From an uncultured Acidobacteriota bacterium (GTDB lineage Bacteria; Acidobacteriota; Thermoanaerobaculia; Multivoradales; SZUA-115): 64,000 bases of DNA. Where the stretch lies: the NCBI GenBank assembly GCA_963805975.1, contig CAWDVR010000003.1, positions 352,001 to 416,000 of the forward strand, in the 5' to 3' direction. The position numbers were made by a program, and so were the translations under genes. Below the pieces are notes generated by a model that saw only the letters and a program-made list of their open reading frames with translations, searched no databases and was not told the origin of the DNA. The stretch's first letter is position 1. Each line of letters starts with the position of its first letter. Positions 1-64,000 of this stretch are shown here, in pieces.

Positions 1-364
1 CCGGCAGGCGGCGGAAGAGATCTCGCTCCTGCCCTTCGACCTCTTCTTCGTCCACCTCGGCCTGCTCTATGCCCTGGGGCTCTGGGCGCTCGCCCGGCGG
101 TTCGGGCCGGCGTGGCGCGAGCCGTCGGTGAGGGCGGGCTCGGCGTCGTCGTTCCTCCTTGGGCTGGGGCGGCTGCACGACCGCCTGCGCCACCATCCGG
201 CGGCGGCGAAGCTGCTGCTCGCGCGGGCGCGGGAGATCGATCCGGTCTTCGCCCAGGCGGCGGCCGGGCGGGCGGACCTGGACGAGGCCGCGGCCCGGGC
301 CGACTGCGCCGGGCTCGTGGAGCTGGCGCGGCGGGTTGCCGAGATGCGGGGTTGGAGGCGGTGA
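1..364 (+). CDS. C-terminal part of a membrane protein of the MoxR operon (DUF4350-like), truncated by the window edge
   Basis: Frame 2 is open from base 2: TM segment [17 protein letters not shown] followed by RRFGP; lies directly upstream of MoxR-DUF58. Confidence 0.65.
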
Positions 365-392
365 ATACACTTGAGCTTCCTGGAGAGACATC

Positions 393-1349
<957 letters not shown>

Positions 1350-1361
1350 GAGCCTGAAGAG

Positions 1362-2687
1362 ATGCCCGCCGCGCGCCTCTTCCTCTTCCTCTCCCTCGCC
1401 ACCCTGCTGCTCGCTGCAGGGCTCGCCGAGCCCGCGCTCGCATGGCTGGCGCTGGGCGCCGATCTCCTGCTGCTCGCCGCCTTCGTGCTCGACCTGGCGC
1501 GCGCCCGCCGCGTGCGCCTCGCCGCGGAGCGGAGCTGGCCGCCGCTCCTCGTGCAGGGCACTGCGGCGGAGGTCCGGGTCACGGTGACGGCGCCGGGTGC
1601 GGTCTCGCGACGTGCGCCGGTCGTCGTCCGCCTGCGCGAGGGGCTCGACCCCGCCCTCGCCCCCACCCCGCTGCGCGGCGAGCTCGCGGTGCCGCATGGC
1701 GGCTCGGCGAGCTGGGCCTACCCCCTCGCGCCCCGGCGGCGCGGCGAGCCGGCGGTGGCGCCGCTCACCGCCCGCGTGCTCGGGCCGTGGAAGCTCGCCT
1801 GGTCGCAGCGCGATCTGCTGGCCGCCGAGCGGCGCCACGTCTACCCGCAGGTGCGCTGGGAGGGGCGGGTGGGGCAGCTCCTCACTCTGGCGCAGCGCCA
1901 CCAGCTCGGCAGCATGCCGCTCGCCGCGCTCGGCGCCGGGACCGAGCCCTACGCGCTCCGCGAGTACCGGGCCGGCGACCCGCTGGCCAAGATCCACTGG
2001 AAGGCCACGGCCCGCCACGGCCGCATGGTGACGCGGGAAGAGACCTGGGAGCGCGGCGCCCGGCTGGTCGTCCTGCTCGACGCGGCGCGCGCCATGACCT
2101 CGCGCCAGGGTGAGCGCAGCAAGCTCGACCACGCGCTGGCCGCGGCCCTGGCGCTGACCCGCGTCGCGGCCGGGCGCGGCGACCGCGTGACGCTGATCGC
2201 CTTCGCCGACCGGGTGGAGAGGGTGGTGCGCGTGGCGCCCGGCGCGCGCGGCGTGGCCGCGGCCTACCAGGCGCTCTACGACCTCGAGGCCCGCCTCGTC
2301 GAGCCGGCCTACGATCTCGCCGCCGCCGAGGCCCTGCGCCGGGAGACCCGCAGCGCCACCGTGGTGCTCTTCACCTCGGTGGTGGACCTCGCCGCGGCCG
2401 AGCTGCTGCGCGAGGCGCTCCTAGCCCTCGAGCGCCGCCACCGCCCGATGCTCGTCAACCTGGAGGACCCGGAGCTGGCGGCCCTGGCCAGGCGCGCCCC
2501 GAACGACGCCCCCGAGGCCTTTGCCCAGGTGGCCGCGCTCGAGATCGCGCTCGCCAACCGCAAGCTCGGCCGCACGCTCCGGCGGGCGGGAGTGCGGGTG
2601 GTCTCCACCGCGGCCGACCGGCTGGCCCTCGAAGCGCTCGAGGCCTATCTCGCGCTCTTTCGCACACGGCTGCGGCGCGCGGCGTAG
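1362..2687 (+). CDS. DUF58 / vWA-like MoxR partner protein
   Basis: [23 protein letters not shown]58 motif, N-terminal TM pair, follows moxR. Confidence 0.9.
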
Positions 2688-2706
2688 AAAATCGGAGGAG
2701 ATCCCC

Positions 2707-3249
2707 ATGAGCGACCGACACGTCGCGCTGATCCGTGGCATCAACGTGGGCAAGGCGAAGCGGGTGGCGATGGCGGACCTGCGCGCGCTGGTTGAGAGCT
2801 TTGGCTACGGCCACGTCCAGACGCTGCTCAACAGCGGCAACATCCTCTTCACCGCCCCCGGCGTGGCACCGGGAGACGCCGCGGCGCGGATCGAGGAGGG
2901 GATGACCACGCGGCTGGGCGTCTCGGCGCGGGTCACCGTGCTCACCGCGGCGGAGGTTGCCGCCGCCGTCGCCGGGAACCCGTTGCGCGAGATCGCCACC
3001 GACCCGTCCCGCCTGCTGGTCGCCGTCCTCAACAAGCCGGAAGACCGAGCCCGGCTGGAGCCGCTGGAGAAGCAGGACTGGGCACCCGACGTCCTGGCTT
3101 TCGGCCCGCGCGTCGCCTATCTCTGGTGCGGAAGCGGGATCCTCGAGAGCCGCCTGATGGTGGCCTCCGGCAAGGCGCTCGGCGACGCCGCGACCACCCG
3201 CAACTGGGCGACTCTGCTCAAGCTTTCAAGACTGGTGACAGTTGACTGA
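2707..3249 (+). CDS. DUF1697 family protein
   Basis: VALIRGINVG...MADLR, VQTLLNSGN, C-terminal TTRNWAT; SD GGAGGAG before ATG 2707. Confidence 0.9.
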   Translation: MSDRHVALIRGINVGKAKRVAMADLRALVESFGYGHVQTLLNSGNILFTAPGVAPGDAAARIEEGMTTRLGVSARVTVLTAAEVAAAVAGNPLREIATDPSRLLVAVLNKPEDRARLEPLEKQDWAPDVLAFGPRVAYLWCGSGILESRLMVASGKALGDAATTRNWATLLKLSRLVTVD

Positions 3250-3325
3250 TTTCAACGGCTGCTCCAGAGCAGCGCCGCCGTTGGCACCGATGTGCCCATC
3301 GTCATAGTCTGAAGGCCAGGGAGGC

Positions 3326-3541
3326 GTGAGCATGCGCACATTCAACGTGCTCGTAGAGAGGGATCCTGAGACCGGCCTCTTTGTCGGCTCGGTTCCCGGC
3401 TGGCCCGGGGCGCATTCCCAAGGAGCGACGCTAGACGAGCTCGACGAGAACCTCCGGGAGGTCATCGCCATGCTCCTCGAGGACGGAAATCCCGAGCTGG
3501 AGTCCGAGTTCGTGGGTCTCCAGACCATCCGGGTCGCGTAG
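3326..3541 (+). CDS. hicB: Type II TA antitoxin, HicB family (short form)
   Basis: [38 protein letters not shown]. Confidence 0.9.
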
Positions 3542-3543
3542 CG

Positions 3544-3768
3544 GTGGGTTCGTCGCCGGTCCTGAAGCCTCGTGAAGTGGCAGCCCTGCTGCTACGTCTC
3601 GGCTTTCAGGAGGTCCGGCAACGCGGTTCTCATCGGCAGTATCGACACCCGGATGGCCGAGGAACTACAGTGCCGTTTCACGCAGCTCACGACATCTCTC
3701 CCACATTGCTGCGGAAGATTGCTCGGGACATCGGCCTGACCGTGGACGAGCTGCTGCAGCGTTCCTGA
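3544..3768 (+). CDS. hicA: Type II TA toxin, HicA family mRNA interferase
   Basis: [27 protein letters not shown] with the GSH catalytic His. Confidence 0.92.
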
Positions 3769-3789
3769 CTGCCCCGGCCCGGTCTACCG

Positions 3790-4239
3790 CTACAGCGGCG
3801 CTTCCGCCGGGGGCTCCACCAGCAGGTTGATCTCCTCCCGGCGGTCGTCCGCCCTGAAGAGCAGGGTCTCGAGCTCCCAGGGGCCGCCGCCGTGGCGCTC
3901 GGCCGCGACCTCGAGCCGGCCGGAGCCCTTGGGGCCGGTGAGCGGCAGGATCATCCGCGCCTCGCCCTCCGAGTTCTGGACGTTGATCGAGCTGTTGCGC
4001 GGAAAGCCGGACTCGATCGGCTCGCCCAGCATCTCGACCACCGCCGGGCTGGCCTGGGCCCGTGCCAGGGCCTGGTCCTTGATCTCCGTGAACCCCGCCG
4101 AGCGGAAGGCCCAGAAAGCGCCGCCGCCGAGGACGGCCACGAAGAGGAGGGGAAGGAGCACGCAGCCCAGCAGGCAGCCGCCGACGCCCCAGGTCCAGGG
4201 GTTCTTCCAGAAGCTTCGCTCGCCGTCTTGACGTGCCAT
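3790..4239 (-). CDS. Coa1-like (cytochrome oxidase assembly factor 1 family) membrane protein
   Basis: Single TM, then ALARAQASPAVVEMLGEPIE...IL PLTGPKGSGRL pattern; SD GAGGAG before ATG 4239. Confidence 0.7.
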   Translation of the reverse strand: MARQDGERSFWKNPWTWGVGGCLLGCVLLPLLFVAVLGGGAFWAFRSAGFTEIKDQALARAQASPAVVEMLGEPIESGFPRNSSINVQNSEGEARMILPLTGPKGSGRLEVAAERHGGGPWELETLLFRADDRREEINLLVEPPAEAPL

Positions 4240-4334
4240 GTCTTGCTCCTCGTGCCGGGAACGAAGCTTATCGCCTCGCGCGCCGGCGTAGGAGAAGAGT
4301 GTTATCGTGCAGTAGCTACCGGCACAAGTTCGCC

Positions 4335-5717
4335 ATGATCGAATCAAAAGAGGAGCTACTGCTCGCTCGGCTGGCGCTGCACATGAAGCTCCTGACCCAG
4401 GAGCAGATAGGCACCATCTTGCGGCAGCGCCAGGAGCAGGCGGCCGGACCCAGGCAGGGTCTGGGCTCGTTCCTGCTCGGCCAGGGTTGGCTCACGCCGG
4501 CATCCTTCGGCGCGTTGCGCCTGGCGTACGAGAAGCACGCCTACAAGCGCGACCAGGACGCTCCTGCCGCGGGGCCAAAGCCCGCCGAGGCGAAGCCCGC
4601 GGCACCGGTGCCGGCCACCCCGGAGCCGGCGGCGCCGAGGCCCGTGGCCCTGGCCTATCGCCCGGGGGCGAGCGCGCTCGAGGACCTGCTCCGCCAGACG
4701 CTCGAGGCGGGAGCGAGCGACCTCCACGTCCATCCCGGCGCCCCGCTGAAGATCCGCCTCGACGGCCGCCTGCTCGACGCAACGCCGGCGCCGCTCGACG
4801 CGGCGGAGAGCGAGCGGCTGATCCTGCCGGTGCTCGACGCCGCGGCGCGGGAGAGGCTGGCGCGGGACCTCCAGCTCGACTTCGTCCACCCCCTCCCCGG
4901 AGTCGGGCGCTTTCGGGCGAGCGCCTATCGCACCCAGCGCGGCCTGGACGGCGTCTTTCGCGCCATCCCGATCCGGGTGCCGACGCTGGGCGAGCTCGGT
5001 CTGCCGGAAGGGCTCGCGGCGCTGTCGCGCTTCCACCAGGGCCTGGTGCTGATCACCGGCCCGGCCGGCTGCGGCAAGTCCTCGACCCTGGCGGCCCTGG
5101 TGCAACAGGTCGCCGGGGAGCGGCCCGACCACGTCATCACGTTCGAGGAGCCGATCGAGTACCTGCTCACCGGCAGCCGCGGCGCCGTCAACCAGCGCGG
5201 GGTGGGCGCCCATACCGCCTCCTTCGCCCGCGCCCTCCGCGCCGCCCTGCGCGAGGACCCGGACGTGATCGTGATCGGCGAGCTGCGCGATCTCGAGACC
5301 ATCCAGCTCGCGCTCACCGCCGCCGAGACCGGCCACCTGGTCTTCGGCACGCTCCACACCGGGAGCGCGCTGCGCACCATCCACCGGCTGCTGGGCGTGT
5401 TCCCTCCCCAGCAGCAGACGCAGATCCGCACCATGCTTTCGGAGTCCCTGCGCGCCGTGGTCTCGCAGAAGCTGGTGCCGAGGGCCGACGGCCGGGGGCG
5501 GGTGCCGGTGGTGGAGCTGCTGTTCAACACCCGGGCGGTCGCCAACCTGATCCGCGAGAACAAGGTCTTCCAGATCCACTCCCTGATGCAGACCGGCGCC
5601 GCGCACGGCATGGTGCTCGCCGACAACGCACTGCTGGAGCACGTGAAGGCGGGGCGGATCACGCGCGAAGAAGCGCTGCGCCAGGCCGAAGACCCGCGCA
5701 AGCTCGCCGCGGTCTGA
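4335..5717 (+). CDS. pilT: Type IV pilus retraction ATPase PilT with N-terminal extension
   Basis: ASDLHV, GPAGCGKSST, REDPDVIVIGELRD, GHLVFGTLHT, AVANLIRE. Confidence 0.9.
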   Translation: MIESKEELLLARLALHMKLLTQEQIGTILRQRQEQAAGPRQGLGSFLLGQGWLTPASFGALRLAYEKHAYKRDQDAPAAGPKPAEAKPAAPVPATPEPAAPRPVALAYRPGASALEDLLRQTLEAGASDLHVHPGAPLKIRLDGRLLDATPAPLDAAESERLILPVLDAAARERLARDLQLDFVHPLPGVGRFRASAYRTQRGLDGVFRAIPIRVPTLGELGLPEGLAALSRFHQGLVLITGPAGCGKSSTLAALVQQVAGERPDHVITFEEPIEYLLTGSRGAVNQRGVGAHTASFARALRAALREDPDVIVIGELRDLETIQLALTAAETGHLVFGTLHTGSALRTIHRLLGVFPPQQQTQIRTMLSESLRAVVSQKLVPRADGRGRVPVVELLFNTRAVANLIRENKVFQIHSLMQTGAAHGMVLADNALLEHVKAGRITREEALRQAEDPRKLAAV

Positions 5718-5730
5718 CGGAGAGGCGGGC

Positions 5731-6831
5731 ATGGCGGAGATCGATGCGCTCTTCCGGCACCTGAAGGCCCACCAGGGCTCGGACCTGCACCTCGCGGCCG
5801 GCAGCCCGCCGCGCATCCGCCGGCGGGGCGAGCTCGAGCCGGTCGCGGGCTGGCCGCGGCTCGAGGTCGCCCAGCTCGATCGCCTGCTGGCGGAGATCGC
5901 CTCGCCCGAGGACTACGGCGAGTATCGCGACAGCGGCGATCTCGACTTCGCCTACGCACTCTCCGGTGTGGGCCGCTTCCGCGCCAACTATCTGCGCCAG
6001 GAGCACGGGCCGGCGGCGGTCTTCCGCCTCATCCCGGAGCGCGTGCGCACGGCCGAGGAGCTGGCCCTGCCTCCCGCCATCGAGAGCCTCGCCCACCAGA
6101 AGAGCGGCCTGGTGCTGGTCACCGGGCCTACCGGCTCGGGCAAGTCGACGACGCTCGCCGCGATCATCGACCGCATCAACACGCTCTACGAGCGGCACGT
6201 GCTGACCATCGAGGACCCGATCGAGTTCGTGCACGCGAACCGGCGCTCCGTGCTCTCGCAGCGCGAGGTCGGCAAGGACGTGCCGAGCTTCGCCGCGGCG
6301 CTGCGCGCCGCCGTGCGCCAGGATGCCGACGTGATCCTGGTGGGCGAGCTGCGCGACCTCGAGACCATCGCCCTCGCCATCGCCGCCGCCGAGATGGGCA
6401 CCCTGGTCTTCGGCACGCTGCACACCAACAGCGCGGCCAAGACCATCGACCGGCTGATCGACGTTTTCCCGCCCGACGAGCAGCCGCAGATCCGCTCGAC
6501 GCTCGCCGAGTCGATCGCCGGCATCGTGGCGCAGCAGCTCCTGCCGACCGCGGACGGCCAGGGCCGGGCGGCGGCCTTCGAGATCCTGCTCAAGACGCCG
6601 GGGCTGCCCAACCTCGTCCGCGAGGGCAACACCCCGATGCTGATCTCGGTGATCCAGGGCGGCAGCGCCCAGGGCATGCGCCTGATGGACGACTCGCTCC
6701 TCGAGCTGGTGAAGAGCGGCCGGGTGTCGCCGGCCGAGGCCGCCCGCCGCGCCGCCGACCGGGCGACCTTCGAGCGGCAGCTCGCCCTGCACCAGGCGGG
6801 GGCCGGCGGGAGAGCACCGGGAAGCGAATAG
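5731..6831 (+). CDS. pilT: Second PilT/PilU family ATPase
   Basis: GSDLHL, GPTGSGKSTT, TIEDPIEF, VGELRD, GTLHTN. Confidence 0.9.
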   Translation: MAEIDALFRHLKAHQGSDLHLAAGSPPRIRRRGELEPVAGWPRLEVAQLDRLLAEIASPEDYGEYRDSGDLDFAYALSGVGRFRANYLRQEHGPAAVFRLIPERVRTAEELALPPAIESLAHQKSGLVLVTGPTGSGKSTTLAAIIDRINTLYERHVLTIEDPIEFVHANRRSVLSQREVGKDVPSFAAALRAAVRQDADVILVGELRDLETIALAIAAAEMGTLVFGTLHTNSAAKTIDRLIDVFPPDEQPQIRSTLAESIAGIVAQQLLPTADGQGRAAAFEILLKTPGLPNLVREGNTPMLISVIQGGSAQGMRLMDDSLLELVKSGRVSPAEAARRAADRATFERQLALHQAGAGGRAPGSE

Positions 6832-6859
6832 CCGAGGGCCGCTGCTACAATCCGATGTC

Positions 6860-8869
<2,010 letters not shown>

Positions 8870-8872
8870 CTT

Positions 8873-8881
8873 TGCTATCCT
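8873..8881 (+). promoter_or_regulatory. Extended -10 element (TGCTATCCT) 7 nt before the ATG; probable leaderless TA transcript
   Basis: TGnTAnnnT match, and no SD before ATG 8889. Confidence 0.5.
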
Positions 8882-8888
8882 TTCTCCC

Positions 8889-9116
8889 ATGAGCCTCGCA
8901 GACAAGATCACGGCCGAGCTCGCGGCGCTCCCCGAGGCAAAACAGGCCGAGGTGCTGGACTTCATCGAGTTCCTGGCTGCCAGGCAGGCAAGCTCGGCCG
9001 GAGGTCGAGAGGCGGACGGGGAGTGGATGGAGGCGTCGCTCGCGCAAGCGCTCCGGGGTATGGAGAACGAGCCGGATACCTACTCCGTGGCGGACCTCAA
9101 GGAACGGTTTTCTTGA
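8889..9116 (+). CDS. DUF2281-type putative antitoxin
   Basis: LPEAKQAEVLDFIEFL, acidic tail YSVADLKERF; overlaps the toxin start. Confidence 0.8.
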   Translation: MSLADKITAELAALPEAKQAEVLDFIEFLAARQASSAGGREADGEWMEASLAQALRGMENEPDTYSVADLKERFS

Positions 9117-9484
9117 TCCGAGAGGGGCAGGTCGTCCTCTTTCGCTTTCCTTTCACAGACCACCGCAGCGGCAAGCTGCGCCCGGCTCTCGTCCTCCGCC
9201 GGTTGCCCGGTCGCCACGACGACTGGCTGCTCTGCATGATCTCCTCGCAACTGGATCAGGCAGTACCGGGCCTCGATGAAGTGATCCAAGAGTCGGAAGC
9301 TGACTTCGCTCGATCAGGGCTGAAGCAGCCCAGCCTGCTCCGAGTCTGCCGGCTGGCCGTCGCCGAGTCTTCCCTCTTGATCGGGGCCCTGGGAGAGATC
9401 GAGCCTGAACGGCTGACCGGTTTGCGGCGGCGGCTGGCGGAGTGGCTGCGTGCCGCGTCGCCGAGTGAAAAGCTGCCCGTCTGA
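9113..9484 (+). CDS. PemK/MazF family toxin
   Basis: GQVVLFRFPFTD...KLRPALVL...MISSQ...GLKQPS; TTG start overlaps the antitoxin stop. Confidence 0.88.
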   Translation: MIREGQVVLFRFPFTDHRSGKLRPALVLRRLPGRHDDWLLCMISSQLDQAVPGLDEVIQESEADFARSGLKQPSLLRVCRLAVAESSLLIGALGEIEPERLTGLRRRLAEWLRAASPSEKLPV

Positions 9485-9633
9485 GAACGCCGCTCGGCGG
9501 ATCATCCTCCTCCCGCATCCGGCGCAGCTCGCCCGCGTCATGAAACCCTCGAGCGTGCCGAAGCGCTCAGCCAGCCATTGCAGGCGGCGGCCCGGTCGTG
9601 GTCGTTGTCTTGCTCCAGAGATCGTCCTGGCCT

Positions 9634-9661
9634 GGAAACTCGCATGCCCAGGGTTCGTATC
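9634..9661 (+). promoter_or_regulatory. Putative ECF-sigma promoter GGAAAC-N16-CGTATC
   Basis: AAC/CGT architecture 45 nt upstream of the permease ATG. Confidence 0.45.
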
Positions 9662-9705
9662 TCCCTGCCAGGATCTCCCACCGAGCTTCGACCCAGGGAG
9701 GCTCC

Positions 9706-12027
9706 ATGCTCGCCGATCTCGTCCAGGACTGCCGCCTCGGCTTGCGCCAGCTCGCGCGGAGCCCCGGCTTCACCGTCGCCGCCGTGCTCTGCCTGGCGCT
9801 GGGCATCGGCGCCAACACCGCCGTGTTCAGCGTCGCCGAGCTCTTTCTCTTCCGTTCGCTGCCGGTGGAACGCCCCGGGGAGCTGGTGCGCTGGTACAGC
9901 TCTTTTTCGGGAGGGGTCCGATACGGCGCCGTCTCGTACCCGGATTTCGTGGACATCCGGGACCACAACAAGGTGTTCAGCGGCCTCGCCGCCTCGTCCA
10001 TGACCCCGCTTCACCTCTCCGCCGACGGCCGCAACGAGCGGCTGTGGGGGGAGCTGGCATCGGCCCACTACTTCTCGGTGCTCAGCGCCGAGGTGGCCCT
10101 CGGCCGCGGCTTCCTGCCGCAAGAGGGATCCGAGCGCGGCGCCCATCCGGTGGTGGTCTTGAGCCACGGCCTGTGGCGCAGCCGGTTCGGGAGCGATCCC
10201 GCGGTCGTCGGCCGCCCGATCACCTTGAACGGCCACCCGTTCACCGTCGTCGGCGTGGCGGCCGAGACTTTCCACGGCGGAACCGTCAGCCTCAAGACAG
10301 CCCTGTGGTTGCCGATCGGCATGCAGGAGACCGTCACCCCCGGCGGCCCCCGGCTCGAGCACCGCGGCAGCCACTGGCTGCGGCCGGTGATCGGCCGGCT
10401 GCGGCCCGGGGTCACGATCGGCGAGGCGGAGTCGGCGCTCAACACGCTGATGGCGGGGTTGGCCCAGGCCTACCCGAGCTCCAACACCGGCAAGTCGGTG
10501 GTCCTGGTGCCGGAGGCGAAGTCGGCGCTCGATCCCATGGTGCGCGGCAGGTTCGCCGGCTTCCTGGGGCTGATGTTCGGGGTGGTCGGGATCGTGCTGC
10601 TCCTTGCCTGCTCGAACGTGGCGAGCCTGGTCCTCGCCCGGGGAGCGGCGCGCCGGCGCGAGGTCGCCCTACGCCTGGCGCTGGGGGCGGGCCGCGGCCG
10701 GCTGGTGCGCCAGTTGGTCGCGGAGAGCGCGGTGCTGGCCTTTCTTGCCGGCGGCGCCGGCCTGCTCGCCGCTCTCGGGCTGACCCGCTTCCTCGCTTCC
10801 CTGCCGCTGCCGCTCGACTACCCCATCCGCGTCGAGGTCACCCCCAACCCGAAGGTCCTGGCCTTCACGCTGGGCCTTTCGATCCTCGCCTGCCTGCTCT
10901 TCGGCCTGGTGCCGGCGCTCCGGACCTCACGGCCGGAGCTGGCGCCCGGGATCAAGGAGGGCGCCATGGGCCGTGGCGGCACCCGCCTCAGCCGTCTCCT
11001 GGTGGCGGGCCAGGTGGCGCTGTCGATGATCCTGCTGGTGGGATCGGCCCTGGTGCTCGAGAGCCTCGCCAACGCCCGGCGGCTGGAGCTGGGCTTCGAT
11101 CCCGAGCGGCAGCTCCTCGCGAGCCTCGACCTCGGCCTGCAGGGCTACGACGAGGTGCAGGGCCGGGAGCTCTTCCGCGTTCTCGAGGAACGGGTGCGGG
11201 CACTGCCGGGAGTGACGGCCACCGGCTGGGCGCAGATCGTCCCGCTGTCGTTCGGGGTGGCGCAGACCCTCGCTGCACCGGAGGGGTACCAGGCGCCGGC
11301 CGGGGGCACCGAGCCCTATATCGACTACAACCGCGTGGGCCCCGGCTACTTCGAGAGCCTGGGGCTGCCGCTCCTGGCCGGGCGGGGCTTCGAGCCGGCA
11401 GACGGCGCCGAAGGCCAGCGCGCCATCGTGGTCAACCGCGCCTTCGCGGACACGTACTGGCCCGGCCAGAGCGCGCTCGGCAAGCGGGTCGACACCTTCG
11501 GCGGCGAGCACCTGGTGGTGGGGATGGCCGCCACCGGCAAGTACTGGAGGCTGGGGGAATCGCCGCGGCCCTACATGTATCTGCCGATCGACCGCTACTA
11601 CGAGGCCAGCCGCACCCTCCACGTGCGGACGGCGGGCGACCCCGGGCCGCTCGCCGAGGCCGTGAGGCGCGAGATCCGGGCGCTCGACGCCCAGCTCCCG
11701 ATTCGCGACCTCAAACTGATGACCTCTCAGCTCGGTTCCGCGCTCCTGCCGGCCCGCCTGGCGGCGGTCGCGGTCAGCGCCTTCTCGTTCCTGGCGCTGC
11801 TCCTGGCCGCGGTCGGCCTCTACGCGGTGATCGCCTTCTGGGTCGCGCAGCGGGTGCCGGAGATCGGTCTGCGCCTGGCGCTCGGCGCCCGCGCCGCGGA
11901 CATCCGGAACCTCGTGCTGCGGCAGGGGCTGGGCCTCACGGCGTTCGGCCTCGGGGTGGGCCTCGCCGGCGGCTGCTCAGGACCGAGACCCCGGCAGCCA
12001 CTTTGGCTGCCGGGGCTGGCTGGCTAG
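9706..12027 (+). pseudogene. ADOP-type duplicated MacB/FtsX ABC permease, 3'-truncated
   Basis: QDCRLGLRQLARSPGFT...LALGIGANTAVFS, two FtsX domains; homology stops at ~11973, missing the last TM and DPxxAL tail present in the paralogue at 33169-35613. Confidence 0.75.
11989..12015 (-). terminator. 12-bp GC hairpin after the protease gene
   Basis: CCCCGGCAGCCA-CTT-TGGCTGCCGGGG perfect inverted repeat 8 nt beyond the stop at 12024; no U-tract. Confidence 0.55.
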
Positions 12028-15000
12028 AAGGAGACCAGGAGCCCCAACTGGGCTTGGCCGTACTCGAGGTCCGGCGAGGCCGTCAGGGCCGAGTGGTAGT
12101 TGTAGGTCACCTCGAAGGCGAAGCGAGGGCCTGCCGGAACGCTGAGGCCGAGGCCGAGGTTGCCGCCGGCCTCGAACTGGCCGAGATCGAAGTGATAGAG
12201 GCCGAGACCGCCGTTCAGGAACACGCGGACCGGCGCCGCCGGGTTGAGGGTGAACTTCGCGTTGGCCGAGAGTGTCGCGAGGTCGGTGTCGGGGTTGGCC
12301 GCCCGCCCGTCGAAACGCGAGAGGCCGAGCCGCACGTCCCACGCCCACCGCGGCAGGAAGGGGTAGACGAAGTCGAGGTTGAGAGTCGAGCCCTGCCTGG
12401 CGACGCTGTGCAGCGCGCCGTGGGGGCTGACCAGGCCGGCGTGGAGGCTCAAGAAGGGCGGCGTTCTGGCGGTCAGCGTGCGGCTCACGACCGGGGTGTC
12501 CGGGTCGTTGCTGGTGATGGTGAGGCCGCAGCTCTTGAAGCCCGGCAGCACGGGAGTGAAGCCCACGACCAGGTCCAGGCAGGAGCCCGGAGCCAGGACG
12601 GCGGGGAAGGGGTTGCTGACCAGCGTGAAGTCTGCGCAGCCACCCGCCGCCGAGGTGACCGAGAGGCTGCAGCCGCCGGTGTTGCAGACCGCGAGCGTCC
12701 TTTCCGCCGGCGTCCACGCGGAGGCCACGCCGAAGTCCGTGGAGCCGGTGACCCGGATGTCGGGCTCGGTGCCGCTGCCGCTGACCAGGACCGTGACGTT
12801 GGGGGTGGCCGGGTCGTTGCTCGGGATCGTCAGGGTCGCCGATTGCGGCCCGGTGGCAGTGGGGTTGAACACCGCCTGGAAGGGGAAGCAGGAGCCCGGG
12901 ACGACCGTCACCGGATAGCCGGAGGAGGGCATGGTCACGGAGAAGCTCGGGTTCGACGAGGTGATCGCCGAGACGATCAGGTTGCTCGTGCCCGTGTTGC
13001 AGACATCGAGCGTCCCCGCGGCCGCCGTTCCCGCGCAGGTGGCTCCGAGGTCGAGATTGCCCGGCACCTGGATCTGGGGCACCATCGCGGGCGTCACCGA
13101 CAGGCAGGGAGTCGGAGCCGAGGCGCACGCCTCGTTGCCGCTCGCGTGGGCGATGGCCTGGTAGAAGTAGGCGGTGCCGTTGGCGACAGCGTTGTCGATC
13201 TGCGTGCCGCCCGCGAAGTCGTCGGCGAACTTGACGAAGCCGGCGTTGCAGCCGATCTCGTTGCGGAAGAGGTCGAAAACGCCGCTGCCGGAGACGTTGA
13301 CCGTGACCGAGTGGTTGCCCGGGGCAAGGGTCAGGGTCGGCGTGGGAGGGGGCGTGCAGCCCGCGAAGGTCACGCCCGCGCCGGGGTCGGCGGCACAGGC
13401 GATGCCGTGGCGGTTGAAGGCGGCGAAAAGTGCTGCGCCATGCGGCGTGCCGTTGGTGAGGTCGCCGTCGTCGTCATCGAAGAATCGCATGGTTTTCCAC
13501 CAGGAGCCGAGGTTGCAGCCGTTGCTGGTGAAAGTCGGGCCGGGGGTGCAGGAAAAGGCGCTGGTCGACGTGCTGCGCGAGCGGTACCAGAGCCGCTCGG
13601 CGACCGCCCAGGCGGCGTTCGAGCCGGGGCTCGGCAGATCGCGGTTGGCGAAGTCCCAGATCGCCTGGGAGGGGACGTAGGACTCGCAGTGCACCTCCCG
13701 GCCGCACGGACCGCCACCACCGCCGCAATTGGGCTGGGTGAAGTTGGCGACCGTTGCCGGCGTGTTCGAGGCGTGCCGGGCAAAGTCGAGCTCGCGCAGA
13801 CCGGTGCAGGAGGTGCAGGCGTCTCCATAGCCCGTGCAGTTGGTCAACCAGAAGCCGGGGCCGACGCAGGAATCATGCAGGATCATCGCCGCCGTGACGT
13901 CGCCGTAGGCCTCGCCGGTCCCGGCCTCGGAGCCCGAGCCGTCGTTCTGGTCCACCCCGTGCCCGAACTCGTGCAGGATGAAGCCCGGCTCCTCGCCGCT
14001 CGCGCCGCACGATCCCCCGACCGCCTGAAAGAGGTCGATGGTCGAGCCATTCCAAAAGCCGTTGCAGGTGCCGGTGCGGTTGACGTTGGTGGTGAGCTGG
14101 CCATTGACGAAAGCATTGGCGGGAAACCAGCCGCGGACGATCTCCTTGCCGCGGTTCAGGTTGTAGAAGGAGGTGCGTGAGGAGCGGGTGTTGCCGGCCC
14201 CGCCGCCACCGGGGGTCACACAGTTCGAGCCGGCGGCGGTTCCGAAGAGGAGGTTGCCGGAACCATCGGTAGTGAGCGAGACCGCTCCACAAGTGTCGAC
14301 GATGCGCACGAACTGGCCGTTCAGAGTGGAGGTGAGGGGCGCGGCCGAAAAGGTATAGAGCCCGGCCGAGCCGGTGAAGGCGCCTGCCCCGAGGTCGGCG
14401 AACGGCACGGGTCGCACGACCTCGGTCCCGGCCGCGGTGTTCGACGCCGCGCCACCGGTCGCCTGGGCGGCCGGGTAGTCGTTGATGTCCACGAGCTCGA
14501 GCAGCTTGCCGGTGGCGGCGTCGACGCGCGCCCGCCAGGTTCCGAGGACGCCTTCGCGGCGAAAGACGAACTGCCAGACCTTGACCAGCTCGCGGCCCTT
14601 GCTGGGCTCGAAGCCGCCGCCCTGTTGCGCGTCGCCGACGTTGGCCGGCAGCAGATGGAGACTCCCGGCATCGAGGATCTGGTCGCGCGAGGTCAGGCCG
14701 CCGATGTACTTCACCATCACCGCCTTGGCCTGCTCGCGGTCGAGCTTGGTGGGCGGGACCGGGGTGCCCGGAGATGGCAGGTTCTCGCTGCCGAACTGCA
14801 CCAGGTTGCCGTTGTTGACCCGGAACACGACGCGCGCGCCCTCGACCACGAGCCCTTCGCGCACGAGGTCGAAGTCCACCAGCCAGAGGTGATCGGCGAC
14901 CTGCCCGGAGCGGCCCTGGTTCAGAGCCAGGTCCTGGCCCTCGACGCCGAGGAGCGGCGCCAGTCGCCCGAGCTCGCGGCGTGCGATGGCCTCGAGAGCC

Positions 15001-15347
15001 GCCAGCCTGGTCTCCCGGCCCTCGGCAGCGGGTAGAGAGTTGCCGGCGCCGGGGATCCAGGCGACGCCACTCCCCTCGGCGGAGGCGATCAGGCCGTTGC
15101 GCTCGTCGACCAGAGCCTTCCAGTCGGCCGTGGGGCCGCGGCGAAACGCCGTCCAGCCCTGCTGGGCGGTGGAGAGGGCGGCGCTCGGTCTTTCCTCGAG
15201 CGGCACGATCGGCTGGGAGGGGATGAGCTTCTCGCTGCGCAATACGAGGCGCGACAAGAGGCTGTCGGATGGCTTCAGTATCTGGGCGGCCACCGGGCCG
15301 CTCGCCGCGATGGCGATCGCCAGAACGCCTGCAGTGTACCGGCGCAT
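12024..15347 (-). CDS. Secreted zinc metalloprotease (M4/M36-like) with propeptide, Ig-like (choice-of-anchor D-like) repeats and a C-terminal outer-membrane beta-barrel
   Basis: Signal peptide MRRYTAGVLAIAIAASGPVAA; PepSY-like ARVDAATGKLL; HEFGH...GEAYGD; two LTI.SNDP.TP repeats; amphipathic strands ending in ...LGLLVSF; SD GGAGGAG. Confidence 0.8.
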   Translation of the reverse strand: MRRYTAGVLAIAIAASGPVAAQILKPSDSLLSRLVLRSEKLIPSQPIVPLEERPSAALSTAQQGWTAFRRGPTADWKALVDERNGLIASAEGSGVAWIPGAGNSLPAAEGRETRLAALEAIARRELGRLAPLLGVEGQDLALNQGRSGQVADHLWLVDFDLVREGLVVEGARVVFRVNNGNLVQFGSENLPSPGTPVPPTKLDREQAKAVMVKYIGGLTSRDQILDAGSLHLLPANVGDAQQGGGFEPSKGRELVKVWQFVFRREGVLGTWRARVDAATGKLLELVDINDYPAAQATGGAASNTAAGTEVVRPVPFADLGAGAFTGSAGLYTFSAAPLTSTLNGQFVRIVDTCGAVSLTTDGSGNLLFGTAAGSNCVTPGGGGAGNTRSSRTSFYNLNRGKEIVRGWFPANAFVNGQLTTNVNRTGTCNGFWNGSTIDLFQAVGGSCGASGEEPGFILHEFGHGVDQNDGSGSEAGTGEAYGDVTAAMILHDSCVGPGFWLTNCTGYGDACTSCTGLRELDFARHASNTPATVANFTQPNCGGGGGPCGREVHCESYVPSQAIWDFANRDLPSPGSNAAWAVAERLWYRSRSTSTSAFSCTPGPTFTSNGCNLGSWWKTMRFFDDDDGDLTNGTPHGAALFAAFNRHGIACAADPGAGVTFAGCTPPPTPTLTLAPGNHSVTVNVSGSGVFDLFRNEIGCNAGFVKFADDFAGGTQIDNAVANGTAYFYQAIAHASGNEACASAPTPCLSVTPAMVPQIQVPGNLDLGATCAGTAAAGTLDVCNTGTSNLIVSAITSSNPSFSVTMPSSGYPVTVVPGSCFPFQAVFNPTATGPQSATLTIPSNDPATPNVTVLVSGSGTEPDIRVTGSTDFGVASAWTPAERTLAVCNTGGCSLSVTSAAGGCADFTLVSNPFPAVLAPGSCLDLVVGFTPVLPGFKSCGLTITSNDPDTPVVSRTLTARTPPFLSLHAGLVSPHGALHSVARQGSTLNLDFVYPFLPRWAWDVRLGLSRFDGRAANPDTDLATLSANAKFTLNPAAPVRVFLNGGLGLYHFDLGQFEAGGNLGLGLSVPAGPRFAFEVTYNYHSALTASPDLEYGQAQLGLLVSF

Positions 15348-15463
15348 GATTCTCCTCCGTTTTCCAGTGAACGAGGCCGGCTCGCGCCTCGTGCTCAGGA
15401 TAGGCCGCCGGAGAATCGGATTGTTACTATGTGTGGACTTAAACCACCGCGGCGATCTCGGGT

Positions 15464-17602
15464 CTACCGCGGCGTCGCGTCCGGCAAACCCCCGTCGACG
15501 GGCAGCGTCGCACCCGTGGTCGGTGTCTGGCGAGTGGCGAAGAAGAGCACGGCGTTGCCCACGTGGCGGGCGGTGACGCGCGCCCGCAGCAGGTTGCGGC
15601 CGCGGTAGAAGTCCTCGAGCCCGGCCTGGTCGAGGCCGCGGGCCTTCATCCGCGCCGGGCCGACCTCGGCCCACAGGCCGGACCTGCGCTCGCCTTCACC
15701 GAACACCGCGTCCGGCGCCACCATGTTGACGCGCACGCCGATCTCGGCGAGCTCGAGGCTGGCGACCCTCGCGAGCTGGTGCGCCGCTGCCTTGGTGGCG
15801 CTGTAGGCGCCGAAGGAGGCGCCGGGGGCGGACACGTTCTTGGTGGAGACCAGCACCACGTCGCCGCCCATTGCCTGCCGGCGGAAGAAGCGCGCCGCCT
15901 CGGCGAGCACGTGGAGCGTGCCCTCCACGTTGATGCGCTCGAGGCGACGGAACGCTTCCAGGTCCAGCTCCTCGAGCGTCGCTACGTGCGCGGCGCCGGC
16001 GTTGGCCACGACCAGGTCGACCCCCCCCCAGGCGCACGCCACGGCCGCGAGGCCGGCCGCCACGGAGGCCGGGTCGGTGACGTCCATCGCCTCGGCCAGC
16101 ACCTGGTGCGGAAAGTCGGCCGCCAGCTCGGCGGCGAGCGAGTCGAGCGCCGGACCGGGCAGATCGGTGGCGGCCACGCAGGCGCCCGCTTCGAGGAGCA
16201 CCCGGCAAATGCCCGAGCCGATGGCGCCCGCCGCGCCGGTGACCAGTGCGATCGAGCCCGCCAGCACAACCTGGCCGCTCGGAGGGGCGGCCCTCCCGGC
16301 CCCCTCTCCTCCGAGCTTCGCCTGCTGCATGCCGCGGTGCTGCATGGCCACCAGGTGCTCGTCTTCGAGGCCCTGGTACACGGCCCCGGCGGATTCGATC
16401 GCGGCTTTCACGGCGAGCGTGTGCGCCGTGATGTCGCGGGCGATCTCGGCCTCGCGCGCGGTGCGGCCGACGCAGAGGGCGCCGACACCGGGGACCAGCA
16501 CGACCCGGGGCAGGAGATCGGCGTCGGTCAGCTCGGCGGCGCGTCCCGGCACATGCTGCTGGATGAGGTTGTGCTCTGCCACCGCCTGCCGGGCCACGGC
16601 CTCGTTCAGCCGCTCGCACCACCGGCCAGAGCCTTCCGCCTCGACCTCGAGCCACAGCGGCAGCCGGCCGACGCGGATCAGGTGGTCGGCGGTGAGCGGC
16701 GGCGTGACCAGCAGCTCTCGCGCGCCGGGGAGGGCGAGCGTCGAGAGCGTGGCCTCGTCGCGGAGAACACGCAGCACGCGGCGCGCGAACGGCCGATCCG
16801 GGTCGCCGGTGGCCGGCGAGAGCGCGCTCCGCACGAGCGGCGCGATCTCGGCGAGGGGTGCCTGCCGCTCGGCCGCGTCAGGCCCGGGTGCGTTTTTTCC
16901 GGACCTCGGCGTACGCCGCGTACGTTCGAGGAAGCGCTCGGCCCGCGTCACCAGCTCGACCGTCCGCTCGTAGCTCTCTCGCGCCGTCTCGCCCCAGGTC
17001 ACCAAGCCGTGCTTCGCCCACACCATGCCCATCGCCTCCGGCCGTGCCTCGAAGGCGGCGATCGTGGCCTGCGCCAGCTCGAGGCCCGGCGTCACGTAGG
17101 GCAGGACGATCACCTCGCCGCCCAGCGCCTCTCTGGCCACGGCCTCGCCGCCGGGCCGGTTGGTGAGCGCGAGGACGGCGTCGGCGTGGGTGTGGTCCAC
17201 GAAACGGCCGGGCAGGAGGGCGTGCACCGGCGCCTCGATCGAGGGTGTGGGCGCGCGCGGGTCGAGGAGGCTCGAGCGCAGCAAGGCGGCGAGCCGGTCG
17301 TCGTCCACGGGCTCGGTATGGCGCAGGCGGCGGAGCAGGGCGAGATCGCACGCCGGGTGGCCGGAGGGCTCGATCGCCGCGAGATCGAACCCCGACGCCT
17401 TGATGTAGAGCGCTTCCACCTCATCGCCCAGGAGATTGCGCACCACCGCCTTGACCGAGGTATTGCCGCCGCCATGGAGCACGAGCGCCGGCTCGGCACC
17501 CAGGAGCCGCGCCGAGTAGGCACGCAGCGCCAATGCTTCGCCCAGAGCGGCAAAGCGCTCTAAGAACGCGACGGCTTCCTCGTCGGACCAGCGGTCGTCC
17601 AC
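15464..17602 (-). CDS. Bifunctional class II aldolase / short-chain dehydrogenase (RhaD-SDR type)
   Basis: LVLHGGGNTSVK, IKASG, PSIE..HA, DHTHAD; TGAAGAIG, NAG, YSATK, LPVDGG. Confidence 0.92.
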   Translation of the reverse strand: MDDRWSDEEAVAFLERFAALGEALALRAYSARLLGAEPALVLHGGGNTSVKAVVRNLLGDEVEALYIKASGFDLAAIEPSGHPACDLALLRRLRHTEPVDDDRLAALLRSSLLDPRAPTPSIEAPVHALLPGRFVDHTHADAVLALTNRPGGEAVAREALGGEVIVLPYVTPGLELAQATIAAFEARPEAMGMVWAKHGLVTWGETARESYERTVELVTRAERFLERTRRTPRSGKNAPGPDAAERQAPLAEIAPLVRSALSPATGDPDRPFARRVLRVLRDEATLSTLALPGARELLVTPPLTADHLIRVGRLPLWLEVEAEGSGRWCERLNEAVARQAVAEHNLIQQHVPGRAAELTDADLLPRVVLVPGVGALCVGRTAREAEIARDITAHTLAVKAAIESAGAVYQGLEDEHLVAMQHRGMQQAKLGGEGAGRAAPPSGQVVLAGSIALVTGAAGAIGSGICRVLLEAGACVAATDLPGPALDSLAAELAADFPHQVLAEAMDVTDPASVAAGLAAVACAWGGVDLVVANAGAAHVATLEELDLEAFRRLERINVEGTLHVLAEAARFFRRQAMGGDVVLVSTKNVSAPGASFGAYSATKAAAHQLARVASLELAEIGVRVNMVAPDAVFGEGERRSGLWAEVGPARMKARGLDQAGLEDFYRGRNLLRARVTARHVGNAVLFFATRQTPTTGATLPVDGGLPDATPR

Positions 17603-17603
17603 G

Positions 17604-20381
17604 CTACCTCTGCTTCCACCAGCTCTCGAACCACTCTCGCGGTTTGAGGAGCTTGAAGTCCCGCTTGCCGTCGCGGAGCTCGATACCCACCGCCAGGTCG
17701 CCGTAGGTGAGGAAGAGGTCGCCTTCCTTGGTGCCGGCCGCGAAGCGCAGGCGCGAGGCGAGGGTCATCTTGTCCGAGGTGACCTCGAGCGGATCGACGG
17801 TCACCGTGGCGCCGTCGACCCGTACGCCGGCCTTGGCCTTGACGCCCTCGACCAGCAGCACGTCGCTGAACCAGCGCAGATAGCGCCGGCGCTGGGCGAA
17901 GAGCGCCAGGAAGGGCCCCGAGTCCTTCATCTCCGCCTCGATCGCGCCGTCGAAGCCGATCGGCTGGCCCATCACCAGCGACGCGTCCGGCAGCTCGACC
18001 TGGGCCCACCAGGGATGGACGGGCTCCTCCGCGTCGTCGGTCAGCTCGTAGTAGGTCGCCGGCTGCAGGGTGAGGCGGGTGCCGTCGAGGTCGAAGCGGC
18101 GCTCGAGGAGGGCCGAGCTGGCGAGCGGCGCTTCGAGGCGGAGGCGCCCGCCCAGCACCAGGTCGTGCATCCTGAGCCGCGCCGAGTCCGAGGCGAAGGA
18201 GAGCTCGCCCTTGCCGGTGTTGTCCGTGCCCTCGAGCTCGAGATGCAGGCGGACGCTTCCCGTGCCCGGCAGCAGGACGACGTCCACGCCGGGGGGCAGC
18301 AGCGCGTTGTAGGCCGAGAGGTCGGGGAGCGAGGCCCGCGGCAGGTCGATCACCGCGTGCAGGTCCCCCGGCTTGGCTCCGAGGCGGACGGCCTCCGCCG
18401 AGGAGACCTCGACCGTGAGCCCGTCGCCCTCGAGGAAGCGCTTGCCGCGCCCCGGCTCCGTGCCGTCCTCGACGGCGAAGCGGTCGAGCCGGGCGCTGAG
18501 GTCCAGCCGTGGGGCCTTTCCCGCGGCCTCGACCTGGGCCTCGATGCGGCCGCGGCCACGGGCCACGGCGCCCAGCACCTGGGCCTCGATGGCCGCCGCC
18601 TCCACGCTCAGCCGGCTGCCGGGCGCGAGGCTGCCACGGTCGAGGGTCAGGTTCGCCGCCAGGAGCCCGCGCCCCTGGAGACCCAGCCAGCGGGCGCGCT
18701 CGAAGTAGCTGCGCAGGAAGCCGAGGCTCGCCACCTCGGCGCGGATGCCGGTGGTGCCGGAGACCGCGGCCAGGGCCTCGGCGAGCGACGACTGGCTGTA
18801 ATCGAACCCTTCGGCCCGGCCGTCGATCTCGAAGGCGACGTCCTTTGCCACCACCGCCTGGCCGTCGAGCAGGCGGCCCGCGGGCAGGCTGAAGACGGCA
18901 TGCTCGACCTCCATCCGCCCCCCGGTCTCGAGCGTGAAGCTGGCCTCCGCCTCGGCCGCGCCTTCGAGCGAGAGCTGGTCGAGGCCGAGATTCTCGAAGC
19001 CCTTGAGCCGGGTATCCGTGAAGCGCACGGACCAGGGCCTCTGGGCGGCCGGCGGCGGCTCGGCCTCCTCTTCGGCCACCGTCAGGTGCGCCGAAACACC
19101 CTCGCCCAGCATGCCCTCCACCACCAGGTCCCGGCGCAGGAAGGCGCCCAGGTCCAGCCGCCCGCCGGCGCGGTCGACCGCCAGCCGGGTGGTGAGGCGG
19201 CGCCCCACGAGGTGGAGGCGCAGGTCCTCGGCCAGGAACTCGCCGGCAATGTAGGCCTTCTCCGGGTCTCCGTCCTCGGCGCGGATCTCCCGTACCTGGC
19301 CGAAGATGCGGGAGAGGCGGGTCTCGGTGCTGGCGGTCGCAATGCGGAAGGTGCGGCAGGCGAGGAGCGGCGGCTGGCCCTCGCGCGGCCCGATCTCGAA
19401 GCCCTGCGAGTCGATGGCGATCTTGAGCAGCGGCTGGCCCGCGACCTCGGCCACCGAGCCCACGGCGGTCAGCGGATAGCTGCCGCGCGCGTTCCACGAG
19501 AAGCGGGTGCCCGGCACCAGGCGGCCGTCCTCGGCCCGGAGGTCGGCGTCGAAAGCCCCGGTTTCCTCCACCGGAGCGCCACCCACGTTCCCGGCCGGGC
19601 CCGGCGCGAGCACCGCGGACAACTGCCCGTGGGCCGTCAGCCTCCCGGAGAGGAACTCGAGGCCGAGCGCGCCGGGGTGCTCCCGCGGCACGTAGGGCGC
19701 GAGGCTCGCCTCGACCGCCAGCTCGAGGTCCCTAGCCAGCTCGCCGTTCCGGGCCTCGAACCGGGAACCCGCCATCTCGAGCCTGCCGTCCTCGACGCTG
19801 ACCTCGCCGGCCGCGGACCGGAAGCCGCCGCTCGCCCGGCCGTCGCCCTCGATGCGGGTGGCGCCGATCGCGATCTCGCGCACGCCGGTGAAGGCCATGG
19901 CGGGCAGGTCGACCGTCCAGCGCTTGCGCTTGGGCCGCTGCGGAGCCTGCTCTCCCGCGCCCTCGGGCAGGCGGTCGATGTCCACCCGCACGCCCTCGCC
20001 GGAAATGTGGGTCACCCGCACGCGACGCGCCACGAGGTCCGCGAGATGGATCGTGCCGCGGCCGCGCTCGATGGTCGCCGACCAGTCGACCCGCCGGTTG
20101 CGCCCCCGGATCTCGACCCCCCGGACCTCGAAGCGGCCGGGCCAGACGCTGGTGCCCGAGTCCCAGTGAAGCTGCACCTTGCGCGGCTCGCTCCGCCAGC
20201 CGCCGTTGACCACCCAGGGACCGAGGTCGGAATTGAGGAAGAGGCTCGCGCCGGTGAGGTAGAGCAGCGCCAGGCTGACCGCGGAGAGAACGATGCAGAG
20301 CACCGCCCACCACCGGCGCCGCGGCCGGCGCGTCGCGGGAAGCGCCTGGGCCGGCGGTGGCGCTGGCGGCACTTCTTTCAC
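17604..20381 (-). CDS. Large membrane-anchored, beta-rich periplasmic protein (AsmA-like by inference)
   Basis: GTG 20381 after SD GGAG; one N-terminal TM, then ~900 aa of alternating beta pattern with an internal duplication. Confidence 0.6.
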   Translation of the reverse strand: MKEVPPAPPPAQALPATRRPRRRWWAVLCIVLSAVSLALLYLTGASLFLNSDLGPWVVNGGWRSEPRKVQLHWDSGTSVWPGRFEVRGVEIRGRNRRVDWSATIERGRGTIHLADLVARRVRVTHISGEGVRVDIDRLPEGAGEQAPQRPKRKRWTVDLPAMAFTGVREIAIGATRIEGDGRASGGFRSAAGEVSVEDGRLEMAGSRFEARNGELARDLELAVEASLAPYVPREHPGALGLEFLSGRLTAHGQLSAVLAPGPAGNVGGAPVEETGAFDADLRAEDGRLVPGTRFSWNARGSYPLTAVGSVAEVAGQPLLKIAIDSQGFEIGPREGQPPLLACRTFRIATASTETRLSRIFGQVREIRAEDGDPEKAYIAGEFLAEDLRLHLVGRRLTTRLAVDRAGGRLDLGAFLRRDLVVEGMLGEGVSAHLTVAEEEAEPPPAAQRPWSVRFTDTRLKGFENLGLDQLSLEGAAEAEASFTLETGGRMEVEHAVFSLPAGRLLDGQAVVAKDVAFEIDGRAEGFDYSQSSLAEALAAVSGTTGIRAEVASLGFLRSYFERARWLGLQGRGLLAANLTLDRGSLAPGSRLSVEAAAIEAQVLGAVARGRGRIEAQVEAAGKAPRLDLSARLDRFAVEDGTEPGRGKRFLEGDGLTVEVSSAEAVRLGAKPGDLHAVIDLPRASLPDLSAYNALLPPGVDVVLLPGTGSVRLHLELEGTDNTGKGELSFASDSARLRMHDLVLGGRLRLEAPLASSALLERRFDLDGTRLTLQPATYYELTDDAEEPVHPWWAQVELPDASLVMGQPIGFDGAIEAEMKDSGPFLALFAQRRRYLRWFSDVLLVEGVKAKAGVRVDGATVTVDPLEVTSDKMTLASRLRFAAGTKEGDLFLTYGDLAVGIELRDGKRDFKLLKPREWFESWWKQR

Positions 20382-20389
20382 CCTCGCTC

Positions 20390-21271
20390 CTAGCTGCCGC
20401 CCGCCGGCTGCCGGAGAAGCTCGTAGGCTTCCTCCGGGCTGGCGCTCTCGTGGACCACCTTGCGTACCGCCTGGATCATGGCGGCAGGGTTGGCCGCCTG
20501 GAAGATGTTGCGGCCCATGTCCACCCCGGCCGCGCCCTCGGCCACCGCGCGGGCCGCGAGGCGCAGGGCCTCGAGCTCGGGGAGCTTCTTGCCGCCGGCG
20601 ATGACGATCGGCACCGGGCAGCCGGCGGCCACCGTGTCGAAGCCCTCCTCGACGTAGTAGGTCTTGACGTAGGTGGCGCCCAGCTCGGCGCAGATCCGGG
20701 TGGCGAGCCGCATGTAGCGCGCGTCGCGGACCAGCTCCCGGCCCACGGCGGTGACCGCCAGCACCGCCACGCCGTAGCGCTGCGCGGCGTCGACCAGGCG
20801 CGTCAGGTTGTGGACCGACTGGGTCTCGTGCTCGCCGCCGATGAAGACCTGCACCGCGAGCGCCGCGGCATGGAGGCGCAGCGCGTCCTCGATCGAGAGC
20901 GCGAGCTGCTCGTTCGACAGCTCCTTGAGGATCGACGGCCCGCCGCTCGCCCGCAGCACCAGCCCGCCACGGTAGGTGGGCGGGATCACCGAGCGCAGGA
21001 TGCCGCGGGTGAGCATCAGCGTGTCCGCCCAGGGGATGAGCGGCACGATCGACAGGTCCACCCGCTCGAGGCCGGTGGTCGGCCCCTGGAAGTAGCCGTG
21101 GTCGAAGGCCAGCATCACCGTGCGGCCCGTGACCGGGTCGAAGATCGAGGACAGGCGGTTCTTGAGGCCCCAGTCGAGGTGCTGGCACCCCTTCAAGAAG
21201 AAGGGCTCGCTCCTCTGCGGCACCTCGACGGCGAAATCCTTGTCAGCTTGGCGATCGTCGGCTTCGGGCAT
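20390..21271 (-). CDS. lsrF: LsrF-type class I aldolase-fold thiolase
   Basis: [12 protein letters not shown]....[47 protein letters not shown]. Confidence 0.93.
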
Positions 21272-21377
21272 GGGGGCTCCAACGGACGAACGGCAGGCTA
21301 GCGGATGCCTCCCGAGGCCGCAAGCCCCATCTCCCTCTGCTACCGTAGCCGCGGCGGGTGCAATGAGGAGAACGGCG

Positions 21378-22178
21378 ATGAAGGGAGCGCTCCTGATCGC
21401 GGGTGCGGTGCTGCTCATCGCGCTCGCGTGCCGCGCCTCGGTGGGCGGCGGCTCGGAGGCCGGGAGCCGCTTCGCGAAGCGGACCGTGGTCGTCGGGGGA
21501 ACGAGCTACCCCTACCAGGTCTTCGTGCCGCCGGGCCTTGTGGCCGGCCCACGGCCCCCGGTCATCCTCTTTCTCCACGGCTCGGGCGAACGCGGCACGG
21601 ACGGCGAGCGCCAGACCCGGGTGGGCCTGGGGCCGGCGGTCCGCAAGCGAGCTGAGACCTTCCCCGCCCTGGTCGTCTTTCCCCAGGCGCCGCCGGACAC
21701 TCTGTGGAGCGGTCCGCCAGCGCAGGCCGCGATCCAGGCCCTCGACGGGGCGCTCGAGGAGTTTCGCGGCGATCCCGACCGCGTCTATCTCACCGGCGTC
21801 TCGATGGGAGGCTACGGCACCTTCGAGCTGGCTCTCGCGTATCCAAGTCGCTTCGCGGCGCTGGTGCCGGTGTGCGGCGGCCTCCTGCCCCCGCCCAGGC
21901 ATCCCGGCCTTCGCGTCGCCGCCATTCCCGCGGGCGAGAGCGATCCCTACACCTACGTCGCCTCACGCCTCACCGCCCTGCCCGTGTGGCTCTTCCACGG
22001 CGAAGACGACGGCTCGGTCCCGGTCACCGAGTCCCGGCAGCTCGCCGCGGCGCTCGAGAAGGCCGGCGCACCGGTCCGCTACACCGAGTACCCCGGCGTG
22101 GGCCACGGCTCCTGGGACCCGGCCTACGCCGAGCCGGGTCTCTGGGAGTGGCTGTTCGGCGAGCGGCGAAAGCGTTAG
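21378..22178 (+). CDS. Secreted alpha/beta hydrolase (predicted peptidase/esterase)
   Basis: [17 protein letters not shown] nucleophile, FHGEDD, GVGHGSW. Confidence 0.88.
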
Positions 22179-22225
22179 AACGCCGCCGTGTCGGCGACGC
22201 TGGCGAAGCGTCCTACCCGCGGGGC

Positions 22226-23518
22226 TCAGAACCTCCACCGCGCGCTCGCCGACCACACCTGATCACGAGCACTGAAGCGGGCCGTGCGGTTCGGGTTGAG
22301 CAGCTCGAGGCCGGTGGCGCTTCTTTCCTCGTAGTCGTGGAAGGAATAGCCCAGGTCGAAGGAGATCCAGTCCTGGTTGTAGGAGGCGCCGAGGGCGTAG
22401 ACCATGGCGTCGCCCCGCGGGAAGCCGGGCTCGAGGGTGTTGCCGGGCACCGGCGAGGGCTCGAAGGCGATGCCGCCGCCCACCGACCACTCTTCGGTGA
22501 TCTCACCCTCGGCGCCGAGCCGCACGGCGATCGTGTTCTTCCAGTCCCGCCGCTCGGTGAGCGTCACCGGCGGGGCACCGTCACCCGTGATGCGGAACAC
22601 GCTGTCGTCGAGGCTCGACCAGTTCCGGAGCGCCAGGTCGAGCTCGAGCTTGAGCTCGGGGTACGGCGCCAGCCAGACGCCGGCGCGAATCTCGGCCGGC
22701 AGCGAGAAGTTCTGCGTGGCGCGGTCGTAGGGGAAGGCGGCGAGGATCTGGCCGGAGAGTGCCGGGTCCCCGATCTCCCGCAGGTCGACGTCGAAGCCGT
22801 CCGTGGTGTCGAGCTCCGCCGCGCTGCGATACACCGCACCGAGACCCCAGACCGTCGAGTCGTAGTGCAGCGCGAGATCGAAGGCCAGGGCGTCGGCGTT
22901 GGCATCGGCCAGGGTCTCGAGCTCGAAGGGCACCTGCCCGTTGGGCCCGGCGAAGGAGCCCAGCACGTTGAAGCCGTGCTCGAGCGAGCCGTAGAGGTAG
23001 CGCACACCGCCGCCCACGCTCCAGCTCTCGTCGAGCTCGTAGGCCACCACGGGATGGAGCTCGAAGAAGCGCGCCGCCTGCTCGCGGGTGCGGAAGCGGG
23101 CGGGGTAGAGCGCGGTCCTCCAGTCCACACGGTACCAGGCGGGCGTGTCGAGGCCGAGCCCGAAGGCCCAGCGGCCGGCGGCCTCCGGCCTCCAGGTGAC
23201 ATAGGCCGCGGGAGGGAACTGGATGGTGTGGTTGGCGAGGTGCGTGCCGGAGGCGCTGTCGTATTCGTCGGTGGGGTTGCTGAAGTCGAGACCGCCCTCG
23301 ATCTGCAAGCCTTCGAGCCGGATGATGGCGGCCGGGTTGTAGGTGACGGCCGAGGGCGCGTCGGCGCGGGCGGTGAACGCACCCGCCTGCGCCGTCCCCC
23401 GCCCGCCGTGCTGGCTCCGCTGGATGCCGTCGGCGAAGGCGGGAGAAACGGTGCAGAGTGCCAGACCGATCACAGCGCCGGCCGAGCGGCGGATGAGTTT
23501 CCAGGATCGCAGCAACAT
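22226..23518 (-). CDS. FadL/OmpP1-like outer-membrane transport protein
   Basis: Signal peptide, AQAGAFTARADAPSAVTYNPAAI hatch motif, C-terminal ...ARWRF. Confidence 0.88.
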   Translation of the reverse strand: MLLRSWKLIRRSAGAVIGLALCTVSPAFADGIQRSQHGGRGTAQAGAFTARADAPSAVTYNPAAIIRLEGLQIEGGLDFSNPTDEYDSASGTHLANHTIQFPPAAYVTWRPEAAGRWAFGLGLDTPAWYRVDWRTALYPARFRTREQAARFFELHPVVAYELDESWSVGGGVRYLYGSLEHGFNVLGSFAGPNGQVPFELETLADANADALAFDLALHYDSTVWGLGAVYRSAAELDTTDGFDVDLREIGDPALSGQILAAFPYDRATQNFSLPAEIRAGVWLAPYPELKLELDLALRNWSSLDDSVFRITGDGAPPVTLTERRDWKNTIAVRLGAEGEITEEWSVGGGIAFEPSPVPGNTLEPGFPRGDAMVYALGASYNQDWISFDLGYSFHDYEERSATGLELLNPNRTARFSARDQVWSASARWRF

Positions 23519-23643
23519 AGTGCCTCCGTGGGAGTTAGTTGGTCGGCGACCCTCGGGGTCGACCCAGGCTGCCGCGAGGATAGCGAGCGAGCGCAACGGA
23601 TGGAAGCCTGACGATTTGCTACACTGCCCCCGCGTCTCCCACC

Positions 23644-23985
23644 ATGATCGTCGACAAGCGCCACGTCAACGGCCACACGGTTCTCGGCATCGAGGGCGTG
23701 GTCAAGCTCGGAGAGAGCGGGCGCTTCTTCGCCGAGACTTTGGACCGCATCCTGAACGACGACGCGGGCCACGTGATCGTCGACCTGGCGCGCATCAACT
23801 ACATGGACTCGACCGGCATCGGCGAGCTGGTGGGCTACCTCGGCCGCTTCCAGGAGCGCAAGCGCAAGCTGGTGCTGGTCAATCCCGCGCCGCGCATCCA
23901 GAAGCTGCTCGAGGTGGCCAAGCTGGCGCCGCTGTTTCCGACCTACGACTCGGTCGAGGCGGCGCTCGCCGGCGAAGCGCAGTAG
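23644..23985 (+). CDS. STAS-domain anti-sigma factor antagonist
   Basis: VDLARINYMDSTGIGELV. Confidence 0.92.
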   Translation: MIVDKRHVNGHTVLGIEGVVKLGESGRFFAETLDRILNDDAGHVIVDLARINYMDSTGIGELVGYLGRFQERKRKLVLVNPAPRIQKLLEVAKLAPLFPTYDSVEAALAGEAQ

Positions 23986-23988
23986 CGC

Positions 23989-24645
23989 TCAGAGCCAGCG
24001 CTCGAGCGCGGCTTCGAGCTCCGCCGCGTCCCGTGCCCGAGCGTCGGCCGCGAGCTCCGCACGCTCGGCGTCCGTGGCAAAGCCCCATTCCATGAGCACG
24101 AAGCGACAGCCGGCGGCTGTGGCCGTGGCCGCGTCGATGGCGCTGTCGCCCACCAGGAGGAGCGAGGCGGGTGCGAGCCCGAACCGCTGCACGAGGTGGA
24201 AGATCCCGGCGGGGTCCGGCTTGCGCACCGGCAGGGTGTCGCCACCCACGATGGGATCGAAGAGGGCGGCGACGCCCAGGCCCTCGAGGATCCGGCGGCT
24301 GGTGGCCTCCGGCTTGTTGGTGAGCACGGCGAGCGGCGCGCGCCGGGCCAAGCGGGGCAGCAGCTCTTCGAGGCCGGGGTAGAGGCGCGTGGTGTCGAGG
24401 CAGACCGCGGCGTAATGGGTGAGGAAAGCGTCGAACGCGTCCTCGAAGCGCCGGCCCTCGATCTCGGCCGGGAGCGCCCGCCGCACCAGGTTGCGGGCGC
24501 CCGCACCGACCTTCGCTACCACCTCGGAAAGGGAGAGCTCGGGAAGACCCAGGCCGATGCGGGTCGCGTTGACCGCCGTAGCCAGGTCGCGGCGCGAGTC
24601 GACGAGCGTGCCGTCGAGGTCGAAGACGAGGGCGGAGCCCCTCAC
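23989..24645 (-). CDS. HAD hydrolase, phosphoglycolate phosphatase-like
   Basis: FDLDGTLVDS, LTNKP, RKPDP, VGDS..D. Confidence 0.9.
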   Translation of the reverse strand: MRGSALVFDLDGTLVDSRRDLATAVNATRIGLGLPELSLSEVVAKVGAGARNLVRRALPAEIEGRRFEDAFDAFLTHYAAVCLDTTRLYPGLEELLPRLARRAPLAVLTNKPEATSRRILEGLGVAALFDPIVGGDTLPVRKPDPAGIFHLVQRFGLAPASLLLVGDSAIDAATATAAGCRFVLMEWGFATDAERAELAADARARDAAELEAALERWL

Positions 24646-24678
24646 CCCAGCCCTCTCCCCGCTTCGCGGGGCGAGGGG
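24638..24678. repeat. REP-like miniature palindrome (CCCTCACCCCAGCCCTCTCCCCGCTTCGCGGGGCGAGGG)
   Basis: 12-bp stem with one mismatch; resembles a dispersed intergenic repeat type common in GC-rich bacteria. Confidence 0.7.
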
Positions 24679-24688
24679 GCCGGAGGTT

Positions 24689-25534
24689 TCATGCCTCCAC
24701 GAAGTCCGCCACCACCCGCTGTGGCAGGATACCGGCCTCATGCCCGCGGTCGAGCAGCAGTTGCACGGCGCGGCGGCCGGCCTCGCCATAGTCGCGCGTC
24801 CACTCGTTGACGTACATGCCCACGAAGCGGTCGGAGCGCTCCTCGTCGTCTTCGAGGCCGCGCGCGTAGCGGATGGCGTAGGAGAGCGCCTCCTGCCGGT
24901 GGTCGAGCGCGTAGGCGATGCTGTCCGTGAGCAGCCGGCAGAGGCGCCGCTGGAGCGCCGGGTCGAGGTCGCGGCGGATGCCGTTGCCACCCAACGGCAG
25001 CGGCCCGCCGGTCTCCTCGCGCCACCAGGCTCCGAGATCCACCACCGCCGACAGGCCTTCCTCCTCGAAGGTGAGCTGCCCCTCGTGGATCACCACGCCC
25101 GCGTCCACCTCGCCGGCGGCCACGCGGGGAAGGATCTCGTCGAACGGCACGATCGTGGTCTCGACCTCCGGCAGCCAGAGGTGGAGGGTGAGGTTGGCGG
25201 TGGTGAGCTGGCCGGGGATGGCGATCGTCTTGCCCAGGAGATCGTTGCGGGTCAGTTTTTCCCGGGCCACGACGACCGGGCCGTAGCCCTCCCCGAAGCT
25301 CGCGCCCGAGGGCATCAGGCGGTAGCGGTCGGCCAGGTGCGCGTAGCCATGGAAGGAGAGGGCCGTCACCTCGTAGGTGCCGGAGAACGCCGCCTGGTTG
25401 AGGGTTTCGATGTCCTCCAGCCGGTGCTCGATCTCGAGGCCCTCGGTGTCGAGGATTCCCTGGGTCAGGGCGTAGAACATGAAGGCGTCGTCGGAGTCCG
25501 GGCTGTGGGCGATGCGGATCAGCGTCTTCTCCAT
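24689..25534 (-). CDS. mqnD: MqnD-like 1,4-dihydroxy-6-naphthoate synthase (futalosine menaquinone pathway)
   Basis: AHSPDSDDAFMFYAL, DIETLN, GASFGEGYGP, IHEGQLT, PLPLGGN, MYVN. Confidence 0.88.
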   Translation of the reverse strand: MEKTLIRIAHSPDSDDAFMFYALTQGILDTEGLEIEHRLEDIETLNQAAFSGTYEVTALSFHGYAHLADRYRLMPSGASFGEGYGPVVVAREKLTRNDLLGKTIAIPGQLTTANLTLHLWLPEVETTIVPFDEILPRVAAGEVDAGVVIHEGQLTFEEEGLSAVVDLGAWWREETGGPLPLGGNGIRRDLDPALQRRLCRLLTDSIAYALDHRQEALSYAIRYARGLEDDEERSDRFVGMYVNEWTRDYGEAGRRAVQLLLDRGHEAGILPQRVVADFVEA

Positions 25535-25569
25535 GGCGGCGCGCAGGCTATCACGCGAAAACCACGGGA

Positions 25570-27264
25570 ATGAGCCTGCGCCGGCCGCACCGCGTGCTGC
25601 TTCTCCTGGCTCTCGCCACCCTCGCCTGGTGGGGCGGCGGCTGTGGCCGGGAGCGCCCCGAGCGACAACCCAACATCCTCCTGATCGAGACCGACGACCA
25701 GCGCTGGGACACGCTCTGGGCCATGCCCCGCATCCGCGAGCTGCTGGCGGACCGCGGCGTGGAGTTCACCCAGGCCGTGGCCTCGAACCCGCTCTGCTGC
25801 CCCTCTCGCGCGAGCCTCCTCGCGGGCGGCTACTACTCCCACCACGTCGGGGTGCTCGCCGCCGAGCCTCCCAACGGCGGGGCCGAGCGCTTCGATGACC
25901 GCGACAGCCTGGCCGTCGCGTTACAGCGGCAGGGCTATCGCACGGCCCTGGTGGGCAAGTACCTGAACGGTTACGAGGTGCAGGCGCCGCGCGTGCCGCC
26001 GGGCTGGGATCTGTTCTTTACGCGGCTCGGGCCTCCCGGCGCCAGCCAGCTCATGCTCCGCGGCAGCAGCAGTGCGGACGCGCCGGGCCGAGGACGGATC
26101 AAGGAACAACGCAGGTATCTGACCTACCAGGAGCGAGACGAGGCGCTCGCCTTCCTCGCCGGCGCCCCGGTCTCCGGCAAGCCCTTCTTCCTGTGGCTCG
26201 CCTTCCACGCCCCCCACCGCCCGGCCCTCCCGGCGCCGGAGGACGCCGAGGCTTTCACCGGCTTCGACTACCGGGGCCGCGCCTGGGGCGAGGCGGATCT
26301 CTCCGACAAGCCCGGTTTCGTCGCCCGGCTGGGCCAGGGGTTCGTCGAAGGGCAGGGAGGCTTGACGCCTCTGCCCGGCCAGCCGGGCTTCCCCGCCGAC
26401 TTTCCCCGTGCCCAGGTACGGGCGCTCCAGGCCGTGGACCGCTCGGTGGGAGAGGTCCTCGACCGCCTGGAGGCCCTGGCGCTCGACCGGCCGACCGTCG
26501 TCTTCTTCACCTCGGACAACGGCATTCTCTGGGGCGAGCACCGCCTCTACCGCAAGGCCCTGCCCTACGAAGAGGCGATCCGGGTGCCGCTCCTGGTGCG
26601 GATGCCGGACGTTCCTCCCGGCCAGCGGGACCACCTGGTGGCCATCGACCTCGACCTGGCGCCCACCATCCTCGATCTGGCGGGTCTGCCGGCCGAGGGC
26701 GACGGCGCGAGCCTGCTGCCCATCCTGCGAGACCCCGCGGCGCCGTGGCGCCAGGAGGTGCTCCTCGAGAGCTTCGGCTTGGGTGAGGTCCCCCCGTGGG
26801 CGGCCGTCCGTACCCGGAGGTTCAAGTACGTGGAGCACGCCGATGGTGGGCGGGAGCTCTACGACCTGGAGCAGGACCCCTTCGAGCAGCAGAGCCGGCA
26901 CGACGACCCGGCCCTGGCGCCGGAGCGCCTCGCCCTCGCGAGCGCGGTCGCGAAGAACCGGGGCCTGGCCTTCGCGGAGCCCGAGCTGCCTGCCCTCCGG
27001 CCCAACGACCCCTACCGCGCGGTGCTCTCGGCCTCGGGGGGCCGGCCTCCCTACACCTGGGACGTGGAGCAGGGACACCTGCCGCCGGGGCTGGCGCTCG
27101 ATCCGCGGGGCACCATTTCCGGTGTCCCCACCGGCCCGGCGCAAGGCCCGATCCTGCTGCGGGTCACCGACAGCTCGGCTTCACCGCGGGACGGCCGGCC
27201 GCAGAGCTTCCGCCGCTACGTACAGCTCGGCTCGAAACCGGCCCGCGAGGGCGACGCGGAGTAG
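25570..27264 (+). CDS. Secreted formylglycine-dependent sulfatase with C-terminal putative Ig domain
   Basis: PNILLIETDDQR, CCPSRASLLAG, GKYL, TSDNG; tail ASGGRPPYTW...LPPGLAL...GTISGVPT. Confidence 0.9.
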   Translation: MSLRRPHRVLLLLALATLAWWGGGCGRERPERQPNILLIETDDQRWDTLWAMPRIRELLADRGVEFTQAVASNPLCCPSRASLLAGGYYSHHVGVLAAEPPNGGAERFDDRDSLAVALQRQGYRTALVGKYLNGYEVQAPRVPPGWDLFFTRLGPPGASQLMLRGSSSADAPGRGRIKEQRRYLTYQERDEALAFLAGAPVSGKPFFLWLAFHAPHRPALPAPEDAEAFTGFDYRGRAWGEADLSDKPGFVARLGQGFVEGQGGLTPLPGQPGFPADFPRAQVRALQAVDRSVGEVLDRLEALALDRPTVVFFTSDNGILWGEHRLYRKALPYEEAIRVPLLVRMPDVPPGQRDHLVAIDLDLAPTILDLAGLPAEGDGASLLPILRDPAAPWRQEVLLESFGLGEVPPWAAVRTRRFKYVEHADGGRELYDLEQDPFEQQSRHDDPALAPERLALASAVAKNRGLAFAEPELPALRPNDPYRAVLSASGGRPPYTWDVEQGHLPPGLALDPRGTISGVPTGPAQGPILLRVTDSSASPRDGRPQSFRRYVQLGSKPAREGDAE

Positions 27265-27510
27265 AGCGCCTATCCAAAACCGTCCCGAGCGGTCGAGATG
27301 CAAAGGCGCGGGAGGGCCGGAAACCGGAGCGTACACGGCAGTACGTGAGGAGTGTCTGACGATCGAACCTCACAGTCATTCATGAGTTGGGCGCGAGAGA
27401 AAAAAACATCTGCCTATTTCCGAATCACTTGCATATTGAGTAGACTTGGTGTAGACATAGGTTGGTCGCTCCGAGACTGTGCACTCTGTAGGCAAGCCAA
27501 AGGAGGCTCT

Positions 27511-28143
27511 ATGTTCGATCGATCTCCCAAAGCTATCGCCATGCTCTCTCTCCTGTTCTTACTTGTCAGTGTGGTGACGGCGTTTGCCGCCGTTGTGCCG
27601 CCACCCCCCGGCGGAAGCTGCTACAAGTGCGTCATCGTTAGTGGTGAGCACTACGACTGCCGCGGTGGCTACGATCAAGGCGCAGTGAGCTGTTCGGTCG
27701 GACCTCCCACCAGCTGTTCGGTATCGGGCATCTGTGGCTTCTCGAATGGCTCGCTGGAGTTCTTCGCCATTGCGATCTCGCCCGAGGTCATCCGTGAGGT
27801 CGCCGATCTTGATCCACGGCTCGCTGCGACGATCGCTTCCTTGGCTGCTGATGGTCGTGTCGAGACCTCTGGATTCGTCTTCTGGCTCCCAAGCGAGATC
27901 TCGACCGCGCAGGTGGAGAGAATGCTCATGCGAGAGGATCCAGGCCTGAAGGCCCTCCCGGGAAAAGAACTGATCTACGAGTACAGAGTGGGGAGAGGTC
28001 CAGGGGGCGATCTAGAGCTGGTCGTTACGCCGGAAAGAGGTTCGGATCTCGAGAAGCAGTCTCTCGGCGTCGTGATGAAGCTTCAATCAGCAGACTCTGA
28101 CAAAGGAGTTTTTCAGGTAACAAACGAGTGGTTCCTCTTCTAA
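27511..28143 (+). CDS. Orphan secreted protein with a six-cysteine N-terminal module
   Basis: SD AGGAGG, signal peptide, C-x2-C-x9-C-x10-C-x7-C-x5-C; atypical lower-GC codons. Confidence 0.7.
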   Translation: MFDRSPKAIAMLSLLFLLVSVVTAFAAVVPPPPGGSCYKCVIVSGEHYDCRGGYDQGAVSCSVGPPTSCSVSGICGFSNGSLEFFAIAISPEVIREVADLDPRLAATIASLAADGRVETSGFVFWLPSEISTAQVERMLMREDPGLKALPGKELIYEYRVGRGPGGDLELVVTPERGSDLEKQSLGVVMKLQSADSDKGVFQVTNEWFLF

Positions 28144-28339
28144 CGTCTTTCTGTCCTGCCCACTGACGTCGCAAGCTCGAGCGACCCATTTGCGGTAAGC
28201 AGTGGTTGAGGAGGAGCCATCATCGTCGCGCTTGGCTTGCCCAGATTCTCGGCACCAGTGAGACCTCGGCGGCAGGGGCTGAGAGAGGGGGTCCTTCCCA
28301 GCAGACAGGTGTGGCCTGCCCTGGGCGCGGAGGAGCGAT

Positions 28340-29594
28340 TTACTGGTGGAGGCCTCCCGGCTTGCGGCGCAGCAGCAGCTCGAAGGTCTTCGTTTCCTCT
28401 CCCCGCCGCACGGTGAGCGAGGCCGTGTCTCCCCAGTGCTTGGCGGCGGTCAGGCGGTTGAGGGTCTCGCGGTCGGGAACCGCCGTGCCGTCGAAGCTGA
28501 GCAGCACGTCGCCCACGGCGAGGCCGGCGGTGGCCGCCGGGCCGCCTTCGTCCATGGCGATCACCCGGCGCGCCTTGGCGTCGTCACCGGCGACGGTCGA
28601 GAGGCCGAGGCTCGGGTAGAGCGGGTCGGTCTCGGGCGGCACACCCCACAGGAAGTTGGCGTAGCTGGCGCGCACCGAGGCCACGGTCTCGCCGTCCTCG
28701 TCGGCCACCGGCTGTGGGATCAACGAGGCCATGCGGCCCGCCGCGGGCGGCAGCCACTGGCGGGACTGGCGCTCGATCCCCAGGCCGTAGGCCACGTGAC
28801 CGGAGCCGATCAGCACCACCAGGATCTCTTTCGGCCCCGGTGCCGTGCCGAGGGCCTTCACCGCGTGGAAGCCCATGGTGGCGTCCCAGGTGCACTGGGC
28901 CGCGAACATAGACTCCCACTGCTCCTCGCTCATCCCGCCGTGGAGCGCGTCGCTCTCGTCGAAAAAGGCACGGAGCAGCGTGCGGTGCTCCGCGCTCGTG
29001 GTGTCGATCGCGGTCGGGATGTGGGCCGCTTCCTCCGCCGTCAGCTCCTGGAAGCCCTTCTTGCGCACCGCGGCCACCACCTCGCGAGGCGCGTTCAAGG
29101 CGAACATCGGCAGCCGATGGTCGCGGGCGAAGAGGAAGACGTCCCGGTAGTAGCCCCAGTGGTAGCCCCAGCTCTCGTACCAGCGCGAGAGGCGCAGGAA
29201 CCCCTCCTCGGTGAGCTCGCCGGCCACCCAGGAGTCGAGCCAGCGCTGCTCCGGGTAGGGGTACATCTCGAGGCCTATCGAGACCTCGCGGCCGGCCCGC
29301 ACCAGCTCCTCGATCACCCGGAGCTGCACGCGGTGGAAGTCCATGCTGGTGTGGCTCTCGCCCACGAAGAGGATGCCCACACCCTCGAGGCGCCCCGGCA
29401 GCGCGCCCGGCACCAGCACCTCGCCCTGTGGCCGTGTCCGTCACCGCGTCCAGCACCACCGGCGCCTCGCGCTCCCTGCGCGCCGGATCGCCGATGGGGA
29501 GGTGGAGGAGGCGGGTCTCGGCGGCCACGGCACTTGCGGCAAGCACGAAGAACGGGAGGCTCGCGACGGCGCGAGCGAGGCGGGTCGATGGCAT
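28340..29594 (-). pseudogene. ChaN/Tiki-superfamily protein with C-terminal PDZ, split by a one-base frameshift at ~29425
   Basis: VGESH, IGLEM, QCTWDATM, GSGHV, GPAATAGLAVGDVLL; signal peptide lies in another frame from ATG 29594. Confidence 0.8.
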
Positions 29595-29689
29595 GTGGGG
29601 GTCTCCAGGGCGGTCGCTCGAACGGGGCAACGATATCCGAGCGCGCGGATATCCGGGCCCACGGGCGGAGCCGCTACAATCCCGCCCCC

Positions 29690-31207
29690 ATGAGCCTTCC
29701 CGAACCGCCTTTCGCCGCCGCCCCCCACCACCGCCTCCTCGACCTCTGGGGCGAGATCCGTGACTTCGGCTCGCTCGAGGAGCTGCTCGAGTGGGACCAG
29801 GAAACGATGATGCCGGAGCGCGGGCTGGCGGGGCGGGCGCACGTGCTGGCCACGGTGGCCGCGGCCCGGCACGAGCGGCTGACCTCGGCGGAGCTGGCGG
29901 AGGTGATCGCCGCCTGCCTCGATTCGGCTCCCCCGGGAAGCGTCGAGGCGGCGCAGGCGGCGGAGGCGAAGCGGCAGGCCGATCGCGCCCGGCTGATCCC
30001 GGCGGCGCTCGAGAAGGAGCTGGCCGAGACCCGCACGCACGCGCTCTCCGCCTGGCAGCAGGCGAGGGCCCAGGCGGACTTCGCGCTCTTCCGGCCGCAC
30101 CTCGCGCACCTGATCGAGCTCAAGCGGCAGGAGGCGCGCTGCCTGGCGCCGGATGGCAACGCCTACGACGCGCTCCTCGACCTCTACGAGCCGGGCTCCA
30201 CCGCGGCGGCCCTGGCGCCGCTCTTCGCCGGCCTGCGCCGGGACCTGGCGCCCCTCGTGCGGCAGGCGGTGGAGAAGGGCGCGGCGGTGGACGAGTCGCC
30301 GGCGCTGGGCTCGTTTCCCGTCGAGCGCCAGCGCGAGCTGGCCCTCATCGCGTCGCGAGCCATCGGCTTCGACTTCGAGGCCGGCCGGCTCGACTCCTCG
30401 ACCCATCCGTTCTGCACCGGCATCGGCCCGGGCGACGTGCGCATGACCTGGCGCTGGCAGGAGGACGATTTCCGGCCGGGCCTCTACGGCGTGCTGCACG
30501 AGAGCGGCCACGGCCTCTACGAGCAGGGCCTGCCCGCGGCCTGGCTGCGCACGCCGCTCGGCGACGCCGTGTCGCTCGGCATCCATGAGTCGCAGTCGCG
30601 GCTGTGGGAGAACCACGTCGGCCGCGGGCGCGCCTTCTGGCGCTTCGCGCTGCCGCACCTCCACCGCCTGTTCCCGGCGAGCGCGGGTGTCACGGTCGAG
30701 AAGCTCTGGCCGGCGCTCCACGTCGTGCGGCCCTCGCTGATCCGCGTGGAAGCCGACGAGGCGACCTACAACCTGCACGTGGCCGTGCGCTTCGAGATCG
30801 AGAAAGAGCTCTTCGCCGGCGAGCTCGAGGTGGACGACCTGCCCCGGCGCTGGGACGATCTCTACGAGGAGCTGCTCGGCGTGCGCGCCGAGAACGCGGC
30901 CGACGGCGTGCTGCAGGACATCCACTGGGCCCTGGGCAGCTTCGGCTACTTCCCGACCTACACCCTGGGCACGCTGGCGGCGGCGCAGCTCTACGCCGCG
31001 GCCGAGCGCGACCTCGGGAGCTTCGAGGAGAGCTTCGCGGCCGGCGACTTCTCGCCACTCTTGGGCTGGCTGCGCGAGAAGGTCCACGCCCAGGGCAGCC
31101 GGCTGAAGCCCGCCGAGCTCCTCGTCGCGGCCACCGGCGAGCCGCTCTCGCCCGCCCCCTTCCTCGCCTATTTGCGAGGCGTGGTGGGCGAGGTCTACGG
31201 GCTGTAG
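29690..31207 (+). CDS. Carboxypeptidase M32 (Taq family)
   Basis: WDQETMMP, HPF, HESGHGLYEQG, HESQSR, IRVEADE, LQDIHW, GYFPTY. Confidence 0.96.
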   Translation: MSLPEPPFAAAPHHRLLDLWGEIRDFGSLEELLEWDQETMMPERGLAGRAHVLATVAAARHERLTSAELAEVIAACLDSAPPGSVEAAQAAEAKRQADRARLIPAALEKELAETRTHALSAWQQARAQADFALFRPHLAHLIELKRQEARCLAPDGNAYDALLDLYEPGSTAAALAPLFAGLRRDLAPLVRQAVEKGAAVDESPALGSFPVERQRELALIASRAIGFDFEAGRLDSSTHPFCTGIGPGDVRMTWRWQEDDFRPGLYGVLHESGHGLYEQGLPAAWLRTPLGDAVSLGIHESQSRLWENHVGRGRAFWRFALPHLHRLFPASAGVTVEKLWPALHVVRPSLIRVEADEATYNLHVAVRFEIEKELFAGELEVDDLPRRWDDLYEELLGVRAENAADGVLQDIHWALGSFGYFPTYTLGTLAAAQLYAAAERDLGSFEESFAAGDFSPLLGWLREKVHAQGSRLKPAELLVAATGEPLSPAPFLAYLRGVVGEVYGL

Positions 31208-31321
31208 GGGGCGTCCCACGTCATGCCCGCGGGCATCCAGGGCATTGGCGGGTTTGCCACCGATCCTCCGTTATCCCTCCTGAACAGCGTCTTCAAGGAC
31301 CCTAGAATCGGGAGGACTCCC

Positions 31322-33070
31322 ATGCTCCATGCTCCGCCATGCTCCACGCCGCATTCTCGAAGCCGGCGCGCTCGCGCCCCGCTCCTCGCCCTCCTCGCCG
31401 TGCTCTGGTGCGCCAGCCCGGCCCAGGCTGCGATCTTCACCGTGGGGGGCGTCGGCTGCACCCACGCCGACCTCTTCTCGGCCCTGGTGGCGGCGATCAA
31501 CGCCGCCGGCGCCGACGAGATCCGCCTGCTCGCCAACACCACCCACCAGGGGCAGTTCGTGGTCAACAGCGGCGACGGCCTGTCGATCCGCGGCGGCTTC
31601 GCGGGCTGCGCCGCCAGCGCCCCCACCGGTATGTCGACGCTCAAGGGCGACAACTCCAACCGCGCCCTCTTTCTCATCGCCAACACCTTCACACTGCTCG
31701 AGCGACTCACCATCAACGGCGGCTCGGTGACCGGCAATGGCGGCGGCCTGTTCGTGCAGGGTGGCGCGCGGGTCGACCTGTCGCTGGTCCATGTGGTCGG
31801 CAACAGCGCCACCGGCAAAGGCGGCAACGTCTACGTCAGCGCCTCACCGGGGCTCGAAGTGCGCTTTCTGACCGGTTCGCTCGTCAGCGCCGGCCAGGCC
31901 CCGGACGGCGGTGGCATCGCCTGCTCCGGGGCTGGCGGCGTGTTGCTGCACTTCGACGCGACGGTGATCAACAACACGGCCACGAACAACGGCGGCGGCG
32001 TGTGGGCCGGGGGCGACTGCGTGCTGTTCTCGAACGCCGGCGGCACGGTGGGCGGCATTCGCACCAATCTCAGCGTCAACAACGGTGGCGGGGTGTACGT
32101 AGAGGGCAGCGCCGAGTTCAATACCGGTCTCGCCGAGAGCGGCCCCACCATCATCGACGGCAACACCGCCAACAACGGCGGCGGCGGCGTGTTCGTCACC
32201 GGCACCGGCTCGGTGATCCGCCTGTTTTCGGCCAGGACCTCGTTCAATCACGCCGCTGGGGCAGGAGGCGCGTTTTTCGCCGACGATCACGCCGTGGCGG
32301 TGGTGGCCCGCCCGGTCAGCGACCCCGACCCCTGTCCGGACCCGATGCGTTGCTCGTTGCTGTTCGCCAACAGTGCCTCGGTGGGTGGCGCCATCTACAG
32401 CGACGACCAGGCCCAGGTGAACGTCCACGGCACTACTATCGAGAGCAACAGCTCCACCGTGTTCAATCCAGTGGCGAGCGTGCGGGGCGGCTCGCTGGTC
32501 ACCATCCACTCGAGCGTCGTCGCCGGCAACAGCGGCTCCGAGCCCTTCCTGGTTTCCGACGCCGCGAGCTCGCTGGTGCTCGGCAACGTCACGGTGGCCA
32601 ACAACATCAACATCGGCGACGGGATGATCGAGGTGGTCACCGGCACGGTGGGGCCGGTGCGCGTCCTGACCAGCGTCTTCCAGCAGGCCGGTCCGCTCTT
32701 CGTGCCGGGTTTCCCCGCCGCGATCACTCCGCAGGTCGATTGTGTGATGAGCTCGAACGGGGGCCTCTTCATCGGCATGCCCGCCGGCACGGTGATCCGC
32801 TCGATCGTCGTCGCCGATCCGCAGCTCGCCAACCCGGCGGCCGGCAACTTCCAACTGCGCGGCACCTCGCCGGCGATCGACGCCTGCGACACCACGCAAT
32901 GGAACGGCGGCTCCCAGGACATCGACTGGCAGGCCCGGGACATCGACAACCCCGACCACTCGAACCCCCTGCCGGGCTTCCGCGACCTAGGTGCCGACGA
33001 GTATCTGTGGATCTTCGCCGACGGCTTCGAGTCCGGAAACACCAATCGCTGGGATGTGGTGGTGCAGTAG
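31322..33070 (+). CDS. Secreted beta-helix protein (Pmp-like GGG/GGA repeats, choice-of-anchor Q-like end) with FxDGFE tail
   Basis: Signal peptide, repeated N.A...GGG(V/I), SPAIDAC...DLGADE, tail IFADGFESGNTNRWDVVVQ. Confidence 0.85.
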   Translation: MLHAPPCSTPHSRSRRARAPLLALLAVLWCASPAQAAIFTVGGVGCTHADLFSALVAAINAAGADEIRLLANTTHQGQFVVNSGDGLSIRGGFAGCAASAPTGMSTLKGDNSNRALFLIANTFTLLERLTINGGSVTGNGGGLFVQGGARVDLSLVHVVGNSATGKGGNVYVSASPGLEVRFLTGSLVSAGQAPDGGGIACSGAGGVLLHFDATVINNTATNNGGGVWAGGDCVLFSNAGGTVGGIRTNLSVNNGGGVYVEGSAEFNTGLAESGPTIIDGNTANNGGGGVFVTGTGSVIRLFSARTSFNHAAGAGGAFFADDHAVAVVARPVSDPDPCPDPMRCSLLFANSASVGGAIYSDDQAQVNVHGTTIESNSSTVFNPVASVRGGSLVTIHSSVVAGNSGSEPFLVSDAASSLVLGNVTVANNINIGDGMIEVVTGTVGPVRVLTSVFQQAGPLFVPGFPAAITPQVDCVMSSNGGLFIGMPAGTVIRSIVVADPQLANPAAGNFQLRGTSPAIDACDTTQWNGGSQDIDWQARDIDNPDHSNPLPGFRDLGADEYLWIFADGFESGNTNRWDVVVQ

Positions 33071-33110
33071 GGGGGCAGAGGGCGTCCGCTCCAGGCGGCT
33101 GGTATCCGGA

Positions 33111-33136
33111 TGGACCCCCGCTTTCGCGGGGGTGAC
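33111..33136. repeat. REP-like palindrome TGGACCCCCGCTTTCGCGGGGGTGAC between convergent genes
   Basis: ACCCCCGC-TTTC-GCGGGGGT stem-loop with TGGA/TGAC flanks. Confidence 0.7.
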
Positions 33137-33168
33137 GACGGGAGAGGTGCGCAGGCGCCGCCCGGCGT

Positions 33169-35613
33169 TCAATCCTCCTTCAGCGCCACCACCGGATCGA
33201 CCTGGGCCGCCTTGACAGAGGGCGCCAGGCAGGCGACGAGGCCGACCGCGGCCAGGAGGAGCGAGGCGGCCGCGAAGATGCCGGGGTCCGAGGGCTGGAC
33301 CTCGTAGAGCAGGCTCGCCAGCAGCCGGTTGGCGGCGAAGGCGCCGGCCACGCCCAGCACCATGCCGGCGAGGATCAGCCGCCCGCCTTGCCAGAGCACC
33401 AGGCTGGCGACGCTGCCGGGCGCCGCGCCCAGGGCCGAGCGGATGCCGATCTCCCGCGTGCGCAGGCTGACGGCGTAGGCGATGACGCCGTAGATCCCCA
33501 CCGCCGAGAGCAGCAGCGCCACGCCGGCGAAGATCGCCAGCAGCAGCATCGGCGCTCGCCGGGTGGCGAGCGAGTCGGAGAGCCGCGTCGCCATGGTCTT
33601 GACATCGAAGAGCGGCAGCTCCGGGTCGAGGCGCAGGATCTCCCGGCGGATGCCGCCGGTGAGGAGCGCCGGATCGCCCGAGGTGCGCGCCACCAGCGCG
33701 AGCTGGCCGGCCGGCCGCTGGCGCAGCGGGAAGTAGACCGTGCCTACCGTGTCGGGGTCGGTCAGATCCATCGAGCGGATGGCGGAGACCACGCCGACGA
33801 TGGTCCTCCAGGGCCGGTCCTCGTTGTCCTGTGCGATGCCGGTGCGCAGTCGCCCGCCGAGAGCGTCGCCCTTGGGGAAATAGCGCTCGGCGAGCTGCTG
33901 GTCGATGATCGCCACCAACTGCGCGTCCGGGGTGTCCGTGGCTTCGAAGTTGCGGCCGGCGATCTTGCGGATGCCGAGCGTGTCGAAGAAGCCGGCATCG
34001 ACCTCGCTGAAGTGCGGCACCGGCGGTGTCTCGCCCGGGCCCGGCGTGTAGCTCTCGAATGAGATCGCGCTGGCGTTGCTGCTGTTGCTGAAGGGGAGGA
34101 AGGTGGTGAGGCCCACCGCCTCGACCCCCGGCAGCGAGCGCACGCGGGCGGAGGCTGAATCGATGAAGGCCACGGTCGCGGCGTCGTCCGCGTAGCGCGC
34201 CTCGGGCAGGTTGATGAGCGCCGAGAGCACGCCCCGCGACTCGAACCCCGGCGTCACCCCCGCGACCTTGCGGAAGGACATCAGGAGCAGGCTCGCCAGC
34301 ACCAGCAGCACGAAGGCGAACGAGAACTGGAGCACCACCAGGCTCGAGCGGGTGAGCGAGGCCGTGCGGCCCCCGGTGCCCGTGCGCCCGCCCTCGCGGA
34401 ATGCCTGGGCGGGGTTCGCCCGCAGGGCCTGGAAGACGGGGATCAGGCCGAAGAGCAGGCCGGTGCCGAGCGCCACCAGGAAAGTGAAGGCGAGCACGCT
34501 CCAGTCGATCGCGATGTCCGACCCGCGGGGGAGCTGCTCGGCCGCGAAACGCGCCAGGAGGCGCGAGGCCGCCCAGCCCACCGCCAGCCCGAGCGCCCCG
34601 CCGGCGCCGGCCAGCGCCAGGCTCTCGACCAGCAGGGCACGCGTCACCCGGCCCCGGCCGGCGCCCAGCGCGAAGCGCACGGCGAGCTCTTTCCGCCGCC
34701 GGTGCGCCCGCACCAGCATCAGGTTGGCGACGTTGACGCAGCCGATGGCGAGCACCAGTGCCACGCCGCCCTGCACCAGCACGAGCTGCGGGCGCACGCT
34801 GCGCACCGTCTCCTCGTGCAGGCTGATCACCCGCGTCCAGAAGCCGGCGCTCGCCAGCACCTCGCGGAACTGCGGATGGGCGTCGGTGATGCGCTGGTTC
34901 AGGGCGTTGATGCGTTCCTGCGCCCGGGCCACGGTCACCCCCGGCTGGAGGCGGGCCAGCATGTTGAACGAGTTGCTGTGCCGGGAGTCGTCCGACATCT
35001 GCTCGGGCGTGAAGGCGAAGGGCATCAAGAGCCGGATGTCGTCATCCACGAGCTCGAAATCGTGCGACATCACGCCCACGATCTGGTGGCTCACGCCGTT
35101 GATCCGGATGTCCTTGCCCACCACGTTCGGGTCGCCGGCGAACTGCTTCTGCCACAGCGTGTGGGTGAGGAGGGCCACCTTCTCGTTGCCGAGCTTGGCG
35201 TCCTCCTCGGTGAAGGGGCGGCCGAGCACCGGCTGCACGCGCAGGAGGGGGAAGAGGGTGGGAGTGACGCGGGCCGAGACCACCCGTTCCGGCGAGCCCT
35301 CGGCGCCGACGTTGGCGCTCGAGAAATCGAGCAGCGCCACACTCTCGAAGACCTCGGTCTCCGCCTTGCGGTCGAAGTAGTCGGGTGCGGCGTTGGCGCC
35401 GCGGTCCGTCACGCCGACCTTGGGGTAGAGGTTGTAGAGGGTCACCAGGCGGTCGGGATCGGCATAGGGCAGCGGTTCGAGCAGCACCGCGTTGATGACG
35501 CTGAAGATGGCGGTGTTGGCGCCGATGGCGAGCGCCAGGGTGAGGAGCACGACGAAGGTGAACGACCGCTCGCGGGCTAGGGCGGCGACGGCGTGTTTCA
35601 GGTCTTTCAGCAT
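33169..35613 (-). CDS. ADOP-type duplicated MacB/FtsX ABC permease (complete)
   Basis: TLALAIGANTAIFSV, CVNVANL...ELAVRFALGAGR, EIGIRSALGA, VDPVVALKED. Confidence 0.93.
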   Translation of the reverse strand: MLKDLKHAVAALARERSFTFVVLLTLALAIGANTAIFSVINAVLLEPLPYADPDRLVTLYNLYPKVGVTDRGANAAPDYFDRKAETEVFESVALLDFSSANVGAEGSPERVVSARVTPTLFPLLRVQPVLGRPFTEEDAKLGNEKVALLTHTLWQKQFAGDPNVVGKDIRINGVSHQIVGVMSHDFELVDDDIRLLMPFAFTPEQMSDDSRHSNSFNMLARLQPGVTVARAQERINALNQRITDAHPQFREVLASAGFWTRVISLHEETVRSVRPQLVLVQGGVALVLAIGCVNVANLMLVRAHRRRKELAVRFALGAGRGRVTRALLVESLALAGAGGALGLAVGWAASRLLARFAAEQLPRGSDIAIDWSVLAFTFLVALGTGLLFGLIPVFQALRANPAQAFREGGRTGTGGRTASLTRSSLVVLQFSFAFVLLVLASLLLMSFRKVAGVTPGFESRGVLSALINLPEARYADDAATVAFIDSASARVRSLPGVEAVGLTTFLPFSNSSNASAISFESYTPGPGETPPVPHFSEVDAGFFDTLGIRKIAGRNFEATDTPDAQLVAIIDQQLAERYFPKGDALGGRLRTGIAQDNEDRPWRTIVGVVSAIRSMDLTDPDTVGTVYFPLRQRPAGQLALVARTSGDPALLTGGIRREILRLDPELPLFDVKTMATRLSDSLATRRAPMLLLAIFAGVALLLSAVGIYGVIAYAVSLRTREIGIRSALGAAPGSVASLVLWQGGRLILAGMVLGVAGAFAANRLLASLLYEVQPSDPGIFAAASLLLAAVGLVACLAPSVKAAQVDPVVALKED

Positions 35614-35650
35614 GGGGTGGCTCCCGGCCGCGGAGGGCCTGTCCCCTTCT

Positions 35651-35679
35651 GAAACGTGGCCGGCCCGCCCTTTGTTGCA
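35651..35679 (-). promoter_or_regulatory. Putative ECF-sigma promoter TGCAAC-N17-CGTTTC
   Basis: AAC/CGT architecture 38 nt upstream of the permease ATG. Confidence 0.4.
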
Positions 35680-35719
35680 GGGCCGGCCTGCTAAGCTCGC
35701 CCAAACCCCGAGACCTGCC

Positions 35720-36661
35720 GTGCGCCGACCGCGAATCCCCAGATCGTCGCTACCGGGCGACTCCCCACAGATCAGGCGGCGGCAGCGCCTGGCGGGGATC
35801 GGCTGCATGGGCCTCTTCCTCCTGGGGGTGTTTGCGGTCGAGAAGGGGAAAGAGCTCTTCCGGGACACTCCCCTCGCTCCCGACTCGCGGGGGATGGAGG
35901 AGATCCTCCAGGACGACGACCTCGAGGCGCTCGAGAAGCGGCTCAGCAACGGTGCCGACCCCAACGCCAAGGACGTCTTCGACCAGGCGTTGATCACCTG
36001 GGTGAGGAGCCCCAAGGCCCTGGAGATCATGCTCCGCCACGGCGCCGACCCGCAGGGCCGCGACAAGGACGGCGACACGCCGCTGATGGAGGCGGCGCGG
36101 GCGGGAGACGTGGAGTCGGTCCGGGTGCTGCTCGCCGCCGGAGCCGATGTCAACGCCGTCAACCCCGAGTACGGCTCCGAGCACACGGCGATGATCGACG
36201 CCATCTCGGGCGGCGACGGGGAGGTTCTCCGTCTTTTCAAGGCGGCCGGAGCCGTGGACACGCGGGTCACCGCCGAGAACGGCCAGCCCCTGCCGGCGGA
36301 CGGCGGCGAGCCGTTCCGGGTCTGCGTGGAATACATCGCCGCCATCCATCGCCAGGACCCGGACGCGATGTATCCGCTCACCGTCTGGCCCGAGCCCATC
36401 GATTCCTCCGGGACCGACTGGAACACGCTCCAGAGCGTGCGCCCCGTTGCGCCTCGCTTCCTCGGCGGCTTCTTCAACGAGACCTACGCCACGCTCACAC
36501 TCTCCGGCGAGACCCCGGCCGGTTTCGAGGCGGAGTGGCGGTACCAGCTCCGCCGCCTCCGCGCCGAGCAGGAGCCTCTGCTGCCCGAAGGCAAGACCCG
36601 GATCGAACCGCACACCACCGGCCTGTGGCGCATCGTGCGGGAGGACTGGCTGGTGGATTGA
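35720..36661 (+). CDS. Membrane-anchored ankyrin-repeat protein (start uncertain)
   Basis: GADPNAKD, GDTPLMEAARAG...LLAAGADVN; N-terminal hydrophobic stretch. Confidence 0.8.
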   Translation: MRRPRIPRSSLPGDSPQIRRRQRLAGIGCMGLFLLGVFAVEKGKELFRDTPLAPDSRGMEEILQDDDLEALEKRLSNGADPNAKDVFDQALITWVRSPKALEIMLRHGADPQGRDKDGDTPLMEAARAGDVESVRVLLAAGADVNAVNPEYGSEHTAMIDAISGGDGEVLRLFKAAGAVDTRVTAENGQPLPADGGEPFRVCVEYIAAIHRQDPDAMYPLTVWPEPIDSSGTDWNTLQSVRPVAPRFLGGFFNETYATLTLSGETPAGFEAEWRYQLRRLRAEQEPLLPEGKTRIEPHTTGLWRIVREDWLVD

Positions 36662-36698
36662 GAGACACGAGCATGTTCCCCGGCTCTCGCCATCCCCT

Positions 36699-37955
36699 CT
36701 AGACCAACAGCCGCTCCAGCGGCACCGCCCAGATGTTTCTCTCTAGCTGCTGGATGCTGGGTCCGGTATAGACCACGATCCCTCCGCGCCACTGCTCCCC
36801 GAGCGCTTTGCCGACTTCTCTCATGCTTCTCCAGCCCGAAGGCGAGAGCTTGGCGCCCAGCTTGGCCTCGAAGGTCCACGTTCCGTAAGGAGTGGTGGCC
36901 ATTAGATCGACCTCCAAGCCCGAGCGTGTGCGGTAGAAGGCGAGATCGACCGGCAGGTCGTGAGTCTTCGCCCACTTGAAGACCTCAGTGACGACCAGCG
37001 TCTCGAAGAGCTGCCCGGTGGCCGGTCCGCGGTTGTGGGTCAGGTGGCGCCACAGGGCCGTGTCCAGCCAGAAGATCTTGGGCGTCTTGATCACGCTGCT
37101 GGTGAGATTCTTGGCATAGGGCGGCAGGAGCACCGCCTGGTAGGAGAGCCGCAGGTACTCGATGTAACGCCTCGCCGTGGTGACGCTCAGGCCGGAGTCG
37201 CGGGCCAGTTCCGAGAACGACAGTAACTGGCCGCTGCGTGCCGCGCCGAGCTGCTGGAAGCCTCGGAAGGGCAGCAGGTCGGAGAGCCGAGTCAGGTCGG
37301 CGAGGTCACGCTCCAGGTAGGTGGCGTCGTACGACTGGAGCCACTTGCTGCGTTCCTCGTCGGAGAGCGGAAGGAGGCCCGGCATCCCTCCCCAGGCCAA
37401 CAAATGCTCGATCGCATCGGCGGCCCGCTCCGCCAGGGGACCCAGGCGCACCTCCGGCTCCTTGCCGAGGTGTTCCTCCGCGGAGCCGGGCTCGCGCAAC
37501 AGGCGGTCCAAGAGTGGCTGCGGCGCCTCCGAGCCGGCCTCAGTGGCGAGCTCGCTCGCCAGAAGCGGCCAGAGCTCGTAGACGAAGGCCCGGCCGGCCA
37601 GGGTCTCGCGCACCCTCTGCAGCATCAGGATCTGCGACGAGCCCAGGAGGATCGTCTCCCTGATCTCGCCGGCATCGAAGGCGTACTTCACCTTGTCGAA
37701 GAGGCTGGGCTCTTTCTGGGCTTCGTCCAGGATCGCGGGGCCGATGGCCTCGGCCCAGGACTCTGCTCGCGCGACTCGGAGAGTCTCACGCTGCGCTGGC
37801 GAATCCAGGTTGACGTAGCGGAAGCCGGGGAAGACGGCCCGCGCAAGAGTCGTCTTCCCCGTCTGACGGGCGCCGGTCAGGAGGGTCAGCCGGGGTGGCG
37901 AAACACGCTGGAGAACTGGCCCCAGCCAACGGAAACGCTGTATATTCGTTCTCAT
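36699..37955 (-). CDS. AAA_14 ATPase with DUF4143 domain
   Basis: TGARQTGKTT, LDEAQK, ETLAGR, GGMP, KTPK.F.LDT, YRTRSGLEVD...EAK. Confidence 0.93.
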   Translation of the reverse strand: MRTNIQRFRWLGPVLQRVSPPRLTLLTGARQTGKTTLARAVFPGFRYVNLDSPAQRETLRVARAESWAEAIGPAILDEAQKEPSLFDKVKYAFDAGEIRETILLGSSQILMLQRVRETLAGRAFVYELWPLLASELATEAGSEAPQPLLDRLLREPGSAEEHLGKEPEVRLGPLAERAADAIEHLLAWGGMPGLLPLSDEERSKWLQSYDATYLERDLADLTRLSDLLPFRGFQQLGAARSGQLLSFSELARDSGLSVTTARRYIEYLRLSYQAVLLPPYAKNLTSSVIKTPKIFWLDTALWRHLTHNRGPATGQLFETLVVTEVFKWAKTHDLPVDLAFYRTRSGLEVDLMATTPYGTWTFEAKLGAKLSPSGWRSMREVGKALGEQWRGGIVVYTGPSIQQLERNIWAVPLERLLV

Positions 37956-38028
37956 GGTGGGTAAATATACAGCCTATTTGTCCACGTCGTGAACAGATTT
38001 ACAGGTTATTTAGGCTCTCCGGGGAGAC

Positions 38029-39006
38029 TCAGCGCGTCCCGACCGGCCCCATCCACCGCCCGAGCACCGGCAGGTCACGAAGGGCCTGGCGCCACTCCGG
38101 TGCTGGTGGGCTGAAGGGCGAGGGCAGGAAGAACAGGGCGAGCCAGAGGGGGTTCTGGGGGAACCCGACTCCCATCGTCAGGTGGGTGGAGACGTGCAGG
38201 AGGATGAGGCCGAGGCCCCAGGCCCGGTGCAGCGAGGGCCGAGCCGCCGCCCACAGCGCGAAGAGCTCCAGGTAGAGAGCGCCGATCATCAATGGCCAGC
38301 CCACCCAGTAGTGCTCGATCAGCCACAGGCCGAGGACGCTCGTGGAATCGTCCGAGAGAAGCTTGGCGGCGACCTGCCGCGCGAGCGCCGTGGGCGCGAC
38401 GTAGGAGACCTCACCCTGGAGCGCCTGCTGGACCACCCCGCCCACTTTCCACACGCCGGACATACTGTACGTGAGCATGATGAGCGCCTGACAGCCGGAG
38501 AACACCAGCAGGGTCGCAGCTCGCACCGGCCGGCCGGGCGCCGGGCTCGACGCCCAGCCGCGGGGAAGGAAGATCAGCACGAAGCTCAACAGCAGGCCCA
38601 GGTGGTCGCCGTGATTGACGCTGCCGAAGGAGAACCGGAAGGCCAGGAGCTCGAGCAGCGAGCAGAACACCAGGATGCGTGCCCATCGGTGGCCGGAGAG
38701 CGCCACCCCGAGCAGGCCGCCCAGCAGGTGGAACCACAGAATCAGCGCGATCCCGGAGCGAAGGTCCACGTAGCGCAGCCAGAAGACGGGCCAGCGAGGG
38801 CTGAGACTCGTGGTGGCGAGGAGCTCCTGCCAGGAGAAGAGCTGGTTCAGAGCGAGAAACAGCAGCACCGCGTAGAACGCCGTAACCAGGGCCTGGCCAC
38901 GGAAGAAGCTCTCCCGGCGCAAGAAGACGGACCCGCTCGTGGCTGGGCCGGCGGCCCGCGACCGGAAGAAGGCCACGAGGGCCTCAGCGCGGCCCCTATC
39001 TCTCAT
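38029..39006 (-). CDS. HTTM-like polytopic membrane protein
   Basis: SFGSVNH, YSMSGVWK, LELF...R...GLILLH...MG.GF pattern; about 7-8 TM. Confidence 0.6.
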   Translation of the reverse strand: MRDRGRAEALVAFFRSRAAGPATSGSVFLRRESFFRGQALVTAFYAVLLFLALNQLFSWQELLATTSLSPRWPVFWLRYVDLRSGIALILWFHLLGGLLGVALSGHRWARILVFCSLLELLAFRFSFGSVNHGDHLGLLLSFVLIFLPRGWASSPAPGRPVRAATLLVFSGCQALIMLTYSMSGVWKVGGVVQQALQGEVSYVAPTALARQVAAKLLSDDSTSVLGLWLIEHYWVGWPLMIGALYLELFALWAAARPSLHRAWGLGLILLHVSTHLTMGVGFPQNPLWLALFFLPSPFSPPAPEWRQALRDLPVLGRWMGPVGTR

Positions 39007-39494
39007 TTGGGGCTCTCATTCGGGTCTCGCGTGTCGAGCCGCACGACGAGGCGCCGCTCACTGCTCTCGCCGGTCTGCCACTTGTGGAGCGGCTCGTAGC
39101 GCTCGAAGAGGAGGTCATAGCGCACCTTGCCCTGGAGGTAGTTGTCCTCCAGGACCTGACGCAGGTGATCGGCCTCCTCGGTCCTACCCTTGTCGTGCGC
39201 CCGCCCGAGGCTCTGGATCAGCTTGCGCCCGAGGAAGCGGTTTCCGGTCACGATCGATCCCGGCGCCTGGAAGAAGGAGACGGGCGGCCGGAGCAGTTGC
39301 CCCTCGTGCCGATGGATGACCACCGTGTACCGGCTCTCCAGGTTCGGGACCTTCGAGAAGAGGGACCAGCCGAAGAACGGGAAGATCTCGTCCACCCCGG
39401 GTACGAGCTTCTGGCTCGCCGCCCCGGCGACGCAGTACACGGCGACGAGCAGCACGAGCTGCCGGCGCAGGCGGCGCAGAGGGGTCGCGTGCAT
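39003..39494 (-). CDS. Small membrane-anchored partner of the HTTM-like gene
   Basis: One TM, then DEIFPFFGWSLFSKVP; ATGA overlap with the downstream gene. Confidence 0.6.
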   Translation of the reverse strand: MHATPLRRLRRQLVLLVAVYCVAGAASQKLVPGVDEIFPFFGWSLFSKVPNLESRYTVVIHRHEGQLLRPPVSFFQAPGSIVTGNRFLGRKLIQSLGRAHDKGRTEEADHLRQVLEDNYLQGKVRYDLLFERYEPLHKWQTGESSERRLVVRLDTRDPNESPK

Positions 39495-39610
39495 CGTCCT
39501 GTTGTTCAGGGTCTCAGGCTACCATCGTGCAACGCTGGAAAGGCCCTCGAGGCACCCGTCGGATAAGCTCCGAGCCCGATGCTCAGGCCCCCGTGCAAGG
39601 CTGTTCGGCC

Positions 39611-41404
39611 ATGGCCCGCCGGACTGTAGATTCCCTGGTCCGATGGTTCACGGGACGGCCGTTTCCTCTCCGTCTCGCCCTCCTCGCGATCCTGCTCTCC
39701 CTGCCCGCGCTCTGGGTGGGGCTCCAGCTCGACGACTTTCCGCAACGCCTGGTGATGCTGGGGGCCGGTCCTCTCGAGGTGAGGCCGCTCGAGGTGTTCC
39801 GGCTGGTCGACGGCGACCGGGAGATGCGGCGCCGGATGGTGGAGCACGGCTTCCTGCCCTGGTGGACCTCCGAGCGCGCTCGCTTCGTCTTCTTCCGGCC
39901 GGCGGCGGCACTGTCGATGCTCTTCGATTACCGGCTATGGCCCGGCTCGCCGGTCCTGATGCACGTTCACAGCCTCGCCTGGCTGGGGTTGATGGTGGCC
40001 GCGGCGGCGCTCGCCTACCGCCGCATCCTCGGCGTGGGCTGGGCGGCGGGCCTCGCCGCGCTGCTCTACGCCGTGGACGACGCGCACGCGCTTCCCGCCT
40101 CCTGGCTCGCCAACCGCAACGCGCTGATGGCGACCGCCTTCGGCCTCGCGGCGCTCGCCGTCCACGACCGCTGGCGGCGGAGCGCGGCCGTTTCGGGCTG
40201 GCGACGCCTCGCGGGCGCGCCGCTCTCCTGCCTGCTCCTCGCGCTGGCTCTGCTCTCGGGCGAGATCGGGCTCGGCGCGCTCGGGTATTTCCTGGCCTAT
40301 GCCTGTTTCCTGGAGCCGGTACGCGGTGCTCGACGCTGGCTGTCGCTCGTGCCGGCCGGCCTCGTTGCCGGCGGCTGGGCCGTGCTCTACAAGTTGGGTG
40401 GCTACGGGGTCGTCGGCTCGGGGATCTACGTCGATCCGCTGCGAGAACCGCTGGGGTTCGCCGTCGCGGTGCTCCGGAGGGCACCGCTGCTGCTCCTCGG
40501 CCAGTGGTCGCCGGTGCCGGCGGACGCGGCCTCGGTGGTGCCGGTGGAACAGGCGAGGGTGCTCTTCGCCGGCGCCCTGGTTCTGATCGCGCTCCTCGCT
40601 GCCCTCTTCCTGCCGCTGCTCCGCGGTGCGGCCACTGCCCGCTTCTTCGCGACCGGCATGCTGCTGGCGCTGCTGCCGGTCTGCGCCACCTTCGCCTCGA
40701 ACCGGCTGCTCTCGTTCGTGGGCTTTGGCGGCGCGGGCCTTCTGGCGCTCTTCTTGGGCGCCGTTGCTTCGGCTTCCGGGGTGTCGCGGGCCGCCCGTTG
40801 GGCTGCCGTGGCGCTCGCCGTCGTCCACCTGCCGCTTTCGGCCCTGGCGAGCCCCTTCTTCGCCTACTCGACCCGCACCTACGGCCAGGCGCCGAACCTC
40901 GCGCTCGCCACCTTGCCGGGTGACGCCGGGCGCGACGTGATCGTGGTCAACGCGCCGGACTACCTCACCTACGTGAGCAACGCCCGGCCCGTGCGCCACG
41001 CGCTGGGGCTGCCGCTGGCGCGGCGCGTGCTGGCACTCGCCAGCGGGCCGGTACCGGTCTCGGTCACGCGGCTCGACGGCGAGCGGCTGCGGGTGACCCT
41101 GCCCGACGGCTTTTTCAACGGCCAGCTCGCCTGGCTCTTCCACTCGCCGGACGATCGGCTGGAGGTCGGCAGGGTGATCGGCCTCGAGACCTTCACCGCC
41201 GAGATCGCCGCCGTGCGGCCGGACGGCCAGCCCAGCGAGGTCGTCTTCACCTTTCCGCAAGGGCTCGACAGCCCGTCTCTCGCATTCGTGCGCTTCGACT
41301 CCGATGCCTATCTGCCCTTCGTGCTGCCGGCCGTAGGCACGACGGCGACTCTCGAAGCCGCGATCGGGCCGTTCGAGCGGCTGGGGAGGCCGGGCGGGGA
41401 TTGA
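39611..41404 (+). CDS. Polytopic membrane protein, GT-C glycosyltransferase-like (inference)
   Basis: LDDF after TM1, FFRP, WLANRN, ALLSGE; ~11 TM plus a soluble C-terminal domain. Confidence 0.6.
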   Translation: MARRTVDSLVRWFTGRPFPLRLALLAILLSLPALWVGLQLDDFPQRLVMLGAGPLEVRPLEVFRLVDGDREMRRRMVEHGFLPWWTSERARFVFFRPAAALSMLFDYRLWPGSPVLMHVHSLAWLGLMVAAAALAYRRILGVGWAAGLAALLYAVDDAHALPASWLANRNALMATAFGLAALAVHDRWRRSAAVSGWRRLAGAPLSCLLLALALLSGEIGLGALGYFLAYACFLEPVRGARRWLSLVPAGLVAGGWAVLYKLGGYGVVGSGIYVDPLREPLGFAVAVLRRAPLLLLGQWSPVPADAASVVPVEQARVLFAGALVLIALLAALFLPLLRGAATARFFATGMLLALLPVCATFASNRLLSFVGFGGAGLLALFLGAVASASGVSRAARWAAVALAVVHLPLSALASPFFAYSTRTYGQAPNLALATLPGDAGRDVIVVNAPDYLTYVSNARPVRHALGLPLARRVLALASGPVPVSVTRLDGERLRVTLPDGFFNGQLAWLFHSPDDRLEVGRVIGLETFTAEIAAVRPDGQPSEVVFTFPQGLDSPSLAFVRFDSDAYLPFVLPAVGTTATLEAAIGPFERLGRPGGD

Positions 41405-41456
41405 TCTACTATCGTGGGTCTGGCAGCCTGGATCGACCCATGAAAGGCGGGAAGCG

Positions 41457-42341
41457 ATGAACTCATTTCGACACTTTGCCTGGCTCGCTCTCGTCCTGCC
41501 GGCCACCCTCGCCTGCTCGTCTCTCGCGCCGACCCGGCAATCGAGCAGCGCGCTCGCGTTCCTCTACCCGGAGGGCAGGGCCGAAGCCGTGCCGGCGAGC
41601 GACGTGACCCTGCGGTTGCCGGCCCGGGTCGGGCTCGCGTTTCCGCCGGGCGACGCGGCGAACGGCTACGTCGATCCCCTGACCGAGGGCGAGCGGCAGG
41701 CCCTGCTCAACCGGGTGGCCGCGGCCTTCCGCGAAGCCAAGGGCGTCGGCCACCTCGAGGTGGTGCCGTCGCTCTACCTCACGGCCGGCGGCGGCTTCGC
41801 CGACCTCGACCGCCTGAAGAGCTCTCTGGGCCTGGATCTGATGGTCCTCGTGTCCTACGACCAGACCCAGTTCACCGAGTCCACCCGCGCCTCGTGGACC
41901 TACCTGACGGTGGTGGGGCCGATGCTGATCCAGGGCGAGAAGAACGAGGTGCGCACGGTGATGGATGCCGTGGTGTACGACATCCCCTCCCGCGCGCTCC
42001 TCTTCCGCGCCGCCGGCGAGAGCACGGTCGAGGGGCGCTCGAGCCCGCTCAACGAGCGCCGCAAGCGCCGCCAGTTCTCGAGCGAGGGCTTCGCCGCGGC
42101 CACGGACCAGATGATCGGCCAGCTGCGGCAGGCGCTCGCCGCCTTCGAGGAGCAGTCCAAGGCCGGGACCGTACGCGGACAGGGCACGCCGCAGATCGCC
42201 CTCTTCAACGCCGAGGGCGAGCGCATCAACCCGACCGACGGCGGGGCGGGCGCCGGAGCGCTGGGCGCCGCGGAGCTCGTGCTGGCGGCGTGGGTGGGCG
42301 GCGCGTGGATCGCCCGGCGCCGGCCTCGCCGGCGGCCGTGA
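41457..42341 (+). CDS. Rhombotarget lipoprotein with GlyGly-CTERM
   Basis: Lipobox TLAC; SSSALAFLYP, SYDQ, YLTVVG; tail GGAGAGALG + hydrophobic helix + RRRPRRRP; next to a rhomboid. Confidence 0.88.
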   Translation: MNSFRHFAWLALVLPATLACSSLAPTRQSSSALAFLYPEGRAEAVPASDVTLRLPARVGLAFPPGDAANGYVDPLTEGERQALLNRVAAAFREAKGVGHLEVVPSLYLTAGGGFADLDRLKSSLGLDLMVLVSYDQTQFTESTRASWTYLTVVGPMLIQGEKNEVRTVMDAVVYDIPSRALLFRAAGESTVEGRSSPLNERRKRRQFSSEGFAAATDQMIGQLRQALAAFEEQSKAGTVRGQGTPQIALFNAEGERINPTDGGAGAGALGAAELVLAAWVGGAWIARRRPRRRP

Positions 42342-42937
42342 GCCTGCGCCGTTTCCCCTGGTTGACGCTCTCCCTGCTGGCGGTGGCGGCGGCGATCGCC
42401 GCGCTGCCGGCCGCGCTCCTCGAGTACGACCGCGCCGCGGTGGGCGGCGGCGAGGTGTGGCGCCTCGCCACGGGCCAGCTCGTCCACTGGACCCTGCGCA
42501 TGGCGCTCTTCGATCTGGGGGCGATCCTGCTGCTCGGCGTGCTGTTGGAGGTTGGGGATGAGCGCCGTGGCCTGGCCCTCGCCCTCGGCATCGCTCTCCC
42601 GCTCTGCGCCTTCGCGGTGCACGGGATCCAGCCGCATCTGGATCGCTACCGCGGCAGCTCGGGTCTCGCCGCGGCGGTGTTCGGCCTGATGGTGATGCTC
42701 GGCGCTGCCGAGAAAGGCTGGCTGCCGCGCCTGCTCATGCTCGCGGCCTTCGCGGGCTTTGCTCTCAAGCTGCTCTTCGAGGCGGCAACCTCGAGCCTGG
42801 TGTTCGGCGGTGCCCTCCCGGCCGGAGTGGAAGCTGCGCCCATCGTGCACCTCGCGGGCTTCGCCGCCGGGGTCGCAGCCTTCCTGCTGGTCCACGCGCT
42901 CCCTCGGCGCGACCACCACGCCGCTGGTCTAGACTGA
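42338..42937 (+). CDS. rrtA: Rhombosortase (rhomboid-family intramembrane protease)
   Basis: LEYDRAAV..GEVWRL.TGQLVH, YRGSSG (Ser), HLAG (His); GTGA overlap with the lipoprotein stop. Confidence 0.88.
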   Translation: MSLRRFPWLTLSLLAVAAAIAALPAALLEYDRAAVGGGEVWRLATGQLVHWTLRMALFDLGAILLLGVLLEVGDERRGLALALGIALPLCAFAVHGIQPHLDRYRGSSGLAAAVFGLMVMLGAAEKGWLPRLLMLAAFAGFALKLLFEAATSSLVFGGALPAGVEAAPIVHLAGFAAGVAAFLLVHALPRRDHHAAGLD

Positions 42938-42963
42938 GCTTCCATGGTTGCAAGGAGCCACGG

Positions 42964-44658
<1,695 letters not shown>

Positions 44659-44668
44659 GGCGATCGGC

Positions 44669-45655
44669 ATGGCGGTGACGCCGCGCACCATGCGCTGGAT
44701 GGCCGGCGGCCTGCTGCTGCTGGTCGCGATCGGGATCGGGATCGGCGTGTGGCACGGCGTCTCGAGCGACGGCTTCCGCGACCGCCTCGCGGCCGGCTGG
44801 AGCTCGGCGCCCGGCGGCCTGGCGAGGGCATTCGCGATCGAGATCCTGCTCAACCCCTGGTTCTACGCCGTGCTCGCGCTGGTGCTCCTGCTCGAGAGGC
44901 TGGTGCCGGCCGACCCCCAGCAGAAGCCGCTCTCCAAGGGCTTCCTCCAGGATGCGGCGTGGGTGCCGTTCACACTCGTGGCGCACGCCTTCGTGCTGCC
45001 GCTCCACATCCTCTTCCTGCGCCACCTCTACGACCGCTATCTCGGCTTCCTGACGCTCGAATCGGTGGCCGCCTGGCCCTGGCTGGCGCGGGTGCTGCTC
45101 GCCCTGCTGGTCACCGACTTCCTCTTCTGGCTGAGCCACTGGGTTCGCCACAAGGTGAGCGTGCTGTGGTACTTCCACGCCGTCCACCACTCCCAGCGGG
45201 AGCTGAACTTCTTCACCGAGTACCGGATCCATCCGCTGGACGACGTCTTCCTCTACACCATCGGCTTCATTCCCTTCTTCATGGTGGAGCACTCCTTCAT
45301 CACCATCGTCGCGGTCACCTGGGTCCGGCACTGGCACACCCGGGTCTACCACTCGAACATCCGCTCCAACTTCGGCTGGCTGCGCTATCTCCTCGTCACG
45401 CCGCAATCCCACCGCGTCCACCACTCGGTCGAGATCCCGCATCGCGACTCGAACTTCGGCCTCACCTTCAGCATCTGGGACCATCTCTTCGGCACCCAGT
45501 ACCGGGGCTACGACGAGTATCCGCAGACCGGCATCGACGACGAGGAGTTCCCTTTCGAGCAGGCGGGGCAGGGCCGTTTCGGAGCGGTCGGCCGCCTGGT
45601 CTCGCAACTCCTCTACCCCTTCGAGGCGATCGCCAAGCGCGCGACGAGCCCGTGA
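44669..45655 (+). CDS. Sterol desaturase / fatty acid hydroxylase family protein
   Basis: HWVRH, HAVHHS, HSN, HRVHHS, NFG...WDHLFGT. Confidence 0.92.
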   Translation: MAVTPRTMRWMAGGLLLLVAIGIGIGVWHGVSSDGFRDRLAAGWSSAPGGLARAFAIEILLNPWFYAVLALVLLLERLVPADPQQKPLSKGFLQDAAWVPFTLVAHAFVLPLHILFLRHLYDRYLGFLTLESVAAWPWLARVLLALLVTDFLFWLSHWVRHKVSVLWYFHAVHHSQRELNFFTEYRIHPLDDVFLYTIGFIPFFMVEHSFITIVAVTWVRHWHTRVYHSNIRSNFGWLRYLLVTPQSHRVHHSVEIPHRDSNFGLTFSIWDHLFGTQYRGYDEYPQTGIDDEEFPFEQAGQGRFGAVGRLVSQLLYPFEAIAKRATSP

Positions 45656-45718
45656 CCAAGGGCGGCAGAGCACTGAGGGTGACGTGGAGTATCCTCTGTC
45701 TCGTTGACGGAGGTCGTC

Positions 45719-45964
45719 ATGGAAGAGAATCTGCTGAGGCGCGTCGAGGTCGACCCGGACGTGATGCTTGGCAAGCCCGTCGTTCGGGGCACGCGAGTGA
45801 CCGTGGAGATCCTGCTCGAGAAGCTGGCCGCGGACATCCCTATTGAGGAGATCCTGGAGGATTATCCTGGCCTCGATCGATACGATGTGCTCGCCGCCAT
45901 CGCCTACGCAAGGCAAGCAGTCGGAACGGAAGAGATCTTGCCCGCCTTCGCGGCCCACGGATGA
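45719..45964 (+). CDS. DUF433 antitoxin-like protein
   Basis: DPDVMLGKPVVRGTRVTV...EEILEDYP.L; SD GGAGG. Confidence 0.92.
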   Translation: MEENLLRRVEVDPDVMLGKPVVRGTRVTVEILLEKLAADIPIEEILEDYPGLDRYDVLAAIAYARQAVGTEEILPAFAAHG

Positions 45965-46326
45965 GGCTCCTGGCGGACGCGAACCTGGAGGGGCCCATCG
46001 TCCGCCTCCTACGAGCTGCCGGCTATGACGTGGTTTGGGTTCGCGAAGAGCAGCCACGAGCCACTGACCCGCGGGTGCTGGAGCTGGCGAGAGCCGAGGC
46101 GCGGGTTCTCCTGACGAACGACAAGGACTTCGCCGAGCTCTGCTATCTGCGTAGACAGGCCACTGCGGGTATCGTGCTGCTGCGGCTTCCGGCGGCGAGG
46201 TCCACAGAGAAGGGCGAGCACCTGCTTGCGGTGATCCGGCGTTTCGGTATCGAGCTGGAGGGTTGGTTCACGGTGATTACGGCGCGGGCCATTCGCCGCC
46301 GCCAGTTGCCGGATACCGAGAGGTAG
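45961..46326 (+). CDS. DUF5615 PIN-like toxin
   Basis: MRLLADANL...D..VLELA...RVLLTNDKDF; ATGA overlap with DUF433. Confidence 0.9.
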   Translation: MRLLADANLEGPIVRLLRAAGYDVVWVREEQPRATDPRVLELARAEARVLLTNDKDFAELCYLRRQATAGIVLLRLPAARSTEKGEHLLAVIRRFGIELEGWFTVITARAIRRRQLPDTER

Positions 46327-46556
46327 CTCATCCCACGACGGCTGCTCTCAAGGGGCCAGTTCCAACCCAATCTCCTCTACCGGCTCGATCTCATCCAGCC
46401 GGCCGACGTCGATGCCCCGATGACCCGCACCGTCCTCCTCGATGAAGACCGAGACGAACCGCGCGTTCCAGGCTACCTCCTCGGCGCGGTAGGAGGTGCG
46501 GGTGTGGGCCCGGGGAATCTCTCGCTCGCTCATCTCGGCACGCTCCTCGCGGGCGC

Positions 46557-47558
46557 TCAGGGCTGAAGCTGGAAGTTGACGGTAAGCGTGTAGTAGACCT
46601 TGACGAGCTTACCGTTGAGCTTGGCGGGCTCGAAGACCCAGCGCTCGACGGCGCGGATCGTCGCGCGATCGAGGCCCGGGCTCAGGCTGCGCAGCACCTC
46701 TACATGCGTCACGCATCCTTCCTGGTCGATGATCGCCTCCGCGACGACCACTCCCTGCTTCCCGCTCCGGCGGTCGCTGTCGGGGTAACGCGGCAGGGGG
46801 GTGAGGAGCTTTCCGGGCGGCGAGATCTCGCCTTCTACCCGCCTCGGCGCCTCGGTGAGCAGGGAGGCAGCGGCCGGCTCGAAGGGTGGCGCCTGGGCCG
46901 AGCCGGCAGGCGCCAACGGCGGCTCGCCGCCCTCCTCGGCCAGCGAGGCGCGCAGGCCGCAGAGGAGCACACGGCTTTGCTTGCGCAGATCGCCCTCGGC
47001 TCCTGCAGCGATCGTTTCGCGCACTTGCGCCATGGCCTCGGCCTTCCTCCCTTGGAGCTCGAGGGTCTTGGCGAGCGAGAAGCGCGGCGCCACCACCTTG
47101 CCCTCGCTCAGCTCCACGGCTTTGCGAAAGGCGCGTTCGGCCTCGGCGAGCTCCTTGGGCTTCGCTGTCATGTCGCCCAGCAAGGCGATGCCGAGCAGGT
47201 TGTGGGCGGCGGCGGAGTCTATGGCGCTTTCGTGCAGGTCCAGCGCCCGCCGCGCCGCCTGCTCGGCATCCCTGTAGTTACTTGCAGCAAGAGCCGCCCG
47301 TGCCCAGCCCACCAGGGCCGCCAGGGACTTTCCGCCCGCCAGCTTGTCGGCCCTGGTGAAGGCGGCGAGCGCTTTCTCGGCCTTGCCTTGGGCGAAGAGG
47401 TCCACGCCCTGCTCGACCAGGGTCTCCGGGGTCTCTTCCGGCGGGGCCTGGGCCGGTGGGTCCTCGGCGCGGGTGGAGTGGGCGGCAAGGGCGAGGAGAA
47501 CGACCAGCAGGACCGCGGCGGCCCGACTGCAGAAGCGGAGCGAGTGCTTGCGCGGCAT
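46557..47558 (-). CDS. TPR-containing TonB C-terminal domain protein
   Basis: Signal peptide, TPR helices, PRYP...QGVVVAEAIIDQEG...WVFEPA..NG..VKV. Confidence 0.88.
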   Translation of the reverse strand: MPRKHSLRFCSRAAAVLLVVLLALAAHSTRAEDPPAQAPPEETPETLVEQGVDLFAQGKAEKALAAFTRADKLAGGKSLAALVGWARAALAASNYRDAEQAARRALDLHESAIDSAAAHNLLGIALLGDMTAKPKELAEAERAFRKAVELSEGKVVAPRFSLAKTLELQGRKAEAMAQVRETIAAGAEGDLRKQSRVLLCGLRASLAEEGGEPPLAPAGSAQAPPFEPAAASLLTEAPRRVEGEISPPGKLLTPLPRYPDSDRRSGKQGVVVAEAIIDQEGCVTHVEVLRSLSPGLDRATIRAVERWVFEPAKLNGKLVKVYYTLTVNFQLQP

Positions 47559-47728
47559 GAGATCTCTCCCTCGTGGCGATGCGTTCACCTGAGTCAGACG
47601 CGCAACGTCACTCGTCCGGCCTACTCGCTGTGACGTATCTCATAGCGGGCTTGCTGGGTGGGTGCTTTGCTGCAATTCGAGCGTCCCGGCCTGGCCGACC
47701 TGCGCCCACAACACCGAGGAGAAGCACG

Positions 47729-49270
47729 ATGCCCCCTGCCCGCTACGCCTGCCGCTTCGCTTCCACCGCCCTACTTCTGAGTCTCGGGCTCGCCTCGCCG
47801 GCCGCTGCCGGCACGCTCGCCGTAACCTCCACCACCCCGGCACGGAACGCCGGCAACGTCACCACTTCGACCACCATCGTCGTCCACTTCAACATGGCCC
47901 TGCAGACCGCTTCGATCACCTCCTCGAGCTTCCGCGCCTGGGGCAAGTGGAGCGGTCCCAGAACCGGCGCCTTCGCCTTCTCGAACGGCAACCAGACGCT
48001 GACTTTCACCCCCAGCCGCCCGTTCTCGGCCGGTGAGGCGGTGTACTTCCTGCTCGCCAACACCGTCACCGCCGCCGACAGCTCGCCATTCCGGGCCGGC
48101 GGCTACGCCTCGCAGTTCACCACCGCGGTCGTCGTGACGCCGGCCGACTTCCAGGAGATCGACACCATCTCGGTGCGCACCACTCCCGGAGAAGGTACGC
48201 GCCTCTATGGCGGCAGCGGCGCCGACCTCGACAACGACGGCTGGCTCGACTACGTGGGCGCCAACGAGGACAGCGGCGACCTCCGGGTGCTGATGAACCG
48301 CGACGACGGCAGCGGGCTCTACCACCCCTTCCTGCAGCCCCCCACCGAGACCGACCTGGGCCCCAGCCCGAACGAGGTCGCCGACTACGACAACGACGGT
48401 TTCCAGGACGTGGCGACGGCCAACTACATCCCCTCGACGGTCTCCGTGGTCCTGGGCGACGGCGACGGCACCTTCAGCCTCCAGCAGTCGGTGTCGGTGG
48501 CCAATACCCCGCACGGCCTCGCCACCCTGGACGTGGACGGCGACGGCGACCTCGACCTCGTCACCGCCAACGAGGCCGCCAACAACCTGTCGCGGCTGCT
48601 CAACAACGGCAGCGGCGTGTTCGGAGCCGCGACCCACTTCGAGGGGGGCGGCGACGGCGAGTACGCGCTCACCGCCGGCGACATGAACAACGACGGCATC
48701 ATGGACCTGGTGCTCGGCACCCGCGACGACCAGCAGATCCACGTCCTGACCGGCAACGGCAACGGCACCTTCTCCCATGCCTCGAACCGCTCGGCGGGCG
48801 GCCTCACCTGGATGGTCGCGGTAGGCGACGTCAACGGCGACGGCCACCTGGACGTGGCCTCCGCCAACAGCCAGAGCAACAACGGCTCGATCCTGCTGGG
48901 CAACGGTAACGGCACCTTGCAGGCGGCGGCGACGATCGCGACCTCCGGCCACATGGTGGCGACGGACCTGGGCGATCTCGACGGCGACGGCGATCTCGAC
49001 TGGGTGCTGTCGTCGTTCGGCGGTGGGCGCTGGCACGTCTACACCAACAACGGCGCCGGCGCCTTCACGCAGGTGGACGAGATCTTCGCCACCAGCAACG
49101 CCTCCTGCGCCACCCTCTACGACTTCGACAACGACGGCGACCTCGACATGGCGCTGGCCGACGAGATTGCGGACGAGGTCAAGCTGATCCAGAACAGCGG
49201 TGGCCCCGGCCTCTTTGCCGACGGCTTCGAGACCGGCGACACCGCGGCCTGGTCACTCACTGTGCCGTAG
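47729..49270 (+). CDS. Secreted Ig-like + FG-GAP/VCBS repeat protein with FxDGFE tail
   Basis: VTSTTPA...IVVHFN...LTFTP Ig module; seven DxD/NxDGxxD repeats; tail LFADGFETGDTAAWSLTVP. Confidence 0.9.
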   Translation: MPPARYACRFASTALLLSLGLASPAAAGTLAVTSTTPARNAGNVTTSTTIVVHFNMALQTASITSSSFRAWGKWSGPRTGAFAFSNGNQTLTFTPSRPFSAGEAVYFLLANTVTAADSSPFRAGGYASQFTTAVVVTPADFQEIDTISVRTTPGEGTRLYGGSGADLDNDGWLDYVGANEDSGDLRVLMNRDDGSGLYHPFLQPPTETDLGPSPNEVADYDNDGFQDVATANYIPSTVSVVLGDGDGTFSLQQSVSVANTPHGLATLDVDGDGDLDLVTANEAANNLSRLLNNGSGVFGAATHFEGGGDGEYALTAGDMNNDGIMDLVLGTRDDQQIHVLTGNGNGTFSHASNRSAGGLTWMVAVGDVNGDGHLDVASANSQSNNGSILLGNGNGTLQAAATIATSGHMVATDLGDLDGDGDLDWVLSSFGGGRWHVYTNNGAGAFTQVDEIFATSNASCATLYDFDNDGDLDMALADEIADEVKLIQNSGGPGLFADGFETGDTAAWSLTVP

Positions 49271-50705
49271 AGTTCCGGCCGGCGGCGAGGGGTGCGCTGC
49301 GCGGCAGCACGTCCGGCCACCAGCCGCCGGCGGCATCGACTGCGAAGCCGCAGCGCTCCCGGAGCCGCAGGCCGTCGAGCATCGGGTGGTTCGAGGCCAG
49401 GTCCAGCACCAGGTCGTGCCGTCCGCCGCAACGGAACTGCGGGCTGCCGAGCGCCGTCGCGAGCAGCAGGGCCACGCTCGCGCTACCCCAGGCCCAGGCC
49501 AGCCGCCGGACGGGCACCCGCCACCGGCCCGCGGAGAGCACCGCCGCCCACAGCACCAAGGGCAGCACGGCCGCGTGCATCACGGATACCCCTTGCCACC
49601 ACATCGGCGTGGTGGGCGCCAGGCAGAAGATCAGGAACGCGGCGGCGAAGCTCCACAGAACGTAGCGCTCCAGCCACTCGCGGTCCGAGGCCCCGGCAGG
49701 GAACCGCCAGGGCTCCGGGCTCGACCGCCGCCGCCTGTAGAACCAGATAGCGGCGGCGAGAGCTGCGAGGACGGTGGCCGCGGCCGCCGCCAGCGCCAGC
49801 GCGGAGAGGAGCGGCGCGAGCCAGGCGTCGGCCCGTTCGCCGAACACGGCCGTGAAGTCGAAGCGCGTCACCTCGCTGCTCACCGAGAGCGACGAGTAGC
49901 GCAGCCAGTTGACCAGCCCATGCGCCAGCGGGAAGACCAGCAGCAGGCCCCGGCCAGGGAAGCCCGTGCCCACGGGCAGCAGGCTCGGATCCAGCCGGAT
50001 CGCCTCGAGATAAGGCAGGAGCGTCAGCCCCGCGACCGCGGCACCGGCCATCGCACCCGGCCAATGCAGCTTCATCCCGCCGCGCAGCAGCAGAAGGAGG
50101 GAGGCGACACCCAGGAGCACCGCCGAGGCGTGGGCCTGGACGGCGAGGCCCAGCACCAGGGCGTGCAGGAAAGAGTCGAAGAACCGCGCCTCGTGCCGCT
50201 GGCGAAACGCCGTCCACACGTGGATCGCGCCCACCAGGAAGAGATAGCTGGGGTTCCACAGGAAGCCGGAGAGATAGAGCCGGGTCGGCGACAGGCCGTA
50301 GAACACCGCAAAGAGCAACCGCTCCCGGCTGCCCAGGCACCGGGCCAGCAGCCGGTCGAGGAGCACGAAGGCCAGCAGGTGAAAGGCGACGATCAGCACT
50401 ACCGGCGCCCGCGCGTCGCGCCAGAGGAAGAGCGGCAACCCCACCAGCACGCTCGTCACCGGCCCCGGCGCCACCCCACCCCCAGAACCGGGGTTGCCGT
50501 AGGGAATCAGCTCACCTTCCGCAGCCAGCAACCACCCCCGGCCGAGGAGATTCAACTGATCCCCCCCGACCTGGCTGCGGGAGAGGAGGAGGAGGGAGAG
50601 GCAGGTGGAGAGGAGAAACAGCGCGACCACCGCCCGGCCGGTGGAAGGGCCGGGGGAGGCGGTGGACGGGGTGGGGTCGAGGAGAGGGCGCAGGATGCGT
50701 CTCAA
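49257..50705 (-). CDS. Polytopic membrane protein, ArnT/GT-C-like (inference)
   Basis: GGDQ after TM1, YGN, LWNPSY, QAH; ~11 TM. Confidence 0.6.
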   Translation of the reverse strand: MRRILRPLLDPTPSTASPGPSTGRAVVALFLLSTCLSLLLLSRSQVGGDQLNLLGRGWLLAAEGELIPYGNPGSGGGVAPGPVTSVLVGLPLFLWRDARAPVVLIVAFHLLAFVLLDRLLARCLGSRERLLFAVFYGLSPTRLYLSGFLWNPSYLFLVGAIHVWTAFRQRHEARFFDSFLHALVLGLAVQAHASAVLLGVASLLLLLRGGMKLHWPGAMAGAAVAGLTLLPYLEAIRLDPSLLPVGTGFPGRGLLLVFPLAHGLVNWLRYSSLSVSSEVTRFDFTAVFGERADAWLAPLLSALALAAAAATVLAALAAAIWFYRRRRSSPEPWRFPAGASDREWLERYVLWSFAAAFLIFCLAPTTPMWWQGVSVMHAAVLPLVLWAAVLSAGRWRVPVRRLAWAWGSASVALLLATALGSPQFRCGGRHDLVLDLASNHPMLDGLRLRERCGFAVDAAGGWWPDVLPRSAPLAAGRNSTAQ

Positions 50706-50849
50706 GTGCAGGCGGCCCCCGTAGGAGATGGCCCCGCTGGTGTTCGGAGGAAGAACTCTAGCAGGCGCTGAAGGGTATTGAGTGGCTGGCGGGGATGGCC
50801 ACCCGGTCCGAGCAGCGCCCGCTCTCGGGAGCGGCGGCGCCGTCCGGAC

Positions 50850-51539
50850 TCAGGGTAGCTCCGGCTGAGTGGGCCTCGCCACTCCGTCTGCGGGTCGAAG
50901 GGGCTGTGGCCGTGGAGCAAGGACCGGAGCCTTTGCGAGGGCAGAGATCTCGACAGGGACGAGGTGCTCGAACTTGGGGGCGGCTTCGAGGTTTTCGACG
51001 GCGCGGTCGAGGTCGCTGTGGGTGCCGTTCATGCCCAGCGTCCACAGCGCGGAGAGGTGGCGGCGCCTCGCCTCGGGCTGGCGGCGGGCGTGGCGGAAGA
51101 GCTCGTCCTGGAGGAGCCTCAGCTGCGCCTGCTCTTTTTTCGTCCGCGGCAGTGTTGCCCAGACCAGGTGCGGGATGCCGCTCTCACCCTCGGGAGCGCG
51201 CTCGCACAGCGCGTAGGGGGAGCTGCCGAAGCGGGGGGCGACGAAGGGGCGCGGGTGGGGGAGGGCGGCGATCAGGTCGGAGAGGTCGGCTTCTTGCGGC
51301 CGGTCCACCCAGGCCAGAAGGCTCAGGGTTAGGGTGAAGGCGCCGAGGATCGCGGCGCCCGGCAGCAGCCATCGTGGACGTCGTGCAGGCTGGGTGGGGA
51401 GGGGAGCCAGGGGCCAGGCCGGGACCAGCGCAATGCGGCGCGTCGGCGCTGGCGGGGCGTTGCCGCTCAGGCGCGGCTTGGGGAGCGCAACGTCTCGTCG
51501 ACGGGAGGAGCGCCGTAGGCTTCGCGTGGGCATCGCCAT
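50850..51539 (-). CDS. Hypothetical single-TM protein
   Basis: TM, then RPFVAPRFGSSPYALC and a helical segment LDRAVENLEAA. Confidence 0.5.
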   Translation of the reverse strand: MAMPTRSLRRSSRRRDVALPKPRLSGNAPPAPTRRIALVPAWPLAPLPTQPARRPRWLLPGAAILGAFTLTLSLLAWVDRPQEADLSDLIAALPHPRPFVAPRFGSSPYALCERAPEGESGIPHLVWATLPRTKKEQAQLRLLQDELFRHARRQPEARRRHLSALWTLGMNGTHSDLDRAVENLEAAPKFEHLVPVEISALAKAPVLAPRPQPLRPADGVARPTQPELP

Positions 51540-51594
51540 TCAGGGTGAGGCTGGGCCTCACCCCGGTTGGACGGACGCGGCAGCGGAGTTTCTC

Positions 51595-52887
51595 TCAGTT
51601 CGCCACTGCCTCCCGGCTCCCGAGGCTGAAGCGCTGGGGGATGAAGAGGGCGTGGGTGAGGCTGGCCGAGGGACGGTCGGCGGCATGGGCCAGGCAGAGG
51701 CGGTGCTCGTCCCAGGGCTGGGCCTCGAGACCCTGGCCGAGCTGGAGCGAGCCACGGCCGAAGTCGAGGTCGGAGAGCGCCCGGCCGTCGATCCCCGCCG
51801 GATCGAGGCCGAGCTGCCTACAGGAACGTAACGCCGCGGTCTCGGCGGCCATGGCCTCGGTCTCGTGACCGAGCGCCCGGGCGGTCTGGGCGGTCAGCCA
51901 GTGGCGGCGGGTCTCGTACCAGAGATCGAGGCGGAGGGCTGCTGCTGCGGTCTCGTCGTCGAGGGCCGCGGCGGCCTCCTCGGGCCGTCCGCCGGCGAGC
52001 AGGTAGTAGACGAGGTTCTGCTGCGCGCAGAGGTAGAGGCCGGGCTCCGCCCGCGCGTCGAGCTGCAGCAGGGCCTCTTCCGCCGTCTCCACGGCGGCCA
52101 CGGTCTCGCCCGCCGCGGCGAGCGCCGCCGCCTTCTCGATCAGCACTGCCCCGATCTCCTCGAAGGCCTCGCACTCCTCGCACAGGCCACACACCATGTT
52201 GAAGTAGGCCTCGGCCTCGAGGAAGCGGCGCTGGGCGGTGCGCAGCAGGCCGGTCAGCACCAGGATCTCGGCCTCGATCAGGAGGTCGCCCGTGCCCTGG
52301 CGGTCGAAGAGCTCGAGCGCGAACTCCAGCATGCGCTCGCTGCGCGGCTCGTCGCCGAGTACGCGCAAGGCGTTGCCCAGGTGCGCGGTGGCGCGGGCGA
52401 TCGAGGTCATCGCCCAGCCGCGGCCGATCTCCGGCTGGGAGAGGCGCAGCGAGACGTCGTGAGCGCGTTGCGCCAGGTCGAAGGCCTCCTCGGGCCGGCT
52501 CGCGAGCTGGCGCTGCGACTGCTGGATCAGGAGATCGACGAGCGCCGGGCTGCGGAAGCGGTGGACGGCGCCGGCGAAGAGGGCATCGCGACCGGCGGGG
52601 CCCGTCTCGACCAGGAGGCGCAGGTCGTCGTGCGCCGCCGCGGAGAGCTGCGCCAGCTCGCCGGCGCGGCGCGGGATGTCGGCGAGAACGCGCTGGAAGA
52701 TGGGCCGGTACGACCAGGCCAGGGGCCCGTTGGGATCCGGGTGGCCGGGCCGTGACGAAGCGGCGGGCCGGGTCTGGCAGTGCTTGAGAAGTTGCTCGAC
52801 GATCTCCTGCGGCGTGCGCTCGGCCTCCATCAGCTCGCGCCGCAGCTCCCCGGGTGTGGACAGCTCGCTCGGATTCTCCCCCGCCAT
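51595..52887 (-). CDS. TPR-like helical repeat protein
   Basis: ARATAHLGNALRVLGD, QRRFLEAEAY, GRPEEAAA repeats. Confidence 0.75.
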   Translation of the reverse strand: MAGENPSELSTPGELRRELMEAERTPQEIVEQLLKHCQTRPAASSRPGHPDPNGPLAWSYRPIFQRVLADIPRRAGELAQLSAAAHDDLRLLVETGPAGRDALFAGAVHRFRSPALVDLLIQQSQRQLASRPEEAFDLAQRAHDVSLRLSQPEIGRGWAMTSIARATAHLGNALRVLGDEPRSERMLEFALELFDRQGTGDLLIEAEILVLTGLLRTAQRRFLEAEAYFNMVCGLCEECEAFEEIGAVLIEKAAALAAAGETVAAVETAEEALLQLDARAEPGLYLCAQQNLVYYLLAGGRPEEAAAALDDETAAAALRLDLWYETRRHWLTAQTARALGHETEAMAAETAALRSCRQLGLDPAGIDGRALSDLDFGRGSLQLGQGLEAQPWDEHRLCLAHAADRPSASLTHALFIPQRFSLGSREAVAN

Positions 52888-53038
52888 AAGAATGCCCCCC
52901 GTTCGAGTAACTTGAAAGTATCCGCTCTTAGGCTAGTGCAGGAGCGTCTATTTCGCAACCAAGTGGAGTTTCTGTGAGATCCCCTAGCTACCCACGACGA
53001 GGTAAAGTTGCTCTCTGTCCCTACTCTTGGAGAACCTG

Positions 53039-55282
53039 ATGGCTCGAAGGTCCCTGCTCCTCGCCCTGCCGCTCACTCTCGGTGCTGGCCTGCCCGCCTC
53101 CGCCGCCCTCGAGCCCATGAACCCCGCCCATCTCCCGCTCCTCGCCAAGGTCTCGAGCCCCCACCTGTCGCCGGACGGCCGAGCCGTGGTGTTCAGCTCG
53201 GGGCGCCAGGATCTCGCCTCTGACAGAGAGGTGCAGGAAATCAAGCTGGCCGTGACCAATACCGGCGGAACCTCGACAATCGGGCCGGGCAGCCAGCCCC
53301 GTTTCTCGCCGGACGGCCGGCGGATCGCCTTCGTTTCCGAGAGTGACAGCGGCAAGCCGGCGATCTGGCTCTACGACCTCGAGGCCAAGGAGAGCCGCAA
53401 GCTGGTGGACCTCCATCCGAGCGACCACTTCCTGGGCCACGAGGCGGACGAGGGCTTCGCGTGGTCCCCGCAGGGCGACGCCATCGCGTTTCTGTCCGGC
53501 GAGCCTCCTCCGGCGGAGGGGGAAGGCGAGACGGCGAGCGACGTGAAGGTCATCTCGCGCATCCTCTACAAGACCCGCACCGGCCTCTCGGACGATCGGC
53601 CGACGCACGTCTGGTGGGTGGCGACCGAGGGCGCCGATGCCGGCAAGGCGCGGCTGCTCACTCCGGGCGCGTTCGACGAGCACTCGCTCAGCGTCTCGCC
53701 GGACGGTCGCGAGATCGTCTTCGTGAGCAACCGCTCCGCCGACCCGGACGGTACCTACGTGGACGACCTCTGGGTGGTGGAGGTGGCGACCGGCAAGGTG
53801 CGGCGGCTGACCGACACCGCCGGCACCGAGATGCGGCCGGCGTGGTCGCCGGACGGCTCGCGAATCGCTTACCTCGCCACCCGCCGCAGCGCCAACACCA
53901 AGGACAGCCAGGCGGAGGACCCGCACGTCTTCGCCATGCCGGCCGCCGGCGGCCCGGCCCGCGACCTCTCGGCGCCGCTCGACCGCCGGCCGCAGGCGCT
54001 CCTCTGGCACCCGGACGGCGAGAGCTTGTGGCTGACGATCGACGACCAGGGCCGGCGGCCCGTGCTGCGGCTCCCGGCGCCGCGCACCGCCGGGGCCGCG
54101 GGTTCCGGGGAAGCGGGGAAGGCGCCGGCCGTGCAGCGCTTCACCGAAGGGTTCTTCCAGGCGAGCGAGCTCTCGCTCGACCGTGAAGGCAACACCCTGG
54201 CCTACCTGAAGAGCGAGGTGGCGCGCCCGCCGGAGGTCTTCGTCACCCAGATCCGCTCCCGCCGCACCCACCAGGTCACGCAGGAGAACCGGCCCTTCCT
54301 CCAGCGAGTGGCGGTGCAGGGCGCGGACACCCTCGAAGCGCAGACCGCCGACGGCACCAAAGTCCAGGCGTTTCTGATGAAGCCTGCGGGCTGGCGGTCC
54401 ACGGGCAAGCACCCGCTGGTGCTCTGGGTGCACGGCGGGCCGCACGGCATGGCGGGCTATGGCTTCTCGGAGCGTTTCCAGCTCCTCGCCGGCCGTGGCC
54501 TGGCCGTGCTCGCGGTCAACCCGCGCGGCTCCACCGGCTACGGCCAGGCTTTCGGCGACGCGGCGCTCGCCGATTGGGGTGGCGGCGACTACCAGGACCT
54601 CCTCGCCGCCGTGGACCAGGCGATCCGGGAATACCCGTGGATCGACGGCGAGCGCCTCGGCGTGGCCGGCGGCAGCTACGGCGGCTACATGACGAACTGG
54701 GTCGTCACGCAGACCCGCCGCTTCAAGGCGGCGGCTTCCTTCGCCGGCCTCTCGAACCTGGTGAGCTTCTACGGCACCAGCCTCTACCCGGACCTGATCG
54801 AGGTGGAGTTCGGTGGCAAGCCCTGGGAGGGCGAGAACTTCTACAAACTGTGGCGCCGCTCGCCGCTCGCCTTCGTGGACAAGGTGGAGACCCCGATCCT
54901 CTTCCTGCACGGTGAGAACGACAACGACGTGCCCATCGAGCAGGCGGAGGAGATGTACATGGCGCTCAAGAAGCGCGGCGTCGACACCCTCCTGGTGCGC
55001 TACCCGGGCGAAGGCCATGGTCTCGAGACGCTGCGCCACAGGGCTGACTTCAGCACCCGGCTCCGCGACTGGTTCGGGAAACACCTGGCGGCGGCCGAGC
55101 CGGTGCTGCGGCCGCCGGAGGAGCTCGCGCCGCCGGCTGCCACGCCGCCCCCGGCCGCCACTCCGCCACCGTCGGCCGCGGTGCCCAAGCTGCCCCCGGC
55201 CGTGGACAAGGTCGTGTCCCTGCCGGCCCGAGCACCCGCCAGCGCACCGCCGGTGCTCGAGCGGAAGCCGCCGTCTCACTGA
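53039..55282 (+). CDS. S9 family peptidase (acylaminoacyl/dipeptidyl type) with Pro-rich tail
   Basis: Signal peptide, SPDG propeller repeats, HGGPH, GGSYGG, D and EGH catalytic triad. Confidence 0.95.
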   Translation: MARRSLLLALPLTLGAGLPASAALEPMNPAHLPLLAKVSSPHLSPDGRAVVFSSGRQDLASDREVQEIKLAVTNTGGTSTIGPGSQPRFSPDGRRIAFVSESDSGKPAIWLYDLEAKESRKLVDLHPSDHFLGHEADEGFAWSPQGDAIAFLSGEPPPAEGEGETASDVKVISRILYKTRTGLSDDRPTHVWWVATEGADAGKARLLTPGAFDEHSLSVSPDGREIVFVSNRSADPDGTYVDDLWVVEVATGKVRRLTDTAGTEMRPAWSPDGSRIAYLATRRSANTKDSQAEDPHVFAMPAAGGPARDLSAPLDRRPQALLWHPDGESLWLTIDDQGRRPVLRLPAPRTAGAAGSGEAGKAPAVQRFTEGFFQASELSLDREGNTLAYLKSEVARPPEVFVTQIRSRRTHQVTQENRPFLQRVAVQGADTLEAQTADGTKVQAFLMKPAGWRSTGKHPLVLWVHGGPHGMAGYGFSERFQLLAGRGLAVLAVNPRGSTGYGQAFGDAALADWGGGDYQDLLAAVDQAIREYPWIDGERLGVAGGSYGGYMTNWVVTQTRRFKAAASFAGLSNLVSFYGTSLYPDLIEVEFGGKPWEGENFYKLWRRSPLAFVDKVETPILFLHGENDNDVPIEQAEEMYMALKKRGVDTLLVRYPGEGHGLETLRHRADFSTRLRDWFGKHLAAAEPVLRPPEELAPPAATPPPAATPPPSAAVPKLPPAVDKVVSLPARAPASAPPVLERKPPSH

Positions 55283-55298
55283 CTCGGAGGATTCGACG

Positions 55299-56186
55299 AT
55301 GAGCCTGTCCACTCTGGCCCGCAAGCCCGGCGAGCGGTTCGACCTTGCCGAGATCGATCCCCGCTCGACGCCGGGCATCCGGGGCAAGGCGGCCGCGGAG
55401 CAGGAGAGAGCGCGCCTGCTCGAGCGGCTGACGCTCCTTCAGCAGCGGCTCTACGCCGGGGGCGAGCACGCCTTGCTGGTGGTGCTCCAGGGCATGGACG
55501 CGAGCGGCAAGGACGGCGTCATCCGCCACCTGGGCGGCGCCTTCGGCCCGCAGGGAACCGTGGTCACGGCGTTCAAGGTGCCGACGCCCGAGGAGCTGTC
55601 CCACGACTTCCTGTGGCGGGTTCACCGGGCGGTGCCGGGCAAGGGCAAGATCGGGATCTTCAACCGCTCGCAGTACGAGGACGTGGGCGTGGTGCGGGTC
55701 AAGAACCTGGTGCCCGAGGCGGTGTGGGGCAAGCGCTACGACGCGATCAATCGCTTCGAGCGCCTGTTGGCCGACAACGCGGTCACGATCGTCAAGCTCT
55801 TCCTCCACATCAGCCCCCAGGAGCAGGCCGAGCGCCAGCGCGACCGTCAGCGGGACCCGGAGGAGCGCTGGAAGTTCAATCCCGACGACCTCGGCGACCG
55901 CAAGCTGTGGCCGGAGTTCATGGCGGCGTACGGCGAGGCGCTGACCCGCTGCAACACCGCCTGGGCGCCGTGGCACGTGATCCCCGCCGATCGCAAGTGG
56001 TACCGCAACTGGGCGATCTCCCAGCTTCTGGTCGCGACCCTGGAGGACCTGAAGCTCGACTACCCGCCGGCGCCGGACGACATCGAGAGCCACGAGATCC
56101 CCGAGGTCAAGTGGCCTCCTCGCCGCCGCGCACCCAAGCGGGCACCGGCCGCTTCTCGAAGCGGTCGAGGTCGAGGCAAACGGTGA
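55299..56186 (+). CDS. ppk2: Polyphosphate kinase 2 family protein
   Basis: QGMDASGKDG, FKVPT.EE..HDFLWR, FNRSQYEDV, WKF, PADRKWYRN. Confidence 0.95.
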   Translation: MSLSTLARKPGERFDLAEIDPRSTPGIRGKAAAEQERARLLERLTLLQQRLYAGGEHALLVVLQGMDASGKDGVIRHLGGAFGPQGTVVTAFKVPTPEELSHDFLWRVHRAVPGKGKIGIFNRSQYEDVGVVRVKNLVPEAVWGKRYDAINRFERLLADNAVTIVKLFLHISPQEQAERQRDRQRDPEERWKFNPDDLGDRKLWPEFMAAYGEALTRCNTAWAPWHVIPADRKWYRNWAISQLLVATLEDLKLDYPPAPDDIESHEIPEVKWPPRRRAPKRAPAASRSGRGRGKR

Positions 56187-56514
56187 CCACCCGTGCCCCG
56201 GCGACCGGCTCCTCCTCGCCGCGCTTGAAGAAGGTGAAGCGGAAAGTGAGCGACGAGGCGCCGACGCTTTCGATGACGACCTCGATCTCGATCGCGTCGC
56301 CGTAGCGCAGGGGGCGGCGGAAGTCGACCTCGACCCGGACGGCCGGGAAGCCCAGCCGTTCCTCGGCCAGGAGCCGCGGGTACGGCACCCCCAGCGCCCC
56401 GGCGAAGAACTCCTCCATCGCCACGTGGCAGTAGTGCAGATACCGCGGGTAGTAGACGATCCCCGCGGAGTCCACGTCGCCGAAGCACAGGGTGTGGTGC
56501 GAGCGGAAGGGCAC
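56107..56514 (-). CDS. Acyl-CoA thioesterase (4-HBT hot-dog fold)
   Basis: FGDVDSAGIVYYPRY, VDFRRPLRYGD. Confidence 0.92.
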   Translation of the reverse strand: MPFRSHHTLCFGDVDSAGIVYYPRYLHYCHVAMEEFFAGALGVPYPRLLAEERLGFPAVRVEVDFRRPLRYGDAIEIEVVIESVGASSLTFRFTFFKRGEEEPVAGARVVTVCLDLDRFEKRPVPAWVRGGEEAT

Positions 56515-56519
56515 GGAGA

Positions 56520-57416
56520 TCAGCCGTCGAGCCGGCGCCGGCTCTCGATCTCGATTCGTTCACCGCTCACCGGGTCGCGGAAGGCGAGGCACCGGGCGAG
56601 GAGGAGGAGCGGCTTGGCGAAGTCCGGCGGCGCCTCGGGCGCGAGATCAGGGTAGTAGCGATCGCCCTCGATGGGGAAGCCCAGCCCGGCCATGTGCAGC
56701 CGGAGCTGGTGCTTCTTGCCGGTCGCGGGCCGGAGGCGGAAGAGGCCGCGGCCCGCGCGCCACTCGAGGAGCGCGATCTGCGTCCTGGCGTTGGACGGAC
56801 CCGGCTCCTCGCGCATGCGAAACCAGGGCTCACCGGCCACCAGCCGGTTCTCGACCCACCACTCCTCGGCCTCCGGTCGCTCGGCGACCCGCGCCACCGC
56901 GAGGTACTCCTTCTCGACCTCGCCGCGCTCGAACAGGCCCTGGTAGAGGCCGCGGGCCTCCTGTCGCTTGGTGAAGAGCACCAGGCCGGAGGTGTCGCGG
57001 TCCAGGCGATGGGCCGGTGCCAGGGTGGCGCAGCCGTTCGCCTGCTGGAGACGGAAGAGCAGGCACTCGTTGACGTAGGGGCCGGCGGGCACCACGGGAA
57101 GAAACGGCGGCTTGTCGGCGACCAGGAAGTCGTCCGTTTCGAGCAGCACCTCGGCGGTGAACGGCACCGGCGGCTCGGCCTCCACCTCACGGAAGTAGGC
57201 GAGGCAAAGGCCGGGCGGGAGCGGCGTCTCCAAACCCACCGCCTCCCCGTCCGCGGCGCGCACCCGGCCGGCCTCGATGCGCTGGCGCCAGCTCTCTCGC
57301 CCGATCCGTGGAAAGCGGGCGGCGAGGAAGTCGAGGGCACGAGGTGGCGGCGTGCCCGGCGCCCCCGGCACGGTGACGAACGAGGGCCGGGGCGCCCGGC
57401 TCCGTGTCCGGCTCAG
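56520..57416 (-). CDS. RluA-family pseudouridine synthase (start uncertain: CTG 57416 or GTG 57371)
   Basis: DKPPFLP, HRLDRDTSG, KEY.A, TGKKHQLRLH, GDRYY. Confidence 0.92.
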   Translation of the reverse strand: MSRTRSRAPRPSFVTVPGAPGTPPPRALDFLAARFPRIGRESWRQRIEAGRVRAADGEAVGLETPLPPGLCLAYFREVEAEPPVPFTAEVLLETDDFLVADKPPFLPVVPAGPYVNECLLFRLQQANGCATLAPAHRLDRDTSGLVLFTKRQEARGLYQGLFERGEVEKEYLAVARVAERPEAEEWWVENRLVAGEPWFRMREEPGPSNARTQIALLEWRAGRGLFRLRPATGKKHQLRLHMAGLGFPIEGDRYYPDLAPEAPPDFAKPLLLLARCLAFRDPVSGERIEIESRRRLDG

Positions 57417-57979
57417 GCCGCCGGCCACAGCCAACCGAAGATCCCCGCCATCAGGAGCCCGTACACTATGCCGTCGAAGATCTCCTTCAGGATGCTCGAC
57501 CAGCTCCGGCCGAACCAGATCGCGAAGGTCGGCAGCGCCCCGGCCCAGGCGAGAATGCCGGCCGTGCCCACCACCTGGAAGACCCGCAGGTACTCGGCGC
57601 CGGCGGGCACGGTGCGGCTCGCCAGGTAGGCGACGAGGAGCGAGACGATGCCGCAGTGCAGGAGGTAGAGCACCATGCTCTGGCCCATGTTGGCGCCGCC
57701 GGCCGGGAAGAGCACCAGCATGCCGGCGGGCCCTTCCTTCATCTTGCGCTGGATCTCCGGGTCCTTCATCGACTTGGAGTCTGCGCAATGGGGGAACGTG
57801 AACTGCCCGGGCCGCGAAGCGTTCTGCTGCTTCAGCTGGGCGATGAGGGCGTCCTCGTTGGGCAGCTTCTTCCAGTCGGGACGATGGTGCGGGAGCACCA
57901 TCCAGAACACGAAGCCGGCGAACCACAGGACCACGGCGGAGACGACGATCGGCAACCACAGAGCGGACAAAGAGACCAT
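57413..57979 (-). CDS. Hypothetical 4-TM membrane protein
   Basis: SD AAGGAGG, hydrophobic segments, typical GC3 bias. Confidence 0.8.
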   Translation of the reverse strand: MVSLSALWLPIVVSAVVLWFAGFVFWMVLPHHRPDWKKLPNEDALIAQLKQQNASRPGQFTFPHCADSKSMKDPEIQRKMKEGPAGMLVLFPAGGANMGQSMVLYLLHCGIVSLLVAYLASRTVPAGAEYLRVFQVVGTAGILAWAGALPTFAIWFGRSWSSILKEIFDGIVYGLLMAGIFGWLWPAA

Positions 57980-58222
57980 GAGTCCCTCCTTCGGGTGGAA
58001 GCTTCCCCGGCGTTGCCGGGAAAGGCCGTTGACCAGGCTTGAGGCTGGCAGGATCCTAGCCCGTTTTCGCCATCGCGTGGCGCCGGTCACGCTCCCGCCT
58101 CCCGCTTCCCGGGTGACGCCGGCGCCACACGGCGCTGCTGGGGGTCTTCCTTTTCACCGGCTGGAGCAAGGTCACGGGGTCGTTGCTATCGTTGCGGGTC
58201 TACCGCAGCCGGATCTGACCCG

Positions 58223-58476
58223 ATGCCACTCTCCGCCGCCGATCTCGACCACCTCCTCGCCGCCGCCCTCGCTGCTGCGCGGCGGGCCGGCGCCATCCAG
58301 CGCCAGTATTTCCGCGCGCCTGGCCTCACGGTGGAGCACAAGGCCGACACCTCGCCGGTGACGGTGGCGGACCGACGGAGCGAGGAGGCGATCCGCGAGA
58401 CGCTCCGCCGCGCCACGCCCGAGCTCGGCCTCTGTGGCGAGGAGCACCCGCCCGAGAGCGACGCGCGCGACCGCTG
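58223..58476 (+). pseudogene. 5' fragment of an inositol monophosphatase / HisN-like gene
   Basis: K.D.SPVT.AD..SE..IR...GEE; homology ends just before the expected W..DPIDGT motif. Confidence 0.85.
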
Positions 58477-58784
58477 TGGTCCGCATCGCGCCCGGTGGGG
58501 TATTTCATGAAGAGATCGGACTTCGAGACCGCCCATGTCTCGGGATTCACCTCCTGGCCGAAGAGGTGGATCTCGGCGCCGCTGTTGAGGACGGGCCGCA
58601 GCAGATCGCCGTTCTTCCTCAAGCCGGCGGTGATGTGCTCCTTGGCGATCATCAGCATGCCGCCGGAGCCGCAGCACGGGTGATACACCGTGAAGACGGC
58701 GCCACGGCGGCGCATGCGCTCATCGGCCCCTGCGAGCATCAGGTCCACCATCAGGTGAACGACGTCACGCAGCGTGAAGTGCTC
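58476..58784 (-). pseudogene. hsdM: Internal fragment of a type I restriction-modification methyltransferase
   Basis: EHFTLRDVVHLM...VYHPCCGSGGML...FGQEVNPETWAVSK; no start codon, degenerate motifs. Confidence 0.88.
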
Positions 58785-59761
58785 TCGAGGGCCGCCGTGG
58801 CGAACCGCCGCACGATCTCGCCGGCGGGCTCGATCGCGTGGATGCCTGCGACGCTCTTGCCGGCTTGGAGGTAGTCCCGGTAGGAGAACTTGCGGCGCAG
58901 CGACTTCTTGAGCTTCCAGAAGGATTGCAGCGTGTAGAAGGTGCGCATCCAGTGCTTGGTGCGCCGGCCCTTGAGCAGGAAGCGGCCGAGGGGCCCGGCC
59001 TTGGTGCCCGCCTGCTCGATGTAGGGCGTGCGGATCACGGACACGGGAACGCCGGTCATGCGCTCGGTGAGCACGATGTCCTCCTCGCCGGCGGCGAGGA
59101 TCGCCTGCTTGTAGTCCTCGTGCGCCGAGCACTCGGTGGTGGCGATGAAGCGGGTGCCCATCTGCACGCCGGCATATCCCATCTGGAGCGCGCGGACGAA
59201 GTCCTCCTCGGTGCCGATGCCGCCGGCGCACACCACCGGCACGCCCAGGGGCTCGAGCTCCGCCAGCAGGACCTCGGCGCTCCGCGGCCCGGCGTGGCCC
59301 CCGGCGCGGTTGTTGACGGCGATCAGGCCGTCCGCGCCCTCGACCAGGCCCTTCTCCGCCCACTTGCGCTCGGTGACGTCGTGGAACACCAGGCCGCCTG
59401 CGGCGTGGGCCTTCTCGACCACCCAGCGCGGGTTGCCGAGCGAGGTGATGAAGAAGCGCACGCCCTCCTCGATCGCCAGGTCCACGTAGTGCTGCATGCG
59501 CTCCTGGTAGACCTTGGACGACTTCTCGACGATCACGTTCATGCCCACCGGCTTCGAAGTACGGCGGCGGATCTCGGCCATGCCCTCCTTGAAGTCCCAG
59601 CCGTGCACGTAGACCAGCGACAGGGGTTGCACCACGCCGATCCCCCCGGCTTCGGACGCGGCGGCCACCAGTTCGGGGTTCGAGGCCGGGTACATGGGGC
59701 CGCAGATGAGCGGCACCTCGATGCCGAGCTTCTCGGTCAGGGGTGTCTCTAGGAGCGACAT
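58751..59761 (-). CDS. Nitronate monooxygenase / FabK-like flavoenzyme
   Basis: AAASEAGGIG, AGGHAG, AGGIG, GVQMGTRFIAT.E, QAGKSV. Confidence 0.92.
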   Translation of the reverse strand: MSLLETPLTEKLGIEVPLICGPMYPASNPELVAAASEAGGIGVVQPLSLVYVHGWDFKEGMAEIRRRTSKPVGMNVIVEKSSKVYQERMQHYVDLAIEEGVRFFITSLGNPRWVVEKAHAAGGLVFHDVTERKWAEKGLVEGADGLIAVNNRAGGHAGPRSAEVLLAELEPLGVPVVCAGGIGTEEDFVRALQMGYAGVQMGTRFIATTECSAHEDYKQAILAAGEEDIVLTERMTGVPVSVIRTPYIEQAGTKAGPLGRFLLKGRRTKHWMRTFYTLQSFWKLKKSLRRKFSYRDYLQAGKSVAGIHAIEPAGEIVRRFATAALESTSRCVTSFT

Positions 59762-59831
59762 GAAGGAGGGCAGAGCTCGCGGACGGTGGCTCATTCTATG
59801 CCACCCGGGAACTGATACCCTGCCTGCCCGC

Positions 59832-60890
59832 ATGCTCCCGCAAGGCCGATCCCGCTGGCTCGTCCTCCTACCCGGCCTCGGTGCCGCGCTCGCCGTGGCG
59901 CTCGCCGCGCGCCTCGTCCACGGCCTGCTGCCGGCGGCGCTCGCCGCACCGCTGGGCGAGGTGGTGCTGGCGGTGCTCCTGGGGCTCGTCGCGGGCAACC
60001 TGCTGCCGCTGCCGGCCGCGCTCGAGCCCGGCCTGCGCTTCGGATTCGGCACGGTGCTGCGCCTGGCCATCGTGCTCCTGGGGGCGCGGCTCTCGTTCCT
60101 CACCGTGGTGGCGATCGGCGGCAAGGCGCTCGCGATGATCGCCGTGCTGATGACCCTGGCGCTGGTACTGGCGCACCACGTGGGGCGCCTCCTGGGGGTG
60201 GCGCCCAGGCTGGCCGCGCTGATCGGCGTCGGCACGGCGGTGTGCGGCAACACGGCGATCTCCGCCACCGCGCCGGTGATCGAGGCGCGGGACGAGGAGG
60301 TGTCCTTCGCCATCGCCACCAACACGCTCCTGGGCACGCTGGCGGTGTTCTGCTATCCGCTCCTGGGCCGCGCCCTGGGCTTCTCGGATGCGGCCTACGG
60401 CACCTGGGCGGGCCTGGCGGTCAACGACACCTCGCAGGTGGTGGCGGCGGGCTTCGCCTTCAGCACGGCGGCGGGGGAGGTGGCGACCGCGGTGAAGCTC
60501 ACCCGCAACGCCCTGATGGGAGTCGTGATCGTGCTCATGGGCTTCCTCTACGGGCCACGCGAGGGCGCCGGCCCTGCTGTGAGCTTCGGCGCGCGGCTCC
60601 GCCAGTCCGTGCCAGTCTTCGTCTACGGCTTCCTGGGCATGGCCCTGCTGAATACGCTGGGAGCATTCGACGCCGCCTCGACGGTGCTCCGCTTCGACCT
60701 CTCGGCCGCGCTCGCGGCGTGCGCCCGGTTCCTGATCCTGGTCGCGCTGGCCGCAGTGGGGCTCGCCACCCGCCTCGCCGCCCTGCGGCGGACCGGCGTC
60801 CGGCCCTTCTACCTGGGCTTGATGGTGGCCGCCGCCACCTCGGCCACGAGCCTGCTGCTGATCCGCTGGCTCGGCCCGGCGGGCGGGTAG
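59832..60890 (+). CDS. YeiH / putative sulfate exporter family membrane protein
   Basis: LRLAIVLLG, GTAVCGNTAI.A.AP, DTSQV, VKLTRN. Confidence 0.92.
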   Translation: MLPQGRSRWLVLLPGLGAALAVALAARLVHGLLPAALAAPLGEVVLAVLLGLVAGNLLPLPAALEPGLRFGFGTVLRLAIVLLGARLSFLTVVAIGGKALAMIAVLMTLALVLAHHVGRLLGVAPRLAALIGVGTAVCGNTAISATAPVIEARDEEVSFAIATNTLLGTLAVFCYPLLGRALGFSDAAYGTWAGLAVNDTSQVVAAGFAFSTAAGEVATAVKLTRNALMGVVIVLMGFLYGPREGAGPAVSFGARLRQSVPVFVYGFLGMALLNTLGAFDAASTVLRFDLSAALAACARFLILVALAAVGLATRLAALRRTGVRPFYLGLMVAAATSATSLLLIRWLGPAGG

Positions 60891-60896
60891 AAGGCG

Positions 60897-61631
60897 CTAC
60901 GGCACCACGCTCGTCCACGCCGAGGTGTCCCCGCTCTCGAAGCCGTCGGTGAAGATCCCGAGACCGGTTGCGATGGCGAGGTTGTCCAGGCGCACGTCGT
61001 GGTCGGTGAAGCCGAAGACGAAGCCGGGCTCGAGGGTGGTGTAGGCCACCTCGTCGATGCCGGCGAGGACGCTCGCGAAGGTGCGGTCCGGCGGCAGGAT
61101 CGGGTTGGCGCCCGCATCCTCGGCGCCGTAGCCGCGCCAGCCGGGCGGCAGGGCCGCGGCCCCGGTGTCGAAGATGGTGACCGACAGCCGGGTCCAGGTG
61201 CCGTGCTCGGCCGCCGAGACGTCGCCGAACTTGTACCAGACGGAGGTCCAGGGAAAGCCCTCTTCGGGGTCGTCGTAGTCGCGCAGCTCGATCAGCCAGG
61301 GGCGTGACACGGGCGAGCCGAAGAAGCTGATCGCGTCCACCTTCAGGTCGTGCGCGAGCCGCACCGAGCCGACCGTGGTGTAGTCGAAGACGAAGGCGGC
61401 GTTGGTGTCGTTCGCGAAGGTGATGCCGAAGTCGTTGAACACGGTGTGGAGGTTGGCGCCGGGATTGCCGCCGGCCGGGTCGATGACCGTCGTGCCGCCC
61501 CCACCCTGCGGCCCCTGCCAGCCCTCCGGGCCGCTGTCGAAGGGGACGGTCGAGTCCGCGACGGCCGTGCCGGCCGGCAGACAGGCGAGGGCGAGAGCGA
61601 GGCCGATCGAAGTGGCGAGATCCCTCTTCAT
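60897..61631 (-). CDS. Secreted beta-sandwich-like protein with FxDGFE tail
   Basis: Signal peptide, PFDSGPEGW...GGNPG...RLDNLAI, tail IFTDGFESGDTSAWTSVVP. Confidence 0.85.
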   Translation of the reverse strand: MKRDLATSIGLALALACLPAGTAVADSTVPFDSGPEGWQGPQGGGGTTVIDPAGGNPGANLHTVFNDFGITFANDTNAAFVFDYTTVGSVRLAHDLKVDAISFFGSPVSRPWLIELRDYDDPEEGFPWTSVWYKFGDVSAAEHGTWTRLSVTIFDTGAAALPPGWRGYGAEDAGANPILPPDRTFASVLAGIDEVAYTTLEPGFVFGFTDHDVRLDNLAIATGLGIFTDGFESGDTSAWTSVVP

Positions 61632-61643
61632 GCCAGACCGCTC

Positions 61644-62576
61644 CTACAGGCGAGTCTCGTTTCCCGAGTCGATGTCGGCGGAGTCGGTATCGTAGTTGAA
61701 CTTGATCATCTTCTTGCGCTTGGTTCGGAGATCATCCAGGAGCTTTTTGCGCTCGTTCTGTGGCAGCTCTGTCAGGTCGACTTCCGTCTTGGTGGGGTAT
61801 TCCAGGGCCGACCCGGCGTAGGCCCTCTTGAGTGCAGCGTGGTCCTTTTTCTGCTTCTTATCCAGAATATTTATCCTCTTATTATCGCTAGAATCAACGT
61901 ACTTGTCCTTGGCGGCCCGATAGTTGGCCCCGGCCTTCATGTTGGAAGTGCCCTGGCTCCAGTACATCGGCGTCTTTTGGGCCTCTGCATCGATTTTGCT
62001 CGCGAAAGCGTCCTCGACCTCGAGCATCGTGGACCCGCACCCCAGATGCTTGGCCATTTGATCGATCGTTTGGCCCACGTACCGCTTCTCCCAGTCGCCC
62101 ACGTGGACATCCCAGCCAAGCATGTGGCTGCGGTGGGAGCCCTTGCCCTCCGTACCCAGGATGCTCTTGGGGCCGGGATAGGTGCGCTCGAAGACCCGAA
62201 CCCGTGTGATGGTCAAGTCCTTTACGTCCGTGATCGTTCCGGTTATGGCGACGGACACCTTCGCCTGAACGGTGGCCCCCAGCGGCAGCGGGGGGTGCGG
62301 AGGGAAAGGAGGCACCCCGGGCCGGGCGTGAGGAGGCATTGCCGACCGGGCGTGAGGCACCGGCGGCTGGGCGTGTGGTGGGGGCGCCGGCGCGGCGGCG
62401 GCGGGGCACCGGGCCACCACCGGGGCCGGCCTGGCGAGCGCCTGGGCCACGTGGGGCGCCAAGGGCCGCCTGAAACCGGCGGTGGCGCTTGGTTGCATGG
62501 TCTGGGGAGCCGGCCGCCCGCGGCCCGCCTGGAGAGCGACCGCTAGATGAGGTGCGAGGCGACGCTGTGAGCCCAT
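61644..62576 (-). CDS. Hypothetical modular protein: Pro/Ala/His-rich leader + lower-GC charged C-terminal domain (effector-like)
   Basis: SD AAGGAGG before ATG 62576; LAPHL/LAPHV repeats, VQAK junction, abrupt compositional change. Confidence 0.75.
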   Translation of the reverse strand: MGSQRRLAPHLAVALQAGRGRPAPQTMQPSATAGFRRPLAPHVAQALARPAPVVARCPAAAAPAPPPHAQPPVPHARSAMPPHARPGVPPFPPHPPLPLGATVQAKVSVAITGTITDVKDLTITRVRVFERTYPGPKSILGTEGKGSHRSHMLGWDVHVGDWEKRYVGQTIDQMAKHLGCGSTMLEVEDAFASKIDAEAQKTPMYWSQGTSNMKAGANYRAAKDKYVDSSDNKRINILDKKQKKDHAALKRAYAGSALEYPTKTEVDLTELPQNERKKLLDDLRTKRKKMIKFNYDTDSADIDSGNETRL

Positions 62577-62631
62577 GGTCCGGCCTCCTTCTGCCGCGGC
62601 GGATAGGGCCTCGGTTCGGGGCCGACCCTGC

Positions 62632-64000: not shown

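Follow-up and report, generated by a model that had tools for sequence, protein, structure and literature searches.

A 19-residue C-terminal tail of apparently exported Acidobacteriota proteins and a headless jelly-roll protein as its candidate partner

In the dockerin-cohesin system, many enzymes carry one C-terminal module, by which they are bound to a common SLH-anchored scaffold with the help of calcium. Folds are completed in trans in the donor-strand exchange of chaperone-usher systems and in SpyTag/SpyCatcher, and a common C-terminal address serves the type IX secretion system (T9SS). In a preprint (bioRxiv 10.1101/2023.06.07.544157), exosortase genes are described as often lying in polysaccharide loci. 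Two reports on PilC/PilY1 (PMC13711793; PMC12918778) describe a C-terminal tail that, by beta-strand augmentation, docks on minor pilins and, for the jelly-roll protein Cip1, its structural description lists Asp5 (through the main chain), Glu7 and Asp206 among the ligands of the structural calcium (PMC3764139).

The window, that is, the whole stretch of DNA analysed here, comprises 64,000 nt of an uncultured Acidobacteriota (CAWDVR010000003.1, positions 352,001-416,000; source genome G000). In a six-frame translation the motif F-x-D-G-F-E matched three times only, and each match belongs to a tail of 19 residues followed by a stop, located by exact translation and with a tail HMM. Tail 1 (33011..33070, + strand) ends a protein of about 582 aa (31322..33070, + strand, start picked by heuristic) with a signal-peptide-like start and weak matches to POMP and beta-helix repeats (E 0.005-0.05). 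Tail 2 (49211..49270, + strand) ends a 513-aa protein composed of Big_5 and an FG-GAP propeller (47729..49270, + strand; an alternative upstream start at 47573 is possible), and tail 3 (60897..60956, - strand) ends a 244-aa protein (60897..61631, - strand) for which family searches gave no match. The sequence-only reading that had pointed out these peptides was exact in coordinates and strands, and the Sec signal peptides that it assigned to the three proteins were recovered in all of them by our heuristic, which is an in-house procedure and not SignalP. Of the unrelated bodies that it described, the second was found as Big_5 and FG-GAP, the beta-helix of the first was matched only weakly and the third has no family.

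The expectation of many more copies in the genome was borne out, with 43 called tail genes, falling into 33 unrelated clusters, and 46 places scoring at least 15.7 bits with the tail HMM, all of them terminal, the next match being at 10.0 bits. C-terminal enrichment had been set beforehand as one of the tests of the idea, and 42 of the 43 genomic matches to F-x-[DN]-G-F-E lie 17-23 residues ahead of a stop (binomial P ~1e-71 against 1.9% expected), 32 of them at exactly the spacing seen in the window. The single internal match falls in an ORF resembling, by eye, a TonB-dependent receptor, and is regarded as a chance occurrence. The signal-peptide heuristic was passed by 35/43 tail proteins versus 951/2173 background proteins with a permissive start search, and by 23/43 versus 847/3891 with fixed starts. 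The residues F, F, E and W of the tail are invariant in 32/32 aligned rows; in its standard form the tail has only 12 residues after the motif, leaving no room for a hydrophobic transmembrane helix, and the ends are V-P, V-Q or V-E, with no terminal basic cluster. This agrees with the earlier view of a portable tag that lacks both a membrane helix and a basic tail. The 19-residue tail is thus confirmed as a genome-wide C-terminal feature of apparently exported, unrelated proteins. These cargo proteins include proteases, nucleases and adhesin-like proteins; several carry a MAM-type domain directly before the tail, one or two look Tat-like, and one belongs to the choice-of-anchor B proteins (TIGR04312, 469 bits).

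Like LPXTG, PEP-CTERM, GlyGly-CTERM and MYXO-CTERM (bioRxiv 10.1101/2023.06.07.544157), the tail is C-terminal and occurs on many unrelated signal-peptide proteins per genome; like the tripartite signals described in the same text, it is built on a short invariant motif, in which three or more residues hardly vary. It also trades places with some of them: the homologues of window protein 3 end in the same tail, in PEP-CTERM, in IPTL-CTERM, in a dockerin or in something else, and comparison of these putative sorting ends showed that the tail is swapped with known anchors. It differs from the tripartite signals in having neither the hydrophobic helix nor the basic cluster, and its candidate partner is a soluble fragment of a fold, not an intramembrane protease. 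Among 32 tails there was no dockerin match, and neither tail nor partner matched dockerin or cohesin; the T9SS type A domain (TIGR04183) did not match the tail and gave one hit, internal, among 39 cargo proteins.

The tail profile aligned to positions 1-19 of an intact jelly-roll domain (probability 97.1, E 6e-11) and the profile of a headless protein aligned to the rest of the same domain (probability 100, E 1e-43), while the two profiles showed no relation to each other (probability 0.4). Of 3081 representative hits, the best 150 were examined: a tail-like head was present on 214/281 domain copies, 110 of the 153 canonically spaced heads stop one residue before the headless start, and 29 proteins that combine a signal-peptide-like start with a single domain lack the head. 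The model of the headless protein (residues 1-189) superposed on the PL20 glucuronan lyase 2ZZJ (21-228) with Z 15.5 and rmsd 2.6 over 175 aligned residues, and the model of the intact domain on 2ZZJ (2-228) with Z 20.2 and rmsd 2.4 over 193 residues and on Cip1 3ZYP (1-212) with Z 19.0; identity to both is 11-16%. Matches to PF14099 at E ≤0.1 were seen for 5/30 members and were weak (best 2e-5; the first member scored 14.2 against a cut-off of 29.9). The profile alignments showed that tail and headless protein together correspond to one predicted PL20/Cip1-like jelly-roll domain, divided by a contiguous split, and this split may have occurred more than once. In Cip1 (PMC3764139) this fold has, as in 2ZZJ, a structural calcium bridging its N- and C-terminal segments; the aligned ranges map Cip1 Asp5, Glu7 and Asp206 to tail Gly5, tail Glu7 and Asp183 of the headless protein, and the calcium site is predicted from the models to be divided, part on the tail and part on the partner. 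Unlike the single-chain 2ZZJ and Cip1, two genes are involved here, with no sign of conserved catalytic residues. The MAM or cleaved-adhesin parent suggested earlier needs correction: the closest intact parent is the PL20/Cip1-like jelly roll and not MAM, although the MAM domains of this genome do open with a tail-like segment. No Pfam MAM match was found on the headless protein, and four of the genome's MAM domains, combined in a profile, did not match it at E ≤10. At its N-terminus, window protein 3 has a segment resembling the head.

One gene of this genome matches the domain. It lies outside the window, at 244914-245555 of contig C6 (+ strand; 10001-10642 of locus L037), was found by profile search and encodes a candidate adaptor consisting of a predicted signal peptide and the jelly-roll domain without exactly the tail residues; the mature protein (10073-10639 of L037) has 189 residues. 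No Pfam family covers it, and the LamG proteins found in the genome with PF13385 (2 hits) were rejected as headless partners. No TM segment, lipobox or SLH was detected on this adaptor, nor any SLH-like domain among the called proteins of the genome, so that its retention is unexplained here. Among the fused adaptors scanned, SLH scored above the Pfam cut-off in 3/4 and a dockerin in one. Glycan-related genes were found among the neighbours at 14/17 adaptor loci scanned (raw count) and at 3/17 none was found among the neighbours scanned; as with exosortase (bioRxiv 10.1101/2023.06.07.544157), the partner gene is often in polysaccharide loci. The adaptor has 14 K/R versus 18 D/E and the net charge of headless proteins ranges from -13 to +4, neutral to acidic and hence not as expected for a binder of sulfated glycans. 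Asp183 is present in 68/68 headless sequences and Arg189 in 99%; in these 68 sequences conservation of His and Tyr nowhere exceeds 74%, and the only basic residues above 80% are Arg45, Arg165 and the terminal Arg189. The headless protein was modelled alone at pLDDT 95, thus the model gives no sign that the tail is required. The codon index of the adaptor ranks 616/3441, on an index that is weak here (reference genes rank 4 to 2645), which is modest for a protein proposed to bind 40 cargoes. In one RNA run (share 0.06), a 742-nt contig spans the adaptor gene with 34 differences; its start lies upstream of the promoter that was predicted, it may be DNA and was retrieved by the same stretch, and it is not taken as evidence of expression level.

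Phylogenetic profiling, which had been proposed as the way to a partner, did yield a candidate. In the class sample the headless gene was present in 22/24 genomes with terminal tails versus 0/137 others, and in the order sample the domain was present in 60/62 genomes with at least 20 tail hits, counts that overstate the association since kin genomes are not independent. In the order sample, 25 of the 26 best copies retrieved consist of signal peptide and headless domain, and in the mixed family f5 tails and headless gene are both present in 2/24 genomes. The domain was not found in the tail-rich G340, G401 and G433 (91-93% complete), in G348 (29 tail hits, fragmented assembly), in G347 (8 tail hits, those listed being on one contig) or in G208 (one tail). 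G344 is not taken as a genome from outside the class, its contig coordinates being those of an order-sample genome. Besides the headless domain, a family of 440-aa putative surface proteins and GspK were profiled for co-occurrence; the former was rejected as specific partner, being class-wide (128/161 genomes) with no tail-linked pattern, and GspK gave 103 weak matches over 161 genomes and missed G000 itself.

These sequence relations support the headless protein as candidate partner for the strand-complementation idea, and we think it likely that the tail docks into the headless adaptor after export, completing its fold and the predicted calcium site and holding the cargo at the envelope. Cargo and adaptor would leave the cytoplasm by Sec. 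The two Phe and the Trp of the tail would then fill the exposed core edge of the adaptor, the first strand of the tail would pair with the last strand of the adaptor, at Arg189, and tail Glu7 and adaptor Asp183 would bind Ca2+, in a 1:1, non-covalent docking with no cleavage. The least certain step is adaptor retention, which may be through an SLH domain where present and otherwise through surface polysaccharide made by the products of neighbouring genes; one gene in the polysaccharide locus would in that case adapt every cargo to a changing glycan. As in dockerin-cohesin, there would be a common C-terminal tag, calcium and a partner that is sometimes SLH-anchored, and dockerin itself replaces the tail in homologues; unlike the folded dockerin, the tail consists of 19 residues that belong to the putative fold of the partner itself, and the adaptor would be single-site. 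Completion of a fold in trans or a common C-terminal address is likewise found in chaperone-usher systems, T9SS and split tags, but there would be no polymer as in chaperone-usher, the adaptor having no tail of its own, and no known isopeptide chemistry as in SpyTag/SpyCatcher, the present pair being natural and genome-wide. With PilC/PilY1 (PMC13711793; PMC12918778) it shares a short conserved C-terminal tail, a strand insertion into the partner, here proposed, and a passenger-surface link; there one adhesin family and the pilus are involved, here dozens of unrelated cargo proteins and a split lectin-fold domain.

Should binding of the tail to the headless protein serve export, as a signal or as a step of chaperoning (type II secretion being one example), the cargo would be released afterwards. 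We regard this as unlikely, although it would suit a cargo of proteases, nucleases and adhesin-like proteins and an adaptor that here has no anchor and a modest codon index, and contig C5 carries a T2SS-like operon (Pfam detects GspF, GspE and secretin; in NCBIfam the best matches are GspD, GspE and GspG, below their cut-offs). The SLH and dockerin fusions suggest retention instead, no secretion gene is present among the adaptor neighbours scanned, and a completed fold with a common calcium site would be expected to release slowly. Still less probable is that another receptor reads the tail and the headless gene is merely co-inherited: three families were profiled, and six tail-bearing genomes have no domain hit, but this would leave unexplained the contiguous split, an invariant Asp183 in proteins that do not have the remaining ligands and the joint presence in mixed families such as f5, and the class-wide 440-aa family, used as control, has no such pattern. 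It appears very improbable that the tails are left over from domains that were truncated, or that each folds back on the protein carrying it, with no partner in trans. Intact copies of the domain do terminate many cargo-like proteins in relatives, and a fold-back is conceivable with a MAM-type domain before the tail or the head-like start of window protein 3; against this, the 33 bodies are unrelated and the tail length fixed, the homologues are complete bodies with other anchors, and the tail has features of its own, with Thr at position 11 in 89/132 tails, where 130/153 intact heads have Leu or Phe, and a terminal Pro in 111/132. The least probable reading is that tail and headless protein rebuild a polysaccharide lyase switched on by the cargo, for instance opening a path through the capsule. 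Lyases acting on anionic polysaccharides do have the nearest folds, PF14099 matched weakly and the setting is a polysaccharide locus, but such lyases are expected to need a catalytic His or Tyr, and none is conserved above 74%.

The docking of the tail into the headless adaptor may be part of a natural split-domain display, in which a universal, calcium-locked 19-residue plug on tens to more than 100 exported proteins per genome would fit a single socket gene in a surface-polysaccharide locus, and a socket swap would re-address the surface proteome to a new glycan; to this wider proposal we give a little under an even chance. The tail-adaptor pair is apparently an undescribed protein-display system: Pfam, NCBIfam and the literature gave no match for it, and subscription papers and preprint supplements could describe one. 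The pair can be tested directly with a synthetic peptide and the 189-residue protein, and, if binding is true, it would provide a natural, sequence-diverse, calcium-dependent family of tags and catchers. The tail would be an immediate marker for envelope proteins in these genomes. If the proposal is true, it would represent a mode of protein sorting in which neither a protease nor a membrane helix nor a folded recognition domain is used, and would explain how an Acidobacteriota group that is widespread and mostly uncultured keeps about 1% or more of its proteins at the envelope.

Translation of the window recovered the three tail peptides claimed by the sequence-only reading, each an F-x-D-G-F-E segment with 19 residues and then a stop codon. 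In the whole genome (G000; 5.36 Mb, 96% complete, 4257 genes in the gene call made here), the pattern F-x-[DN]-G-F-E had 43 matches among six-frame segments; the stop lay 17-23 residues away for 42 of them (binomial P ~1e-71 for the terminal bias) and 32 share the spacing seen in the window. A tail HMM identified 46 places, every one terminal, with 43 inside called genes and three in short or frameshifted frames (C1:769385-769807, C3:303651-303749 and C5:644425-644592), attributable to assembly error or decay; at the first of these, a signal-peptide-bearing body is present in another frame. The tail is a genuine feature, far beyond chance, and both the C-terminal enrichment and the many further copies expected from the three in the window were borne out. 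It belongs to no Pfam or NCBIfam family (32 tails scanned; best E 0.1 and 0.055). Four tails (L009, L012, L032, L034) carry a Cys-x-G-(x)-x-Cys-Pro-Pro extension, ending 22-23 residues from the motif, and are likely a disulfide-looped subtype.

Once the tail is removed, the 43 tail proteins (hereafter cargo) fall into 33 BLAST clusters. A Pfam family was assigned to 28 of the 39 scanned, comprising five subtilases, carboxypeptidase, trypsin, nucleases and FG-GAP propellers, as well as GSDH, cytochrome c peroxidase, DUF11, PKD, DUF1501 and others, and a choice-of-anchor B protein scoring above cut-off is among the cargo elsewhere in the genome. The predicted association with signal peptides also held, since a heuristic assigned signal-peptide-like starts to 35/43 tail proteins vs 951/2173 background proteins. 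To see how the tail relates to other C-terminal ends, we took the 120 top-ranked of 311 homologues found for the third window cargo (244 aa; 60897-61631, minus strand) and sorted them with our own patterns: 18 end in the tail, 17 in a PEP/IPTL-like helix, 46 in dockerin-like repeats and 39 in other ends, the last class including some missed members of the first three. Database labels on these homologues include PF07589, PF18203 and PF00404. As judged from such sequences, the tail is portable. In a pattern search of the G000 proteome, four proteins were IPTL-CTERM-like and none matched PEP-CTERM; a putative tripartite system coexists with the tail. The tail itself lacks features that define T9SS domains, dockerins and tripartite C-terminal signals (10.1101/2023.06.07.544157). 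A DNA scan of species genomes placed terminal tails at at least 133 loci, with a stop codon at the end of 132/133; among the tail loci listed, 70 of 80 titles are Acidobacteriota, labelled mostly Thermoanaerobaculia or Holophagae, and G000 presumably falls in this group as well.

A partner was sought in G000 by searching small proteins whose N-terminus is hydrophobic for the last-strand pattern of a jelly-roll domain. Of six candidates one was suitable, a 213-aa protein (C6:244914-245555) made of a predicted signal peptide and a jelly-roll domain devoid of its first 19 residues (the adaptor, or headless protein). Both phmmer and profile search show its gene to be single-copy, and the protein fits neither a Pfam nor an NCBIfam family. 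A sigma-70-like site lies on one side of the gene and a terminator-like hairpin on the other (consensus matches only). The adaptor profile retrieved 3081 representatives, the best 150 of which carry 281 domain copies: 214 with a tail-like head, i.e., the same segment inside an intact domain, 26 whose head is degenerate or was not recognised, 11 truncated at their start and 30 classed as headless with a signal peptide, one of these 30 being a misfiled fragment. Within these 150, 110/153 canonically spaced heads stop a single residue short of where the headless profile begins. In profile comparison the tail fell on positions 1-19 of the intact domain and the headless protein on the remainder, with no match between tail and headless profile; since we had set the intact-domain start at the head, this result concerns the contiguity of the split and not its start. 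Simple truncation of an intact domain is argued against by the tails themselves, which have Thr11 in 89/132 cases, vs Leu/Phe at that position in 130/153 intact heads, and a terminal Pro in 111/132.

Modelled at pLDDT 95, the headless protein is a concanavalin-like jelly roll, and its residue 1 aligns to residue 21 of 2ZZJ, a glucuronan lyase. The model of an intact natural domain, at pLDDT 93.9 and with its head strands at 3-5 and 16-19, begins its alignment at residue 2 of 2ZZJ and at residue 1 of Cip1, which sets the length of the missing piece at 19 residues. In Cip1 the calcium ligands are Glu7, Ser37 and Asp206 along with the main-chain O of Asp5, Ser37 and Asn40 (PMC3764139). If positions are counted from the ends of the aligned ranges and the terminal strands are taken as gap-free, the predicted ligands would include Gly5 and Glu7 of the tail and Asp183 of the adaptor. 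Asp183 is present in 68/68 headless sequences and Arg189 in 99%, and conserved headless columns are concentrated at both chain ends. We consider it highly probable that the tail docks to the adaptor; the pair would then work like a dockerin-cohesin or strand-complementation display. In the literature searched only analogues were found, the docking of the PilC/PilY1 C-terminal tail on minor pilins being one (PMC13711793, PMC12918778), and not the system itself.

Phylogenetic profiling, proposed earlier as a way to a co-occurring partner, agreed with the headless gene as that partner. In a class sample of 161 genomes the tail profile matched 25 and the domain profile 24. At least seven tail hits were found in 20 genomes, 19 of which encode a signal peptide plus headless domain (frameshifted in G312, with an insertion in G307); none was found in G340 (93% complete). 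Of the five low-count genomes, three (G201, G216 and G127) combine a terminal tail with a headless gene; in G208 one tail but no headless gene was found, and G295 has intact domains only. The headless gene thus occurs in 22/24 class genomes with terminal tails vs 0/137 others, with G023 counting as one row; G000 and the low-count genomes are the only ones where each hit was checked for terminal position. In an order sample of 121 genomes, overlapping the first, the domain is held by 60/62 genomes with at least 20 tail hits vs 2/37 without; large searches score limited candidates per genome, so that negatives mean 'not found', and kinship inflates any co-occurrence test. Of the 26 best-scoring order-sample loci, five repeating class-sample genomes, 25 encode a signal peptide and headless domain, and the remaining locus runs off its contig. 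Tail and headless gene are present jointly within the mixed families f5, f10 and f3. In G344 (L207-L226) the tail profile had at least 140 hits; this genome also has two headless genes, and many of its proteins contain 2-3 tandem intact domains.

Concerning the origin of the split, in G127 the headless gene directly follows a tail gene, and this genome further encodes an intact domain that bears a similar insertion. G177, from another class, encodes a small protein that unites a signal peptide, a head and an adaptor-like domain in a single chain. In a tree built by a quick method, 41 stand-alone headless proteins and the G177 protein (on a long branch) group together (SH-aLRT 99), with SLH-fused, dockerin-fused and insertion-type forms outside; it is possible that the split arose more than once.

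Other putative surface and secretion proteins of G000 were also recorded. Two 440-aa proteins, 97% identical, with signal-peptide-like starts and no Pfam family (C1:950947-952269, L285; C5:536639-537961, L286), rank 2 and 3 of 3441 by codon index; their family has eight matches in G000 and matches in 128/161 class genomes, and they are possibly S-layer or other major surface proteins. A second recurring C-terminal module, with a D-x-x-A-F-x-x-C-P motif at the end, unites 19 proteins (e.g., C1:1493098-1494516, C2:79807-80823 and C1:397167-398261), those inspected having signal-peptide-like starts, and may be another undescribed anchor domain. A 1107-aa window protein (12024-15347, minus strand) combines Ig-like domains with a C-terminus that weakly matches an outer-membrane beta-barrel, an apparently autotransporter-like layout. 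A T2SS-like operon is present, for which no tie to the tail was found; its secretin (L283:10293-12806, C5) has at its C-terminus a cohesin-like domain that scores above the Pfam cut-off.

As for regulation, the gene upstream of the G115 adaptor (L041:777-1427) encodes a protein that is zinc-finger anti-sigma-like by eye, with a TM segment, a tail-like end and no Pfam match at 1e-5, which could sense free adaptor; in G252 the adaptor has an ECF sigma factor two genes away.

Four class-sample adaptors have SLH-like repeats after the headless domain, those of three exceeding the Pfam cut-off, and one has a dockerin there; a similar extension of ~190 residues occurs in 8/26 order-sample loci (six judged by eye). 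Against retention by such anchors, the G000 adaptor has none, and no SLH-like domain was found among the called proteins of this genome. A polysaccharide pyruvyl-transferase domain adjoins one SLH-fused adaptor; glycosyltransferases, sulfatases, sulfotransferases or polysaccharide export genes lie near the adaptor at 14/17 scanned loci, taken as a raw count; and the G000 adaptor gene precedes arylsulfotransferase, ATP sulfurylase, nucleotide-sugar dehydrogenase, flippase, sulfotransferases and a Wzy_C protein. Glycan binding might be the adaptor's anchor, a proposal we make tentatively and one against which it counts that headless proteins are not basic. The retention model as a whole, in which the tail docks and the adaptor would hold the cargo, we consider probable.
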